NCBI GenBank assembly: GCA_963771275.1
Contig: CAVYSW010000003.1
Location: 1,120,001 to 1,184,000 of the forward strand
DNA from: an uncultured Gemmatimonadales bacterium
GTDB lineage: Bacteria > Gemmatimonadota > Gemmatimonadetes > Gemmatimonadales > GWC2-71-9
Reading direction: 5' to 3'
Length of the DNA stretch: 64,000 nucleotides
Part shown: positions 1 to 64,000 of the stretch, piece by piece
Numbering within the stretch: the first letter of the stretch is position 1
How the letters are laid out: each line of letters opens with the position of its first letter
Program-made: the position numbers and the translations under genes
The notes under the pieces: generated by a model
Database searches by the model: none
Told to the model about the DNA's origin: nothing
The model's input: only the letters and a program-made list of their open reading frames with translations

Positions 1-1101
1 CTGCATGAAGAACGGGAACTGCACGCTGTCCTGGAAGAACCGGCTGGTCGGCGCCCCGAACCGCGCCTGACCGAGCCGCTCGCCGGCGTCGCGGTTCCAC
101 TGACCGTGGTACCAGGGACCCATCACCAGCGTGTTGGTGGCTCCGGGACTTTGGCGCTCGATCGCCTGGTACGTGGCGAGTGCACCGTCAAGGTCTTCAG
201 CGTCGTACCACCCGCCCACCACCAGCATGGCGGGCCGCATGTTCCGGAGATGCGGCCGCAGGTCCCGCTCCCTCCAGAACGCGTCGTAGTTCGGGTGCCG
301 CGTGAGCTCGACGAACAGCGGCGCGGTGCCCCGGAAATAGCGGTCCTCGATGCTCGCCACCGGCACGAGGCCGAGGAAGAAGCTGTAGGTGTCCTCCATC
401 CCGTCCGGTGCCGGGTACTGCGGGTCGGGGCCGGGCTCGGTGCGCGGCCCGCGCCCGAACCGCAGGTGGAACCCGAGGAAATGCACCAGCAGGAAGGCGC
501 CGTTGTGAAACGCGTCGTCGCCGCGTGCGACATCCGTCATCGGCGCCTGAGGCGAGCACGCTACCAGCGCCGGGTGCGCGTCAATGCAGCTCTCGGACGT
601 GTAGAACCCCGGGTAGGAAGTCCCGGTGATCCCCACGCGCCCATTGTTGCCCGGGATGTGCGTCACCAGCCAGTCGATCGTGTCGTACGCGTCGCTGCTC
701 TCATCCACGTCTTGCGGGCCCCGTTTGACGGTGCGGAACGGTGTCATGTGGGTGAACGTCCCCCCGGACATCCATCGTCCGCGGACGTCCTGGTAGACGA
801 AGATGAACCCCTCCCGCTGGAACTGCGCGGACGGACCGAGCGACGCTCGATACGCCTCTGCACCGTACGGCCCGACCCCGTACGGAGTCCGGGTCATGAG
901 GATGGGGTAGGTCCGCGTCGTGTCCCGCGGCATGTACACCGTGGTGAACAGCTGCACCCCGTCCCGCATCGGGATCCGGTATTCGAGTTTCGCGTAGCTC
1001 GCCTGCACGGCGACCGCACCCGTCACTGGTGGAGGCGCTTGAGCCGCCAGGGTCAACGCCGGTACGATGATCGCCAGCATTGTTCTCACAACCGGGTGCA
1101 T
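1..1101 (-). CDS. CocE/NonD-family serine hydrolase (alpha-amino acid ester hydrolase / glutaryl-7-ACA acylase-like), secreted; 3' end runs off the window
   Basis: Manual minus-strand translation (not in the ORF track): MHPVVRTMLAIIVPALTLAAQ signal peptide, IPMRDGVQLFT, PILMTRTPYG, FVYQDVRGRWMSGG, nucleophile motif GTSYPG. Confidence 0.85.
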   Translation of the reverse strand, partial: MHPVVRTMLAIIVPALTLAAQAPPPVTGAVAVQASYAKLEYRIPMRDGVQLFTTVYMPRDTTRTYPILMTRTPYGVGPYGAEAYRASLGPSAQFQREGFIFVYQDVRGRWMSGGTFTHMTPFRTVKRGPQDVDESSDAYDTIDWLVTHIPGNNGRVGITGTSYPGFYTSESCIDAHPALVACSPQAPMTDVARGDDAFHNGAFLLVHFLGFHLRFGRGPRTEPGPDPQYPAPDGMEDTYSFFLGLVPVASIEDRYFRGTAPLFVELTRHPNYDAFWRERDLRPHLRNMRPAMLVVGGWYDAEDLDGALATYQAIERQSPGATNTLVMGPWYHGQWNRDAGERLGQARFGAPTSRFFQDSVQFPFFMQ

Positions 1102-1242
1102 ACGGGGCTCCTTCGCTCGGGCGCTGCGCGCCACACGTCCGGATCGACACCCCCGCTTGGGCGCCTGGAAGCCGGTGAGCCGGACTCTGCAATATGCGCA
1201 GCTAGCCCTCGTCATGGTTCCGGCCCCCCAGAGCCCGCAGTC

Positions 1243-1269
1243 CTTCACTCGGGCTTCATGAAGCCTTCA
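1243..1269 (+). promoter_or_regulatory. Three CTTCA direct repeats at 11-bp period (candidate transcription-factor site)
   Basis: CTTCA at 1243, 1254 and 1265; overlaps palindrome GGCTTCATGAAGCC; lies in the divergent intergenic region. Confidence 0.35.
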
Positions 1270-1304
1270 GGCCGGTCCGGCGATGATCACACCGGGAGGG
1301 AATC

Positions 1305-1550
1305 ATGTCCAGGTCCATGACAGAGGCCGAGCTGTTCGCGCGCTGTACGCCCAACCTGACGCCACGTGTGCTCCCGACCGTGAGTGCGCGCGTCTACTGT
1401 CCGGAAACGACGGAGATCAACCGCATTCAGGTCGCCATGGACCCCGTGACCGGCCGGCCGGCCGTCGTCTCGTGCTCGTCGGGCGACCTCACCTGCGAGC
1501 AGGTGTGCCTGGTGCCGGTGGACGGAGCGGAACCTCGCCCGGAGTCGTGA
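1305..1550 (+). CDS. Small Cys-rich hypothetical protein (81 aa)
   Basis: GGGAGGG RBS before ATG; Cys pattern YCP...SC...TCEQVC; GC-rich codon usage. Confidence 0.65.
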   Translation: MSRSMTEAELFARCTPNLTPRVLPTVSARVYCPETTEINRIQVAMDPVTGRPAVVSCSSGDLTCEQVCLVPVDGAEPRPES

Positions 1551-1640
1551 TCGGGTCGAGCCGCCGGCGGACGGTGCCCTCTGCGCACAGCGTCGGCCCG
1601 TTGCAACCTACCCTCAATTACCGAATCGCCGAGGTGTTCG

Positions 1641-2690
1641 ATGGCCGGGATCGTGGGCTATGGCGCGTTCATCCCGCGCAACCGCATCAAGAGCGAGGAG
1701 ATCGCCCGCCAGTGGGGCAAGGACCCGGAGGTGGTCCGTCGGGGCCTGCTGCTGCAGGAGAAGTCGGTTCCGGGGCTTGACGAGGATACCATCACGATTT
1801 CGGTCGAGGCCGGACGCGCGGCGATCGAGCGCGCCGGGATCGACCCCGCGCGCGTGGGCGCGCTCTACATCGGCTCGGAGTCGCATCCGTACGCGGTGAA
1901 GCCGAGCGGGACGGTGGTGGTGGATGCTCTGGGCATCGGACCTGATGTCCACGTGGCGGACTTCGAGTTCGCCTGCAAGGCCGGCACCGAGGCGATGTTC
2001 GTAGCCCTCGCGGCCGTGGAGTCGGGCCGCGTCGAGTACGCCATGGGGATCGGGGCCGACACCTCCCAAGGTGCCCCTAATGACGCGCTCGAGTTCTCCG
2101 CGTCGGCCGGTGGCGCCGCGTATCTGTTCGGCAAGAAGAACCTGCTGGTCGACGTGCTGGACACCTACAGCTATACCAGCGACACGCCGGACTTCTGGCG
2201 GCGTGAGGGGCAGTTCTACCCGCGCCACGGCGGCCGCTTCACCGGCGAGCCCGCGTACTTCAAGCACGTCGGCGCGGCGGCGCGCGCCATTCTCGAGCGC
2301 ACCGGGCTGAAGCCCAAGGACTTCAAGTACGCCGTCTTCCACATGCCGAACGGCAAGTTCCCGCTCGCGATCGGGAAAGAGCTCGGCTTCTCGAAGCAGC
2401 AGCTCGAGACGGGCTGGATCGTCCCGACCATGGGGAACACGTATTCCGGTTCCTCGCCCACGGGCCTCGCCGCAATTCTCGACGTCGCGGCCCCCGGCGA
2501 CCTGATCTTCCTCACGTCGTTCGGATCCGGCGCCGGGAGCGATTCGTTCGTGTTCAAGGCAACCGAGCTCCTGCCGGAGCGCCGGGATCGCGCGCCCACC
2601 GTGCGTGCGATGCTCGATGGGTGGCGTCGCTATCTCAACTACGGCGAGTACGCCAAGTACCGCGAGAAGATCCTGCTCAACGACCAATGA
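1641..2690 (+). CDS. Archaeal-type hydroxymethylglutaryl-CoA synthase (UPF0219)
   Basis: [39 protein letters not shown] (catalytic Cys), [25 protein letters not shown]. Confidence 0.9.
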
Positions 2691-2701
2691 CTGGAGGTCC
2701 C

Positions 2702-3850
2702 ATGCGCGATGTCGCCATCGTCGCAGCGGGAATGACGCAATTCGGTGAGCTGTGGCAGCTGAGCCTGCGCGACCTGTTCGTCGAGGCCGCGCTCGAAGCG
2801 ATGCGGAACGCGCGGGTGGACCACTTGGATGCCATCTACGTCGGCAACATGTCCGGCGGGCAGTTCGTCGGCCAGGAGCATGTGGGACCGCTGATGGCCG
2901 ACCACCTGGGCATGCGCGGGGTGCCGACCACGCGGGTCGAGTCCGCCTGCGCGTCGGGCGGCGTGGCGCTGCGCTCGGCGTTCTTCGAGGTCGCCTCCGG
3001 CATGAGCGACCTCGTGCTGGCCGCCGGCGTCGAGAAAATGAACGACGGCGCGGACGTCACGAACGTCCTCGCCTCGGCCGCGGACCAGGAGACCGAGGTC
3101 TATCACGGGATCACGTTCCCCGGGCTGTACGCCATGATCGCCCGCGCTCACATGCAGGCGCACGGCACCACGCTCGAGGACCTGGCCGCGGTCTCGGTCA
3201 AGAACCACCGCCACGGCGCGATGAACCCGAAAGCCCAGTTCCGCCAGGAAGTGACCATGGAACAGGTGATGGCGTCGTCGCTGGTCGCCGATCCGTTGCG
3301 CCTGCTCCACTGCTCCCCGGTGAGCGACGGCGCGGCGGCCGTGCTGCTGTGCCCGCTGTCCCGGGCCAAGGAGTTCACCGACCGCCCGGTCAAGATCCGG
3401 GCGAGCGGCTTCGCCACCTCGTCCATGGCCCTTGCCGATCGGCCCGACCCCGCGTTCCTCGACGCCGTGAGCCTGGCGTCCGGCCGGGCCTACGAGATGG
3501 CGCACCTGGGCCCGGCCCAGATCGACGTAGCCGAGGTGCACGACTGCTTCGCCATCGCCGAGATCTGCGTGCTCGAGGCCCTGTGCTTCACCGAGCGCGG
3601 CCGCGGCGCCGAGGCCGCGCGCACCGGTGAGACCGCCCTGGGCGGACGGCTTCCGGTGAACACCAGCGGGGGGCTCAAGTCCAAGGGCCACCCGGTGGGC
3701 GCCACCGGCGTGGCGCAGGTGATCGAGATCTTCGAGCAGCTTCGCGGCGAGGCGGGCGACCGTCAGGTGAAGGACGCCGCCATCGGGCTGGCGCAGAACA
3801 TGGGTGGATCGGGCGCGAGCTCGGTCGTGCACATCTTCGAGAGGGTCTAG
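2702..3850 (+). CDS. Archaeal-type acetyl-CoA acetyltransferase (thiolase)
   Basis: [49 protein letters not shown]. Confidence 0.9.
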
Positions 3851-3852
3851 CC

Positions 3853-4245
3853 ATGCCAAGTCCTCGATACTGGCGCGAGATCCCCACCCGGCTGCGGCTG
3901 GAAGCCGGGCGATGCCTCGATTGCGGGAAGACCGTCTACCCCGCGCGGAAGATCTGCCCCGGCTGCGGCGGAGCGCGGTTCGAGCGGACCAACCTGTCGC
4001 GCGAGGGCAAGGTGGTCACCTCCACCGTGATCCACATCGCGCCGCCCGAGTTCCAGATGGAGGCTCCGTACGCCATCGCGATCGTGGAGACCGCCGAAGG
4101 CGCGCGCCTCATGGTGCAGGTGGTGGACTGCGACCCTGATGCCGTCGGTCCCGGCATGGATGTCGCGCTGGAGTTCCGCCGCATCCGGAAGGAAGGCAGG
4201 AGCGGCATTCTCTGCTACGGCCACAAGGCGGTGCCGGTGCGGTAG
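3853..4245 (+). CDS. DUF35-family Zn-ribbon/OB-fold scaffold protein
   Basis: CxxC...CxxC (CLDCG, CPGCG) followed by an OB-fold-like region; C-terminal YGHKA; directly follows the thiolase. Confidence 0.88.
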   Translation: MPSPRYWREIPTRLRLEAGRCLDCGKTVYPARKICPGCGGARFERTNLSREGKVVTSTVIHIAPPEFQMEAPYAIAIVETAEGARLMVQVVDCDPDAVGPGMDVALEFRRIRKEGRSGILCYGHKAVPVR

Positions 4246-4398
4246 GGAACCTCCGCGCAAGCCTCGCGGGCGTCCCTCCGGCCGCTGGAGTTCGCGAGTA
4301 GGGAAGGCTGGAGTCCTGGGAACCGCTCACTAACGCGTCCTCCGGGCCCCACGCTGGCGACTTGTGCAGGGCGTTCTTAGGACCGGCCGGGAGGCGCG

Positions 4399-4575
4399 AT
4401 GCACAGCGTTCAGGTGTTGGCCGAGTTGAGTGACGAGATGTACCACGCCTACGAGGGCGAGGCGGCGCGGCGGGGCGTGAGCGTCGAGTCGCTGATTCAG
4501 CAGACCGTGAACTGCCTGCTACAGGAGCTGGAACAGGAGGAGCTGGAAGGGACCGACTGCATTTCGCCGTCCTGA
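4399..4575 (+). CDS. Small acidic protein (58 aa), possible ribbon-helix-helix fold
   Basis: Not in the ORF track; GGGAGG RBS; MHSVQVLAELSDEMYHAYEGEAARRGVSVESLIQQTVNCLLQELEQEELEGTDCISPS. Confidence 0.6.
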   Translation: MHSVQVLAELSDEMYHAYEGEAARRGVSVESLIQQTVNCLLQELEQEELEGTDCISPS

Positions 4576-4600
4576 TCTTCCATGGTGCGCTACGGGCGCC

Positions 4601-5953
4601 TCACGGCGCCCCCGCACCTCCCCGTGCGCGCGCTGCCGCCTCCTCCAGCAGTCGATCCAGCGCGTTCCGATCGAACAACACGCCGTTCAAGACCACGGCC
4701 GCGATCCGGCGCGTGTGGCGAATGTCGTCCAGCGGGTTGGCCTCGAGCAGCACGAGGTCCGCGAGCTTGCCGGGTGCGACTGCGCCGAGCGAGTCCACTG
4801 CGTCGAGATAGGTGGCGGCATTGAGGGTCGCCGTCTGGAGCGCCTCGAGCGGCGTGAGTCCCGCGTCCACCAGCAGGGCCAGCTCATCGTGCAGCGTGAA
4901 GCCGGCGAAGGCGAACCGATCACCAGCGTCGGTGCCGGCCAGCAAGGGGAGCCCGGCGGCGTGTAGTGCCGACGCGAGTGCGCGCTCCCGGGCGGTCCGA
5001 TTGAGCAGTCGGGCTCTCTCCTCGAGAGATCGTGCCCGAGCCGCGTCGCGGGCCCGCAGCCAGAAGCCCCGTACGATCTCCGGCATGTACCGGAGAAGGG
5101 TGGTGTCCACCACGCGCTCGTCGTAGCCCAGCGCGCCGGCCCGCCTGACGGCAAGCGTCGGCGTGTTCCAGGTTCCGTGCCTGCGGAACGCGGCGAACAC
5201 GCTGTCGCAGGCCCCGGCCACCGTGGGGTCGCACAGGCCGCCCAGCTCGCTCCGCAGATGCTCGACACTCTTCATCCCGGCATCGGCGGCTTCGACCGGC
5301 GTCACCTCCGCCGGCACGTGGCCGGCCACGGGAAGGCCGTGCTGCCGCGCCGCGCCGACCACGCTGAAGAACGCGGCGCGCGGGAGCAGCGTGTAGACCT
5401 TGATGAAATCCACGCCGGCCCGGGCCAGCGAGTCCACCGCGACACGAGCGCCCGCCGAATCACCGATCGCCATCGAGATGCTGGGATCCACCGGCTCAGG
5501 ACCATCGAGAATCGGCCCGGCGGCCACGACGCGCGGCCCCACCACCATGCCGGCTCGCACGTCGGAGCGTCCGGCGAGCATCTGCGCGAGCGAGGCCCCC
5601 ATGTCCCGAATCCCCGTGACGCCGTTGGCCACGAACAGCGGGAAGAACGTGGCGCGCACCGCCGGATCCCACAGCGCGTGCACGTGCATGTCCCACAAGC
5701 CGGGGATGAGGTACTTCCCGCGGCCCTCCACCACCGTCGCGGATCGCGGCACGCGCACCGCGTCAGCGGGGCCGATCGTGCGGACGTGCCGACCCGCCAC
5801 GAGCAGCGTCACGTCTGCCCGAGAGGGCCCGCCCGCGACGTCGATCATGGTCACGTGCGTGATCGCGAGGGTGACCGGCTCCCTGGCGCAGCCCGCGGCA
5901 ACGAGGATCGCGGCGATCAGCGCCACCCATCCTGATTCGACATGCCTTGCCAT
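4601..5953 (-). CDS. Amidohydrolase-family protein (probable lipoprotein)
   Basis: LIPGLWDMHVH metal motif, DFIKVY, AGTDAG, GKLADLVLL; lipobox-like AAGC. Confidence 0.88.
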   Translation of the reverse strand: MARHVESGWVALIAAILVAAGCAREPVTLAITHVTMIDVAGGPSRADVTLLVAGRHVRTIGPADAVRVPRSATVVEGRGKYLIPGLWDMHVHALWDPAVRATFFPLFVANGVTGIRDMGASLAQMLAGRSDVRAGMVVGPRVVAAGPILDGPEPVDPSISMAIGDSAGARVAVDSLARAGVDFIKVYTLLPRAAFFSVVGAARQHGLPVAGHVPAEVTPVEAADAGMKSVEHLRSELGGLCDPTVAGACDSVFAAFRRHGTWNTPTLAVRRAGALGYDERVVDTTLLRYMPEIVRGFWLRARDAARARSLEERARLLNRTARERALASALHAAGLPLLAGTDAGDRFAFAGFTLHDELALLVDAGLTPLEALQTATLNAATYLDAVDSLGAVAPGKLADLVLLEANPLDDIRHTRRIAAVVLNGVLFDRNALDRLLEEAAARARGGAGAP

Positions 5954-5986
5954 CGGGTTCCTCCCCTGTCATCCTGCTGTACCCTC

Positions 5987-7220
5987 ATGCCACCCTCGAA
6001 CCCGCTTCACGACAAGTGGCGCACCCTGCTCCTGCTCTCGGCCGGCGAGCTGCTGGTCATGGGACTGTGGTTCTCCGCCACGGCGGTCCTCCCGGCGCTC
6101 CAGGCCCAGTGGGGGATCACCCGGGCGGAAGCCGCCTGGCTCACCATGGCTGTCCAGCTCGGCTTCGTCGCGGGGGCCGTGCTCAGCGCCCTCTTCAACG
6201 TTCCCGATCTCTGGGAGCCGCGCCATGTCCTGGCGCTCGGAGCGGCCGCCGGCGCGGTCCTCACGGCCGCGATCCCCGCTCTCGGAGTTGGGTTCCGCGC
6301 AGCGGTGCATCCTGCGCTTCGGCACCGGAATGGCCCTGGCCCTGGTGTACCCCGTCGGCATGAAGATCATGGCCACCTGGACCAGGGAAGATCGCGGTCT
6401 GGGCATCGGGCTCCTGGTCGGAGCGCTCACCGTGGGCTCGGCCTCGCCGCACTTGATCCGGGCCGCGGGCGGCATCGGGAGCCCGGACTTCGTGCTCTAC
6501 ACCGCAGCCGCCCTGGCCAGCGTCGGTGCCCTGATCGCCCTCCGGTTCGGCCGGCTGGGACCGTACCGGGCGGCCGTACCGCGGTTCGCCTGGCGCCAGC
6601 TCGGCCGCGCGTTTCTCAATCGCCCGCTCCGCCTCGCCAACATTGGCTACCTCGGCCACATGTGGGAGCTCTACGCCATGTGGACGTGGATCCCGCTGTA
6701 TCTCGCCGCGGCGTACCGCGGAGCCCGGCCCGGCACCGACGACCAGGACCGAGACGCTCGCGGCCGTCGCGGCCTTCGCGGTGATCGCGGCGGGCGGACT
6801 CGGCAGCCTCCTGGCCGGCCATCTCGCCGACCGCTGGGGCCGCTGCAACACCACCATGCTCAGCATGGTGACGAGCGGCGCGTGCGCGCTCGGCATCGGG
6901 GGCCTCTTCCCGTACCCCGCGCTGGTCACCACGTGGCGTTGATCTGGGGCTTCGCCGTGGTCGCCGACTCGGCGCAATTCTCCACCAGCGTAAGCGAGCT
7001 CGCCGACCCGGAGTACATGGGAACCCAACTCACCACGCAGACCTCCATGGGCTTCCTGCTGACGTTGGCGTCGATCCAGCTCGTGCCGGTCGTCACGGAT
7101 CTGGTGGGGTGGCGCTGGACGTTCGCGTTTCTCGCCATCGGTCCGGCGGTGGGGACGTGGGGGATGTGGCTGCTCAAGCGTGCCCCGGAAGCCGTTCGAC
7201 TGGCCGGCGGGCGGCGCTGA
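5987..7220 (+). pseudogene. MFS transporter interrupted by about 3 frameshifts (~6305, ~6735, ~6930); assembly error or pseudogene
   Basis: Continuous MFS sequence spread over three frames: LWFSATAVLP..AVQLGF | GTGMALALVYPVGMK..GYLGHMWELYAMW | AGHLADRWGR | ADSAQFSTSVSELA. Confidence 0.75.
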
Positions 7221-7252
7221 GTCTCAGCGCCGGCCTGCCGGCCCCCCGCACC

Positions 7253-9229
7253 CTACTTCTTCTCCCAGACGTTGTTGGCGCGATTCACGTCGGGGAACAC
7301 GCGCTCGGCGTCGATCTCGACCTTCACCACCGGCGATGACGTCTGCGCCACGTAATCGGCGCTCCGGGCACCTGCCAGCCAGTGCTCCACCGGAATCTCA
7401 GCCTTCAGTGTCTGCCCGTTGGCGAGCGTGATGGTAAGTCGCGCGGGCATGGGGGCGAGTCCCAGATCCGCGATGGTGATGGTCGTGCCGTTCCCGTCCG
7501 CCTTCACGTCCGCGACCGACTGATCGAGCGTCCAGGTATCGAAGTAGAACGCGCGCCAGAACCAGTCGAGATTGCGGCCGCTCACGTCGTTGAACGTGTT
7601 GAAGAAGTCCCAGGGTTGGGGATGCTTGAACGCCCAGCGCCGGATGTAGGTGTGGTACGTCTTGGCAAATGTCTCCTCGCCGAGCAGGCCGCGCAGCGTC
7701 CAGAGCAGCGTGGCCGGTTTGGCGTAGGAGGCCGTGCCGTAGGCGTAGCCGTCGTAATGGAAGTCCGACCAGCGCATGATCGGGCCTTCCTCATCGGTGC
7801 GCGTGATTTCGGCGTAGCCGTCGTAGTTCCCCAGCTCCCAGCGGCGGCCGGGATAGAACTCGTCTTCCGCCGCGCCGCCGTTGAACGACGTCGTTCCCTC
7901 GTCCATCCAGGAGCGCCGGCGCTCGTCGTTGCCCACGATCATCGGCACCCACATGTGGGCCAGCTCGTGCGCGGTGACGCCGTACAGGGCCGTATCGGTG
8001 GCGCCGGTGAACCCGCTGATCAGCGTCATCATCGGGTACTCCATCCCGCCGCCGATGATCCCGTCTCCTTCCACGGCGGTCATGTGCGGCCAGGGGTATG
8101 AGTAGCCGGTCCAGCGGGACAGGAAGTCGATCGAGTGCTGGACGTACCGCCAGGCCTTGGCCCAGCGGGGCGCGCTTGCCCGGTAGATCGCGTCGACGCG
8201 CGCGTAGTCCGGCCGGCCGTCGCCGTCCCGGTCCCCCACTGGCGTGCGGGCCGCGTCCCACAGCGAGGCGCGCGTGACGCCGTACGCCACGTCGCGCACC
8301 GAATCGGTCGTGAAATGCCAGCTCAGGTATCCCGTGGGTGCCCGCACCGTCTCCCGCCCCGGTCCGAAGTCCGCCGCGGTCAGCACGTGCACCACCGTGT
8401 CGCTCGACGTGGCTGCCCGCAGCCGCGCGACGATCGCGGGCGGCAGCACCGAGTCGGCGTTCGCGAGCCACCCCGTCCCCATTACCACCCAGCCTTGCGG
8501 CACTTCGAGCGTCACGTCGTAGTCGCCGTAGTCCATGTAGAACTCGGCGTTGCCGAGGAACGGGTCCATCTGCCAGCCGCCCACGTCGTCGAACACCGCC
8601 ATCTGTGGATACCAGTAGGCGAGATAGAACAGGTTGTCGCGGCTCCAGCCCATGCGGCCGGCCGCCCCCTGCTGCGGGATCTTGAAGCCGTAGTCGATGT
8701 CGAGCACGGCGGAGTCGCCCGGCCCGATCGGCTGGGAAGGTCTGACCTGGAGCCGCGTACCGTCCACCAGAAACCCGTTCGGCGCTCCGCGCCCGGTCGC
8801 CGGCGTGACTTCCGGGAGTTCCTCCGCCCGCGCCGTCAGGCGCTTGATCTCCATGCCGCCGGTCACTTCCACCTCTCGGTTCCGGATCGCGCCCTCGCTG
8901 TGGACATTCTGGATGAGCTGGAGCACCAGCACCGGGATGGTCAGCGGCGAGCGGTTGTGGTACACGATGTGCGCCGTCCCGTCGATCCGCTTCTGGGCCG
9001 TGTCCAGGCGAGCCCGAATCGTGTAGTCCGTCCAGTTCTGCCAGTAGCCGGGCCCCGGCGCGCCGTTGGGGCTGCGGGTGCCGCGCTCGATCGCCTGTCG
9101 GAACGCATGTGGTACGTCGATCGGATAGGGGAGGGGGCGCGGTCGCTCGCTCGCCTGCTGGGACATGAGGGAAGCGCTGCTGCTGGCGAGCAACAGCGCG
9201 ACGAGAGCCATGATCAAAGTGTTGCGCAT
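7253..9229 (-). CDS. M1-family zinc metallopeptidase, secreted
   Basis: Signal peptide MRNTLIMALVALLLAS; GGMEYP and HELAH...MDEG motifs; true start taken at 9229 within the longer ORF. Confidence 0.9.
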   Translation of the reverse strand: MRNTLIMALVALLLASSSASLMSQQASERPRPLPYPIDVPHAFRQAIERGTRSPNGAPGPGYWQNWTDYTIRARLDTAQKRIDGTAHIVYHNRSPLTIPVLVLQLIQNVHSEGAIRNREVEVTGGMEIKRLTARAEELPEVTPATGRGAPNGFLVDGTRLQVRPSQPIGPGDSAVLDIDYGFKIPQQGAAGRMGWSRDNLFYLAYWYPQMAVFDDVGGWQMDPFLGNAEFYMDYGDYDVTLEVPQGWVVMGTGWLANADSVLPPAIVARLRAATSSDTVVHVLTAADFGPGRETVRAPTGYLSWHFTTDSVRDVAYGVTRASLWDAARTPVGDRDGDGRPDYARVDAIYRASAPRWAKAWRYVQHSIDFLSRWTGYSYPWPHMTAVEGDGIIGGGMEYPMMTLISGFTGATDTALYGVTAHELAHMWVPMIVGNDERRRSWMDEGTTSFNGGAAEDEFYPGRRWELGNYDGYAEITRTDEEGPIMRWSDFHYDGYAYGTASYAKPATLLWTLRGLLGEETFAKTYHTYIRRWAFKHPQPWDFFNTFNDVSGRNLDWFWRAFYFDTWTLDQSVADVKADGNGTTITIADLGLAPMPARLTITLANGQTLKAEIPVEHWLAGARSADYVAQTSSPVVKVEIDAERVFPDVNRANNVWEKK

Positions 9230-9327
9230 TGAGTCGGTGCCCTTGGCGCGGGAGAGTGCGAAAGGTGAACACGCCCAGCCCGGAAGGACAAGGGCGACGC
9301 CCTCACGCGTCGGGCCTCCGTGCAACG

Positions 9328-10035
9328 TCACCTCCGCTTGCCCAGATCCGTGAGTAGTTCGAGCTGGATCTCCTGAATCTGGACGAGGCGCTCCCACTGA
9401 TGCGACAGGAGGTGATCGACCTTCTCGTGCAGCTGCCTGATCTCGAGCTCGGCCTTGAGGTTCACCTGGTAGTCGTGCTGTGATCGTAGCCGGTCCTTCA
9501 CCTCCTGCCGGTTCTGGCTCATCATGATGATCGGGGCCTGCATGGCGGCCAGACAGGACAGTATCAGGTTGAGCAGGATGAACGGATAGGGATCGGGGGG
9601 GCGCCACAACAACACGAGGGAGTTCATCCCGATCCAGAGTGCCAGAAACGCGCCGAACACGATGAGGAACGTCCAGCTCCCACCGAACGAGGCGATCCGA
9701 TCGGCAAGCCGCTCGCCGAGGGACCAATCCTGCTCGAATTCCGCGTCCACGTTGCGGGCGAGCAGTTCGTGCTCGCGCAGGCTGTTCAGCACCTCCCGCT
9801 CGAGCGACGTGAGCTCGCCTTTCTCGGACTCCAGCAACCCCTGCACGTATCGGGTGCGGTAGGTCGTGAGGTCCGACCGGCAGATGAAGCTCTCCCCGGA
9901 CCACTCGGGGTGATCGCGATGGATCAGCTCGGCGAGCGCGTCACGGACCACGCCGCCCGCGACGACCTCCCGCGGGGGAAAGTCCTTCCCGCAAACAGCA
10001 CAGGTCCGGCGAAGATGATCTTGAGGCTTGGTCAT
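9328..10035 (-). CDS. DUF1003-domain membrane protein
   Basis: ADRIASFGGSW, DPYPFILLNLILSCLAAMQAPIIMMSQNRQ, NLKAELEI; N-terminal CxxC. Confidence 0.9.
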   Translation of the reverse strand: MTKPQDHLRRTCAVCGKDFPPREVVAGGVVRDALAELIHRDHPEWSGESFICRSDLTTYRTRYVQGLLESEKGELTSLEREVLNSLREHELLARNVDAEFEQDWSLGERLADRIASFGGSWTFLIVFGAFLALWIGMNSLVLLWRPPDPYPFILLNLILSCLAAMQAPIIMMSQNRQEVKDRLRSQHDYQVNLKAELEIRQLHEKVDHLLSHQWERLVQIQEIQLELLTDLGKRR

Positions 10036-10098
10036 GAGGCTGCCTGGCGACGGGGCTCACAAAGGTCCCGCCCGCGTCGGCCGCGCACAAGGTACGGC

Positions 10099-10130
10099 GC
10101 GGGAAGCCGTGTGCGGCAGGCGGCTCCCGC
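10099..10130 (-). terminator. GC-rich hairpin directly after the stop codon of the Ig-like gene
   Basis: GCGGG-A-AGCCG...CGGCT-CCCGC inverted repeat; no clear U-tract. Confidence 0.3.
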
Positions 10131-12011
10131 CTACTTCGCTGGGGTCGGTGCCGAGATTCGCAGGGTGTAGCTGCTCTTGGTGGTGGTCCCGCTCAGGCTG
10201 GCCGTGACTTGCTGCTCGCTGGGTGAACGCGCCGGCGTCCAGCGTGTGGTGGCGTTGCCCGACTCGTCGGTGCGCACGCGGGCGGCGGAGAGCGCGCCGG
10301 AGCGGGTGGTGAACACCACGAGGGCGTTGGACACGGGATTTCCGTAGCTGTCCGTGACGGCCGTGACGAGTCGGACGGCGACGCCGGCCCTGCCCCTGGC
10401 CGGCGGGTCCCGAAACGCAACGTTGGCGGCGGATCCGGGACGCGCCCGGGCCGTGATCGTAAGGGCAGAGTCCACACCGGCCGCTCGCACCGCCAGGACC
10501 TGCGACCCCGCGGCCGGGGCCAGCGTCCAGCGGAGCGCCGCGCGCCCGGTGGAGTCGGTCAGTGGAGCGGTGTCCACGACCGATCCGTGTGCCGCGCGGA
10601 CGCTGAGCGGAACGGCGGGGACGCCATTCCCGTGCGGGTCGCGGACGACAATGACCACGGCCTGCGGCAACACGGCCCCAACCGGTCCGCTCTGGGCCGT
10701 GCCGCTCAGGACGGCCATCGTCGCGGGGGCGGCTGCGGCCGCCCTGGCCGAAATGGTCAACGGCGGGATCGTACGCGGGTTCCCCACCTGGACGCGCAAG
10801 CGCTGGCGGCCGGCGCGGGGCCCCAACGTCCAGCGGGCGCGTGCCTCACCTAGGGTGTCGCTCCGCGCGTCGAGCGGCGCGACGCTGCCGCCATCCAGAG
10901 CCGTCCAGGCAATCGGCACGTCGGTCAGCGCGGCGCCGGTCGAGTCCGCGACGCGCACCGCCACGGGCTCACCGAGCAGCTCATCCACTCGACTGATGAG
11001 CGCTTCGCTTACGGCCACGACCTTTGTGTTCCGGGGTAAGGGGTCCGCTTCGGCCACGATGGTGAGCGTGCTGTCGAGTAGTGCCACGCTCGCCAGCAGC
11101 GCCTGCCGGCCGGGACGGGGGCCCAGGGTCCATGCGATGCGCGCGCGTCCGTCCCGGTCGGCGATCGCCGTAGCGGGCTCCACGCGACCCTCTCCATCTA
11201 CCGGCGTGAAGGCTACGGTCACCCCCGGTACCGCCGCGCCGCCGCGCGAGAGCACACGCACCGCGATCGGCAGCGGCAGAAGACGGCCCGCGGGCACGCG
11301 CTGATCCCCGCCGGCCGCCAGGGTGATCGCCGCCGGCGCCACGTCCACGCGTGTCGCGATGCGGGCCTCGTGACCGCCGCTCGCGGCGGTCAACACCGTC
11401 CAGCCGGGAGCGAGCGCGACGGCGCGCCCCAGGGAGTCGATCGCCACGATCGCGGAGTCGGCGGACCGCCAACGTGGCATCGCCTCGTGGATGCGATGCC
11501 CGCGCGCGTCGAGCGCGTAAGCCGCGAACGGCACCGTATCGCTCTCGAGCAGCCGGACGACCGTGTCACCGGGAATCTCGACACCGGTTGGCAGCTGCCG
11601 CACGGTGATGAACGCCTCGGCCTTGATCTCGCGCACGGCCACAGTGATGCGGGCGGTCCCAGGTCCCCGCGCCACCACGTTTCCGGAGGAGTCCACGGCG
11701 GCGACAGCCGTGTCGCTGCTCCGCCAGGCAAGCGGCACACCGGTCAACGTCGCCCCCGCCTTGTCGGTGACGGTGGCGGCCAAGCCCGTGGTGTCGCCGA
11801 GTGCCGCGAGGGTGTCGACGCGCGGAGTGACCCATATGCGGCGGGCGGAGTACTCGGCCAGACCCATCATCTGGCTCACACCCAGGTTCCGGGCGTTGAG
11901 CAGCAGCGCCGTGAGCGCGGCGCCGGTGGTGATCATCGCCGTGAACCACTTGCCGGCGTTGCTGAGCCGACCGGCAGACTGAACCGATCGCTTCATGGGA
12001 ATGCCTGGCAT
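10131..12011 (-). CDS. Membrane-anchored protein with repeated bacterial Ig-like (Big_2/Big_1) domains
   Basis: N-terminal TM segment; WRSSDTAVAAVD and WRSADSAIVAID repeats; three D..G.A...WTL...G.Q.L repeats; start may be the second ATG. Confidence 0.8.
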   Translation of the reverse strand: MPGIPMKRSVQSAGRLSNAGKWFTAMITTGAALTALLLNARNLGVSQMMGLAEYSARRIWVTPRVDTLAALGDTTGLAATVTDKAGATLTGVPLAWRSSDTAVAAVDSSGNVVARGPGTARITVAVREIKAEAFITVRQLPTGVEIPGDTVVRLLESDTVPFAAYALDARGHRIHEAMPRWRSADSAIVAIDSLGRAVALAPGWTVLTAASGGHEARIATRVDVAPAAITLAAGGDQRVPAGRLLPLPIAVRVLSRGGAAVPGVTVAFTPVDGEGRVEPATAIADRDGRARIAWTLGPRPGRQALLASVALLDSTLTIVAEADPLPRNTKVVAVSEALISRVDELLGEPVAVRVADSTGAALTDVPIAWTALDGGSVAPLDARSDTLGEARARWTLGPRAGRQRLRVQVGNPRTIPPLTISARAAAAAPATMAVLSGTAQSGPVGAVLPQAVVIVVRDPHGNGVPAVPLSVRAAHGSVVDTAPLTDSTGRAALRWTLAPAAGSQVLAVRAAGVDSALTITARARPGSAANVAFRDPPARGRAGVAVRLVTAVTDSYGNPVSNALVVFTTRSGALSAARVRTDESGNATTRWTPARSPSEQQVTASLSGTTTKSSYTLRISAPTPAK

Positions 12012-12095
12012 AATCCCCAGTCTCTTAACGCGCGCCCGGGGTCGCCGCTGTGCCGCAGCGCACAGTTGGCGATCGGGGTGCGGTCTGGGGTCAGA

Positions 12096-12962
12096 TCAGT
12101 GATGCCTGATGATGAAGAGGAATGGCTCGCGAAGCGTCGAGGGAACGGGCCGCCCGTCGCAGGTGGCGGGCCGGAACACGGTTCCCGCGACCACGTGGCG
12201 CGCCACCACCGTGAACGCAGGGTGAGGACTGGCAAGGACCTGAAGCGTTTCGTCGGTCACCACATGACCGGTCGTGTCGACCGTGAAGCTCAGGACGACC
12301 ATGCCCGGCATGCCGCGATCTGCCAGCTCCGGGGGATAGAGCGCCGGCGGCTCGGAGGCGCGCTCGGCTGGCCGGAACCTCGCCCCACCACATCCGCACG
12401 GGTCGAGCGCGCAGGACTCTTGGAGCGGGACCAAACGGCTCCGCCTGGCACCCTGCGACAGCGCCGCGAACAACTCGGTCGCCTGTGCGCGCTCGATCCG
12501 GAACGTCAGGCTCCGTCCGTATTTCGGATTGAACGACAGCAGCACGCCGGCGCTCCAGCGCTTGCCTTCGCGCTTGCGCGCGACGATGAACCGCCCGCCT
12601 TCCAGGTCCGCCAGGGGCTGAGCCGCGAGCTGATTCGGGGGGTCGGCGGGCCCCGCGCGATCCGGGAGCAGGAGCAGCTCCACCTCCGCAAGCCACGAGG
12701 TGACGCTGTTCGGATCGTAGCTCCCGGCGAACCAGCGGAGCTCTTCTCCCGCCTCACGGCTGACCACGTAGGCGCTCGCCCACAGCTCCACGCCATGTGC
12801 CGTGTCCGATCGAACGAGAAACGCCATGCTCTCCCAGGAGAGCTGGGTGGTCATGGAATCCGGCTGCTGCGCGATCGCCGGTATCGGAAGGCTGAGCACG
12901 GCTGCCACGGCCGCGAGACGCGCGGCCGTCAATGGCCGGGAGGCGGAATGCCGAGTCGTCAT
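12096..12962 (-). CDS. Secreted protein with a TonB C-terminal domain
   Basis: Signal peptide ending AIA-QQ; C-terminal YPPELADRGMPGMVVLSFTVDTTGHV...FRPATCDGRPV. Confidence 0.75.
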   Translation of the reverse strand: MTTRHSASRPLTAARLAAVAAVLSLPIPAIAQQPDSMTTQLSWESMAFLVRSDTAHGVELWASAYVVSREAGEELRWFAGSYDPNSVTSWLAEVELLLLPDRAGPADPPNQLAAQPLADLEGGRFIVARKREGKRWSAGVLLSFNPKYGRSLTFRIERAQATELFAALSQGARRSRLVPLQESCALDPCGCGGARFRPAERASEPPALYPPELADRGMPGMVVLSFTVDTTGHVVTDETLQVLASPHPAFTVVARHVVAGTVFRPATCDGRPVPSTLREPFLFIIRHH

Positions 12963-13118
12963 GGGCGGGCTCACTGATGGAAGCGCTGTCACAAGATGAG
13001 CCAAACCGACCGGCGCGAGCAAGCGGCCGCCGGCCGGGCCCCATCGTCCGCCCTTCCATCGGCCACCGGGCGACCTATACTTCGAAACACGCCCCAGCGT
13101 TGAAAGGCCCATACCGTC

Positions 13119-14987
13119 ATGGCCTCCCCTATCGCCTCCCGCTCCGAGCGCGAGGTGCGCGACGCCGTCGTCATCCGGTTCGCCGGTGACTCCGGCGACG
13201 GCATGCAGCTCACCGGCCTGCAGTTCACGCAGGAGACCGCGCTGGCCGGCAGTGACCTCGCGACCTTCCCCGACTACCCGGCCGAGATCCGCGCGCCGGC
13301 CGGGACGACCTATGGCGTCTCGGCGTTCCAGATCCAGTTCGGCGCGCGCGACATCGCCACGGCGGGCGACGAGCTCGATGTCCTCGTCGCGATGAATCCG
13401 GCGGCGCTCAAGGTGGGGCTCGCCGACGTCCGCATGGGTGGCACCGTCGTCGCGGACACCGGCGCCTTCACCGAGCGCAATCTCCAGAAGGCTGGCTACA
13501 CGGCGAGCCCGTTCGACGACGAGGCGCTGGCGCCGTACCAGTTGCTGCGACTCGACATCACGCGCCACACCCTCGACGCCGTCGACGGCCTCGGCCTGTC
13601 CCAGAAGGAGGCGCTCCGCTGCCGCAACATGTGGGCGCTGGGGCTGATGCTCTGGATGTACGGCCGCTCCCGCAAGGCGACGCAGCAGTGGGTCGAGCGG
13701 AAGTTCGCCGCCGAGCCGCCGGTCCGTGACGCCAATCTGCGCGCGCTCAACGCGGGACACGCGTTCGGGGAGACGGCGGAGATGCCCTCGCACGTGGCCG
13801 GCTACTCCGTCGCGGCCGCACAGCTGCCGCCGGGCACCTATCGCACGGTGAGCGGAACGGAGGCGCTGGCCTGGGGGCTGGTGACTGGTCTCAAGGCCGC
13901 CGGCCTCGATCGCCTCGTGCTGGGCTCCTACCCGATTACCCCTGCCTCACCGTTGCTGCACACCATGGCGGGCTTCCAGGATTACGGGGTCGTCACGTTT
14001 CAGGCCGAGGACGAAATTGCCGCCGTGTGCGCCGCGATCGGAGCGTCGTATGCCGGAGCCCTCGGCGTCACCTCGAGCTCCGGTCCGGGAATCGCGCTCA
14101 AGACGGAGGCGATCGGGCTCGCAGTCGCCACCGAGCTCCCGCTGGTGATCGTGAATGCGCAGCGGGCGGGGCCGTCCACCGGCTTGCCGACCAAGACTGA
14201 GCAGGCCGACCTCCACCAGGCAGTCTTCGGTCGGAATGGCGACGCACAACTTGTAGTAGTTGCAACAGCAACTCCCTCTGATTCGTTCGAGGTCGCCATT
14301 GAGGCGGTTCGCATCGCCACCAAGTTCATGACACCGGTCATGTTGTTGACTGATGGGTTCTTAGCGAACGCCGCAGAGCCATGGCTCATCCCTGACGCCG
14401 ACGCGGTCGAACCGTTCCCCGTCCGGTTCCGGGAAGACCCCGACGGCTTTCGCCCGTTCGCCCGCGACGACCGGACGCTCGCCCGGCCGTGGGCACCCCC
14501 AGGCAGGCCGGGTCTCGAGCACCGGCTCGGCGGGCTCGAGCGCCACGCGACCACCGGCAACATCTCCTACGATCCGGACAACCATCAGTTGATGACGGAT
14601 CTCCGCCTCGAGAAGGTGCGGCGGGTCGCGGCCGATATTCCGCTGCAGCAGGTGGCGGTCGGCGAAACGACGGGCACCGTGGCCGTCGTGGGCTGGGGCT
14701 CGACGTTCGGGCCGATCCAGCAAGCCGTGCGCAATCTGCGAGAGCGCAACCTGTCGGTCTCGCACATTCATCTCCGCTATATCTGGCCGCTGCCGCGCAA
14801 CCTCGGCGACCTCCTCAAGCGCTTCGACCAGGTGCTGGTCCCCGAGATGAACGCGGGGCAGCTCCTCACGTTGCTCCGGAGCCAGTACCTCGTCCCGGCC
14901 GAGGGGATCAACAAGGTCACCGGCAAGCCGTTCAAGGTGGCGGAAATCGAGCAGACGGTGATGCGTCGTCTGGAGGGGCGATCATGA
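13119..14987 (+). CDS. korA: 2-oxoacid:ferredoxin oxidoreductase alpha subunit (KorA-like, gamma-alpha fusion), pair 1
   Basis: FAGDSGDGMQLTG, YPAEIRAPAGT, YPITPAS, QAEDEIAA, SSGPGIALK, RAGPSTGLPTK. Confidence 0.9.
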   Translation: MASPIASRSEREVRDAVVIRFAGDSGDGMQLTGLQFTQETALAGSDLATFPDYPAEIRAPAGTTYGVSAFQIQFGARDIATAGDELDVLVAMNPAALKVGLADVRMGGTVVADTGAFTERNLQKAGYTASPFDDEALAPYQLLRLDITRHTLDAVDGLGLSQKEALRCRNMWALGLMLWMYGRSRKATQQWVERKFAAEPPVRDANLRALNAGHAFGETAEMPSHVAGYSVAAAQLPPGTYRTVSGTEALAWGLVTGLKAAGLDRLVLGSYPITPASPLLHTMAGFQDYGVVTFQAEDEIAAVCAAIGASYAGALGVTSSSGPGIALKTEAIGLAVATELPLVIVNAQRAGPSTGLPTKTEQADLHQAVFGRNGDAQLVVVATATPSDSFEVAIEAVRIATKFMTPVMLLTDGFLANAAEPWLIPDADAVEPFPVRFREDPDGFRPFARDDRTLARPWAPPGRPGLEHRLGGLERHATTGNISYDPDNHQLMTDLRLEKVRRVAADIPLQQVAVGETTGTVAVVGWGSTFGPIQQAVRNLRERNLSVSHIHLRYIWPLPRNLGDLLKRFDQVLVPEMNAGQLLTLLRSQYLVPAEGINKVTGKPFKVAEIEQTVMRRLEGRS

Positions 14988-16003
14988 CAGCCACGACCGA
15001 GCTCCGCGCACAGCCCAGAGACTACGCGTCCGATCAGGAGGTCCGTTGGTGTCCGGGCTGCGGCGACTATGCGATTCTTAAGGGTGTGCAGAAGGCGTTG
15101 GCCGATCTCGGTGCCCGGCGGGAGCAGACGGTGTTCGTTTCAGGGATCGGCTGCGCGGCGCGCTTTCCATACTATGTGTCCGCGTACGGCTTCCACACGA
15201 TTCATGGACGCGCGCCCGCGATCGCGACTGGCATCAAGCTCGCGAACCCGGCGCTCGACGTCTGGGTCGTCACCGGAGACGGTGATGGCCTGTCGATCGG
15301 CGGGAACCACATGCTCCACGTGCTGCGCCGCAACGTGGACCTGCAGATTCTGCTGTTCAACAATGAGGTGTACGGCCTCACGAAGGGACAGTACTCGCCC
15401 ACGTCGCGCCGCGGCTTCCGATCGCCCTCCACGCCGCACGGCTCGGTCGACAACCCCATCGCACCCGGCGCCTTCGCGCTCGGGGTGGGGGCGCGCTTCG
15501 TCGCCCGCTCGGTGGATACGCTCACACCGCATCTCGTCGAGGTGCTGAAGCGTGCCCACGCGCATCACGGAGCGTCGTTTGTCGAGGTGTTTCAGAACTG
15601 CGTCGTGTTCAACGACGGAGCATTCGCCAGCTTCACGGAGCGGGCCGCGGCCGCGGACACTCAGCTGCACCTGGAGCATGGCAAGCCCATGGTGTTCGGC
15701 CGCGAGCGCACCCGCGGAATCCGCGTCAAGCCGGGCACGCTGCACCTCGAGGCCGTGACGCTCGGCGAAAATGGGGTGGGGATGTCCGACCTCCTGGTGC
15801 ACGACGAGACGGACCGGACGCTCGCGCAAATGATGGTCGACTTGCGGCCGCCGACTCTCCCCATGGCCCTCGGGGTGGTCTATTGCGACCCCGCACCGTC
15901 CTACGAGGATGAGGTCCTGGGCCGGTCTCGAGCGTGCGCCGTCAAGGCGTTGAATATCAATGAGTTGCTCAGGCATGGCCGAACCTGGACTATCGGGAGT
16001 TGA
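14984..16003 (+). CDS. korB: 2-oxoacid:ferredoxin oxidoreductase beta subunit, pair 1
   Basis: WCPGCGD, SGIGC, HTIHGRA, GDGDGLSIGGNH, NNEVYGLTKGQYSPT; ATGA overlap with the alpha gene. Confidence 0.9.
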   Translation: MTATTELRAQPRDYASDQEVRWCPGCGDYAILKGVQKALADLGARREQTVFVSGIGCAARFPYYVSAYGFHTIHGRAPAIATGIKLANPALDVWVVTGDGDGLSIGGNHMLHVLRRNVDLQILLFNNEVYGLTKGQYSPTSRRGFRSPSTPHGSVDNPIAPGAFALGVGARFVARSVDTLTPHLVEVLKRAHAHHGASFVEVFQNCVVFNDGAFASFTERAAAADTQLHLEHGKPMVFGRERTRGIRVKPGTLHLEAVTLGENGVGMSDLLVHDETDRTLAQMMVDLRPPTLPMALGVVYCDPAPSYEDEVLGRSRACAVKALNINELLRHGRTWTIGS

Positions 16004-16235
16004 GTTGTCGTCTTAAAGGTGTCTTCATGGAAAACTTCGGCGGTGGTTCCCGCATCGCCTTTACCATTAGGACGCTGTTCGCATAGGAGCGCCGTTACGA
16101 AACCGCGACCGTGGTCGCGTCATGCCGCGAGGGATCTGGGGGACAGTCACTGGCTGTCCCACTGCGCGGCGGACCGGGCCCGGTCGCGCTTCGTGGACGG
16201 CTGATGGGTTCCTGAACCTCAGCTCAGGTCTGCAC

Positions 16236-18143
16236 ATGGTCAGCCCTTCCCCCGTCGCGACGAAGAAGCCCAAGGCGCCCAAAGGCGCCCGGCCGGTCGT
16301 CCTCCGGGTTCCCGAGCATACCGTCGAGGTCGTCTCCGACTCCGGCGAAGGCGCGCAGAAATGCGGTCAGATCTTCGGGTCGGTCTCTGCCAAGATGGGC
16401 AACGGCGTGTGGACCGTGGAGATCATCCCCGCCGAGATCCAACCCCCCCCGCGGTCGGGCACGGGCGCCTCCGGCAACCTGATTCGGATCGGCACCAAGC
16501 CCGTCACCAACTGGGGTGACGCGGCGCATCTGGTGGTCGCGTTCAACGAGCAGGCTCTGGTCGCCCGACATCGGCTCGAGGCGCTGCACGACGATGCGAT
16601 CATCCTGGTCGAGAGCATGTGGGCGACCCACGACGACGAGGACATCCGGCGGCAGTGGGCCGAGGCGATGGACGAGCTTTCCCACCGGCGCTACACGATC
16701 ATCGGCGTGCCGATGGAGGAACAGACCCTGACCCTCACGGACAACCCGCGCCACGGGAAGAACATGTTCGTGCTGGGCATGCTCTCGTGGATCTACGACC
16801 GGGACCTCGACCTCACCCGTGACCTGATCCGCTACTCGTTCCGTCGCAAGGCGGCCGAGGTGGCGCAGCTCAACGTTGCGCTGTTGGAGCTGGGCTACCA
16901 ATGGGCCGGGGAGAATCTCGACTTCCGGATCGACGTCCCGGCGCAGAAGCCCGACAAGCCGATGATCGTAATGAACGGCAATCAGGCCCTCGCGATGGGA
17001 GCAGTGGCGTCGGGGATGGAGCTGTGTTCCATGTACCCGATCACGCCGGCGACGTCGGTTTCTCACTACCTGGGCGACATCTTCGAGGATTACGGCGGGA
17101 TCGTACACCAGGCGGAGGACGAGATCGCCGCCGCCGGCGTCGCAATCGGCGCCTCCTATGCCGGCAAGGTCGCGTTCACGGTGACGTCGGGTCCGGGCCT
17201 CGCGCTCAAGACCGAGTTCATCGGACTGGCCACCATGGTCGAAGTGCCGCTCGTGGTGCTCGACGTGCAGCGCGGCGGCCCGAGCACGGGGCTCCCCACC
17301 AAGGTCGAGCAGTCCGACCTGCTCGCCTCGGTCTTCGGCCAGCCCGGCGACGCGCCCAAGGTCGTCCTGGCGCCGGCCACGATCGAGGAGTGCTTCCACC
17401 TGGTGATCACCGCGCGGCGCGTTGCCGAGGCGCTGCGGTGCGTGGTCGTGGTGCTCACCGACGCCAACCTCGCGACCGGTGTGCAGCCGTTCTCGCGGCC
17501 CGAGGTGGACCCCCGTTGGATGTCGGTCCCACCGGATCTGAGCTCGGTCCCCGACGGCGTGAAGCCATACGACTGGGATCCGGAGCTGGGGCTCTCGCGC
17601 CGCTTCATTCCCGGCCAGCCGGGAGGCATGCACACCCTGACCGGGTTGTCGCATGATGAGGCCAGCCACGTCGCGTACGGCCCCGAGGAGCACGAGCGCG
17701 GCTGCGCCATGCGGAGCCGCAAGATCGCCGTCTTCCAGCAGACCCTGACGCCGCCCGAGATCTGCGGCGATCCCACGGGCGACCTGTTGGTCGTCGGCTG
17801 GGGCTCCACCAAGGGCGCCATCGACGAGGCGGTCGAACGGGCGCGGGCCCAGGGGCTCAAGGTCTCCTCGCTCCATCTCCGCGTGCTCTGGCCCCTGCCG
17901 TCGGGGCTCAAGGACATCTTCGCCGGGTTCCGCAAGGTCGCGACGATCGAGATCAACTACAGCGATCGGCTAGGCGACCCGCACATCACCCCGGAAAACC
18001 GGCGCATGGGGCAGCTGGCGTGGTTGCTCCGCGCGAACACCTTGGTGGACGTGGATTGCTGGACCCGCGTGCCGGGTCAGCCGCTCCGGCCCATCGGGAT
18101 TCTGGAGGGCATCCAGAGCATGATGCCCGGGAGGAAGGCGTGA
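16236..18143 (+). CDS. 2-oxoacid:ferredoxin oxidoreductase alpha subunit, pair 2 (divergent)
   Basis: SDSGEGAQKCG, MYPITPAT, QAEDEIAA, TSGPGLALK, QRGGPSTGLPTK; start estimated. Confidence 0.88.
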   Translation: MVSPSPVATKKPKAPKGARPVVLRVPEHTVEVVSDSGEGAQKCGQIFGSVSAKMGNGVWTVEIIPAEIQPPPRSGTGASGNLIRIGTKPVTNWGDAAHLVVAFNEQALVARHRLEALHDDAIILVESMWATHDDEDIRRQWAEAMDELSHRRYTIIGVPMEEQTLTLTDNPRHGKNMFVLGMLSWIYDRDLDLTRDLIRYSFRRKAAEVAQLNVALLELGYQWAGENLDFRIDVPAQKPDKPMIVMNGNQALAMGAVASGMELCSMYPITPATSVSHYLGDIFEDYGGIVHQAEDEIAAAGVAIGASYAGKVAFTVTSGPGLALKTEFIGLATMVEVPLVVLDVQRGGPSTGLPTKVEQSDLLASVFGQPGDAPKVVLAPATIEECFHLVITARRVAEALRCVVVVLTDANLATGVQPFSRPEVDPRWMSVPPDLSSVPDGVKPYDWDPELGLSRRFIPGQPGGMHTLTGLSHDEASHVAYGPEEHERGCAMRSRKIAVFQQTLTPPEICGDPTGDLLVVGWGSTKGAIDEAVERARAQGLKVSSLHLRVLWPLPSGLKDIFAGFRKVATIEINYSDRLGDPHITPENRRMGQLAWLLRANTLVDVDCWTRVPGQPLRPIGILEGIQSMMPGRKA

Positions 18144-19102
18144 TCCAGACTTCTTGCTCGTTCCTGACCTGCGGCCACGACGAGGACGACGACGAGCGCA
18201 GCTGGACGATGGAGGACTACGCCGGGGCGATTCCGCGCTGGTGCCCCGGGTGCGGCGACCACGCCATCCTCACGGCAGTGCAGCGCTTGCTCGAGGCCGA
18301 ACAGCTCCCTCCGGAAAAGACCGTGTTCGTGTCTGGGATCGGCTGCTCGAGTCGGTTTCCCCACTACCTCTCGACCTACGGGTTCCACGGCATCCACGGG
18401 CGGGCCCTGCCGATCGCGAGTGGGGTGAAGCTGCGGCGGCCCGACCTGGACGTGTTCGTCGTGATGGGGGACGGGGACTGCTGCTCGATCGGTGCCGGCC
18501 ACTGGATCCACGCGGTTCGGTACAACATGGACATGGTGGCACTCATGCTCGACAACGGCATGTACGGGCTCACCAAGAAGCAGACGTCGCCCACGACCCC
18601 GCAGGGGTACCCGAGCAACACGCAGCCCCGGGGAAGCCATCTCGTTCCGCTCAACCCGCTGACCGCCACGCTGGGCATGACCAACGCCTCGTTCGTGGCG
18701 CAGACGGCCGACTGGATGCCGGCGCACCTCTACGAGACCATCCGCGCGGCCTATCAGCACAAGGGCTTCTCGTTCGTCCGGATTCTGCAGCGCTGCCCGC
18801 AGTACACCAGCGATCTGTTCGAGCAGGCCGTCCGCAAGCCCGATCTGGTGGAGCTGCTGGTGCACGAGGACGGCGTGATGGCGCCCGAGCTCGAGCGGAT
18901 CTACAAGAACCGGCGGCGTCACGACCCCAAGGACCTCGACACGGCCCGTCACCTCGCCGAGGCCACCGCGCCGATCCGCCTCGGCGTGTTCTTCCGTGAT
19001 GAATCCAGACAACGCTACGAGGAGCTCCGCCGCCAGCGGGTGTACACGGCGCAGGAGAAGATCGAGCGTCTGAATCGGGAGTTCGACAAGTATGCCGTCT
19101 GA
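18140..19102 (+). CDS. 2-oxoacid:ferredoxin oxidoreductase beta subunit, pair 2
   Basis: GTGA overlap with alpha; WCPGCGDH, SGIGCSSRF, HGIHGRA, GDGDCCSIGAGH, DNGMYGLTKKQTSPT. Confidence 0.88.
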   Translation: MIQTSCSFLTCGHDEDDDERSWTMEDYAGAIPRWCPGCGDHAILTAVQRLLEAEQLPPEKTVFVSGIGCSSRFPHYLSTYGFHGIHGRALPIASGVKLRRPDLDVFVVMGDGDCCSIGAGHWIHAVRYNMDMVALMLDNGMYGLTKKQTSPTTPQGYPSNTQPRGSHLVPLNPLTATLGMTNASFVAQTADWMPAHLYETIRAAYQHKGFSFVRILQRCPQYTSDLFEQAVRKPDLVELLVHEDGVMAPELERIYKNRRRHDPKDLDTARHLAEATAPIRLGVFFRDESRQRYEELRRQRVYTAQEKIERLNREFDKYAV

Positions 19103-20090
19103 CGATCGCCAGCAGGTCGCGATGGCCGCCCTGGCCGGCCCCCGGAATCGGTACCGCTCGGTCCTGGCAACGACGCTGGGGGAGGTCCGCGCCCATCTCG
19201 ACCGTCATCAGATGGAGGCAGACGATCGTGTGTCCCAACTCGCCGCGGAGCTGGGCGACGTGGGAAGTCGCCTGGTGAATGTGAAGCGACTCGCCTCCGT
19301 GATGCTGGCGGAGCCGGCCGTCCAGCCGGCGACGCGGGAAGCCATGCGACGGGCCCTCGCGGTGCTCGAAGACCTCGCGGCGCGAAGCGACGAGGCGTTC
19401 GCGCTTGACCTGGCGCCCGGCGAGGGCCTGTATCAGGCTGCGGCCACGTTGTTGGGCGACTTCGGGCGGGCGATGGGCGCCGCCCGGGTGGTGGATGCCG
19501 CGCGGAGCGGACGCTATCGCCCGGCCGAGCATGACCGGTATCTCCGCGCCTTCCCGTTCGGGCAGTGGAGCCAGGCCGAACGCCTGCTCGGGCCGCCGAT
19601 CGTGATCGCGCTCGACGGTGCCGACCTCCGCCCGGCCGGCCTCGCCGAGTTCCTCGACGGGAACGTGAAGATCGTGCTGATCGCCCGGGGCGAAACCTCG
19701 CCGGCTCCGCTCGTCCGCCTGATCACGCCGCACGCGTTTGTCGCGCAGACGGACGATCCGGCGGTGATCGCGCGGCTCGGCAAGACCGACGGCCCGGGTG
19801 TCGTGGCGCTGATGCCGCCCCACAGCGCGCGCTTCGTGCACGATCCCGCGGCCGGCGCCGCACTCGGGCAGCGCCTCACCGTGGGCGAGGTCCCCTCGCT
19901 CGACGGCAAGCGGCGCTCCGGACCATTCACGGCGGCGCAGCAGCGCGAGGAGCTGGATCAGCTCAAGGCGTTGCAGGCGGCGGCCGCAGCCCCAACCGGC
20001 GGTCCGCTCGTGACCGGCACGGCGGGCACGGATCCGGTCGACAAGCTCGCGGCGTGGCTGCTCCAACAGGCGGACCTGTCGGGGGCGTGA
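19092..20090 (+). CDS. Hypothetical protein resembling a degenerate PFOR TPP-binding domain
   Basis: Overlaps the upstream beta gene and ends 1 nt before rnfB; aligns by eye with the downstream PFOR (see findings); contains no Cys. Confidence 0.75.
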   Translation: MPSDDRQQVAMAALAGPRNRYRSVLATTLGEVRAHLDRHQMEADDRVSQLAAELGDVGSRLVNVKRLASVMLAEPAVQPATREAMRRALAVLEDLAARSDEAFALDLAPGEGLYQAAATLLGDFGRAMGAARVVDAARSGRYRPAEHDRYLRAFPFGQWSQAERLLGPPIVIALDGADLRPAGLAEFLDGNVKIVLIARGETSPAPLVRLITPHAFVAQTDDPAVIARLGKTDGPGVVALMPPHSARFVHDPAAGAALGQRLTVGEVPSLDGKRRSGPFTAAQQREELDQLKALQAAAAAPTGGPLVTGTAGTDPVDKLAAWLLQQADLSGA

Positions 20091-20091
20091 C

Positions 20092-20949
20092 GTGCTGACC
20101 ACCTCGACCGTCCTCGTCTCCGGCGCGATCCTGGGCGGTGTCGGCACGTTCTTCGCCACCGTGATCGCGCTCGCCCGGAAGAAGCTCTACGTCTGGGAAG
20201 ACCCGCGCATCGACGTTCTGGCCGGGATGCTGCCGGGCGTGAACTGCGGAGCGTGCGGCCAGGCGGGGTGCCGCGCCTTTGCCGAGAGCCTCGTCCACGG
20301 GAAGATCCAGCCCGCGAATTGCACGGTCGCGACCGCCGACGCGCGTGCGGACATCGCCGGCTACCTCGGCGTCGATGTGGGCCAGGCGAGCACGCGCGTC
20401 GCGCGCTTGCTGTGCGCCGGCGGCTGCGACGTCGCGCCGTATCACGCGGACTACATCGGCTTGGAAACCTGCCGGGCGGCCGCGGCGGTGGCCGGTGGCG
20501 GCAAGAAATGCGCGTGGGGGTGCATCGGCCTCGCGGACTGCAAGGTCGCCTGCACGTTCGATGCGATCTACATGAACGACGAAGACCTGCCGGTGGTGAT
20601 CCCCGAGAAGTGCACCGCCTGCGGCGACTGCGTCGAGGCCTGCCCCAAAGACCTGTTCACGCTGATGCCGCTCGACCACAAGCTCATCGTGCAGTGCAAG
20701 AACCTGCTCGAGGGCGAGGAAGCCGATGCGGCATGCGCGGTGGCCTGCAACGGCTGTGGCCGGTGCGCGGCCGACGCGGCGCCAGGCCTTATCGAGATGA
20801 AGAACGGCCTCGCAGTCATCGACTACACCAAGTACGAACTGGCCTCGCCGGACGCCATCAAACGCTGTCCGACGGGCGCCATTGTCTGGGTCGAGGGCGC
20901 GCAGCAGTTCAAGGCGCGTCGTCCCCAGCTAGAGGGAGCGGCGGCATGA
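20092..20949 (+). CDS. rnfB: Rnf complex subunit B (membrane-anchored polyferredoxin)
   Basis: N-terminal TM, EDPRID..LPGVNCGACGQAGC, CIGLADCKVAC, CTACGDCVEACP. Confidence 0.9.
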   Translation: MLTTSTVLVSGAILGGVGTFFATVIALARKKLYVWEDPRIDVLAGMLPGVNCGACGQAGCRAFAESLVHGKIQPANCTVATADARADIAGYLGVDVGQASTRVARLLCAGGCDVAPYHADYIGLETCRAAAAVAGGGKKCAWGCIGLADCKVACTFDAIYMNDEDLPVVIPEKCTACGDCVEACPKDLFTLMPLDHKLIVQCKNLLEGEEADAACAVACNGCGRCAADAAPGLIEMKNGLAVIDYTKYELASPDAIKRCPTGAIVWVEGAQQFKARRPQLEGAAA

Positions 20950-23900
20950 TCCGGATTCGGAACAAGGGCGGGAACGGGAACGGCGACGACGCGAACGGGG
21001 CGAAGCCCAAGTACCCGGGTACGCGCACCGCCACCGACGGCAGCGGCGCGGTGGTCGAGATGGAGACCGCGGGGAGCGAGGGGGCGGGCGCTTACCCCAT
21101 CACGCCGTCCACGCAAATGGGCGAGGGCTGGGCCGCCGCGGTGGCGGCCGGCAAGCTCAACGTGAACGGGCGCTCGCTGATCTTCTTCGAGCCCGAGGGC
21201 GAGCACGCCGCCGCGGCGGTCACCGCCGGCATGAGCATGACGGGTCTCCGGGCCACGAACTTCTCCAGTGGCCAGGGCATCGCCTACATGCACGAGTCGC
21301 TGTACGCGGCCGTCGGCAAGCGGCTCACGTACGTGCTCAACGTCGCGGCGCGGGCGATGACCAAGCACGCGCTCAATGTGCACGCGGGACATGACGATTA
21401 CCACGCGGTGGATGACACCGGCTTCTTCCAGCTGTTCGCCAAGAACGTGCAGGAGGGCGCGGACCTCAACCTGATCGCGCACCGCATCGCCGAGTTGTCA
21501 CTCAACCCGGGCCTCGTGGCGCAGGACGGCTTCCTCACGAGCCACGTGATCGAGACGATGCTCATGCCCGAGCGCGCGCTCGTGAAGGAGTACCTCGGGG
21601 ATCCGGCGGACATCATCGAGTCGCCCACCCCGGCGCAGCGCTGGGTGTTCGGCAAGGAGCGGCGCCGCATCCCGGAGATGTTCAATCTGGACTACCCCGC
21701 CATGCTGGGAGTCGTCCAGAACCAGGACAGCTACGCGCAGGGTGTGGCGGCGCAGCGGCCGTTCTACTTCGACCACGTGCAGGCGCTGGCCGACCGCGCC
21801 ATGGCCGAGTACACCGCGCTGACGGGACGCGCCTACGCACGGGCGACGGGCTACCGGCTGGACGATGCCGAATACGTCTTGATCGGGCAGGGCTCTGTCG
21901 TGCCGAACTGCGAGGCGGTGTGCGACTACCTGCGCGACGCGCGCCGGCTCAAGATCGGCGTGCTCAACGTGACGATGTTCCGCCCGTTTCCCGCCGATCT
22001 CCTGACCCGCATGCTGCGCGGCAAGAAGGCTGTCACGGTCCTCGAGCGCACCGACCAGCCGCTGGCGGTGGACCTCCCGATGCTGCGCGAGATCCGGGCG
22101 GCCATGTACAAGGCCCTCGAGAACGGGCGCGCCGCCGGTGAGGTCCCGTATCCGGGCCTCACCGCCTGTCAGGCCGCCGAGATGCCGGACTTCTACTCCG
22201 GGTGCTTCGGGCTGGGCAGTCGCGACCTGCAGCCGGCTGACTTGATCGCGGCCGTGGACAACATGCTCGAGGGGGGCAAGCAGCGCCGCCAGTTCTACCT
22301 CGGGATCGATTTCATCCGGAAGGACACGCGCTTCCCGAAGTTGCAGATCTGGCAGGACGAGCTGCTCGAGCACTACCCGCACGTCGCCGACCTGTCGCTC
22401 CACCCGGGCGAGCCGGTAAACCTGCTGCCCAAGGGCGCAACGTCGATCCGGATCCACTCGGTCGGCGGGTGGGGCGCCATTACCACTGGCAAGAACCTCG
22501 CGCAGACCGCGGCGGACCTGCTCGGCCTCTACATCCAGGCCAATCCGAAGTACGGGTCCGAGAAGAAAGGGCAGCCCACCACCTTCTACGCGACGCTCGC
22601 CCACGAGCCGATCAAGCTCAACGCCGAGCTGAAACACGTCACGGTCGTGCTCTCGCCCGACCCGAACGTCTTCATGCACTCGAATCCGCTCGACGGGCTC
22701 GAGGAGGGTGGCGTCTTCATCATGCAGGGCGATCGCCCGCTGGCGGAGATCTGGCACGGGCTGCCGGCGACGGCGCGTCGCGCCATCGTGGAGCAGCGCT
22801 ACGAGGTCTACTTCCTCGACGGGTTCAAGATCGCGAGCTCAGAGGCCAGCGACCCGGAGCTGCGCTACCGCATGCAGGGTGCCGCCTTCATGGGCGCCTT
22901 CTTCCGCGCGGCGCCGCTCTGCAAACAAGAAGGGCTCGACGAGCAGCGCCTGTTCGAGGGCATCAAGAAGCAGCTCGTCAAGAAGTTCGGCCATCTTGGC
23001 GAAAAAGTGGTCGACGACAATGTGCGCGTCATTCGCCGCGGCTACGACGAAGTCGTGCGCCTCGATCCCGCGGCGCTCGCAGCCGAGCACGAGGAGGTTG
23101 TTGGTGCCGTGCCGCAGATGCCCGCGCTGCTGGGCGGGACCAATGTGCAGCCGGGTATCGGGCACGGTGGGCGCTTCTGGGAGCAGGTGTGCGTCCTCTG
23201 CAAGATGGGGGAGGACGGCATCGCCGATCCGTTCGCGGCGCTGTCCGCGATTCCGGCGGCGTCGAGCACGATCCGCGACATGACGAACGTGCGGTTCGAA
23301 GTGCCCGAGTTCATCCCGGACAAGTGCACCGGCTGCAGCCAGTGCTGGGTGCAGTGCCCCGATGCGGCGATCCCGGGGGTCGTGAGCGACATTCCCGAGG
23401 TGCTCGAGGCCGCCGTCCGCATGGTCGAGGCCGACCATGGGCGGCTCGACCGCGTCCGTCAGATCCTCAAGCCCCTCGCCGCCGAATCACGGCGCCTGCT
23501 GAAGGGCGTGCCGTTCACGACGTTCGCGGACACGCTGTCCACGGCGTTCCAGAACGTGGTGGAGAAGCTCAACCTCGATCCCGAGCGCACGGCGGCGCTC
23601 GACCACGAGTACGCCCCGGTCTACGCCGCGCTGGTGGATTTCCCGCTCGCCAAGACGGCACCGTTCTTCGACGTCGTCGAGAACAAGCAGAAGGGCACCG
23701 GCGGGCTGCTCTCGATCACGATCAACCCCGACGCCTGCAAGGGCTGCAACATCTGCGTCCGGGCCTGTCCGGACGGCGCGCTCACGACGGTCCGCCAGAC
23801 CGAGGAGGTCGTCGCCACGCTGCGCCGCAACTGGCGCCTCTGGCAATACCTGCCAGAGACCGACGACCGCTACGTGAATGTGGCGAACATCGACGAGGGG

Positions 23901-26003
23901 ATCGGCGTGCTGTCCTCCCTGCTGCTCAAGCAGGGCAACTACCGCTCGATGGTGGGCGGCGACGGCGCGTGCATGGGTTGCGGCGAGAAGACGGTGCTGC
24001 ACCTGGTCGTGTCGGGCATCAACGCACTGATGCTCCCGCGGGTGCGCCGCCATGTCCAGCGGATCGATGAGTTGGTGACGCAACTCGACCAGAAGGCGCG
24101 CAAGCTGCTTGCCGCGGACGCTCCGCTCACGGAGGTCGGCAAGGCCGAGGGGACCAAGGTGGAAGTGCCGATCACTGCTGCCGACAAGGCGCACGTCGAT
24201 CGTATCGCGCGCATGATCGAGGAGCTCAAGGACCTCAAATGGCGCTACACGGAGGGGCCGGGTGGCAAGGGGCGTGCGACCACCGGCATCGCGAATGCCA
24301 CGGGCTGCTCCTCCGTGTGGGGGAGCACGTATCCGTACAACCCATATCCGTATCCGTGGGTGAACCACCTGTTCCAGGACGCGCCCTCGATCGCCATCGG
24401 GCTGTTCGAGGGGAACATGCGGAAGATGGCCGACGGGTTCGCGGCGGTGCGGCGGGGCCAGCTCGAGCTCGCGGACGAGTACGACCCCAAGACCCACGAG
24501 GGGTTCTTCGGCCGGTTCGACTGGCACCAGTTCACCGACGAGGAGATCGCGATGTGCCCGCCGATTCTCGCGATCGGCGGCGACGGGGCGATGCTCGACA
24601 TCGGCTTCCAGAACCTGTCGCGGCTGCTGGCGTCCGGGAAGCCGATTCGCGTGGTCGTGCTCGATACCCAGGTCTACTCCAACACGGGCGGCCAGGCGTG
24701 CACCAGCGGGTTCACGGGCCAGGTGAGCGACATGGCCGCCTGGGGCAAGGCGCAGCACGGCAAGACCGAGACCCGCAAGGAGCTTTCGCTCCTCTCGATC
24801 GCCCACCGCAACGTGTTCGTGCTCCAGTCGTCGCAGGCCGCCTCGTCGCACCTGCTGGCCGGCGTCCTGCGTGGGCTGCAGTCACGTTACCCGGCGGTCT
24901 TCGCGCTCAACTGCCCGTGCCCGCCGGAGCATGGTCTGGGCGACGACGCCGCGACTGACGCGGCGCGGCTCGCGCTCGAGAGCCGCGCGTACCCGATCCT
25001 CACGTACGACCCGGCCGCCGGCGAATCGCTGGCCGAACGGCTGAACCTCGACGGCAATCCGATGGTGGATGAGGTCTGGCCGACCTACGACCTCAAGTAC
25101 ATCGACGAGAGCGGCCAGGAGCAGGTGATGAGCCTTCCGGTCACGATCGCCGACTGGGCGGCCACCGAGGCGCGCTTCAAGAAGCACTTCACGCCGCTGT
25201 CCAGGGACGCGGCCGAAGACGACCTGCTGCGGTTCGACCGCTATCTCGCCGCGTCTCCCGAAGAGCGCGAGGGCAAGACGCCGTTCATCTACGTGCTCGA
25301 GGACGCGCGCCGTCTCGGCAAGCTCTCGGTCTCGCACGAGATCGTCGAGTTGGCGCGGGATCGTCTGGCGCTGTGGGCGCAGCTCAAGGAGATGGCCGGA
25401 CTTGAGATCTCGCCGTCGGTGCGCGCGTCGCTGGACAGCGACCTGGCGGCCAAGCTCGAGGAGCGGGCCGGCGCGCTCAAGATGGAGCACGACAGGACGC
25501 TCGCCGACCTCAAGGCGCGCTACCCGGCGCTCGTCGCCCGGCGGCTCGTCGAAGGATTGATTCGCGCCACCGGGGACGGCAAGGAGAGCATCGGCGACCT
25601 GCTGCGCCGCGTGCAGGAGATGCCGACCCTCGAGCCGCTCAAGGTGGAGGGCGACGGCGACGGGAACGGCCACGGCGCGGCCGTGACCGCCACTCCCGCC
25701 GCTCCCGCCGCCGCTGCCGCTCCGGTGGCGGTGGAGGAGGCGGAGGAAGGCCTGGCGCTGGAGCCCTACATCCAGACCGAGTTGTGCACCGCGTGCAACG
25801 AGTGCACGAACCTCAACAAGAAGATGTTCGCCTACAACGAGAAGAAGCAGGCGTACATCAAGGATCCGCGCGCTGGCACGTTCCGTGAGCTGGTGATGGC
25901 AGCCGAGAAATGTCCGGTATCCATCATTCACCCGGCCACGCCGTTGAATCCGAAGGAGAAGGACCTCGACAAGTGGGTGAAACGCGCCGCGCGGTTCAAC
26001 TGA
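20946..26003 (+). CDS. NifJ-type pyruvate:ferredoxin oxidoreductase, 1685 aa, with insertions and an extra C-terminal ferredoxin domain
   Basis: YPITPST, AARAMTKHAL, YGSEKKG, CTGCSQCWVQCP, CKGCNICVRACP, GACMGCGE, NATGCSSVWG, GGDGAMLDIG, DTQVYSNTGGQ; ATGA overlap with rnfB. Confidence 0.9.
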   Translation: MIRIRNKGGNGNGDDANGAKPKYPGTRTATDGSGAVVEMETAGSEGAGAYPITPSTQMGEGWAAAVAAGKLNVNGRSLIFFEPEGEHAAAAVTAGMSMTGLRATNFSSGQGIAYMHESLYAAVGKRLTYVLNVAARAMTKHALNVHAGHDDYHAVDDTGFFQLFAKNVQEGADLNLIAHRIAELSLNPGLVAQDGFLTSHVIETMLMPERALVKEYLGDPADIIESPTPAQRWVFGKERRRIPEMFNLDYPAMLGVVQNQDSYAQGVAAQRPFYFDHVQALADRAMAEYTALTGRAYARATGYRLDDAEYVLIGQGSVVPNCEAVCDYLRDARRLKIGVLNVTMFRPFPADLLTRMLRGKKAVTVLERTDQPLAVDLPMLREIRAAMYKALENGRAAGEVPYPGLTACQAAEMPDFYSGCFGLGSRDLQPADLIAAVDNMLEGGKQRRQFYLGIDFIRKDTRFPKLQIWQDELLEHYPHVADLSLHPGEPVNLLPKGATSIRIHSVGGWGAITTGKNLAQTAADLLGLYIQANPKYGSEKKGQPTTFYATLAHEPIKLNAELKHVTVVLSPDPNVFMHSNPLDGLEEGGVFIMQGDRPLAEIWHGLPATARRAIVEQRYEVYFLDGFKIASSEASDPELRYRMQGAAFMGAFFRAAPLCKQEGLDEQRLFEGIKKQLVKKFGHLGEKVVDDNVRVIRRGYDEVVRLDPAALAAEHEEVVGAVPQMPALLGGTNVQPGIGHGGRFWEQVCVLCKMGEDGIADPFAALSAIPAASSTIRDMTNVRFEVPEFIPDKCTGCSQCWVQCPDAAIPGVVSDIPEVLEAAVRMVEADHGRLDRVRQILKPLAAESRRLLKGVPFTTFADTLSTAFQNVVEKLNLDPERTAALDHEYAPVYAALVDFPLAKTAPFFDVVENKQKGTGGLLSITINPDACKGCNICVRACPDGALTTVRQTEEVVATLRRNWRLWQYLPETDDRYVNVANIDEGIGVLSSLLLKQGNYRSMVGGDGACMGCGEKTVLHLVVSGINALMLPRVRRHVQRIDELVTQLDQKARKLLAADAPLTEVGKAEGTKVEVPITAADKAHVDRIARMIEELKDLKWRYTEGPGGKGRATTGIANATGCSSVWGSTYPYNPYPYPWVNHLFQDAPSIAIGLFEGNMRKMADGFAAVRRGQLELADEYDPKTHEGFFGRFDWHQFTDEEIAMCPPILAIGGDGAMLDIGFQNLSRLLASGKPIRVVVLDTQVYSNTGGQACTSGFTGQVSDMAAWGKAQHGKTETRKELSLLSIAHRNVFVLQSSQAASSHLLAGVLRGLQSRYPAVFALNCPCPPEHGLGDDAATDAARLALESRAYPILTYDPAAGESLAERLNLDGNPMVDEVWPTYDLKYIDESGQEQVMSLPVTIADWAATEARFKKHFTPLSRDAAEDDLLRFDRYLAASPEEREGKTPFIYVLEDARRLGKLSVSHEIVELARDRLALWAQLKEMAGLEISPSVRASLDSDLAAKLEERAGALKMEHDRTLADLKARYPALVARRLVEGLIRATGDGKESIGDLLRRVQEMPTLEPLKVEGDGDGNGHGAAVTATPAAPAAAAAPVAVEEAEEGLALEPYIQTELCTACNECTNLNKKMFAYNEKKQAYIKDPRAGTFRELVMAAEKCPVSIIHPATPLNPKEKDLDKWVKRAARFN

Positions 26004-26010
26004 GGGCCGG

Positions 26011-27336
26011 ATGCTGAGCCAGATGACGTTCCGCCACGGCGTGCATCCGCCCGAGCTGAAACAGCTCACGGCGCACGTCAAGATCCGGCGGCTGCCGTTT
26101 CCGCAGGAAGTCGTGCTGCCCCTGCTGCAGCACACGGGCAAGCCGGCCAAGCCTCTGGTGAAAGCAGGCGCCCGGGTCGAGCGCGGTGATCTCATTGCCG
26201 AGGCGGACGGCTGGGTCTCCTCGCCGGTCCACGCCTCGGCCAGCGGCACGGTCGCCGAGATCGGGTTGATGCCCCACCCGGACGGGACGTTCAAGCCGGC
26301 AATCCGCATCGCGGTCGAGCCGTTCTCCGCGCAGATCCCGCGCCCGCGCCTCGTGCCGGATTGGGAGGGGCTGTCACCCAAGGAGCTGATCGAGGCAATC
26401 CGGCATGCCGGGGTGGTGGGGCTCGGCGGCGCGGCGTTTCCGACGCACGTGAAGCTCTCGCCCCCGCCCGACAAGAAGATCGACCGGATCATCATCAACG
26501 GCTGCGAGTGCGAGCCGTACCTGACGACTGACCACCGGTCGATGGCCGAGTATCCGGAGCGCGTGCACCTGGGCATCCGGATCATGATGAAATGTCTCGG
26601 GGTGAATCGGGCGGTGATCGGCATCGAGAAGAACAAGCCCGACGCGATCGAGGCCCTCAGCCGGACCATGCCGTCAGACCTCGACGTCCGGATTCTGCCG
26701 CTCACGGTGAAGTACCCGCAGGGCGCGGAGAAAATGCTGATCGACGCCGTGACCGGTCACGAGGTTCCGTCGGGCAAGCTCCCGATGGACGTGGGCGTAC
26801 TGGTGCAGAACGCGGCGTCCGCCGCGACGATCGCGGAAGTGTTCGAGACCGGTCAGCCGCTCGTCGAGCGCATCGTCACGGTGACGGGACTCGGCGTGCA
26901 CCGGCCGTCGAACCTCATCGTTCCCGTGGGCACGAAGCTCGGCGACCTGATCGACGCGTGCGGCGGGCTGACCGAGGACGCCCGCGAGATCGTGTTTGGC
27001 GGGCCGATGATGGGGGCCGCCCAGGCGAACCTCGCGACGCCGCTCACCAAAGGCACGACCGGGGTGATCGTCCTGGCCGAGGGAGAGGTGAAGCAGCAGG
27101 AATCCTACCCCTGCATTCACTGTGGGCATTGCCTCGAGGCGTGCCCGGTGTTTCTCAATCCACAGCTGCTCGGCCGGCTCGCGGCGGCGGGACGCTACGA
27201 CGAGATGCAGGCGAATCATCTGGCCGACTGCATGCTGTGCGGCTGCTGCTCGTACGCTTGTCCCTCCAATATCCCGCTGTCGCAGCAGTTCGTGGCCGCC
27301 CGGGTTGCGCTGCGCCAGCGGAAGACGGCGGCATGA
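26011..27336 (+). CDS. rnfC: Rnf complex subunit C
   Basis: HGVHPPELK, GVVGLGGAAFPTHVK, NGCECEPYLT, KYPQGAEK, GGPMMG, two CxxCxxCxxxCP motifs. Confidence 0.95.
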   Translation: MLSQMTFRHGVHPPELKQLTAHVKIRRLPFPQEVVLPLLQHTGKPAKPLVKAGARVERGDLIAEADGWVSSPVHASASGTVAEIGLMPHPDGTFKPAIRIAVEPFSAQIPRPRLVPDWEGLSPKELIEAIRHAGVVGLGGAAFPTHVKLSPPPDKKIDRIIINGCECEPYLTTDHRSMAEYPERVHLGIRIMMKCLGVNRAVIGIEKNKPDAIEALSRTMPSDLDVRILPLTVKYPQGAEKMLIDAVTGHEVPSGKLPMDVGVLVQNAASAATIAEVFETGQPLVERIVTVTGLGVHRPSNLIVPVGTKLGDLIDACGGLTEDAREIVFGGPMMGAAQANLATPLTKGTTGVIVLAEGEVKQQESYPCIHCGHCLEACPVFLNPQLLGRLAAAGRYDEMQANHLADCMLCGCCSYACPSNIPLSQQFVAARVALRQRKTAA

Positions 27337-28340
27337 GTCACTCCAGCTACCTGATCACGGCGTCTCCCCATCTCCGAAGCCCCGATTCCACGCCCAAAAT
27401 CATGTGGAGTGTGGTGGGGAGCCTCGTGCCGGTGATCGCCACGGCGACGTACCTGTTCGGGCCGAGCGCGGTGCTGGTGATCGCTGGCAGCACGGCCGGC
27501 GCCATGCTCACCGAGCGGCTGTTCGGCAAGCCCGGCGCCTGGCGCGACGGCTCGGCCATGATCACCGGACTGCTGCTCGGGCTGTGTCTGCCGGCGGGGA
27601 TGCCCCTGTGGATGCCCTTCCTGGGGGGCGTGTTCGGCATCGGCTTCGGCAAGCTGATCTTCGGCGGGCTGGGCCAGAACATCTTCAATCCCGCCCTGCT
27701 CGGACGCGCGTTTCTGCAGGCGGCGTTCCCTGTCGCGATCACGACCTGGCCGGCTATCGAGGGCGTCAAGTGGTGGTCGCTCCGCGGGGCGAATTTCGCG
27801 CTGCCGCTCATGAGTGGCGCGCAGGTCGATGCCGTCACCACGGCGACCCCGCTTGGCCTCATGAAATTCGAGCACACGGCGACCGCCGTGGGAGACCTCG
27901 CGTTCGGCAATGTGCCAGGCTCGCTCGGCGAGACCTCGGCGATCGTGATCCTGCTGTGCGGTGCCTACCTGGCGCTCCGCAACTACCTCAACTGGCGGAT
28001 CCCGGTGAGCATCCTGCTCACCGGGGCCGCGCTCAGCGGTGTGCTGCATCTGGTGAATGCGCAGTACCCAACCGCCGGGTTCATGCTGTTCTCCGGTGGG
28101 CTGATGCTGGGCGCCGTGTTCATGGCGACTGACATGGTGACCTCGCCCGTCACGAGTCTCGGCGCCTGGGTGTTCGGCGTCGGGGTCGGCCTGCTGGTGG
28201 TGGTGATCCGGATCTGGGGCGGGCTGCCCGAAGGTGTGATGTACGCCATTCTCATCATGAACGCGACCGTCCCCTCGATCAATCGGTTGACCCAGCCACG
28301 CGTCTTCGGTACGAGCCGGGCAAAGGCGGCCAGCCCATGA
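27333..28340 (+). CDS. rnfD: Rnf complex subunit D
   Basis: SPHLR, FGGLGQNIFNPALLGR, DAVTTATPL (FMN-Thr), GSLGETS, FMATDMVTSP. Confidence 0.93.
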   Translation: MSHSSYLITASPHLRSPDSTPKIMWSVVGSLVPVIATATYLFGPSAVLVIAGSTAGAMLTERLFGKPGAWRDGSAMITGLLLGLCLPAGMPLWMPFLGGVFGIGFGKLIFGGLGQNIFNPALLGRAFLQAAFPVAITTWPAIEGVKWWSLRGANFALPLMSGAQVDAVTTATPLGLMKFEHTATAVGDLAFGNVPGSLGETSAIVILLCGAYLALRNYLNWRIPVSILLTGAALSGVLHLVNAQYPTAGFMLFSGGLMLGAVFMATDMVTSPVTSLGAWVFGVGVGLLVVVIRIWGGLPEGVMYAILIMNATVPSINRLTQPRVFGTSRAKAASP

Positions 28341-29008
28341 CCGGCGGGCACGCGCACGCGGCGCCGCCGGCCGCGAGTCCCGCATCGGGCTCCACGGCCC
28401 GCAAGCTGATTCAGACCCTGGGCGGCCTGGGGCTCCTCGCCGGCCTCATCATCGTCGTCGCCTACGCCGTCACCCTGCCCCGCATCCAGGCGAACAAGGC
28501 CCGGGTGCTCGCGGCAGCCATCGACGAGGTGCTGGGCGCCCCAGCCCGCTACGACACGCTCTATGTGGTGCGGGACACGCTCAGCGCCACGCTGCCCGCC
28601 GGCGCGGATCCGGCGACCGCGGAGACGGTCTACCTCGGGTATCGCGCGGACAGCTCCGCGATCGGGTTCGCCGTGGTCGGCGAGGACCCCGGCTTCTCGG
28701 ACGTCGTGCGGCTGATCTTCGGCTACGACCCCCGCACGTCCAAGCTGCTGGGCATGAAGGTGTTGGAGGAGAAGGAGACGCCGGGCCTCGGCGACCGGAT
28801 CGAGAAGGACACCAGCTTCACCGGCGGATTCACCGACGCGGTGGCCCCCATCAAGGGCGTGAAGAAGGGGCAGGGCAAGCAGCCCAACGATGTCGACATG
28901 GTAACCGGGGCGACGATCTCGTCGCGCACGGTGATTCGCGCGATCAACAAGACTCTGGATCGGCTGAGGCCCGCCCTCGCCGCCCGCCTGCAGGAGGCCG
29001 CCCCGTGA
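28337..29008 (+). CDS. rnfG: Rnf complex subunit G (FMN-binding)
   Basis: N-terminal TM, ETPGLG, VDMVTGATISS flavinylation motif. Confidence 0.92.
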   Translation: MTGGHAHAAPPAASPASGSTARKLIQTLGGLGLLAGLIIVVAYAVTLPRIQANKARVLAAAIDEVLGAPARYDTLYVVRDTLSATLPAGADPATAETVYLGYRADSSAIGFAVVGEDPGFSDVVRLIFGYDPRTSKLLGMKVLEEKETPGLGDRIEKDTSFTGGFTDAVAPIKGVKKGQGKQPNDVDMVTGATISSRTVIRAINKTLDRLRPALAARLQEAAP

Positions 29009-29667
29009 GCCCGGCCAAGCCAACGACCGCAACGCAGGATTTCATGCGCTGCGTGTGGAAGGAGAACCCGACCCTGGTGCAGTTGCTGGGGATGTGTCCC
29101 ACGCTCGCGGTCACCAACTCCGTCGCCAACTGCCTGGGCATGGGCACCGCCACGATGTTCGTGCTCGTGGGCTCGAGCTTCCTCGTGTCGGTTGTGCGCA
29201 AGGTGGTGCCCAACGAGGTGCGCATCTCCGCCTACATGCTGATCATCGCGACCTTCGTGACCGTGGCGGACATGGCGCTCGCCGCGGTGGCGCCCGGGGT
29301 CCACAAGGCGCTCGGCGCCTTCGTCGCGCTGATCGTGGTGAACTGCATCATCCTGGGCCGCGCGGAGGCCTTTGCCTCCAAGAACCCGGTGGGGCGGTCC
29401 GTGCTCGACGCCATCGGCAACGGCATCGGATTCACCTGGATGATGCTGGTGATGGGCTCGGTCCGCGAGGTGCTGGGCAACGGGACGTGGCTGGGCATGC
29501 GGGTGTTCGGCCCCCACTTCGAGCCCTGGATCATCATGATCCTGCCGCCGGGCGGGTTTCTGACGCTCGGGACGATCCTCCTCATCGTCGGCGCCGCGAA
29601 GTACCACCAGGCCGAGCGGGCCAAGGCACGCGAGCTGTCGCTGGCGATCGCGCGCGAGGCGGCCTGA
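29005..29667 (+). CDS. rnfE: Rnf complex subunit E
   Basis: ENPTLVQLLGMCPTLAVT, LIVVNCIILGRAEAFA, LPPGGF. Confidence 0.93.
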   Translation: MSPAKPTTATQDFMRCVWKENPTLVQLLGMCPTLAVTNSVANCLGMGTATMFVLVGSSFLVSVVRKVVPNEVRISAYMLIIATFVTVADMALAAVAPGVHKALGAFVALIVVNCIILGRAEAFASKNPVGRSVLDAIGNGIGFTWMMLVMGSVREVLGNGTWLGMRVFGPHFEPWIIMILPPGGFLTLGTILLIVGAAKYHQAERAKARELSLAIAREAA

Positions 29668-30248
29668 TGGGAAACCTCCTCTGGATTCTCGTCTCGACCG
29701 CGCTGGTCAACAACTTCACCCTGATGATGTTCCTGGGGCTGTGCCCGTTCCTCGGCGTCTCGAACAAGATCGACAGCGGGTTCCGCATGGGCCTCGCCAA
29801 CACGTTCGTGCTGGTGATGACGTCCATCGCCGTGTGGGTGCTCAACACCTACATCCTCAGGGCGGCGCCCTATCTCCAGCTCATTTCGTTCATCGTCGTG
29901 ATCGCCTCGCTCGTGCAGATCGTCGAGATGGTGATCAAGAAGCTGAGCCCGGCCCTGTTCCGGGCGCTGGGGATCTACCTGCCGCTCATCACGACCAATT
30001 GCGCGATCCTGGGGCTCGCGATCTTCCAGACCAATCGCGGGTACTCGCTGGTGGAGGGCATCTTCTTCGCCATCGGCGGCGGTCTCGGACTCATGCTCGC
30101 GCTCGTGCTCATGGCCTCGATTCGGGAATCGCTCGAGCTGGCGGACGTCCCGAAGGCCGCCCGCACCATGGGCCTCATCATGATCCTCGCCGGCTCGCTC
30201 TCCCTCGCGTTCATGGGCTTCGCGGGGCTGTTCAGCGCCACGTCATGA
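29667..30248 (+). CDS. rnfA: Rnf complex subunit A
   Basis: VNNFTLMMFLGLCPFLGVS, LGIYLPLITTNCAILG, SLAFMGFAG; TGATG overlap. Confidence 0.93.
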   Translation: MGNLLWILVSTALVNNFTLMMFLGLCPFLGVSNKIDSGFRMGLANTFVLVMTSIAVWVLNTYILRAAPYLQLISFIVVIASLVQIVEMVIKKLSPALFRALGIYLPLITTNCAILGLAIFQTNRGYSLVEGIFFAIGGGLGLMLALVLMASIRESLELADVPKAARTMGLIMILAGSLSLAFMGFAGLFSATS

Positions 30249-30424
30249 TCCGTACCCTCATCGGCATCGCGGCCGTCGTCGCGCTCTTTCTGCTGTATGG
30301 CTGGTTGCAGTGGGGGCGGCCGCGCCATGGCTGCGGCAACTGCAGCTGTGGTGGCGACGTCTGCGAGCGCACCGGCGAGCCCCGCCATCTGGAACTCGTG
30401 GAGCACAAAGATGCCCGTTCCTGA
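30245..30424 (+). CDS. Small membrane-anchored Cys-rich protein (59 aa)
   Basis: ATGA overlap with rnfA; MIRTLIGIAAVVALFLLYGWLQW TM followed by GCGNCSCGGDVC. Confidence 0.7.
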   Translation: MIRTLIGIAAVVALFLLYGWLQWGRPRHGCGNCSCGGDVCERTGEPRHLELVEHKDARS

Positions 30425-31400
30425 AACCTCCGGGTCACTCCATCCCACGCGCCGGCAGTTCCTGGCGCTCGGCGTCGGCGCCTTCGTCGTCGGGACCGTT
30501 CCACTCGCGGGGCTCAGACGCCGCAGAGTGCGCCGCACGGTTCCGGTGATGGGGACCATCGCCGAGTTTGCGGTCGTGCACCGCAATCCGGTGTACGCCC
30601 ATGCCGCCATCGATGCCGCGATGGGCCGGCTGAATCTCGTGGAAACGCTGATGACGCGGTACAAGGACACCTCGGACATCGGCCGCGCGAACCTCGCCGG
30701 CAGGCGTGAGGCCGTCCACGTGACCGCGCAGACGGCGACGGTGCTGGCCGCTGCGCTGGGCTGGGCGGAATCCTCCGAGGGCGCGTTCGACCCCTGCATG
30801 GGATCGGCCATCGAGCTGTGGGATGTGGGACACCGACACCAGCCCCCGGCGGCGGACGCCGTGCGGCGTTTGGCGGGGCAGCGATTCTACCGCGACCTCG
30901 ACCTCGATCGCTGGCAAGGCCGTCCCGCGGCCCGGCTCACGGCGCGCGAGGCGCGGATCGACCTGGGCGGCATCGGTAAGGGCTACGGTGTGGATCAGGC
31001 CATCCAGATGCTCCGCGACTGGGGCATTCGCGACGCCATCGTGAACGTGGGCGGAGATCTCTACGCCATGGGGCGCTCCGAAGATGGCAACCCGTGGCGT
31101 ATTGGCGTGCGGTCACCGGCGAGCGCCACGGAGATGCTGGCGACGCTCGACGTCGAGGACCGGGCCGTCGCGACGTCCGGCGATTACCTGCAGTACTTCG
31201 AGTACCACGGGCGGCGCTACCATCACCTGCTTGACCCGGCCACCGCCGCCCCGCGCCTCTCCGCCATGCACAGCGTCACCGTCATGGCCGATGACTGCAT
31301 CACCGCGGACGCGGCCGCCACGGCGTGCTTCGGGCAGGACGTGGCGGCGAGCAACCGTTTGCTCACCAAGCGGTCGGCGCGTATCGTGCACCACGTGTAG
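30411..31400 (+). CDS. apbE: FAD:protein FMN transferase (ApbE) with Tat signal
   Basis: TRRQFL Tat motif, VMGT, GAFDP, DLGGIGKGYGVD, GGDL, ATSGDY, HHLLDP. Confidence 0.92.
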   Translation: MPVPETSGSLHPTRRQFLALGVGAFVVGTVPLAGLRRRRVRRTVPVMGTIAEFAVVHRNPVYAHAAIDAAMGRLNLVETLMTRYKDTSDIGRANLAGRREAVHVTAQTATVLAAALGWAESSEGAFDPCMGSAIELWDVGHRHQPPAADAVRRLAGQRFYRDLDLDRWQGRPAARLTAREARIDLGGIGKGYGVDQAIQMLRDWGIRDAIVNVGGDLYAMGRSEDGNPWRIGVRSPASATEMLATLDVEDRAVATSGDYLQYFEYHGRRYHHLLDPATAAPRLSAMHSVTVMADDCITADAAATACFGQDVAASNRLLTKRSARIVHHV

Positions 31401-31441
31401 GCTCCGCGGCAGCACGGTCCGGTCGCGCAGGGAGGCTCCCC

Positions 31442-32158
31442 ATGGTGGAAACGCTCGAGGGGCGTGTCGCGCTCGTGACGGGCGGGACCGGAGCCCTGGG
31501 GCGCGCCGTCGTCGCGCGACTCGCCGCGGGCGGGGCGGACGTGTACGCCTCGTGGGTGACCGAGGCGGAGGCCGCTGATCTCGAGTCGGCGTTGGGCCGG
31601 GACGCCCAACGGGTCCACCTGCGTCGAGCGGATGTCACGGATCCCGCCTCCGTCGATCAACTGGTCTCGGGCGTGACGGACTCGGCGGGCCGCCTCGACA
31701 TCCTGGCTAACATCGTAGGCGGGTTTGCCTTCGCTTCGCTCGAGGAGACCGCGCCGGCCATGTGGCAGCGTATGCTCGCGCTCAACGCGACCAGCGCGTT
31801 CCTCTGCTGTCGCGCGGCGGCGCCCGCGATGCGCCGACGGCGTTGGGGTCGGATCCTGAACGTAGCCGCGGTGCCGGCGCTCGAGCGCGGCGCGGCCGGC
31901 ATGAGTGCATACGCCGCCTCCAAGGCCGCGGTGCTCAACCTCACCTACTCGCTCGCCAAGGAGCTCGTACCGCACGGCATCACGGTGAACGCGATCGTGC
32001 CGAGCACTATCGACACGCCCGCCAACCGGAAGGCGATGCCCGAGGCCGATACATCCACGTGGCTCAAGCCCGAGGAGATCGCGGAGGTGATTGCGTTTCT
32101 TGGAAGCGACCGCGCCGGCGCGGTCACCGGCACGGCGGTCAACCTGTCGAGCGGCTGA
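31442..32158 (+). CDS. Short-chain dehydrogenase/reductase
   Basis: TGGTGALG, YAASK, VNAIVPSTIDT; GGGAGG RBS. Confidence 0.9.
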   Translation: MVETLEGRVALVTGGTGALGRAVVARLAAGGADVYASWVTEAEAADLESALGRDAQRVHLRRADVTDPASVDQLVSGVTDSAGRLDILANIVGGFAFASLEETAPAMWQRMLALNATSAFLCCRAAAPAMRRRRWGRILNVAAVPALERGAAGMSAYAASKAAVLNLTYSLAKELVPHGITVNAIVPSTIDTPANRKAMPEADTSTWLKPEEIAEVIAFLGSDRAGAVTGTAVNLSSG

Positions 32159-32166
32159 GGCGCCGG

Positions 32167-32730
32167 CTACCCGGTGAGTTGCGGCTTGGGAGCCCAGCGC
32201 GCTTCCTTGCGCCCGTAGCGCTTCTCGCTGCCGTGGTGCTTGTTCCACTCCTCACGGTAGCAGAACGGGTCGAGACCGATCGCGCGGTCGAGCATCAGCA
32301 CGCCGTCGAGGTGGTCGATCTCATGCTGCAGCAGCTCGGCCAGATCCTTCTCGGCGGTGACCTCGTGGGTCTTTCCCCGAAGGTCCTGGTAGCGGACCAC
32401 GATCCGGTACGCCCGCATCACGCGGACGAGGATGGAGGGGATGGAGAAGCAGTCGTCCCACACGGAGAAGTCGCTCTCGCCGACGTCGACGATCTCGGGA
32501 TTCACGAGAAACAGCGGCTCGTTGATCTCGACGTAGATCAGCCGGATGGGCGCTCCGATCTGGGGAGCGGCGAGGCCGCGTCCCAGGCCATGGCGCGCCT
32601 TGAGGTCACGCAGGGTGTCTTGGAGTCCGTCAGCCACCAGGCGGACGGCCGGCGACCGGGGATTCTTGATCATTTCGCACTTGGCGCGCAGTATGGGGTC
32701 GCCAAGCAGCCTAACGCGGTGTACGGTCAT
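32167..32730 (-). CDS. def: Peptide deformylase (atypical motif 2)
   Basis: LGDPILR, GLAAPQIG, DDCFS in place of EGCLS, QHEIDHLDG. Confidence 0.85.
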   Translation of the reverse strand: MTVHRVRLLGDPILRAKCEMIKNPRSPAVRLVADGLQDTLRDLKARHGLGRGLAAPQIGAPIRLIYVEINEPLFLVNPEIVDVGESDFSVWDDCFSIPSILVRVMRAYRIVVRYQDLRGKTHEVTAEKDLAELLQHEIDHLDGVLMLDRAIGLDPFCYREEWNKHHGSEKRYGRKEARWAPKPQLTG

Positions 32731-32756
32731 AGCGGGACCCAATCTAAGGACCAAGC

Positions 32757-34806
<2,050 letters not shown>

Positions 34807-34931
34807 GGTTGTCCTCATACAAAGCTAAGCACGGACCTGGCACCGCGCGAAGCCGGCGGTCCCAGGGTTGACCCAAGGGCTGTCAGATTGGAGCTGGTCG
34901 GCGGTTGGGCCGGCCGGACCCCCGAACGCAG

Positions 34932-34963
34932 CGCCGCCCTCTCACCGAAGCGAGAGGGCGGCG
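34932..34963 (-). terminator. Strong hairpin downstream of hppA
   Basis: CGCCGCCCTCTC-8 nt loop-GAGAGGGCGGCG perfect 12-bp stem; no U-tract. Confidence 0.55.
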
Positions 34964-34985
34964 TCACTGCGAGAGCTGAACCTGC

Positions 34986-37511
34986 CTATGCCTCGGCCTT
35001 CTCGATCCGCATGGCATAGAACGACCGCCACACGAACACGACGCCGATCAGGAAGAACACCGCCGCCAGCCCACGGCTCAGGAGGGCCCCCTGTTGCGCC
35101 GTGAGGTAGACACCAAGCTCCACCGCGAGGAGCCCGAACAGCGTCGTGAACTTGATGACCGGGTTCATCGCCACTGACGAGGTGTCCTTGAACGGGTCGC
35201 CCACCGTGTCGCCCACCACGGTCGCCGCGTGCAGCTCCGTGCCCTTCTGCTTGAGCTCGGTCTCCACGATCTTCTTGGCGTTGTCCCACGCCCCGCCGGC
35301 GTTCGCCATGAAGATTGCCTGGAACAGGCCGAACATGGCGATGGAGATCAGGTAGCCGATGAAGAAGAACGGCTCCACGAACGCGAACGCGAGCGTCGAG
35401 AAGAACACCGCGAGGAAGATGTTGAACATGCCCTTCTGCGCGTACTGCGTGCAGATCTCCACGACCCGCTTGCTGTCCGCGATCGAGGCCTTGATCACGC
35501 CCTCGAGCTTGATGTTCCGCTTGATGAACTCGACCGCCCGGTAGGCGCCGGTCGTCACGGCCTGCGTCGCGGCTCCGGTGAACCAGTAGATCATGGCGCC
35601 GCCGGTGATCAGGCCGAGCAGGAATGGGGGGTAGAGAATCGAAAGCCGATCGACGTCCGCGGTGAGTCCCTCGGTCAGGGCCACGATGATCGAGAAGATC
35701 ATGGTCGTGGCGCCGACGACCGCCGTCCCGATCAGCACGGGCTTGGCGGTGGCCTTGAAGGTGTTGCCCGCCCCGTCGTTCTCTTCGAGCAGGTCCTTCG
35801 CGTTCTCGAAATCCGGCGCGAAGCCGAAGTCCTTCGTGATCTCCTCCTTGATCCCCGGCAGCGTCTCGATCATGGACAGCTCGTAGACCGACTGCGCGTT
35901 GTCCGTCACGGGGCCGTAGGAATCCACGGCGATCGTGACCGGACCCATGCCCAGGAAGCCGAACGCCACCAGGCCGAACGCGAACACGGCGGGCGCCTGC
36001 ATCAGGGCGCCGAGCCCCTGCGTGCTCACCAGGTATGCCACCGCCATCAAGCCCATGATCGCGAGGCCGAGCCAGTACGCGGCGTAGTTCCCGGCGACGA
36101 ACCCGGACAGGATGTTGAGCGAGGCACCGCCCTCCCGCGAGGAGGTGAGGATCTCGCGCACGTGCCCGGACTTGGTGGAGGTGAACACCTTCACCAGCTC
36201 CGGGATGATCGCGCCGGCGAGCGTGCCGCAGGTGATCACCGTCGAGAGCTTCCACCACAGCGTGGTGTCGCCGTTCAGCTCGGGAATGATCAGGCGCGAC
36301 ACGATGTACGTCAGCACCACCGAGAGGATCGAGGTGAGCCACACGAGCTGTGTGAGCGGGATCTCGAAGTTGAACTTGGCCGCCGTGCCGTACCGCCCCT
36401 TCGCGATCACGTTGTTGACCAGATAGGCGCCAACCGAGGTGGCGATCATGATCACCCGCATCACGAAGATCCAGACCAGCAGCTTGACCTGGATCAGGGG
36501 CTCCGGCACCGCGAGCAGGATGAACGAGATGAGCGCGACGCCCGTGACGCCGTAGGTCTCGAAGCCGTCCGCCGTGGGGCCGACCGAGTCACCCGCGTTG
36601 TCGCCCGTGCAGTCCGCGATCACGCCGGGGTTCCGGGCATCGTCTTCCTTGATGTTGAAGATGATCTTCATCAGGTCGGAGCCGATGTCGGCGATCTTGG
36701 TGAAGATCCCGCCCGCGATACGGAGCGCCGCCGCGCCCAGCGATTCGCCGATGGCAAAGCCCAGGAAGCAGGGACCCGCGTAGTCGCCGGGGATGAACAG
36801 CAGGATGGCGAGCATGAACAACAGCTCGACGCTCACCAACATGGTCCCGACACTCATCCCTGCATGGATCGGGGTCTCGTACACCAGGAAGGCGCGGCCC
36901 TTGAGGCTGGCGAACGCCGTGCGCGAGTTGGCCAGCGTGTTGATCCGGATGCCGTACCACGCGACGCTGTAGCTCCCCGCCATGCCGATCAGGCTGAACA
37001 GCAGAATGACACCGATCTTGTGGGGCGCAAAACCGATCATCAGGAAGTACAGCACGATGATCGTCCCAATGAACAGCTCCAGGATCAGCAGGAGCTTCCC
37101 CTGCTGGAGCAGGTAGGTCTTGCAAGTCTCGTAGATCATCTCCGAGACCTCGAGCATCGACTTGTGCACCGGGAGCTTCTTGACTTGGACGTAGGTCGTG
37201 AGCCCGAACAGCAGCCCGAAGACGCATACCAGGAGACCCCAGAGCAGGAGCTGATGGCCGGTGAGACCGAGGAAGTTCCCCTGAGCCAGACTGGGGAGCC
37301 GGAGGTTCACCTCGCCACCCAGCTCGTGCTCCGGTGCCGCCTGCGTGGCGACGGGCGCCTGAGCGCTGGCCTGCGGCGCGAAGATGAGAACGGAGTCGGC
37401 GCCTTGCGCCGCGGCGGGCCGCGCGCCGACCAGAATGAGGAGCGTGAGAAGGCCGAGCGCCGCCACCAGCAGCCGGCCGGGCGCCTGGCGGACAAACCCG
37501 AGAAGGTTCAC
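34986..37511 (-). CDS. hppA: Membrane-bound ion-translocating pyrophosphatase
   Basis: GGIFTKIADIGSDLMK..EDDARNPGVIADCTGDNAGD, DSYGPVTDNA, GNTFKATAK, GGAWDNAKK, GDTVGDPFKDT; GGAGG RBS before GTG. Confidence 0.95.
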   Translation of the reverse strand: MNLLGFVRQAPGRLLVAALGLLTLLILVGARPAAAQGADSVLIFAPQASAQAPVATQAAPEHELGGEVNLRLPSLAQGNFLGLTGHQLLLWGLLVCVFGLLFGLTTYVQVKKLPVHKSMLEVSEMIYETCKTYLLQQGKLLLILELFIGTIIVLYFLMIGFAPHKIGVILLFSLIGMAGSYSVAWYGIRINTLANSRTAFASLKGRAFLVYETPIHAGMSVGTMLVSVELLFMLAILLFIPGDYAGPCFLGFAIGESLGAAALRIAGGIFTKIADIGSDLMKIIFNIKEDDARNPGVIADCTGDNAGDSVGPTADGFETYGVTGVALISFILLAVPEPLIQVKLLVWIFVMRVIMIATSVGAYLVNNVIAKGRYGTAAKFNFEIPLTQLVWLTSILSVVLTYIVSRLIIPELNGDTTLWWKLSTVITCGTLAGAIIPELVKVFTSTKSGHVREILTSSREGGASLNILSGFVAGNYAAYWLGLAIMGLMAVAYLVSTQGLGALMQAPAVFAFGLVAFGFLGMGPVTIAVDSYGPVTDNAQSVYELSMIETLPGIKEEITKDFGFAPDFENAKDLLEENDGAGNTFKATAKPVLIGTAVVGATTMIFSIIVALTEGLTADVDRLSILYPPFLLGLITGGAMIYWFTGAATQAVTTGAYRAVEFIKRNIKLEGVIKASIADSKRVVEICTQYAQKGMFNIFLAVFFSTLAFAFVEPFFFIGYLISIAMFGLFQAIFMANAGGAWDNAKKIVETELKQKGTELHAATVVGDTVGDPFKDTSSVAMNPVIKFTTLFGLLAVELGVYLTAQQGALLSRGLAAVFFLIGVVFVWRSFYAMRIEKAEA

Positions 37512-37567
37512 TGGAATTCCTCCGCGATGAAAATCACGAAATCGTCAAAACGCAAAGTGGCGTATGG

Positions 37568-37593
37568 TTGACTGCTGGTCCGCGTTTAGTCAA
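37568..37593. promoter_or_regulatory. Inverted repeat TTGACT-N14-AGTCAA upstream of hppA (candidate operator / -35 element)
   Basis: Direct reading of the sequence; lies about 60 nt upstream of the hppA start. Confidence 0.35.
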
Positions 37594-37628
37594 GGAAAAG
37601 GCGGGAGGTCTTTCCCCGGCCCCCCGCC
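37594..37628 (-). terminator. Intrinsic terminator after the beta-propeller lipoprotein gene
   Basis: Minus strand GGCGGGGGG...CCTCCCGCC stem followed by TTTTCC. Confidence 0.55.
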
Positions 37629-37662
37629 CCCTCCCCGATCGCATCGCTCCGGTTCCCGATGC

Positions 37663-38922
37663 TCAGCTCGCAGCCGCCTTGCCTTTCACGATGCCGAGCC
37701 GCACGACGTACTGCACGTCCAGCTCGTCGCGCTGGATGCCGTAGATCTTGTCGCCGATGAACTGCACGGGCTGGAACCGCCGCGGCATCGCGACCACGCC
37801 GAGGAACCGACCCTCACCGTCGAACACATCCCAGTCTCGCGCGGCTAGATCGTATTGGAGGTTGAATCCCTTCCGCTCTTCCGGCGAGAGCTTCGAGGGC
37901 GCCTGGACTTGCTGCACCCAGATTGAACCGTCCGGTCCCCCCATGAGCTGAGCGAAGGCAGGGTAATTCGCCGCAAAGTGCACCCGTGTCACCAATTGCC
38001 CAACGACGTCAGGCGTGGCTCCCGCGTCGCTCCATCCTTTTCGCAACAAGTCCTTCACGGTCTGTTGGTCCGCTGCGGCCACTGGGTTCTCTTGAAAGGC
38101 CTTCCCGATTACGCGTTGGAGTTGTCCTCCGGCCAGGTAGATGCCGATGCGGTAATCGTTGCTGACGGCGTAGAGAATGCGGTTCCCAAGCAGGGCCCAG
38201 GCTGGCTCCGGGCTGAAGATGTTGATCTCGGGGCCGCCGCTGGAGAAGGTCGCGCTCTTGCCGGACGGAACACGCATCAGGGTGTCCCCGAGCGTGCCAT
38301 CGAGGTGACGGACCACGATGGCGTCCATGGTGTCGGGCGGACTCGTGGATCCGGGGAACGCCAGGCGCCGGAGTTGTGCGACGATGCGTCCATCGCCTGC
38401 GACCTCCCAGCGAATCGGGATTCCGTCCGCGAAGCTCTGTGGAAAACTGCGCACAAACGTCCCGTCGAGCAGATAGAGATTGACGCGCTGGTTCCCGAGA
38501 TCGGAGACGACAATAGTGTCACCGGGAGCGATCAGCACCACCGCCCCTCGCACCGCCCCCAGCTCGCCCGGTCCACCCCCAGCCCTTCCGATTGTGCGCT
38601 GGTACTTCCCGTCGGGCGTAAACACCTTGAGGTGCTGCCCTTGTCCATCCAACACCACGATCTGCCCATCGCTTGTGAGCGCGACGCAGTTCGGTGGAAT
38701 AAGCTCCCCGAACTGGTAGTCCGGATCACCTTCCGCCGTCCCGATCCGGAGCTCCTCCGTCACCGTCCATGCGTCCGCCGGCGCCCACATGCCCTGGGCC
38801 GGGTTGCTGACGAGCGCAATTCCCGCGGAATCGGTGACGGTCCCGCTCCATCCCCCCTTGCTTCCAGTGCCACACGCCACGAGCGAGACGACTACGCCTG
38901 CCAGCAGGACCTTTGTGTACAT
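37663..38922 (-). CDS. 6-bladed beta-propeller (NHL-like) lipoprotein
   Basis: MYTKVLLAGVVVSLVAC lipobox; IGRAGGGPGEL, VFTPDGKY, VFDGEGRFLG repeats; start could be 38931. Confidence 0.8.
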   Translation of the reverse strand: MYTKVLLAGVVVSLVACGTGSKGGWSGTVTDSAGIALVSNPAQGMWAPADAWTVTEELRIGTAEGDPDYQFGELIPPNCVALTSDGQIVVLDGQGQHLKVFTPDGKYQRTIGRAGGGPGELGAVRGAVVLIAPGDTIVVSDLGNQRVNLYLLDGTFVRSFPQSFADGIPIRWEVAGDGRIVAQLRRLAFPGSTSPPDTMDAIVVRHLDGTLGDTLMRVPSGKSATFSSGGPEINIFSPEPAWALLGNRILYAVSNDYRIGIYLAGGQLQRVIGKAFQENPVAAADQQTVKDLLRKGWSDAGATPDVVGQLVTRVHFAANYPAFAQLMGGPDGSIWVQQVQAPSKLSPEERKGFNLQYDLAARDWDVFDGEGRFLGVVAMPRRFQPVQFIGDKIYGIQRDELDVQYVVRLGIVKGKAAAS

Positions 38923-39063
38923 GATGGGCATCCCCGGAGTATGAGCGCCGGACGCGCGAATCAGCCCAGTGAGAGCTGCTAAACCTAGTAATATAATCCC
39001 AGTGCATCGATGCCTCGCACCCGCCCGATCCTGGAATTCCCGGTGTTCTGCCCGTGTTTTTCT

Positions 39064-39077
39064 GAACAAAACTGTTG
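39064..39077 (+). promoter_or_regulatory. Candidate SufR operator
   Basis: GAAC-N6-GTTG (7/8 match to the cyanobacterial CAAC-N6-GTTG SufR site) in the AT-rich stretch upstream of sufR. Confidence 0.35.
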
Positions 39078-39110
39078 ATTTAGTGGAGAAGCTCGGCTAG
39101 CTTCCGTCGC

Positions 39111-39793
39111 ATGGATGCGACCACACCAGCCTTGACGGCCCACAAGGGCCTGCGCGGGCAGATCCTGCTCGAGTTGAAGAAGTCGCAACCGCTTACCGCC
39201 CTTGAGCTTGCCGAGCGGCACCGGGTGACTACCAACGCCGTCCGCCGCCACCTGAAAGAGCTGGAGGCGGAGCAGCTCATCGTCTACGGGCGGGAACAGC
39301 GCGGCCAGGGGGCCCCGACGTTCACCTATCGGTTGTCGGATCGGGGGGAAGCCTTGTTCCCCAACCGGTATGAGGCCGAGCTCACCGCTGTCCTCGAGTA
39401 CCTCGAGAAGAACGGCGGCCGCGACGCCGTGCGCCGGTTCTTCGAGCAGCGGTTCCGCACCCAGGCCGACGAGATCTTGGCGCGCCTCGGCGACGCGACC
39501 CTGGAGCAGCGGGTGGAGGCGGTGGTCGAGTTCCTCCGCCGTGAGGGCTTCATGCCGATCGCCTCGGTGGATGCGGCGGGCATGCGCCTGGCCGAGCACA
39601 ACTGCGCCATGCACGCAGTCGCCCAGCGGTTCCCAGAAGTCTGCGATACCGAGCTCGTGTTCCTGACGGAGCTGCTCGGCCCCGGGCTCCAGCGGGAACG
39701 GCACATCGTAAGCGGGTGCAACGCCTGCGAGTACGCCATCAACCCGGGCGAGGCCGACGCGAACGTCGCGCCTCCGCCCTCGCGGGAGCGAGC

Positions 39794-39797
<4 letters not shown>
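39111..39797 (+). CDS. sufR: SufR-like Fe-S cluster-sensing transcriptional regulator
   Basis: N-terminal wHTH ([10 protein letters not shown]), C-terminal EHNC..EVC..E..CNAC; heads the suf operon. Confidence 0.82.
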
Positions 39798-41227
<1,430 letters not shown>

Positions 41228-41249
41228 CATGTTCGGAGCGGAACCACGA

Positions 41250-42008
41250 ATGCTCGAGATCAAGAACCTGCATGCCTCCGTCGAGGGGACCGAGATCCTC
41301 CACGGCGTCGATCTTTCCGTCGGCAAGGGCGAAATCCACGCCATCATGGGGCCCAACGGCTCCGGGAAGAGCACGCTCGCCCAGGTGCTCGCCGGCCATC
41401 CGGCCTACGAGATCACCGGCGGCGCCGTGTCGTTCGAAGGCAAGGACCTGCTCGACATGGATCCCGAAGAGCGGGCCCAGGCGGGTCTGTTCCTTGCGTT
41501 CCAGTATCCGGTGGAGATCCGCGGCATCACGAACTCGTACTTCCTGCGGTCGGCCGTGAACGCGATCCGCAAGGCGCAGGGGTTGCCGGAGTACGACCCG
41601 ATCGACTTTCTGGACGTGCTGCAGGAGAAGCTCCAGGCGATCGGCTGGGACGACAGCCTGATGAACCGCGCCGTCAACGAGGGCTTCTCCGGCGGCGAAA
41701 AGAAACGGAACGAGATCCTCCAGCTCGCGGTGCTCGAGCCGAAGCTCGCGATTCTCGACGAGACCGACTCGGGGCTCGACATCGACGCCCTGAAGACCGT
41801 GGCGGACGCGGTCAACAAGCTCCGCTCACCCGAGCGCTCGATGGTGGTGGTAACGCACTATCAGCGGCTGCTCAACTACATCGTCCCGGACTACGTGCAC
41901 GTGCTGGCGGACGGCAGGATCGTGCGCTCCGGCGGCAAGCAGCTGGCCCTCGAGCTCGAGGAAAAGGGCTACGACTGGCTGCGGCCCGAGACGGCGGTGA
42001 CGGGATGA
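41250..42008 (+). CDS. sufC: Fe-S cluster assembly ATPase SufC
   Basis: GPNGSGKST, FLAFQYPVEI, NEGFSGGEKKRNEILQ, LDETDSGLDID. Confidence 0.97.
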   Translation: MLEIKNLHASVEGTEILHGVDLSVGKGEIHAIMGPNGSGKSTLAQVLAGHPAYEITGGAVSFEGKDLLDMDPEERAQAGLFLAFQYPVEIRGITNSYFLRSAVNAIRKAQGLPEYDPIDFLDVLQEKLQAIGWDDSLMNRAVNEGFSGGEKKRNEILQLAVLEPKLAILDETDSGLDIDALKTVADAVNKLRSPERSMVVVTHYQRLLNYIVPDYVHVLADGRIVRSGGKQLALELEEKGYDWLRPETAVTG

Positions 42009-43369
42009 CGGCGGCGACGCCCGAGCGGACGGCAGCAGGCCCGGCCGCCCCGTATGTCGCGGCCTACCGGGCCTTCGCCGGCAACGGCGCGGCCGGCGCG
42101 CCGATGTGGCTGCGCGAGCTCCGCGAGGCGGGGATCGCCCGGTTCGCTGCAGTGGGGTTCCCATCCACCAAGGATGAGCGGTGGCGATTCACCAGCGTCG
42201 AGCCCATCACCCGGAGCCCGTTCATGCTGGCCGCCCCTGGGGTGCCGGCCGGCGCCCGCGAGGTGGTCGCGGCGCTCGCACTCGGCGAGCCTGATGCACG
42301 GCTCGTCGCCGTCTACGTGAACGGCCGGTTCGCGCCAGCGCTTTCGTCTGTCGGTGCCGTGCCGAAGGGTGTGGTCATCGGCGGCCTGGCTGACGCCTTG
42401 GAACGCCAGCCGGAGATTGTCCGGCAGCACCTTGGCCGGCACGCCGCAGTCGAAGGGAATCCCTTCACCGCCCTGAACGCGGGATTCATCGCGGACGGGG
42501 CCTTCGTGCATGTGCGGCGGAACGTGGTGCTCGAGCAGCCGATCCAGTTGATCTTCGTTTCCGCCGCCGGCAGGACGGCGGCCGTGACGCACCCGCGCAA
42601 CCTGATCGTCGTGGAGGAGAACGCCCAGGCGTCCGTGGTCGAGGAGTATCTGGGCACCGGCAGCCGGCCGTACTGGACGAACGTGGTGACCGAGCTCGTG
42701 GTCGGTGACGAGGCCGTCGTGAACACCTATCGCATTCAGCGCGAACGGGAAGACGCGTTCCACACGGCCACGACGCAGTCGAGGCAGGGGCGGGGGTCTG
42801 TGCTCACCTCCGTGACCCTGGCGTTCGGCGCGCGGCTGTCGCGCCACGACATCAACGCCACGCTGGACGGCGAAGGCGCCGAGTGCACGCTCAACGGGCT
42901 CTCGATCCTGCGGGGCGAGCAGCACGTGGATCACCACACCACGCTCGAGCACGCCAAGCCGCATTGCCCGAGCTGGGAGGTGTTCAACGGCGTGTTCGAC
43001 GACCGGTCCCGCGGTGTGTTCAGCGGGCGGATCATCGTCCGTCCGGGCGCCCAGCTCACCGACTCCAAGCAGACCAACAACAACCTGCTGCTGTCCGAGG
43101 AAGCGCGGGCCGACAGCCAGCCGCAGCTCGAGATCTATGCCGACGACGTGAAGTGCACGCACGGTGCCACGCTCGGCCCGATCGACCCGAACGCGATGTT
43201 TTACTTGCGGAGCCGCGGACTGGATGTCGAGGTCGCGCGCAACCTGCTCACCTACGGCTTTGGCGCGGAGATCCTGAACTCCGTGGCCGATGAAGGGCTG
43301 CGCGCGCAGCTGGACGGCGTGCTGCAGCGGCGCCTGGAGGAGAGCCTGCAGCGGAGGATCCGGCGGTGA
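42005..43369 (+). CDS. sufD: Fe-S cluster assembly protein SufD
   Basis: ERWRFT, FTALN, PQLEIYADDVKCTHGAT, FYLRSRG. Confidence 0.95.
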   Translation: MTAATPERTAAGPAAPYVAAYRAFAGNGAAGAPMWLRELREAGIARFAAVGFPSTKDERWRFTSVEPITRSPFMLAAPGVPAGAREVVAALALGEPDARLVAVYVNGRFAPALSSVGAVPKGVVIGGLADALERQPEIVRQHLGRHAAVEGNPFTALNAGFIADGAFVHVRRNVVLEQPIQLIFVSAAGRTAAVTHPRNLIVVEENAQASVVEEYLGTGSRPYWTNVVTELVVGDEAVVNTYRIQREREDAFHTATTQSRQGRGSVLTSVTLAFGARLSRHDINATLDGEGAECTLNGLSILRGEQHVDHHTTLEHAKPHCPSWEVFNGVFDDRSRGVFSGRIIVRPGAQLTDSKQTNNNLLLSEEARADSQPQLEIYADDVKCTHGATLGPIDPNAMFYLRSRGLDVEVARNLLTYGFGAEILNSVADEGLRAQLDGVLQRRLEESLQRRIRR

Positions 43370-44634
43370 AGCCGGCGGCGGTGGCGGAGCGGGCTCCCAC
43401 GGGGACCGTGCACCCTCCGTTCGACGTCGAGCGCGTCCGCGCCGATTTCCCGCTCCTGGGCCGCTCGATGCGCGGGAAGGCGCTCAGCTACCTCGACAAC
43501 GCCGCCACCAGCCAGAAGCCGCGCCACGTGATCGACGCGATTCACCGCTACTACGAGGTGATGAACGCGAACGTCCATCGTGGGGTGTACCAGCTGAGCG
43601 AGGAGGCGACGTCGGCCTACGAGTGGGGCCGCGCCATGGTGGCGCAGTACCTCAATGCCCCGTCGCCGGCGGAGATCGTCTTCGTCCGCGGCGCCACGGA
43701 AGGCGTGAATCTGGTGGCCGCGACGTTCGGACGGCGGCACTTCGGGCCCGGCGACGAAGTCCTGATCTCCGGGATGGAGCACCACTCGAACCTCGTGCCG
43801 TGGCAGATGGTCTGCGAGGAGCGCGGGGCCCGACTGCGGGTGATCCCGATGAACCAGCGGGGGGAGCTGGTGCTGGAGCCGCTGCCGGCGCTGCTCACGC
43901 CGCGCACGAAGCTGGTGGCGGTCGTACACGTTTCCAATTCGCTCGGCACGATCAACCCGGTCGAGGAGATCATCGCCCAGGCCCACGCCAGGGGCATTCC
44001 GGTGCTGCTCGACGGGGCCCAGGCGGCCCCGCACGGACCGGTCGACGTCCAGGCCCTGGACTGCGACTTCTACGTCGTCTCGGGTCACAAGATGTTCGGG
44101 CCCACCGGCGTCGGGGCCCTGTTCGGCAAGCGGGCGCTGCTGGAGGCGATGCCGCCGTATCAGGGCGGCGGCGAGATGATCCGGTCGGTCACGTTCGAGA
44201 AGACGATCTACGCACCGCTCCCGATGAAGTTTGAGGCGGGCACGCCCAACATCGAGGGCGGCGTCGGCCTGGGGGCGGCCGTGAGCTATCTGCAGCAGCT
44301 CGACTGGTCCGGGGTGGCCACGCACGAGGCCGACCTGCTGACCTACGCCACGGAGCGCCTGGCGGAGATCCCCGGGATTCGACTGATCGGCACGGCGGCC
44401 CGGAAGGTGGCCGTGGTGTCGTTCACCCTCGAGGGTGCCCACCCGCACGACATCGGCACGATCCTGGACCAGGAGGGGGTCGCCATCCGCACGGGCCACC
44501 ACTGCACGCAGCCGGTCATGGACTTCTTCGGCGTGCCGGCGACCGCCCGCGCCTCGTTCGCGTTCTACAACACGCGTGCCGACGTCGACCGGCTCGTCGC
44601 CGGCGTCTGGCAGGTTCGGGAGTTGTTTCGCTGA
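43366..44634 (+). CDS. sufS: Cysteine desulfurase SufS
   Basis: YLDNAATSQKP, MEHHSNLVPWQ, SGHKMFGPTG, RTGHHCTQP. Confidence 0.96.
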   Translation: MKPAAVAERAPTGTVHPPFDVERVRADFPLLGRSMRGKALSYLDNAATSQKPRHVIDAIHRYYEVMNANVHRGVYQLSEEATSAYEWGRAMVAQYLNAPSPAEIVFVRGATEGVNLVAATFGRRHFGPGDEVLISGMEHHSNLVPWQMVCEERGARLRVIPMNQRGELVLEPLPALLTPRTKLVAVVHVSNSLGTINPVEEIIAQAHARGIPVLLDGAQAAPHGPVDVQALDCDFYVVSGHKMFGPTGVGALFGKRALLEAMPPYQGGGEMIRSVTFEKTIYAPLPMKFEAGTPNIEGGVGLGAAVSYLQQLDWSGVATHEADLLTYATERLAEIPGIRLIGTAARKVAVVSFTLEGAHPHDIGTILDQEGVAIRTGHHCTQPVMDFFGVPATARASFAFYNTRADVDRLVAGVWQVRELFR

Positions 44635-45083
44635 TGTCCGAGCTGCAGGATCTCTACCAGCAGGTCATCCTCGAGCACAATCGCTCGCCGCGCAACTTCC
44701 GGCAGGTGCCGGACGCCAACCGCCATGCCCATGGCGACAATCCGCTCTGCGGGGACAAGATCCAGCTCTGGGCCAAGGTGACCGGCGACGTGATCGAGGA
44801 CGTGGGCTTTCTCGGAAGCGGATGCGCCATCTCGACGGCGTCGGCGTCGGTGATGACGACCGTCGTGAAAGGGAAGACCGTCACCGAGGCGGAGCGGCTG
44901 TTCGCCGCGTTCCGCGCCATGCTCACCGGCGAGTCGGAGCGCGACCGGCAGGTCCTCGGCACCAAGCTCGCCGCCTTCGCGGGGGTGAAGGAATTCCCGG
45001 CGCGCGTGAAGTGTGCCAACCTTCCCTGGCACACGCTGCACGCGGCGCTGCAGGGCGACCCGTCTGGCGCCAGCACCGAGTAG
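44634..45083 (+). CDS. sufU: SUF system NifU-family sulfur-transfer protein SufU
   Basis: LYQQVILEH, NPLCGD, GCAISTAS, FPARVKCA. Confidence 0.95.
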   Translation: MSELQDLYQQVILEHNRSPRNFRQVPDANRHAHGDNPLCGDKIQLWAKVTGDVIEDVGFLGSGCAISTASASVMTTVVKGKTVTEAERLFAAFRAMLTGESERDRQVLGTKLAAFAGVKEFPARVKCANLPWHTLHAALQGDPSGASTE

Positions 45084-45134
45084 GGGCGATTCGCGGCGCC
45101 CTTCCGGGAACGCCGCTGCTATCTTGCCAGTATC

Positions 45135-45791
45135 ATGAGCATGTCACGAGACGGCAGATCCTCGGGTCGCGTCCCCCGGGCTGGCCCCGCATGGCTCGCT
45201 GCCCTCATACTGGCCGTGAGCGCGTCCCTGGCAGGGGCCCAGCAGGCCCCGCCACCGGATTCCATCCGGCCGGAAGGCGTGCAGCGCGCGTCGGCCACCG
45301 TGGACTCGGTCTTCGTGGACCGGCAGATCGTGGAGGGATACGTCGGAGCCGGGGACTGGGCGTCGTACCTCATGGCTCGACTCGGCATCTTCCCGATCCC
45401 GCGCGACGTGAAGATCGAAGTGGCGAGCGACACCAGCCGGATCGCGCTGCGTACGCGGGTGGGCGACCTGCCGCCGCAGGCACGGCAGGCGCTCGGGCCG
45501 CTGCTGGGGCTGTTCCCCGCGGAAACGGAGGTCGGCGGGGACATCAGCTTGGAGAGGGTGGCGCGCGAGGTAGTCCACTTCCGCCTCGAGACCGTGCGCG
45601 TGAACGGGGTCCCGCTGCCCGACCTGCTCGTCCAGAGCGTGCTGCTCGACGTGGGCCGCCAGTACCCCGCCCTGACGAGATCCGGGCGCGACCTGTTCGT
45701 GGAGATCCCGCGCGACGCGAGCGTCCAGCTCGCCGTCGGACGGGTGCACCTGGTCGGGCCACCCGCCGATTCCCGGCGACCCGGTCGCTGA
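45135..45791 (+). CDS. Hypothetical secreted protein
   Basis: Signal peptide ending LAGA-QQ; fills the gap between sufU and tnaA. Confidence 0.7.
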   Translation: MSMSRDGRSSGRVPRAGPAWLAALILAVSASLAGAQQAPPPDSIRPEGVQRASATVDSVFVDRQIVEGYVGAGDWASYLMARLGIFPIPRDVKIEVASDTSRIALRTRVGDLPPQARQALGPLLGLFPAETEVGGDISLERVAREVVHFRLETVRVNGVPLPDLLVQSVLLDVGRQYPALTRSGRDLFVEIPRDASVQLAVGRVHLVGPPADSRRPGR

Positions 45792-45842
45792 GCGTTCGTT
45801 CCCTGGCCCGCGCGGTGAGCCGCGGCTAACTTCGCGGGCGAC

Positions 45843-47201
45843 ATGAAGACCATCATCGAGCCGTTCCGGATCAAGTCGGTCGAGCCGCTGCGCGTAACCA
45901 CCCACGACGAGCGGGAGCGCATCCTGCGCGATGCGCACTTCAACGTCTTCAACATTCGCGGCCGCGACGTGCTGATCGACCTGCTCACTGACAGTGGCAC
46001 GGGCGCGATGAGCAGCCTGCAGTGGTCGGCGATGATGCGCGGCGACGAGTCATACGCCGGCGCGGAGAGCTTCTTCCGGTTCCGTGACGTGGTACGAGCC
46101 CTGACGGGGTTCGAGCACATTCTGCCGACCCACCAAGGGCGCGCCGCCGAGCGGATCCTGTTCGAGCTGGTCGGCGGGCCGGACAAGGTAGTGCCGAACA
46201 ACAATCACTTCGACACCACGCGCGCCAACGTCGAGCACTCGGGTGCCGAGGCGATCGATCTGCCGATTCCGGAAGCGGCCCATCCCACGACGCGCCATCC
46301 GTTCAAGGGCAACATGGATGTTGCCAAGCTCGAGGACCTCATCGCGCGCGTGGGACGCGATCGCATTCCCCTCGTGATGGTCACGGTCACGAACAACTCC
46401 GCCGGCGGGCAGCCGGTCAGCCTCGAGAACCTCCGGGCCGTGCGGCGGGTGTGCGACCATCACGGCCTGCCGCTGTTCCTCGACGCCTGCCGGTTTGCGG
46501 AGAACGCGTTCTTTATCAAGCGCCGGGAGCCGGGCCAGCAGCAGCGCGCCGTCAAGGACATCGTCCGGGAGATGTTCGGCCTCGCGGACGGCGCCACGAT
46601 CAGCGCGAAGAAGGACGGCCTGGTCAACATCGGGGGGGTGCTGCTGATCCGCGACGAGGCCCTCGCTCAGCGCGCGGACGCGCTCCTCATCCTCACCGAG
46701 GGGTTCGTCACCTACGGCGGGCTCGCGGGGCGCGACCTCGAGGCGATGGCCCAGGGCTTCGAGGAGGTCACCGACGAGGACTACCTCGCCTACCGGATTC
46801 GGTCGACCGAGTACCTTGGCGAGAAGCTGCTGCAGATCGGCTACCAGATCGTCGAGCCGCCCGGCGGCCACGCCATCTACGTGGACGCCGGCCAGCTCTG
46901 CCCGCACATCCAACCCGAGCAGTTTCCCGGACAGGCGCTGGTGTGTGCCCTCTATCGGGAAGCCGGTATTCGCACCGTCGAGGTGGGGAGCGTCATGTTC
47001 GGCGGCAAGGGTCACCGACCGGCGCTGGAGCTGGTGCGCCTCGCTATTCCACGCCGCGTCTACACGCAGAGCCACATCGACTACGTCGCGGAAGCGGCGG
47101 CGCAGGTCTTCGCGCGGCGCGCCGCGCTCAAGGGCCTGCGCATGACGTTCGAGCCGCCGTACCTCCGCCACTTCACGGCCCGGTTCGCGGAGGTGGGTTG
47201 A
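45843..47201 (+). CDS. tnaA: Tryptophanase (beta-eliminating lyase)
   Basis: EPFRIKSVE, DLLTDSGT, SAKKDG (PLP Lys); HFDTT and LRHFTARF favour tryptophanase over tyrosine phenol-lyase (FTTT / LRFFTARF). Confidence 0.88.
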   Translation: MKTIIEPFRIKSVEPLRVTTHDERERILRDAHFNVFNIRGRDVLIDLLTDSGTGAMSSLQWSAMMRGDESYAGAESFFRFRDVVRALTGFEHILPTHQGRAAERILFELVGGPDKVVPNNNHFDTTRANVEHSGAEAIDLPIPEAAHPTTRHPFKGNMDVAKLEDLIARVGRDRIPLVMVTVTNNSAGGQPVSLENLRAVRRVCDHHGLPLFLDACRFAENAFFIKRREPGQQQRAVKDIVREMFGLADGATISAKKDGLVNIGGVLLIRDEALAQRADALLILTEGFVTYGGLAGRDLEAMAQGFEEVTDEDYLAYRIRSTEYLGEKLLQIGYQIVEPPGGHAIYVDAGQLCPHIQPEQFPGQALVCALYREAGIRTVEVGSVMFGGKGHRPALELVRLAIPRRVYTQSHIDYVAEAAAQVFARRAALKGLRMTFEPPYLRHFTARFAEVG

Positions 47202-47208
47202 GCGACCG

Positions 47209-47472
47209 ATGGCGACGCTGATCGAGCACGCAACCCATGTGGCCGCCGCGGGCAACAGGCCCAAGAGCATCGAGGAGTTCGTCGGGCGCGCCAACAGCGG
47301 GACGACGGGGGTGAGCATCGCCCGGATGCGCAGCCCGGCGGGATGGCAGGAGCCGGGACCGCGATCGGAATTCGACGAGTACACGCTCGTGCTCGAGGGC
47401 GTGCTTCGGGTCGAGACGGAGGCGGTCTGTCTCCCGGCGTTCTCGCCGGACCCTGTGCACCGCGATCCGTGA
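47209..47472 (+). CDS. Cupin-like protein, apparently internally shortened
   Basis: AAGNRPKSIEEFVGRANS, MRSPAGWQEP..EFDEYTLVLEG, AVCLPAFSP..VHRD. Confidence 0.65.
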   Translation: MATLIEHATHVAAAGNRPKSIEEFVGRANSGTTGVSIARMRSPAGWQEPGPRSEFDEYTLVLEGVLRVETEAVCLPAFSPDPVHRDP

Positions 47473-47476
47473 GCCG

Positions 47477-48043
47477 ATGGATCCGGGTCGCGCGTTCCTC
47501 GAGGAAGCACGGCGGTATCTCGGCGTCGAGTACCCGACCAAGATCCGCGCGTGTCTCGCACGCCTGTCGAACGACGACATCTGGTGGCGCCCGAACGAGG
47601 CATCCAACAGCGTCGGGAACCTGCTGCTACACCTGTGCGGCAACATCCGGCAGTGGATCGTGAGCGGCGTAGGTGGCGTGCCGGACGCGCGGCAGCGCCA
47701 GGAGGAATTCGACGAGCGCGGACCCGTTGCCCGGGCCGAGCTGCTGGCGCGGTTCGATGCGACGATCGCCGACGCGGCCCGCGTGCTGACCTCGCTCGGA
47801 GCCGCCGATCTGGCCGCCCCGCGGCGCATCCAGGGGCGGGACACGACGGTGCTCCTGGCGGTGTTCCACGTGGTCGAGCACTTCGCGATGCACACGGGCC
47901 AGATCACGTATCTCACGAAGCAGCGGAGCGGCCAGGACCTCGGCTTCTATCGCGACGCCGGCGGGCTGGCCATCCCCGCCTGGCAGGAACCCCCGCCGCA
48001 CGACCCGACCGGCGGGAGTGGTAATCGCGCGCGATCACGATAG
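47477..48043 (+). CDS. DinB/DUF1572-family protein
   Basis: WWRPNEASNSVGNLLLHLCGNIRQW, EHFAMHTGQI. Confidence 0.85.
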   Translation: MDPGRAFLEEARRYLGVEYPTKIRACLARLSNDDIWWRPNEASNSVGNLLLHLCGNIRQWIVSGVGGVPDARQRQEEFDERGPVARAELLARFDATIADAARVLTSLGAADLAAPRRIQGRDTTVLLAVFHVVEHFAMHTGQITYLTKQRSGQDLGFYRDAGGLAIPAWQEPPPHDPTGGSGNRARSR

Positions 48044-48126
48044 ACTTCGAGACCGGTTCCAGGACCCAGCGTTCCCTGCCGCCGGCTGGCGTCGTCAGCC
48101 ACGCATCCGCATGCCGAGGGTGATCC

Positions 48127-49089
48127 ATGTTGAACGAGGCGATCGTTGAAGTACAGGCAGTGACCAAGCGGTTTGCCGGTCACACCGCGGTGCGCGGCTT
48201 GTCGCTCACCATCCCGCGGGGGGCCATCTACGGCCTGCTCGGCCCGAACGGGGCGGGAAAGACCACGACGATCCGGATGATCATGAGCATCATCCTCCCG
48301 GACGAGGGACGGATCGCGTTGTTCGGAGGCCGCGGCAGCGGGAAGGACCTGAGCCACCGGATCGGTTACCTGCCCGAAGAGCGTGGGCTCTACAAGAAGA
48401 TGCGGGTGCTCGACCTGCTGGTCTTCCTGGCCGAGATCAAGGGGGTGCCCCGGTCCCAGGCGCGGGCGAATGCGGTGGACTGGCTGGGCCGGATGGGCCT
48501 GGCCGATTGGGCAGCCAAGAAGGCCGATGATCTCTCCAAGGGCATGCAGCAGAAGGTCCAGTTCATCGGCACCGTCCTGCACAAGCCGACCCTGCTGATT
48601 CTCGATGAGCCGTTCGCCGGGCTCGATCCGGTGAACGCGCAGGTCATGAAAGACACCGTGGTGGATCTGGCGCGTGCCGGAAGCACGGTGCTGTTCTCGA
48701 CGCACATCATGGAGCAGGCTGAAAAGCTCTGTGACGCGGTCTGCATCATCGCGCGCGGCGAGAAGGTCGTGGACGGTCCGCTGGCTGAGGTGAAGCGTCG
48801 GCACGGAGGGTCCCACCTCATTGTCGCGGTCGAGCGCGGCGGCCCCGCGGTGCAACGGGTGTTCGAGGACCGCTCGCTGGTTGCCAAGGCGGACGACTAC
48901 GGGAACTATGCGGAGCTCGAGTTGGCATCGGGCGCCGACCCCCAGCGACTGTTGCGGGAGCTGGTCCGTGTTGAGGCCTCCGTGACGCGCTTCGAGATCG
49001 CGGAGCCCACGCTCCACAAGATCTTCATCGATTTGGTGGGTCCCGAGGCGGCGGCGCCGCACGCGGTCGAGGAGAAGGTCCATGCGTAA
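48127..49089 (+). CDS. ABC transporter ATP-binding protein (NatA-like)
   Basis: GPNGAGKTT, GYLPEERGLY, LSKGMQQK, LDEPFAGLDPVN. Confidence 0.93.
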   Translation: MLNEAIVEVQAVTKRFAGHTAVRGLSLTIPRGAIYGLLGPNGAGKTTTIRMIMSIILPDEGRIALFGGRGSGKDLSHRIGYLPEERGLYKKMRVLDLLVFLAEIKGVPRSQARANAVDWLGRMGLADWAAKKADDLSKGMQQKVQFIGTVLHKPTLLILDEPFAGLDPVNAQVMKDTVVDLARAGSTVLFSTHIMEQAEKLCDAVCIIARGEKVVDGPLAEVKRRHGGSHLIVAVERGGPAVQRVFEDRSLVAKADDYGNYAELELASGADPQRLLRELVRVEASVTRFEIAEPTLHKIFIDLVGPEAAAPHAVEEKVHA

Positions 49090-50359
49090 GATCTGGGTGG
49101 TCATCCGGCGGGAGTTCATCGAGCGGGTTCGCACCAAGTGGTTCATCATCGGGACAGTGCTGGGCCCGGTGCTCATGTTCGGCGTCATCGCCCTGCCGAT
49201 CCTGATGGCGGAGAAGGGTGCGCGGGTCCGCAAGGTCGTCGTGGTGGACGCCACGACCACCGGCTTCGGTGATCGGCTGAGCGGGATGCTGGGCCAGAGT
49301 GGCTCCGTCGAGGCCACGCGACTGCTGGTCGACGCTGCCGATCTCGAGCGCGCCGCGGATTCGCTGGCCGGGCAGGTGGGACAGGGGCTGGACGGCATCC
49401 TGCTCGTGTCGGACGCGGTCGTGGACGATGGGCGGGCGGAGTACCGTGGGTCGAACGTCACGTCGCCGGCCGACATGCGCATCCTGCAGGTCACCCTGCG
49501 TGGGGCGGTGTTCAGTGAGCGGCTGCGCCGCGAAGGCGTGGAGCCCGGCGTCGTCTCCCGGGCCCAGATCCCGGTCGACCTCGCGACGGTGAATATCCGG
49601 CACGGCAAGGTGACGGGGGAATCCGGGCAGGCGTCCTTCTTCCTGGCGTACGTGATGTGGTTCCTGCTGTACATGGCGATCCTGCTGTACGGCGTTCAGG
49701 TAATGGGCTCGGTGGTCGAGGAGAAGACGTCGCGGGTGGTGGAGGTGCTGGTCTCGAGCCTCAAGCCGTTCCACCTGCTCGCCGGCAAGGTGATTGGGGT
49801 GGGGGCCGTCGGCCTGCTACAGATGGGGATCTGGGTGGGGTTCGGAAAGCTGGCGCTGGACCGACGCGCCGAGCTGGCGGGGCTCTTGGGACAGGGGAGT
49901 GAGGCTACGGCCGCGCTGTCCGGTATGCCGTTCCCGGAGGTCCCCCTCGCGACGGTCGTGATCTTCCTGTCGTACTTCCTGCTTGGCTTCTTCCTCTATG
50001 CGGCGATGTTCGCCGCCGTGGCCGCCATGGTCAACAGCGAGTCCGAGGCGCGGCAGGCCCAGACGCCCGTCGTCATGCTGCTCGTGATTCCCACCGTCAT
50101 GATGATCGGGATTCTGAACAACCCGGACGGCTCAATGGCCCTGGCGCTCTCGATGATCCCGTTCACATCCCCCATCGCGATGCCCGTGCGTTGGGCGGCG
50201 GCGGGCGTTCCCGGGGTGCAGGTGCTCGGATCCGTCGCCATTCTGGCGGCGACGGTTCTCGCGATCACGTGGGTCGCGGCCCGGGTCTACCGGGTGGGCA
50301 TCCTGATGTATGGCAAGAAGCCGGGGATCCGTGAGCTCGTGAGGTGGGTCCGCGGGTAG
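49082..50359 (+). CDS. ABC-2 type permease (NatB-like)
   Basis: RREFIERVR, VVEEKTSRVVEVLVSS, LAGKVIG, IPFTSPIAMP, YRVGILMYGK. Confidence 0.9.
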   Translation: MRKIWVVIRREFIERVRTKWFIIGTVLGPVLMFGVIALPILMAEKGARVRKVVVVDATTTGFGDRLSGMLGQSGSVEATRLLVDAADLERAADSLAGQVGQGLDGILLVSDAVVDDGRAEYRGSNVTSPADMRILQVTLRGAVFSERLRREGVEPGVVSRAQIPVDLATVNIRHGKVTGESGQASFFLAYVMWFLLYMAILLYGVQVMGSVVEEKTSRVVEVLVSSLKPFHLLAGKVIGVGAVGLLQMGIWVGFGKLALDRRAELAGLLGQGSEATAALSGMPFPEVPLATVVIFLSYFLLGFFLYAAMFAAVAAMVNSESEARQAQTPVVMLLVIPTVMMIGILNNPDGSMALALSMIPFTSPIAMPVRWAAAGVPGVQVLGSVAILAATVLAITWVAARVYRVGILMYGKKPGIRELVRWVRG

Positions 50360-50464
50360 CCGCCCGGTTCAGGTGGCGACCCGCCGCCCACCCGGAGGTT
50401 CGCCGTGGGTGCCTGGGGTTGCGCGCGGCCCAGCCCGCACGCGTTCTGCTACATTCCAGCCTCC

Positions 50465-52336
50465 ATGTCCTCGTACGACCTGATCGTGATCGGCGGCGGC
50501 CACGCGGGGTGTGAAGCCGCCACGGCGGCGGCGCGTCTCGGGGCCCACGTGCTGCTGCTCACGTCCAACCTCGAGACGATCGGCCAGATGTCGTGTAACC
50601 CGGCGATTGGCGGAATCGCCAAGGGGACCGTGGCGCGCGAGGTGGATGCGCTGGGGGGCGTCATGGGCCGGGCGGCGGATCAGGCCGCGATCCAGTTCCG
50701 GATGCTCAACCGATCGAAGGGCCCGGCGGTATGGGCGCCGCGCGCTCAGTGCGACCGCGCCCTGTACCGCGCCGCGGTGCGCCGTGAGCTGGAACGCCAT
50801 CCCACGCTGGAGTTGTACCAGGCGACGGCTGCGGCGCTGCTGCTCGACGGCGAACGCGTCGTCGGCGTGCGGACGACGATGGGGGCGGAAATCCGAACCC
50901 GGGCCGTCGTGCTGACGGCCGGGACGTTCCTCCGGGGTCGCATCCACGTCGGCATCGCAACGCGGGTCTCGGCCGGCCGGGCGGGAGACCCGGCGGCGCT
51001 CGATTTGGCCGAGCAGCTCGAAGCACTGGGCCTCACCGTCGAGCGCTTCAAGACCGGTACGCCGCCGCGCGTGGATGGGCGATCGGTGGAGCTCGATCGG
51101 CTCGAGCGTCAGGATGGGGAGCCCGACGGGTTCCGGTTCTCCCACTTCGTGTCCCATCCGAGACCAGAGCGCCGGCCATGCTGGATCACGTGGGCGGGCG
51201 CTGAGGTGAAGGAGATCATCCGACAGCACCTTCACGAGTCGGCGCTCTACGGCGGCGCAATCGCGGGTCGTGGCCCGCGCTACTGCCCTTCTGTCGAGGA
51301 CAAGATCGTCAAATTCCCCGACGCGGAGCGCCATCAGATCTTCCTTGAGCCCGAGGGACTCTACACGACCGAGCTGTACGTGAATGGGCTGTCCACCTCC
51401 CTGCCGGCGGAGGTCCAGCAGCAGTTCCTCCACGCCGTCCCGGGGCTGGAGCGCGCGCGCATGACGCGCGCGGGCTATGCGATCGAGTACGACTACTACC
51501 CGCCGCAGCAGCTCACACCGTGGCTCGAGACCAAGGCCATCGAGTACCTGTTCTTCGCCGGACAGATCAACGGCACGACCGGTTACGAGGAAGCCGCGGG
51601 CCAGGGAGTGATGGCCGGGATCAACGCGGTGCGGCGGGCCCGCGGCGACGAGCCGGTTACCCTGGGGCGCGAGGCCGCCTACGTCGGCGTGTTGATCGAC
51701 GATCTGGTAACCCGGGGCGTCGACGAGCCCTACCGACTGTTCACGTCACGGGCGGAGTTTCGGCTCATGCTGCGGCAGGACAACGCGCTGAAGCGGTTGG
51801 GGCCGCTAGCCGTCGAGATCGGGCTGCTGAGCGAGCGGGAGCGGGCTGAGCTGGATCGTCGCGTCGAGCAGGAGACTCTGCTGGTGGACCTCGCGCATAC
51901 GACGGTGCTCAAGCCGGTGCGCGCGAACGCGCTCCTCGCGGCAGTCGGAGAAACGCCGATCGCGGTGAGCCAGCGCGTGGCAGACCTGGCGCGGCGGCCG
52001 CGCACGTCGCTGCGTGAGTTGCTGAGGGAATCCGACGCGAATCTCCCGGATGTCTCGAACGAGAGCTGGTTGTCTGCCGAGATGGAGATCAAGTACGCGG
52101 GGTACCTCGAACGGGAGCGCGAGGCAGCAGGCCGCCTCGCTGAACTGACCGGGTTCCGACTGCCGCATGACACGCCGTACCACGACCTCCGTAGCCTGAG
52201 CACTGAAGCGCGACAAAAGCTCGACCGAGTACGCCCCGAGTCGCTGGCACAGGCAGCGCGCATCCCTGGCGTGAGCCCGAGCGACCTGCAGAACCTCGTC
52301 TTTGAAGTCATCAAGCGGCGTTCTGTTGTAGCGTGA
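50465..52336 (+). CDS. mnmG: tRNA uridine-5-carboxymethylaminomethyl modification enzyme MnmG (GidA)
   Basis: IGGGHAGCEAA, MSCNPAIGG, RFKTGTPPR, GPRYCPSVEDK, AGQINGTTGYEEAAGQG, EPYRLFTSRAEFRL. Confidence 0.97.
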   Translation: MSSYDLIVIGGGHAGCEAATAAARLGAHVLLLTSNLETIGQMSCNPAIGGIAKGTVAREVDALGGVMGRAADQAAIQFRMLNRSKGPAVWAPRAQCDRALYRAAVRRELERHPTLELYQATAAALLLDGERVVGVRTTMGAEIRTRAVVLTAGTFLRGRIHVGIATRVSAGRAGDPAALDLAEQLEALGLTVERFKTGTPPRVDGRSVELDRLERQDGEPDGFRFSHFVSHPRPERRPCWITWAGAEVKEIIRQHLHESALYGGAIAGRGPRYCPSVEDKIVKFPDAERHQIFLEPEGLYTTELYVNGLSTSLPAEVQQQFLHAVPGLERARMTRAGYAIEYDYYPPQQLTPWLETKAIEYLFFAGQINGTTGYEEAAGQGVMAGINAVRRARGDEPVTLGREAAYVGVLIDDLVTRGVDEPYRLFTSRAEFRLMLRQDNALKRLGPLAVEIGLLSERERAELDRRVEQETLLVDLAHTTVLKPVRANALLAAVGETPIAVSQRVADLARRPRTSLRELLRESDANLPDVSNESWLSAEMEIKYAGYLEREREAAGRLAELTGFRLPHDTPYHDLRSLSTEARQKLDRVRPESLAQAARIPGVSPSDLQNLVFEVIKRRSVVA

Positions 52337-52341
52337 TTGCA

Positions 52342-52366
52342 TAAGATGTTTTGCGGCAATTGTTTA
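52342..52366. repeat. 25-bp AT-rich quasi-palindrome TAA-N4-TT-N7-AA-N4-TTA, copy 1
   Basis: TAAGATGTTTTGCGGCAATTGTTTA flanked by GCA/TGC. Confidence 0.5.
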
Positions 52367-52386
52367 TGCTTGATTCATGTACCGGC

Positions 52387-52402
52387 TGTTTCACGTGAAA
52401 CA
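52387..52402. promoter_or_regulatory. parS: parS site (perfect palindrome)
   Basis: TGTTTCACGTGAAACA matches the canonical parS consensus; upstream of parAB. Confidence 0.93.
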
Positions 52403-52894
52403 CAGACAGGTGCTGCCCCACCCACCCCCCCAACCGCCTCAGGTGTGCCAGTCGGCCAAGCCACCACACGTCCGTGAGGCCAATCGCGGACGTGGCTCCT
52501 CCCGCCCCGGGAAGGATCTCCGCGGAGTAGCATCGACCGTTCGTTGCCGAGGAGCTTCACCCGACGCCAGTGATCGACCGACAGCGCCTGGCGTCCACGG
52601 CTCGGCGCCGCTCAGTGGAGTCCGTTGTCCGGCGGGTTGGAGCTGCTGCCGGATGGCGAACTGACAGCTCCTCCGTTCTCGGCTTGGCCCCCGTGGGAAC
52701 TTCAGGTTGTCCGCCTGATCGTCCACCACTCCGAGTGCGCTCCTTCGAACCGGCGGCTCGGAAAACTGACTGACTGGCTCGCGATCAGGATCCCGGTAGC
52801 GGTGCACCGAGGTTGGCGCCCGATACTGGTAGCGCCCCGGTCCGTCGGCTCGATCGAGGTGGGGAGCCAGTCCACTCGCCGGCCGCGTCGGGAT

Positions 52895-52910
52895 CGTTTC
52901 ACGTGAAACA
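52895..52910. promoter_or_regulatory. parS: parS site (one mismatch)
   Basis: CGTTTCACGTGAAACA. Confidence 0.9.
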
Positions 52911-52996
52911 ATCGTCGGTGCTCGCTTTACGCGATCCGCCGGCGTCTGTATATTGGGGGCCTGCCGCGCTGCGGACCTGTCGGCGGCTGCATTGCA

Positions 52997-53021
52997 TAAA
53001 ATATTATCACATAGCGACTTA
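52997..53021. repeat. 25-bp AT-rich quasi-palindrome, copy 2
   Basis: TAAAATATTATCACATAGCGACTTA, ending 4 nt before the parA ATG. Confidence 0.45.
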
Positions 53022-53025
53022 AATC

Positions 53026-53838
53026 ATGGGTCGAGTCATTGCGATTGCGAACCAGAAGGGCGGCGTCGGGAAAACCACGACCGCCGTGAACCTGGCCGCA
53101 TCGCTGGCGGCGGCAGAGCGGCGGACGCTGTTGGTTGACGGCGATCCCCAGGCTAACGCAACCAGTGGGATCGGCATCGACCGGCTCATGTTGCGCGCCT
53201 CCCTGTACGAGGCGCTGATTGGCGATGCCGCGATCAGTCAAGTCGTGCGGCGCGAGGTGAACTTCCCGCTGCTCGACGTCGTGCCGGCGACGCCGGACCT
53301 CGTGGGGGCGGAAATCGAGCTCGTCTCGCGTCGCGGACGCGAGTCCGTCATGCGACGGGCCCTGCAGCCCGTTCGCGACGACTACCACTTCGTCCTGATC
53401 GATTGCCCGCCTTCGCTGGGGCTGATCACGCTGAACATGTTGGCGGCCGCCGACGCGGTGCTCATTCCGATTCAGTGCGAGTACTACGCGCTCGAGGGCC
53501 TCTCGCAGCTGCTCAATACCATCAAGCTGGTCCAGCAGAACTTCAATCCGGGGCTCGCGATAGACGGCGTGCTCCTGACCATGTTCGACAGCCGCCTCAA
53601 TCTCTCGCGCCAGGTGGCATCCGAAGCACAGGAGTATTTCGGCAACAAGGTCTTCCGGACCGTGATTCCACGGAACGTGCGCTTGGCGGAGGCTCCCAGT
53701 TTTGGCAAGCCGATTCTGATGTACGACGTGCAGTCGGTCGGAGCCAAGTGCTATCTCGCCCTCGCCCAGGAGCTGATTCGCCGGCTCGAGACCGCCGCGG
53801 TGCCGTCGGGCTCGGCGCGGGGAGCGCTCGGCGCATGA
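53026..53838 (+). CDS. parA: Chromosome partitioning ATPase ParA (Soj)
   Basis: [49 protein letters not shown]. Confidence 0.97.
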
Positions 53839-54728
53839 CCGAGCGGGTCACGACGCGACGGCGGTTGGGGCGTGGTCTCGAAGCCCTGCTCGGGCCGGCT
53901 TCGCTCGCCGAGGCACAGGCGCAGGGCGCGCTCGTCCAGCTTCCGGTCGACCGGGTCCGTCCCAACCCGTACCAGCCTCGGCGGGCGATCGATCAGGACG
54001 CGCTCTCCGAGCTCGCGTCGTCCATGGAGCGCGCCGGTCTGCTCCAGCCCATCGTCGTGCGGAAGGCGGAAGGCGATGGCTATGAACTGATCGCCGGCGA
54101 ACGACGACTGCGTGCGGCCGAGCGACTCGGATGGACCGAGATCCCCGCGGTTGTGCACGACGTCGACGACCGCACGCTGTTGACGCTGGCGCTCGTCGAG
54201 AATCTGCAGCGCGACGCCCTTTCGCCGGTCGATGAGGCGTTGGGTTACCAGCGACTGGTGAACGAGTTTGGCGCGTCGCACGCCGAGGTGGCCGACCTCG
54301 TGGGGCGGAGTCGACCCGTCGTCGCCAACGCGCTGCGTCTGCTCAAGCTGCCCGACGAAGTTCAGGACCTGTTGCACCGTGGAGAGTTGAGCACAGGCCA
54401 TGCCCGGGCGCTGCTCCAGTTTGCCGAACCGTCGAAAATCGTGACTTTCGCGCGCAGCGCGGTGGCGGACGGCTTGTCGGTGCGGGAGCTCGAGGCACTC
54501 GGCCGCGGTGAGCGGCCACCGGCCCGTCGGCCCCGGGCAGGCAAAGGGCGGGTGCGGAAGCTGGATCCCGATGTCCGGCGGCTGGAGGACGTGCTGCGCC
54601 GCCACCTCAAAACGGACGTCTTCGTGGTTCGGCGGGGCAAGGGCGGGCGTATCACGGTCAACTTCTACTCCAATGACGATCTCGCTCGGCTCCTCGAGCT
54701 GATCTTGGGTCGGCCCTACGACGGATGA
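53835..54728 (+). CDS. parB: Chromosome partitioning protein ParB (Spo0J)
   Basis: [44 protein letters not shown]. Confidence 0.97.
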
Positions 54729-55516
54729 GTACACAGCGCGGCGTCACCGTGCTGATTCACCGGGACGGGGATCTGGGGTCCCGGTCGTTCCGCGTTCCGC
54801 TGTGGGTCGCGCGCACGGTTCTGCTCACGCTGGCGGCGGCGTGCGTGATCGCGATCGTCGTGGGCGTCCTCTACGCGCCCATCGTGCGGACCGCCGCGAC
54901 GGTACCGGGGCTCAAGCGTCGGATCACGCACCTCGAGGCGGAGAACGCGCAGGTGCAGGAGCTGGCACGCTCCCTGGCGGCGGCGGAACAGCGCTACGAC
55001 CAGATTCGAGGAATGCTCGGCGGGGACATCGTGCCCGCCGTGCCGGATGAGCAGGCCGATCGACTGCCCGCTGCGCTGCCGATCCAGGCACAGCCTCCCA
55101 TGGCCGCGGCGCGCTACGAGTCGGGGCCATCGATTCCCTCGCACTGGCCGCTGGATGTTCGGGGCGTTGTGACGCGCGGGCAGGTGAGTCCCGGCGTGCA
55201 GGACGAGACTCACCCGGGGATCGACATCGCAGTCCCCACGGGCACGCCGATACGTGCCGCCGGAGGCGGGGTGATTTCGGAAACGGGGGACGACCCCGAG
55301 TATGGCCGGTTCGTGGTGTTGGACCACCCGGACGGCTATCAGTCCCTGTATGGTCATGCGTCACGGTTGTTGGTGGCGGTGGGAGCCAACGTGAGTGCCG
55401 GTGAGGTCATTGCGCTCTCGGGGTCCACCGGGCGGTCCACCGGGCCGCACCTCCATTTCGAGATTCGCGTCGGCGGTCGCGCGGTCGATCCCCGCACCGT
55501 CGTCAAGGAGGAGTGA
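54725..55516 (+). CDS. M23-family peptidase with TM segment and coiled coil
   Basis: HPGIDI, YGH, STGPHLHFE; ATGA overlap with parB. Confidence 0.92.
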   Translation: MSTQRGVTVLIHRDGDLGSRSFRVPLWVARTVLLTLAAACVIAIVVGVLYAPIVRTAATVPGLKRRITHLEAENAQVQELARSLAAAEQRYDQIRGMLGGDIVPAVPDEQADRLPAALPIQAQPPMAAARYESGPSIPSHWPLDVRGVVTRGQVSPGVQDETHPGIDIAVPTGTPIRAAGGGVISETGDDPEYGRFVVLDHPDGYQSLYGHASRLLVAVGANVSAGEVIALSGSTGRSTGPHLHFEIRVGGRAVDPRTVVKEE

Positions 55517-55518
55517 AC

Positions 55519-55938
55519 ATGGCGTTCGGTTCCGACCGTACGGATTCGCGGGACGCCCCCGGCAGAGCTGGTGCCCGTGGTGAGGCAGCCCTGACAATCG
55601 TGGCGACCGGCACCCGGCTGGTCGGCGACGTCGAGTCGGACGGGGTCGTCAAGGTAGAGGGCGAGGTCGCTGGCACGATCCGCGCCGAGCGGCAGGTCCT
55701 GGTGGCGCGGGGCGGCGTCATCCGGGGGGACATCGTTACCGCTGAAGCCGTCCTGGGAGGCGAGGTGCAGGGTGGCGTCACCGCCTCGGAGCGGGTGGAA
55801 GTGCAGACGGGCGCGGTCGTCCATGGGGACATCACGGCCCCGCGCCTCATCGTGCAGGAGGGGGGGGAGGTCAACGGCATCGTGAAGATGGGTGCAGATC
55901 AGCCGAACGCACCCCCAGGCGATCAGGATTCCACATGA
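55519..55938 (+). CDS. Bactofilin (polymer-forming cytoskeletal protein)
   Basis: AAGGAGG RBS; beta-helix repeats TIVATGTRLVGDV..VEGEVAGTI..GDI..GDITAPRLIVQEGGEVNG. Confidence 0.92.
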   Translation: MAFGSDRTDSRDAPGRAGARGEAALTIVATGTRLVGDVESDGVVKVEGEVAGTIRAERQVLVARGGVIRGDIVTAEAVLGGEVQGGVTASERVEVQTGAVVHGDITAPRLIVQEGGEVNGIVKMGADQPNAPPGDQDST

Positions 55939-55985
55939 CTGCTCGATGGGGTTCTGTCCCGAGCTTAGTGTGAGCTGCCATCTCC

Positions 55986-56010
55986 TATCCGTTCTGTTGA
56001 CAACATGTTA
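55986..56010. repeat. 25-bp AT-rich quasi-palindrome, degenerate copy 3
   Basis: TATCCGTTCTGTTGACAACATGTTA. Confidence 0.35.
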
Positions 56011-56075
56011 GACGATCACGTCGTGCCTCAGCCGTCGCGATACTGCGTCGTTGATGTTTGAATAGTGTTACTAAG

Positions 56076-56858
56076 ATGTCGCCACGAGAATCCTCTTTTC
56101 CGACCGCCCGGCTCGACGAGGTGGTCCGCTACCTCGACGCGTACCTCCGTGTGCAGGCGATTGCCGACGACCCCCGGACGCTAAACGGCCTGCAGGTCGA
56201 AGGCACCGGTCGCATCACGCGCATGCTCGGCGCGGTTGACGCCTCGCTTGCCACCATCGAGGCTGCGGTCGAGCGCCAGGCCAACCTCGTGATCGTGCAC
56301 CACGGCCTGTTCTGGGGTGGGCCGGAACGACTAGTGGGCCGCGCGGGGCGGAAGGTCCGCGGGCTGGTTCTGAGCGGCATCAGTCTGTATGCCGCTCATC
56401 TGCCGCTCGATTGCCATCCGGAGGTGGGTAACAACGCCGTACTGGCCCGCCAACTGGGGATCACCGGGACGGAGCCATTTGGTCGCCATGAGGGACTTGA
56501 GATCGGCGTTGTCGGCATGCTGGAGACCCCGGTGAGCGATCTCGCCGACCGACTCCGGGTGCAGCTCGGTCATGCACCGCGCGTCATCGCCAAGGGCCCG
56601 GACGTGACCCGGCGCGTCGCGGTGGTGACAGGAGCCGGCGCCGCTCTGGTGCGCGAGGCGCACGAACGGGGCATCGACACCTTCGTGACCGGCGAGGGAC
56701 CGCATCACAGCTTCTTCGACGCCGAAGAATGGGGGATCAACCTCATCTACGCGGGACACTACGCCACGGAGACCGTGGGGGTACGAGCGCTCGGCGCTCA
56801 TCTGCACGACCGCTTCAGCCTTCCGTTCGAGTTCTTCGATCACCCCACGGGTCTGTGA
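56076..56858 (+). CDS. Nif3-like dinuclear metal centre protein (DUF34)
   Basis: NGLQVEG, VHHGLFW, YAAHLPLDCHPEVGNN, AGHYATE. Confidence 0.93.
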   Translation: MSPRESSFPTARLDEVVRYLDAYLRVQAIADDPRTLNGLQVEGTGRITRMLGAVDASLATIEAAVERQANLVIVHHGLFWGGPERLVGRAGRKVRGLVLSGISLYAAHLPLDCHPEVGNNAVLARQLGITGTEPFGRHEGLEIGVVGMLETPVSDLADRLRVQLGHAPRVIAKGPDVTRRVAVVTGAGAALVREAHERGIDTFVTGEGPHHSFFDAEEWGINLIYAGHYATETVGVRALGAHLHDRFSLPFEFFDHPTGL

Positions 56859-58054
56859 CGCCGACTCTGGTTCGCTGGGCACGCACGCTGCCACTGGGTC
56901 TCGTGGTGGCCGCCGCGGGCTGCGCGCAGGCGGGAGCCGGCGGCGCTCCGGTGCCCCTTCCGATCCCGACCGTGCTGGCGATCCGCGGGCAGCCGCCCGC
57001 GCTACGGTCGGTGCCGTACCTCGACATTGCGCAGATCCCAGTCTCGGGTAGCGCCCTGGTCTGTGCTGGGGGCGATGTCATGCTGGGGAGCAATCTCGAC
57101 ACGGCGTGGGCGCATCGGGCGAAGCGTGTGGCACCGTTTGATGGCCTCCTTCCCGATCCCGACTCCCTGCTTGCCCCGCTCCGCTCGCTGGTGGCGGACG
57201 CGGACGTCGTGCTCCTCAACGTCGAGGGGGCGATCGGCGCGGGGCCCGCCGCCAGCAAGTGCCGGCGCGGATCGACACACTGCTACCAGTTCCGCCAGGA
57301 AGTCTCCGCAGCGGGGGCGTTGCGGCGGCTGGCGCCTGAGGCCCGGGTCGTCGGGAACGTGGCCAACAACCATGCCGGCGATGCCGGCCCTCGTGGCTTC
57401 GCGCAGACGCTGACGGCGCTCGTGTCTGCGGGGCTCGCGGTCACGGGCGCAGACACGCTTCCCGCCCTGGTGCCGCTGGCCGACGGCGACACGCTGGCGG
57501 TGCTGGGATTCAGCACTTTCGGGGCTGGTCCGGACGCCCGGGATCTGGCGACCGTCCGCCGGCGGGTCTCCCAAGCCGCCGCCCGTCACCGGCCCGTGGT
57601 CGTTTCGGTGCACATGGGCGCGGAGGGAGTCGATGCGCAACGCACGAGTGACGTGGCTGAGCGGTTCGCCGGCGAGAATCGCGGCAACCCGGTGGCGTTT
57701 GCGCACGCGGCCGTTGAAAGCGGGGCCGCCGTCGTGTTCGGACATGGGCCACACGTGCTCCGCGCGATGGAATGGCAGGGAGACGCCCTCGTGGTCTATT
57801 CGCTTGGCAACCTCCTGACCTTCGGCCCGTTCAACCTGGCGGAGCCGCTCAACCGGGGTGGGTTCGTCTGTGCGCTGCTCGACAGCCGGGGCCGGGTGCT
57901 CTCAGCCGAGCTCCGCGCGACGCGACAACTGCCGCCGGGCCGCGCGATGCCGGATTCCACGAGCCGCGCCTGGGTGGTGGTGGACTCGTTGAGCGCTCTG
58001 GACTTCCCGGCCACAGGGGTCCGTGTGGTGGACGGGCAGTTGTGGCGGCGCTGA
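56855..58054 (+). CDS. CapA-family (PGA_cap) metallophosphoesterase-fold lipoprotein
   Basis: GDVMLG, NVEG, ANNHAGD, HMGAEG, GHGPHVLR, YSLGN; AAGC lipobox. Confidence 0.88.
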   Translation: MTPTLVRWARTLPLGLVVAAAGCAQAGAGGAPVPLPIPTVLAIRGQPPALRSVPYLDIAQIPVSGSALVCAGGDVMLGSNLDTAWAHRAKRVAPFDGLLPDPDSLLAPLRSLVADADVVLLNVEGAIGAGPAASKCRRGSTHCYQFRQEVSAAGALRRLAPEARVVGNVANNHAGDAGPRGFAQTLTALVSAGLAVTGADTLPALVPLADGDTLAVLGFSTFGAGPDARDLATVRRRVSQAAARHRPVVVSVHMGAEGVDAQRTSDVAERFAGENRGNPVAFAHAAVESGAAVVFGHGPHVLRAMEWQGDALVVYSLGNLLTFGPFNLAEPLNRGGFVCALLDSRGRVLSAELRATRQLPPGRAMPDSTSRAWVVVDSLSALDFPATGVRVVDGQLWRR

Positions 58055-58074
58055 CGGCCGCCGGACGCGCGTGG

Positions 58075-58380
58075 CTAGACTCCGGGCTTGTCGGCAAGCG
58101 GCACGACGAAGCGCACCGTGAGCGTCTCCGCCGTCTGGGGCATCACCGCACAGTAGCACGGCTCGCCGATCACCCGCTTCACCCCCGCCACATCCGCTTC
58201 GTCGATACTCGGCACGTCGCGGAACACGATCTCGAACGTCTGGCCCGCGATCACGTTGTACTGGATCGGGCGGCCCCGGAGGCGGTGATGGGGGTCGACC
58301 TGCTCGAGGCCACGCGTCAGGTGCTGCTGCATGGCGGTGAGCCGCTGACGCAGGACGGGGTCGGTCACGGAGTCGGGCAT
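58075..58380 (-). CDS. Hypothetical protein (101 aa)
   Basis: GGAGG RBS; overlaps the queG 3' end. Confidence 0.7.
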   Translation of the reverse strand: MPDSVTDPVLRQRLTAMQQHLTRGLEQVDPHHRLRGRPIQYNVIAGQTFEIVFRDVPSIDEADVAGVKRVIGEPCYCAVMPQTAETLTVRFVVPLADKPGV

Positions 58381-59351
58381 GTGGCCTCCCGGATGATGTT
58401 GGCCGCGGCGACGCGCGCGTTGCGCCGCATTCCTGCGAGGCCTGGCCGCGCCAGCGGCGTCCAGCCGAACGACGCGTGAAACGCGGTCTCACTCAGGGTG
58501 TCGAACCGGTCGAGCGGCACCCACGCCCGTCCCGGGTCCGTCGCGAGCTCGGCGCCTGGTGTCGGGTGCGCGAACTTCGCGTTCCACGGGCACACGCTCT
58601 GGCACACGTCGCAGCCAAAGATCCAGTCGCCGGTGGCTGTGGCCAAGTGGGGCGGCGTGGCTCCGCGGTGCTCGATCGTGAGGTATGCGATGCAGCGAGT
58701 GGCGTCGAGCAGCCGCGCCTCGCGGAAGGCGCCGGTCGGGCATGCCTCCAGGCACCGGGTGCACGTACCGCACCGATCCGCCCCGAACGGCTGGTCGACT
58801 TGTACGTCCAGGTCCGTGAGCACCCCTGCGAGGAACACGAACGAGCCGCGTGCGGGGTCAATGAGCATCGTGTTCTTCCCGATCCAGCCAAGCCCGGCGC
58901 GCTGCGCCAATTCCCGCTCAGGAACAGGGCCGGCGTCCATGAACGTTCGGGCGACGGTTCCCTCCGGCCCCAGTGACGCGATGAACGCCGCAAGCAAGCG
59001 CAGGGGTCCGTCGAGCGCGACGTGATAATCGGGCCCGCGAGCATACTTCGCGACTCGGCCCGCCGCGGCCTCGGGTGCGGGATCCGGGCGGTAGTAGTTG
59101 CGCGTGACGACGATGGCCCGGGTTGTGCCCGGGGCGATCCGGGCGGGCTCCCGGCGCCGCGCGGCCTGACGGTGCATGTACCGCATCGTGCCCGCCAGGC
59201 CCTCCGCGAGCCAGTGATCCAGCGCGTCGGCATGCGGCACGGGGGTGAGATCCGTCACCCCGGCGCTGTCGAATCCCAGTTCGACAGCGCGTCGCTTGAT
59301 GCGGGCGCTCCGCTGGGCGGCGTTCAGAGCCGGAGCAGCTTCCGCCGCCAC
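58365..59351 (-). CDS. queG: tRNA epoxyqueuosine(34) reductase QueG
   Basis: GTMRYM, YARGPDYH, DAGPVPERELA..AGLGWIGKN, CGTCTRCLEACPT, GCDVCQSVCPWN; start uncertain. Confidence 0.93.
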   Translation of the reverse strand: MAAEAAPALNAAQRSARIKRRAVELGFDSAGVTDLTPVPHADALDHWLAEGLAGTMRYMHRQAARRREPARIAPGTTRAIVVTRNYYRPDPAPEAAAGRVAKYARGPDYHVALDGPLRLLAAFIASLGPEGTVARTFMDAGPVPERELAQRAGLGWIGKNTMLIDPARGSFVFLAGVLTDLDVQVDQPFGADRCGTCTRCLEACPTGAFREARLLDATRCIAYLTIEHRGATPPHLATATGDWIFGCDVCQSVCPWNAKFAHPTPGAELATDPGRAWVPLDRFDTLSETAFHASFGWTPLARPGLAGMRRNARVAAANIIREATCPTP

Positions 59352-59617
59352 TCGGCGAACCGGATGACGTCCTCCGCGGGCGGCACGGCATCCTCGTCGC
59401 CGTATGCCGTGTACATGCGCCACCGCAGGTACTCCCGGGAGGGCATGGGCAAAAAGGGCGGCGTACGGGCCCAGTCGCGACGCCGGAACGCCCAGGCGGT
59501 GCCAAGCAATGCCAGTGCCAGCCGAGGGCGCAGCACGGCCCGAGCCGCGAGGCGCACGACGAGTCCCACCCAGGCCCTCCCCGTTGCAGATGCTGTCACC
59601 GTCGTAGTTCCGCTCAC
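59324..59617 (-). CDS. Hypothetical protein
   Basis: GAGGGAG RBS before GTG; W...PPFLPMP..EYLRWRMYTAYGD. Confidence 0.7.
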   Translation of the reverse strand: MSGTTTVTASATGRAWVGLVVRLAARAVLRPRLALALLGTAWAFRRRDWARTPPFLPMPSREYLRWRMYTAYGDEDAVPPAEDVIRFAEWRRKLLRL

Positions 59618-59721
59618 GTGATCTCCCTCGGCACGGTAGTCTCGCTCGGGGACATGTCTCGCTTCCGACCCGTCCGGGGCGTCCATGGGCGTCCACCTGC
59701 CACAGTGTATATTGGGGCCGA

Positions 59722-60873
59722 ATGACCGCCGCAAGCACCCCCTCCGGACCGGACCTGGCGCACTACCGGGACGAATTCCCGGTCTTCAGGCGGCAGATCT
59801 ATCTGAACTCCTGCTCGCTGGGTGCTCTGTCGCGACGCTCGCGCGCCCGCGTGAACGCGTTTCTCGACGAGTGGGATACGCGTGGTGCCGCCGCCTGGTA
59901 CGACGTCTGGTGGGAGCGGCTGGGGGAGCTGCGTGCCGGCTATGCGCGGATGATCGCGGCCCGGCCCGACGAAATCGCGCTCCACGCGTCCGTCTCGACC
60001 GCGACGGCGGTGCTGGCGAGCGCGCTCGACTACCGCCGCCGCCCGCGGGTCGTCACCACGGAGCTGGATTTCCCCACGGTGGCCTACCAGTGGCTGGCGA
60101 GGCGTCCAGCGGGGGTCGAGGTCGAGGTCGTGCGGAGCCCCGATGGCGTCACGGTACCGCCCGATCTCATTGCCCAAGCGGTGGACGAACGGACGGCGCT
60201 GGTCGCCACGTCACACGTGTTCTTCACGACCGGTGCGATTCAGGACCTTCATGCCGTGGCGGAAGCCGCGCATGCCAAGGGCGCCTACTGCTTCATCGAT
60301 GCCTACCAGAGTGTCGGTCAGCTGCCGCTCGACGTCCACGCGAGTGGTGTGGACTTCCTGTGCTCGGGGGGGCTGAAATGGCTGCTGGGTGGCCCGGGGA
60401 TCACGTTCCTCTACGCGCGCGCTGAAGTCGTGCCGCGGCTCGAGCCGGCGGTCACCGGGTGGTTTGCCAACACACGCCAATTCGACTTCGATCCCCGGTC
60501 GCTCGTATGGCACGATGACGCTCGGCGGCTGGAGCAGGGGACCCCGGCCCTGGCGGCAGTGCACGCCCAGTTGGGCGGGCTCGAGGTGCTGGAGGAAATC
60601 GGCCTGCCGCACGTGCACGCGGCCACCGCGCTGCTCGCGGCCGACCTGGTCGACCGGGCGACCGAGCGCGGCTTGCGGCCGAAGGTCGCGCGGTCCGCGG
60701 CGGAACGCTCGGCGATCGTGATGCTGCCCTCGGAGGACCCACATGGGGACGTGGCCCGGCTCGGGGCCCGGCGGATCGTCGTCGACGCGCGGCCGGGCCA
60801 CGTGCGGATCTCCCCCTTTTTCTACAACACGGTTGAGGACCATGGCGCGGCACTCGCGGCACTCCGTCCCTAG
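59722..60873 (+). CDS. Class V PLP-dependent aminotransferase-fold enzyme (kynureninase-like)
   Basis: YLNSCSLG, DFPT, DAYQSVG, GGLKWLLGGPG, GWFA, EQGTP. Confidence 0.85.
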   Translation: MTAASTPSGPDLAHYRDEFPVFRRQIYLNSCSLGALSRRSRARVNAFLDEWDTRGAAAWYDVWWERLGELRAGYARMIAARPDEIALHASVSTATAVLASALDYRRRPRVVTTELDFPTVAYQWLARRPAGVEVEVVRSPDGVTVPPDLIAQAVDERTALVATSHVFFTTGAIQDLHAVAEAAHAKGAYCFIDAYQSVGQLPLDVHASGVDFLCSGGLKWLLGGPGITFLYARAEVVPRLEPAVTGWFANTRQFDFDPRSLVWHDDARRLEQGTPALAAVHAQLGGLEVLEEIGLPHVHAATALLAADLVDRATERGLRPKVARSAAERSAIVMLPSEDPHGDVARLGARRIVVDARPGHVRISPFFYNTVEDHGAALAALRP

Positions 60874-61597
60874 GCCCGACCGTCTCACGACGGCCGACGC
60901 CCAGCTGCTCACCACTCCGCCGATCACCGAACGACGGGGGTTCACGAACACCGACCCATGGCGGGTGCTGCGGATCATGGGGGAGTTCGTCGAGGGATTT
61001 GATGACCTGTCGGACCTGCGCTCGGCGGTGACGATCTTCGGCTCGGCCCGGGTTACCGACACGGACCCGTGGTACCAGCTGGCCCGCGAGACCGCGCGGT
61101 TGCTCGGGAAGGAGCAGTTCGCGGTCATCACGGGAGGTGGCCCGGGCATGATGGAGGCGGCGAACCGGGGAGCGAAGGAGGCCGGGACGCTCTCGATTGG
61201 GCTCAACATCGAGCTCCCGCACGAACAGCATCTCAACCCGCACGTGGATCGCCAGATCAACTTCCGCTACTTCTTCGTGCGCAAGACCATGTTCGTGAAA
61301 TACTCGAGCGCGTTCGTGGTGTTTCCCGGCGGGTTCGGCACGCTGGACGAGCTGTTCGAGTCGTTGACGCTGATGCAGACCGGCAAGATCGAGCACTTCG
61401 CCGTCGTGCTCATGGGGATGGAGTACTGGGGGGGCCTGATCGCCTGGCTGCGAGACCGGGTGGCCCGGGAGGGGAAGATCGACCGCACGGATCTGGATCT
61501 GTTCCTCGTGACCGATGATCCCCGCGAAGCGGTCCGGTTCATCCTGGAAGCGGAGCACCGGGCGGGGCGACGCCCGCAGCCGCGCCGGGCGCGATAG
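60842..61597 (+). CDS. LOG-family (TIGR00730) nucleotide 5'-monophosphate phosphoribohydrolase
   Basis: [49 protein letters not shown]. Confidence 0.92.
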
Positions 61598-61620
61598 CCG
61601 ATCGGAAAGGGCAGAGATTC

Positions 61621-62763
61621 ATGCACAAGCCGACGAGCTCCTATCTCACCGGTCCCCGGATCGATCCGCGACCGATCACCGGCCGGGAGAGCGTTCCCGA
61701 GCTGATCGAGAACGCGTTCCTCGCGTACAATGCCGGCCGGTTGCGGGAAGCGTGCCGTCTGTACACCGAGAAGATGCTGGCCGACGGTGGGACAGTGGGC
61801 ATGAGCCTCACGGGCGCGATGACGCCGGCAGGCCTCGGAATGTCCACGGTCATCCCGCTGCTCGAAGCGGGCTTCGTGGACTGGATCGTATCCACCGGCG
61901 CGAACCTGTATCACGACGCCCACTTCGCCCTCGGTCTCGGGCTGCACCGGGGTCGCCCCGACGTGGACGACGTGGCGCTGCGCGAACAGGGGGTCGTGCG
62001 GATCTATGACATCTTCTTCGACTATCGGGTGCTGCTCCACACCGACGCCTTCATTCGCGAGGTGTCCGCCCGACCCGAGTTCCAGCGGTCGATGGCCTCC
62101 GCCGAGTATCACTACCTGCTCGGCGGCTACGTGCGCGAGCGGGAGCGCGCGCTCGGCCTGACGCACAAGTCGCTCCTCAGCGTCGCCCACGAGCAGGCCG
62201 TGCCGATCTACACGTCGTCGCCCGGCGATTCGTCGATCGGGATGAACGTCGCCGAGCTGGCGCTCAGCGGGCATCAGCTCCGGTTCGACGTCTCGGCGGA
62301 TGTGAACGAGACGGCGGCGATCGTGCTCGGAGCCAAGCGGGGAGGCGGAACGAGTGGCGTCCTGATCGTGGGGGGAGGCAGCCCGAAGAATTTCGTGCTG
62401 CAGACCGAGCCGCAGATTCAGGAGGTGCTCGGCATCGATGAGAAGGGGCACGATTACTACCTGCAATTGACGGACGCGCGCGTCGATACTGGCGGTCTCT
62501 CCGGCGCGACACCGGGCGAGGCCGTGAGCTGGGGGAAGGTCGATCCCGCGCGACTGCCGGATACCGTGGTCGCCTATCTCGACGCGACGGTGGCGCTCCC
62601 GCTGCTGGCGGCCTACGCCCTGGCCGTGCTGCCTCCGCGGTCCCCGAAGCGGCTCTACGAGCGGCGCGGCGCCCTGCTCGACGATCTCCGGCGCGCCTAC
62701 GCCGCGGCGCGGGACGACCGGGACGCCCGCGCCCGTGGGTCCGCGGGTGCCAGCGGTGGGTGA
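61621..62763 (+). CDS. Deoxyhypusine synthase-like protein (possible homospermidine synthase)
   Basis: [48 protein letters not shown]. Confidence 0.9.
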
Positions 62764-62770
62764 GGGCGCA

Positions 62771-64000
62771 GTGACCGGGCCCGGAGCAGTGGTGTCGCGG
62801 CGATACGCCGCGTACGCGGTGGCGTTGCTCGCGCTGATCAACATCATCAACTACGTCGATCGTAACATCATCTTCGTGCTGTTCGAGGCGATCAAGCACG
62901 AGCTCGACCTGACGGACGCGGAGCTCGGGTGGCTCGGATCGGCGTATGTCATCGTCTACGCGCTGTCGGCCATCCCGCTCGGTGTCCTGAGCGACCTCAA
63001 GTCGCGCCGCGCCGTGGTGGGGGTGGGCGTGACCGTGTGGAGCGCGTTCACGGCGCTCGGCGGGCTGGCGCGGAACTTCGGCCAGCTGTTCGTGTGCCGG
63101 TCGATGGTCGGTGTCGGCGAGGCGTCGTACACACCGGCCGCGCAGTCGCTGATCGCGATGTACTTCCCCGGCCGGGGCCGGGCGCTCGCGCTTGGCGTCT
63201 TCTGGAGCGGCTTGGCGCTGGGTGGGGTGACGGGTATCTGGGTGGGGGGGAGCTCGAGCAGCTCTACGGCTGGCGAGCGGCGTTCCTGGCCGTCGGCATC
63301 CCGGGCTTCGTGCTGGCAATGCTCGCGACCCAGCTCAAGGACCCCGCGCGGGCGCGCGCCCATTTCCGGGTGCTCGACCAGCTCAAGCGGCTGGAGCTGA
63401 CCATCTGGCGGGTCGCGAAGGCGCTCTGGCCCCTGTGGGTCTTCACGGCATTGGGGGGCATCGCCGCGCTCGTGATTGATCGCGCACGGTTCGGCAATCC
63501 CGATCTCGACGCCGCGCTCCTCACGGCGTTCGCGGGTGCCGGCCTGGTGGTGATGGTCGTGATTGCCGTGCGAGCGGCGCTGGTCCACCGGCACGATTTC
63601 CCCAGCCACCATCCGCGCGTGGAGGAGTTCGTCCGCGCCGGTCGTGCCGTCCTCCGGACCAAGACGCTGATCTGGCTGTTCCTGGGAAGCGCGTTGATCG
63701 CGTTTTCCATGAACGGGCTCGTGGCGTGGTCCCCCAGCTATCTCCAGCGCGAGCTGGGCCTGATCCCGCAGACCGTGGGCCGGACGATTGGGGTGTGGGG
63801 ACTCTCCGGCGCGGTCCTCGGCGTCGTGTTCGGCGGGCGACTCGGCGACCACCTGGCCGAGCGGTTCGCCGCCGGCCGGGTGGTCGTCGGCTCGGCTGGA
63901 TTCCTCGTGGGCGCGCCGCTGGCGCTGTGGCTGCTCACGGTGGAAGACCTCGACCTCTTCATTCCGTTGTTCTTCGCCACGACGTTCTTCTTCACGTGGT
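62771..64000 (+). CDS. MFS transporter (spinster-like), frameshift in the G-run near 63250; runs off the window
   Basis: NIINYVDR, GVLSD..SRR, RSMVGVGEASY; continues in another frame as ELEQLYGWRAAFLAVGIPG. Confidence 0.85.

Follow-up and report, generated by a model that had tools for sequence, protein, structure and literature searches.

The Rnf complexes of Acetobacterium woodii (9eri) and Clostridium tetanomorphum (7zc6) comprise six subunits, among them a long, polyferredoxin-type RnfB. The gene order rnfBCDGEA has been assigned to Chlorobi and Bacteroidetes in a paper whose available text contains neither 'Gemmatimon' nor 'pyruvate' (PMC4014512), and no PFOR-type insertion is mentioned in the available part of a review of RNF/NQR complexes (PMC12174285).

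The locus described here, from a window of 64,000 nucleotides (the whole stretch of DNA analysed) of a Gemmatimonadota bacterium, shares the six subunits and the long RnfB with the complexes of A. woodii and C. tetanomorphum. Unlike in those systems, rnfC is parted from rnfB by a 5-kb PFOR-like gene, while genes for a KorAB-type enzyme and for a protein of no named family, here called X, precede rnfB. Without the PFOR gene the locus reads rnfB-C-D-G-E-A, the Chlorobi/Bacteroidetes order, here broken after rnfB, and an apbE maturation gene is attached to the set. Our literature search found no published description of an rnfB-PFOR-rnfC arrangement.

A PFOR-like gene inside an rnf gene set

Every gene listed in an earlier note on this DNA was recovered in the claimed order on the + strand using Pfam and NCBIfam (Table 1). 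The tight packing described there for 16236-31400 (every junction overlapping or at most 7 nt) agrees with the measured junctions of the 12-gene block from A2 to apbE, which are, in order, -4, -11, +1, -4, +7, -4, -4, -4, -1, -4 and -14 nt. Start codons of the named genes are ATG or GTG throughout. For apbE, a start at 30297 is disfavoured, as that frame would cover the mini-ORF and apbE of relatives begins 3' of the mini-ORF; position 30411 is the more likely start on these grounds.

Table 1 Features of the locus, with coordinates in the window.
Feature	Position	Strand	Description
korA1	13119-14987	+	Fused gamma-alpha subunit, 622 aa, of a KorAB-type 2-oxoacid:acceptor oxidoreductase
korB1	14984-16003	+	Beta (TPP-binding) subunit, 339 aa; 4-nt overlap with korA1
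A2	16236-18143	+	Alpha subunit, 635 aa, of a second KorAB-type oxidoreductase; opens the conserved block
B2	18140-19102	+	Beta subunit of the second oxidoreductase, 320 aa
X	19092-20090	+	332 aa, no named family; degenerate copy of PFOR domain VI
rnfB	20092-20949	+	285 aa, membrane-anchored polyferredoxin; ferredoxin-side entry module of Rnf
Giant PFOR	20946-26003	+	1685 aa, PFOR-like 2-oxoacid:ferredoxin oxidoreductase
rnfC	26011-27336	+	441 aa; NAD(H)-binding, FMN and Fe-S subunit
rnfD	27333-28340	+	335 aa, membrane subunit
rnfG	28337-29008	+	223 aa, FMN-binding subunit
rnfE	29005-29667	+	220 aa, membrane subunit
rnfA	29667-30248	+	193 aa, membrane subunit
Cys-rich peptide	30245-30424	+	59 aa; hydrophobic helix, then CGNCSCGG..C
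apbE	30411-31400	+	329 aa, FAD:protein FMN transferase; matures the covalent FMN of RnfD and RnfG

The block runs A2, B2, X, rnfB, giant PFOR, rnfC-D-G-E-A, Cys-rich peptide and apbE. The earlier note had also counted korA1-korB1 into the cluster; the order holds but operon membership is doubtful, as a 232-nt gap separates the pair from A2 and it adjoins the block in only 3 (L004, L007 and L016) of the ~37 relatives whose upstream flank spans 8 kb or more. The pair is probably a unit apart, upstream of the block.

Like KorAB-type enzymes (for example, 6n2n), both A2/B2 and korA1/korB1 combine a fused gamma-alpha subunit with a beta subunit and have no delta ferredoxin subunit; unlike 6n2n, the A2B2 of this locus family always precedes X and rnfB, and its substrate is putative. 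A2 and korA1 are 34% identical, score 529.1 and 617.3 bits against TIGR03710 (OAFO_sf; cut-off 482.75) and have 6n2n_A as their nearest solved chain (E 5.1e-80 and 1.4e-67), with Pfam domains POR, POR_N and PFOR_II in korA1. TPP_enzyme_C was detected in korB1 (E 3.6e-28), which lies slightly below the TIGR02177 cut-off (252.8 bits; cut-off 261.9). B2 has TPP_enzyme_C and PFO_beta_C domains (Pfam), and in an alignment of 46 sequences mean column identity is 73% and the motifs CPGCGD and GDGD are invariant. A2 is kept 5' of B2-X-rnfB in relatives.

RnfB contains an FeS domain plus Fer4 domains (Pfam), and among solved chains it comes nearest to A. woodii RnfB (9eri_B, E 5.8e-56), followed by 7zc6_B of C. 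tetanomorphum (E 4.6e-49). Cut-offs were exceeded by rnfC (TIGR01945, 525.9 bits, cut-off 245.95; Pfam RnfC_N, Complex1_51K and SLBB), rnfD (TIGR01946, 297.2 bits, cut-off 207.05) and rnfE (TIGR01948, 238.6 bits, cut-off 213.4). Slightly below their cut-offs are rnfG (TIGR01947, 97.4 bits, cut-off 102; Pfam FMN_bind, 57.4 bits) and rnfA (TIGR01943, 222.8 bits, cut-off 229.3; Pfam Rnf-Nqr, 178.9 bits). The apbE gene matches Pfam ApbE at 249.7 bits; among relatives with sufficient flanking sequence, most also have apbE 3' of rnfA. The 59-aa Cys-rich membrane peptide has a homologue in L007 (tblastn), no NCBIfam match and, at E <= 1, a weak Pfam match to MauE only; its position is analogous to that of NqrM, a family of which it is at most a candidate member.

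Architecture of the giant PFOR and of X

The giant PFOR has the domain order I-II-III-V-VI in common with the homodimeric PFORs of Moorella thermoacetica (6cin) and Desulfovibrio africanus (1b0p), and likewise has the TPP motif GDG...SNTGGQ and 12 cysteines for three [4Fe-4S] clusters (match to 6cin_A, E 3.5e-87). Eleven of these cysteines are invariant among 120 homologues, and C804 is kept in 99%. At 1685 aa, compared with about 1170-1230 aa in PFORs of the 6cin/1b0p type, it adds inserts in the ferredoxin-like domain V (123-125 aa) and in domain VI (68-80 aa, helical), and its C terminus is prolonged by a helical extension, a disordered linker and a fused ferredoxin domain (Pfam). It scores 400.3 bits against TIGR02176 (NCBIfam), below the equivalog cut-off of 911.35, and its substrate is therefore uncertain.

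The C-terminal ferredoxin domain is of the single-[4Fe-4S] type (about residues 1606-1685; Pfam Fer4_13) and follows an Ala/Pro-rich linker at about residues 1560-1605. All 120 aligned homologues retain it, with Cys 1614, 1617, 1620 and 1656 invariant (120/120), and the linker is 40-75 aa long among homologues (31% Ala, 13% Pro). In an AF2 model of the C terminus, pLDDT is <50 in the linker, 85-97 in the preceding helical region and 81-85 in the ferredoxin domain. The domain matches 1dax_A by sequence (E 5.9e-4) and 1fxr_A by fold (best Foldseek match; TM 0.66 on target, 35% identity). The earlier note's statement that the cluster has no ferredoxin gene thus stands for free-standing genes, but the PFOR itself carries such a domain. 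Its proposal that soluble ferredoxin may be bypassed gains a concrete basis in the tether; however, the genome also encodes a free ferredoxin that shares 50% identity with the tethered domain and could be the real electron shuttle, so that any independence from a soluble carrier is putative.

X is a degenerate, cofactor-less copy of the giant PFOR's own TPP-binding domain VI, and its earlier description as a PFOR-like pseudo-domain protein is borne out by fold and profile matches. The AF2 model (pLDDT 90.2) has PFOR 1b0p_A as its best Foldseek match (E 6.5e-4), and the highest-ranking VIA match covers residues 810-1170 of 6cin_A (Z 7.5). With hhalign, residues 5-302 of X align to 1019-1409 of the PFOR at a score of 46.2 (E 2.2e-5), compared with 13.7-21.7 for nine controls. 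At its N terminus X forms a helical bundle; the C-terminal helix, past a floppy linker, is conserved. At E <= 1, each Pfam family hit at most 1 of 45 members, and NCBIfam gave no match. Homologues fall into 643 cluster representatives; the 150 listed are 325-457 aa long (mostly 325-380), each matched along almost all of the X profile, and none shows an evident fusion partner. We propose a putative role as a structural accessory.

Conservation of the linkage and proposed mechanism

The rnfB-PFOR-rnfC order, for which the earlier note had suggested a survey across genomes, is strongly conserved. Among 70 related loci, with denominators that differ per gene pair, rnfB is immediately 5' of the PFOR in 64/64, rnfC lies within 500 nt 3' of it in 44/47, and X is 5' of rnfB in 57/58. 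The 3 remaining loci of the 47 are split by unrelated genes between PFOR and rnfC, indicating that co-translational assembly is not obligatory, and rnfB remains beside PFOR. The module is patchily spread (85/401 sampled genomes of the phylum). Besides this genome, 76 of the sampled Gemmatimonadota genomes encode an RnfC that is at least 62% identical, and every one of them belongs to the 84 in which the giant PFOR has a match. Full-length giant PFOR occurs in 5/121 genomes of the phylum of G401, with the same cluster in all five; by nominal assignment, the insertion is retained in at least two phylum-level groups. Recurrence in dozens of species-level genomes puts the arrangement far beyond chance. 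Near-invariant synteny, co-occurrence and the persistence of rnfB beside PFOR back one part of the earlier reading, that Rnf and the 2-oxoacid oxidoreductases have a dedicated link in function.

We favour, with moderate confidence, the reading that the block 16236-31400 is a single operon for an integrated 2-oxoacid:NAD+ oxidoreductase and ion-pump module using the tethered ferredoxin. The giant PFOR-like enzyme, with CoA, would oxidize a 2-oxoacid, most likely pyruvate, at its TPP site; its three [4Fe-4S] clusters would relay the electrons to its own C-terminal ferredoxin, swinging on the disordered 40-75-residue linker. We infer that this ferredoxin hands electrons to the RnfB polyferredoxin, from which RnfCDGEA would transfer them on to NAD+ and, in doing so, export Na+ or H+. 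A2B2 would feed the same sink, its substrate probably being 2-oxoglutarate or a similar acid, and ApbE, perhaps also the Cys-rich peptide, would serve Rnf maturation. Such a module would give electrons from 2-oxoacids a built-in, energy-conserving route to NAD+; the tethered ferredoxin, the origin of X from domain VI and the rnfB-PFOR pairing in split operons go beyond the earlier reading.

The same linkage could reflect a stable megacomplex, with a PFOR dimer, A2B2 and X permanently docked on RnfB or RnfC and no diffusible carrier. This is possible but doubtful: near-invariant order with overlapping junctions, the pairing of rnfB with PFOR in split operons, and a scaffold-like, cofactor-less X almost confined to this context, with its conserved helix on a floppy linker, are consistent with docking, whereas a long flexible tether is expected where partners are not rigidly docked, and in one genome with the rnfB-PFOR-rnfCDGEA core X was not detected with this query.

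Plain co-regulation, in which the shared operon reflects only a shared redox pathway, Rnf draws on the free ferredoxin pool and the fused ferredoxin serves PFOR with any acceptor, seems improbable to us. Pathway partners are often grouped in operons without contact, the operon splits in some loci and a free homologous ferredoxin exists; yet the fusion tracks rnf linkage, as 64/64 ferredoxin-bearing loci are linked compared with 0/5 of the ferredoxin-less relatives examined (L073, L074, L075, L082 and L083), and the insertion sits inside the rnf set across those nominal phylum-level groups. L083, a 62%-identical orphan, terminates at ~residue 1531, just short of the linker.

Host physiology and relation to known systems

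The host phylum is largely aerobic. The genome has one rnf cluster, two COX1 genes (haem-copper oxidases) and, as ordinary 2-oxoacid dehydrogenases, sucA and three E1 alpha genes; given these oxidases and dehydrogenases, the module is most likely an energy-conserving alternative under scarce oxygen. The earlier note allowed both 2-oxoacid oxidation and reductive carboxylation; from a sequence compatible with either, we infer the oxidative direction.

Operating in reverse, an ion gradient and NADH would reduce the tethered ferredoxin via Rnf, and the oxidoreductases would work as synthases of pyruvate and 2-oxoglutarate, serving CO2 assimilation or anaplerosis in a host that is otherwise aerobic. 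We judge this unlikely. The nearness of A2 and KorA1 to 6n2n, presumably a carboxylating reverse-TCA enzyme, is compatible with it; haem-copper oxidases could provide the gradient, and conventional dehydrogenases already cover the oxidative direction. OFORs are in general oxygen-sensitive, which fits anoxic use instead. RuBisCO was not found in the genome, nor was a nitrogenase-grade NifH match or another obvious large consumer of reduced ferredoxin; an ATP-citrate-lyase domain was not found either, in a weak search whose control was silent. In favour of reverse operation, Rnf itself is reversible (review PMC12174285).

The favoured module can be set beside two described carriers. The tethered domain and D. 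africanus ferredoxin I (1dax/1fxr) are both single-[4Fe-4S] ferredoxins with the ligand pattern CxxCxxC...CP. Ferredoxin I is a physiological acceptor of D. africanus PFOR and is free, whereas here the ferredoxin is covalently joined to the enzyme. By analogy only, the arrangement recalls 2-oxoacid dehydrogenase complexes, whose lipoyl domains swing on flexible Ala/Pro-rich linkers: both have a small carrier, such a linker and a 2-oxoacid-oxidizing enzyme. There the carrier is lipoyl and the acceptor is E3; here an Fe-S ferredoxin takes the carrier's place, with a membrane pump as the putative acceptor.

Gene series and limits of the block

The gene series proposed in the earlier note was found as described on the plus strand, using open reading frames, Pfam, NCBIfam and a check of starts and junctions. 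Its statement that neighbouring genes overlap or lie at most 7 nt apart also holds, because the measured junctions of the 12-gene block from A2 to apbE run from -14 to +7 nt (-4, -11, +1, -4, +7, -4, -4, -4, -1, -4 and -14 nt). Corrections were needed at only two points: apbE more probably starts at 30411 than at 30297, and the status of korA1B1, a KorAB-type 2-oxoacid:acceptor oxidoreductase (OFOR) pair placed by that note at the head of the operon, was revised. This pair adjoins the block in only 3 of ~37 relatives with enough upstream flank (loci L004, L007 and L016).

Features of the block and its surroundings, in window coordinates
Feature	Position	Strand	Evidence and remarks
korA1	13119-14987	+	ORF, Pfam, NCBIfam
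korB1	14984-16003	+	ORF, Pfam, NCBIfam; 232-nt gap after it
A2	16236-18143	+	ORF, Pfam, NCBIfam
B2	18140-19102	+	ORF, Pfam, NCBIfam
X	19092-20090	+	ORF
rnfB	20092-20949	+	ORF, Pfam
Giant PFOR-like gene, 1685 aa	20946-26003	+	ORF, Pfam, NCBIfam
rnfC	26011-27336	+	ORF, Pfam, NCBIfam
rnfD	27333-28340	+	ORF, NCBIfam
rnfG	28337-29008	+	ORF, Pfam
rnfE	29005-29667	+	ORF, NCBIfam
rnfA	29667-30248	+	ORF, Pfam
Cys-rich peptide, 59 aa	30245-30424	+	translation
apbE	30411-31400	+	ORF, Pfam
thiC	33359-34672	-	annotation of window
H+-pyrophosphatase	34986-37511	-	annotation of window
suf Fe-S assembly region	39716-45083	+	annotation of window

The window has a GC content of 64-72%, and the genomes nearest to it are Gemmatimonadota (labels as deposited). 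A promoter and terminator scan of 12000-31999, of a kind that says little for Gemmatimonadota, returned 0 sigma-70-like sites where 1.1 were expected, and 4 terminator-like hairpins against an expectation of 6.8. Downstream of apbE on the same strand lies a short-chain dehydrogenase (SDR) gene at 31325-32158 (+), for which a GTG start at 31325 would give a 76-nt overlap with apbE; 31397 is no start codon, and with its start uncertain the SDR gene was left out of the operon. Between 3 and 14 kb downstream of the operon are thiC (thiamine biosynthesis), an H+-pyrophosphatase gene and a complete suf set (sufB, C, D, S and U-like), a suggestive setting for enzymes rich in TPP and Fe-S clusters. 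At the other end of the window, a thiolase-like/ACP-synthase-III-like pair followed by a ChsH2-type OB-fold/zinc-ribbon protein gene (1641-4245, +) has no tie to the finding.

All six Rnf subunit genes were found, clustered. NCBIfam cut-offs were exceeded by rnfC (525.9 bits against 245.95), rnfD (297.2 against 207.05) and rnfE (238.6 against 213.4); slightly below theirs were rnfA (222.8 against 229.3), rnfG (97.4 against 102) and rnfB (TIGR01944, 58.9 against 68.7), which passed Pfam Rnf-Nqr, FMN_bind and FeS, respectively. RnfB is of the long type; among solved chains it matches RnfB at E 5.8e-56, those of A. woodii and C. tetanomorphum being nearest. ApbE, the flavin-transferase for covalent FMN, scored 249.7 bits with Pfam ApbE, and a second apbE-like gene is on contig C5 of the same genome. 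The 59-aa peptide combines a single hydrophobic helix with a CGNCSCGG..C motif; neither Pfam (E <= 1) nor NCBIfam gave an NqrM match. In nqr operons NqrM sits next to apbE, according to PMC12174285, and the peptide resembles NqrM only in architecture (one helix plus Cys motif) and in its place beside apbE.

For the KorAB-type alpha subunits, korA1 (617.3 bits) and A2 (529.1) both exceeded the TIGR03710 cut-off of 482.75, and the solved chain nearest to both is 6n2n. The beta subunits korB1 and B2 scored 252.8 and 236.7 bits against a TIGR02177 cut-off of 261.9, with TPP_enzyme_C over its Pfam cut-off.

The giant PFOR, its tethered ferredoxin and protein X

The giant enzyme, a pyruvate:ferredoxin-oxidoreductase (PFOR)-like protein, is a divergent relative of homodimeric PFOR. 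Among solved enzymes it matches 6cin of Moorella at E 3.5e-87 and 1b0p of D. africanus at E 4.5e-82, and its best sequence matches are PFOR and PorA, not other OFOR families. Against the TIGR02176 equivalog it scored 400.3 bits in three separate stretches, short of the cut-off of 911.35. Domains I, II, III, V and VI are present (POR_N, PFOR_II, POR, Fer4, TPP_enzyme_C), as is the TPP motif. In an alignment of 120 database proteins of 1640-1730 aa, 11 of the 12 cysteines for three [4Fe-4S] clusters (794/797/800/804, 931/934/937/941 and 1009/1012/1121/1325) are fully kept, with C804 kept in 99%. Family-specific features include an insert of 123-125 aa in domain V and a helical insert of 68-80 aa in domain VI. 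The family is large (6650 database proteins at E <= 1e-20), and its names in databases are generic.

The C-terminal extension ends in a linker followed by a Fer4_13 domain (28.1 bits against a cut-off of 24.5). Across the same 120 sequences the linker spans 40-75 aa (median 52) and is rich in Ala (31%), Pro (13%), Glu (10%) and Gly (10%), and Cys 1614, 1617, 1620 and 1656 of the ferredoxin domain are kept in 120/120. In an AF2 model covering the C-terminal 300 residues, a helical region is folded (pLDDT 85-97), a segment at ~1565-1610 corresponding to the linker has pLDDT <50, and a ferredoxin fold follows (pLDDT 81-85). By sequence and structure the domain is best matched by D. africanus ferredoxin I and further ferredoxins with a single cluster, and its fold is nearest to 1fxr_A. 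A free ferredoxin encoded outside the window (C3:1469972-1470181) is 50% identical to the tethered domain over 70 residues; the fused domain may have come from it, or it may serve as an alternative shuttle.

The family of protein X is compact, with 643 cluster representatives. Those listed, 150 in number, measure 325-457 aa, most of them 325-380, match nearly the whole X profile and have no evident fusion partner. X gave no NCBIfam hit, and Pfam (E <= 1) placed no family in more than 1/45 members. In its AF2 model (pLDDT 90.2) a bundle of helices forms the N-terminus and is followed by an alpha/beta domain, beyond which a floppy stretch leads to a conserved helix at the end.

The label of PFOR-like pseudo-domain given to X in the earlier note was borne out by four methods. 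Foldseek returned PFOR 1b0p_A as best hit (E 6.5e-4), and an all-against-all structural aligner placed PFOR domain VI (6cin_A 810-1170) first, at borderline strength (Z 7.5; 204 residues at rmsd 10.5). Using hhalign, residues 5-302 of X aligned to 1019-1409 of the giant PFOR, including the family-specific helical insert (score 46.2, E 2.2e-5; reversed control 19.5, eight column-shuffled controls 13.7-21.7), and a protein search with X (residues 128-188) matched the giant PFOR frame in genome G403 (E 7e-4). Comparison with the KorB-type B2 gave no relation (score 22, probability 1.2%); X is therefore kin specifically to domain VI of the giant PFOR and not to beta subunits as a class. In X the TPP stretch GDG...SNTGGQ is replaced by VDG.DL...VVRG, so that the TPP/Mg motif is lacking, and the invariant columns of its alignment hold no Cys, all cluster cysteines being missing. 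Together with the homology, these losses mark X as a pseudo-domain derived from the PFOR domain VI of the neighbouring gene, and so as a clear instance of a pseudo-enzyme domain that arose from the gene beside it. A complex prediction of RnfB 30-285 and B2 with X as partner scored 0.29 against a mark of 0.32 and weighs neither way.

Distribution, synteny and loci lacking the ferredoxin

In the phylum, of which 401 genomes were sampled, the giant PFOR finds a match in 85 genomes (44/147 genera) and RnfC in 90. RnfC of at least 62% identity occurs in 76 genomes besides our own, every one PFOR-positive. The remaining 13 RnfC-positive genomes all belong to one deep family, f10 (13/13 sampled), in which RnfC is only 43-46% identical and the giant PFOR is absent. 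The f10 locus inspected (L084, G011:C236) carries a plain rnfCDGEA set. The phylum thus harbours two distinct Rnf lineages. Eight PFOR-positive genomes have no RnfC match: five with only a paralogue of ~40% identity, one with a truncated orphan (G135) and two with contig-end fragments. Outside the phylum, full-length homologues (51-70% identity) occur in 5/121 genomes of the phylum labelled 'Candidatus Rokubacteria' (that of G401), with the same cluster in 5/5. Further labels among PFOR relatives are Acidobacteriota, Myxococcota, a 'Deltaproteobacteria' MAG and a Phycisphaera MAG (binnings as deposited).

A scan using one genome per species yielded 635 stretches with a giant PFOR relative, and the best 80 of these gave 70 loci (61-83% identity), on which gene order was counted by tblastn of the window proteins. 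The rnfB-PFOR-rnfC order, for which the earlier note had called for a survey, recurs elsewhere: rnfB is directly upstream of PFOR in 64/64 loci whose upstream sequence reaches 900 nt or more (one pair overlaps by 7 nt), and rnfC follows PFOR within 500 nt in 44/47 loci with at least 1.4 kb downstream. X lies upstream of rnfB in 57/58 loci. The sole X-less locus, L068, begins its cluster at rnfB, beside a divergent membrane-protein gene, and an X query found no X in that genome. At three loci (L021 9405-17057, L035 15085-21917 and L058 15147-24916) rnfC lies 6.8-9.8 kb beyond PFOR. These loci show that in a broken operon rnfB is kept with PFOR, not with rnfCDGEA. The gap genes of the two inspected, L021 and L058, are unrelated: a Ser/Thr kinase-PD40 protein, DUF2961, CHRD and an other-strand DUF1552/DUF1592 pair.

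The ferredoxin fusion tracks rnf linkage, since 0/5 inspected ferredoxin-less relatives (L073, L074, L075, L082 and L083) are near rnf genes. Four of them (L073, L074, L075 and L082) represent a sister family, whose large PFOR-like proteins are encoded by genes standing alone; it occurs in some Gemmatimonadota and in the phylum to which G401 belongs. Their open frames of ~1200-1620 aa are 35-48% identical, and matches stop near 1434-1510, before the linker and ferredoxin. The fifth, L083 (G135:C1:3923000-3942900), is a lone giant PFOR of 62% identity on a closed 4.7-Mb chromosome. It ends at about residue 1531, with linker and ferredoxin absent and no rnf, A2, B2 or X found nearby, and looks like a remnant after pump loss.

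Degraded loci were also seen. At L076 (G336:C4:408000-427900) the entire A2-B2-X-rnfB-PFOR-rnfCDGEA-apbE cluster is in many frame-shifted pieces with in-frame TGA stops, which reflects either decay of the operon or a high error rate in the assembly. At L032 (7579-8098) only an A2 fragment precedes X and B2 was not detected; the KorAB-type pair therefore appears partly deleted.

Proposed coupling, host and known systems

Gemmatimonadota are common in soils and sediments and are mostly regarded as aerobic. The genome studied here (3.86 Mb, 96.7% complete) holds a single rnf cluster, a third OFOR pair elsewhere, two haem-copper oxidase genes, sucA with three E1 alpha genes, and one [NiFe]-hydrogenase-like gene. 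Neither an aceE-type E1 nor RuBisCO was found in it, and the ATP-citrate-lyase domain PF16114 gave no match, a negative of little weight with a control positive in 0/14 genomes. Its Fer4_NifH matches are P-loop stretches of 32-38 residues at <=26 bits, with no nitrogenase-grade NifH; with no match above such stretches, a nitrogen-fixation role for Rnf is rejected. This gene content suggests a facultative heterotroph that relies on dehydrogenase complexes of the conventional kind and has the OFOR-Rnf module in addition to them.

We propose that PFOR would oxidise a 2-oxoacid, with electrons running through its clusters to the tethered ferredoxin, and that this ferredoxin would pass them to RnfB and through Rnf to NAD+ with export of ions; A2B2 would feed the same electron sink. 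Functional coupling via the tethered ferredoxin is well supported by genome comparison. The working direction is most likely oxidative, the reverse, Rnf-driven reductive carboxylation, being a less likely alternative. A permanent PFOR-Rnf supercomplex is possible; the long flexible tether fits transient visits as well as rigid docking. A fuller scheme, to which we give only tentative credence, is a membrane megacomplex in which OFORs dock on Rnf via RnfB and X and a ferredoxin 'swinging arm' replaces diffusible ferredoxin. It would be an NAD+-reducing, ion-pumping Fe-S analogue of the pyruvate and 2-oxoglutarate dehydrogenase complexes, passed horizontally between Gemmatimonadota and further phyla of soils and sediments.

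If the proposed coupling is true, oxidation of pyruvate or 2-oxoglutarate would yield NADH plus extra ion-motive force, which would account for the persistence of these bacteria under oxygen limitation. Ferredoxin docking on RnfB has so far been poorly resolved in Rnf structures, and the cluster would offer a natural self-contained system in which to study it. This analysis adds where X came from, that relatives without the ferredoxin domain also lack rnf linkage, and that rnfB is retained with PFOR in split operons.

In the textbook picture, Rnf and PFOR are enzymes of strictly anaerobic organisms that are linked through a free ferredoxin pool. Here the carrier is fused to the enzyme and the enzyme is embedded in the operon of the pump, across a large family. 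Full-text searches of the literature outside subscription journals yielded no account of a PFOR inside an rnf operon, nor of Rnf in Gemmatimonadota, and the available parts of PMC4014512 and of the 2025 RNF/NQR review PMC12174285 mention neither Gemmatimonadota nor an embedded PFOR. The arrangement is real and strongly conserved, an apparently undescribed variant of two familiar systems. PMC4014512 assigns the order rnfBCDGEA to Chlorobi/Bacteroidetes, and the order here is the same once PFOR is removed.
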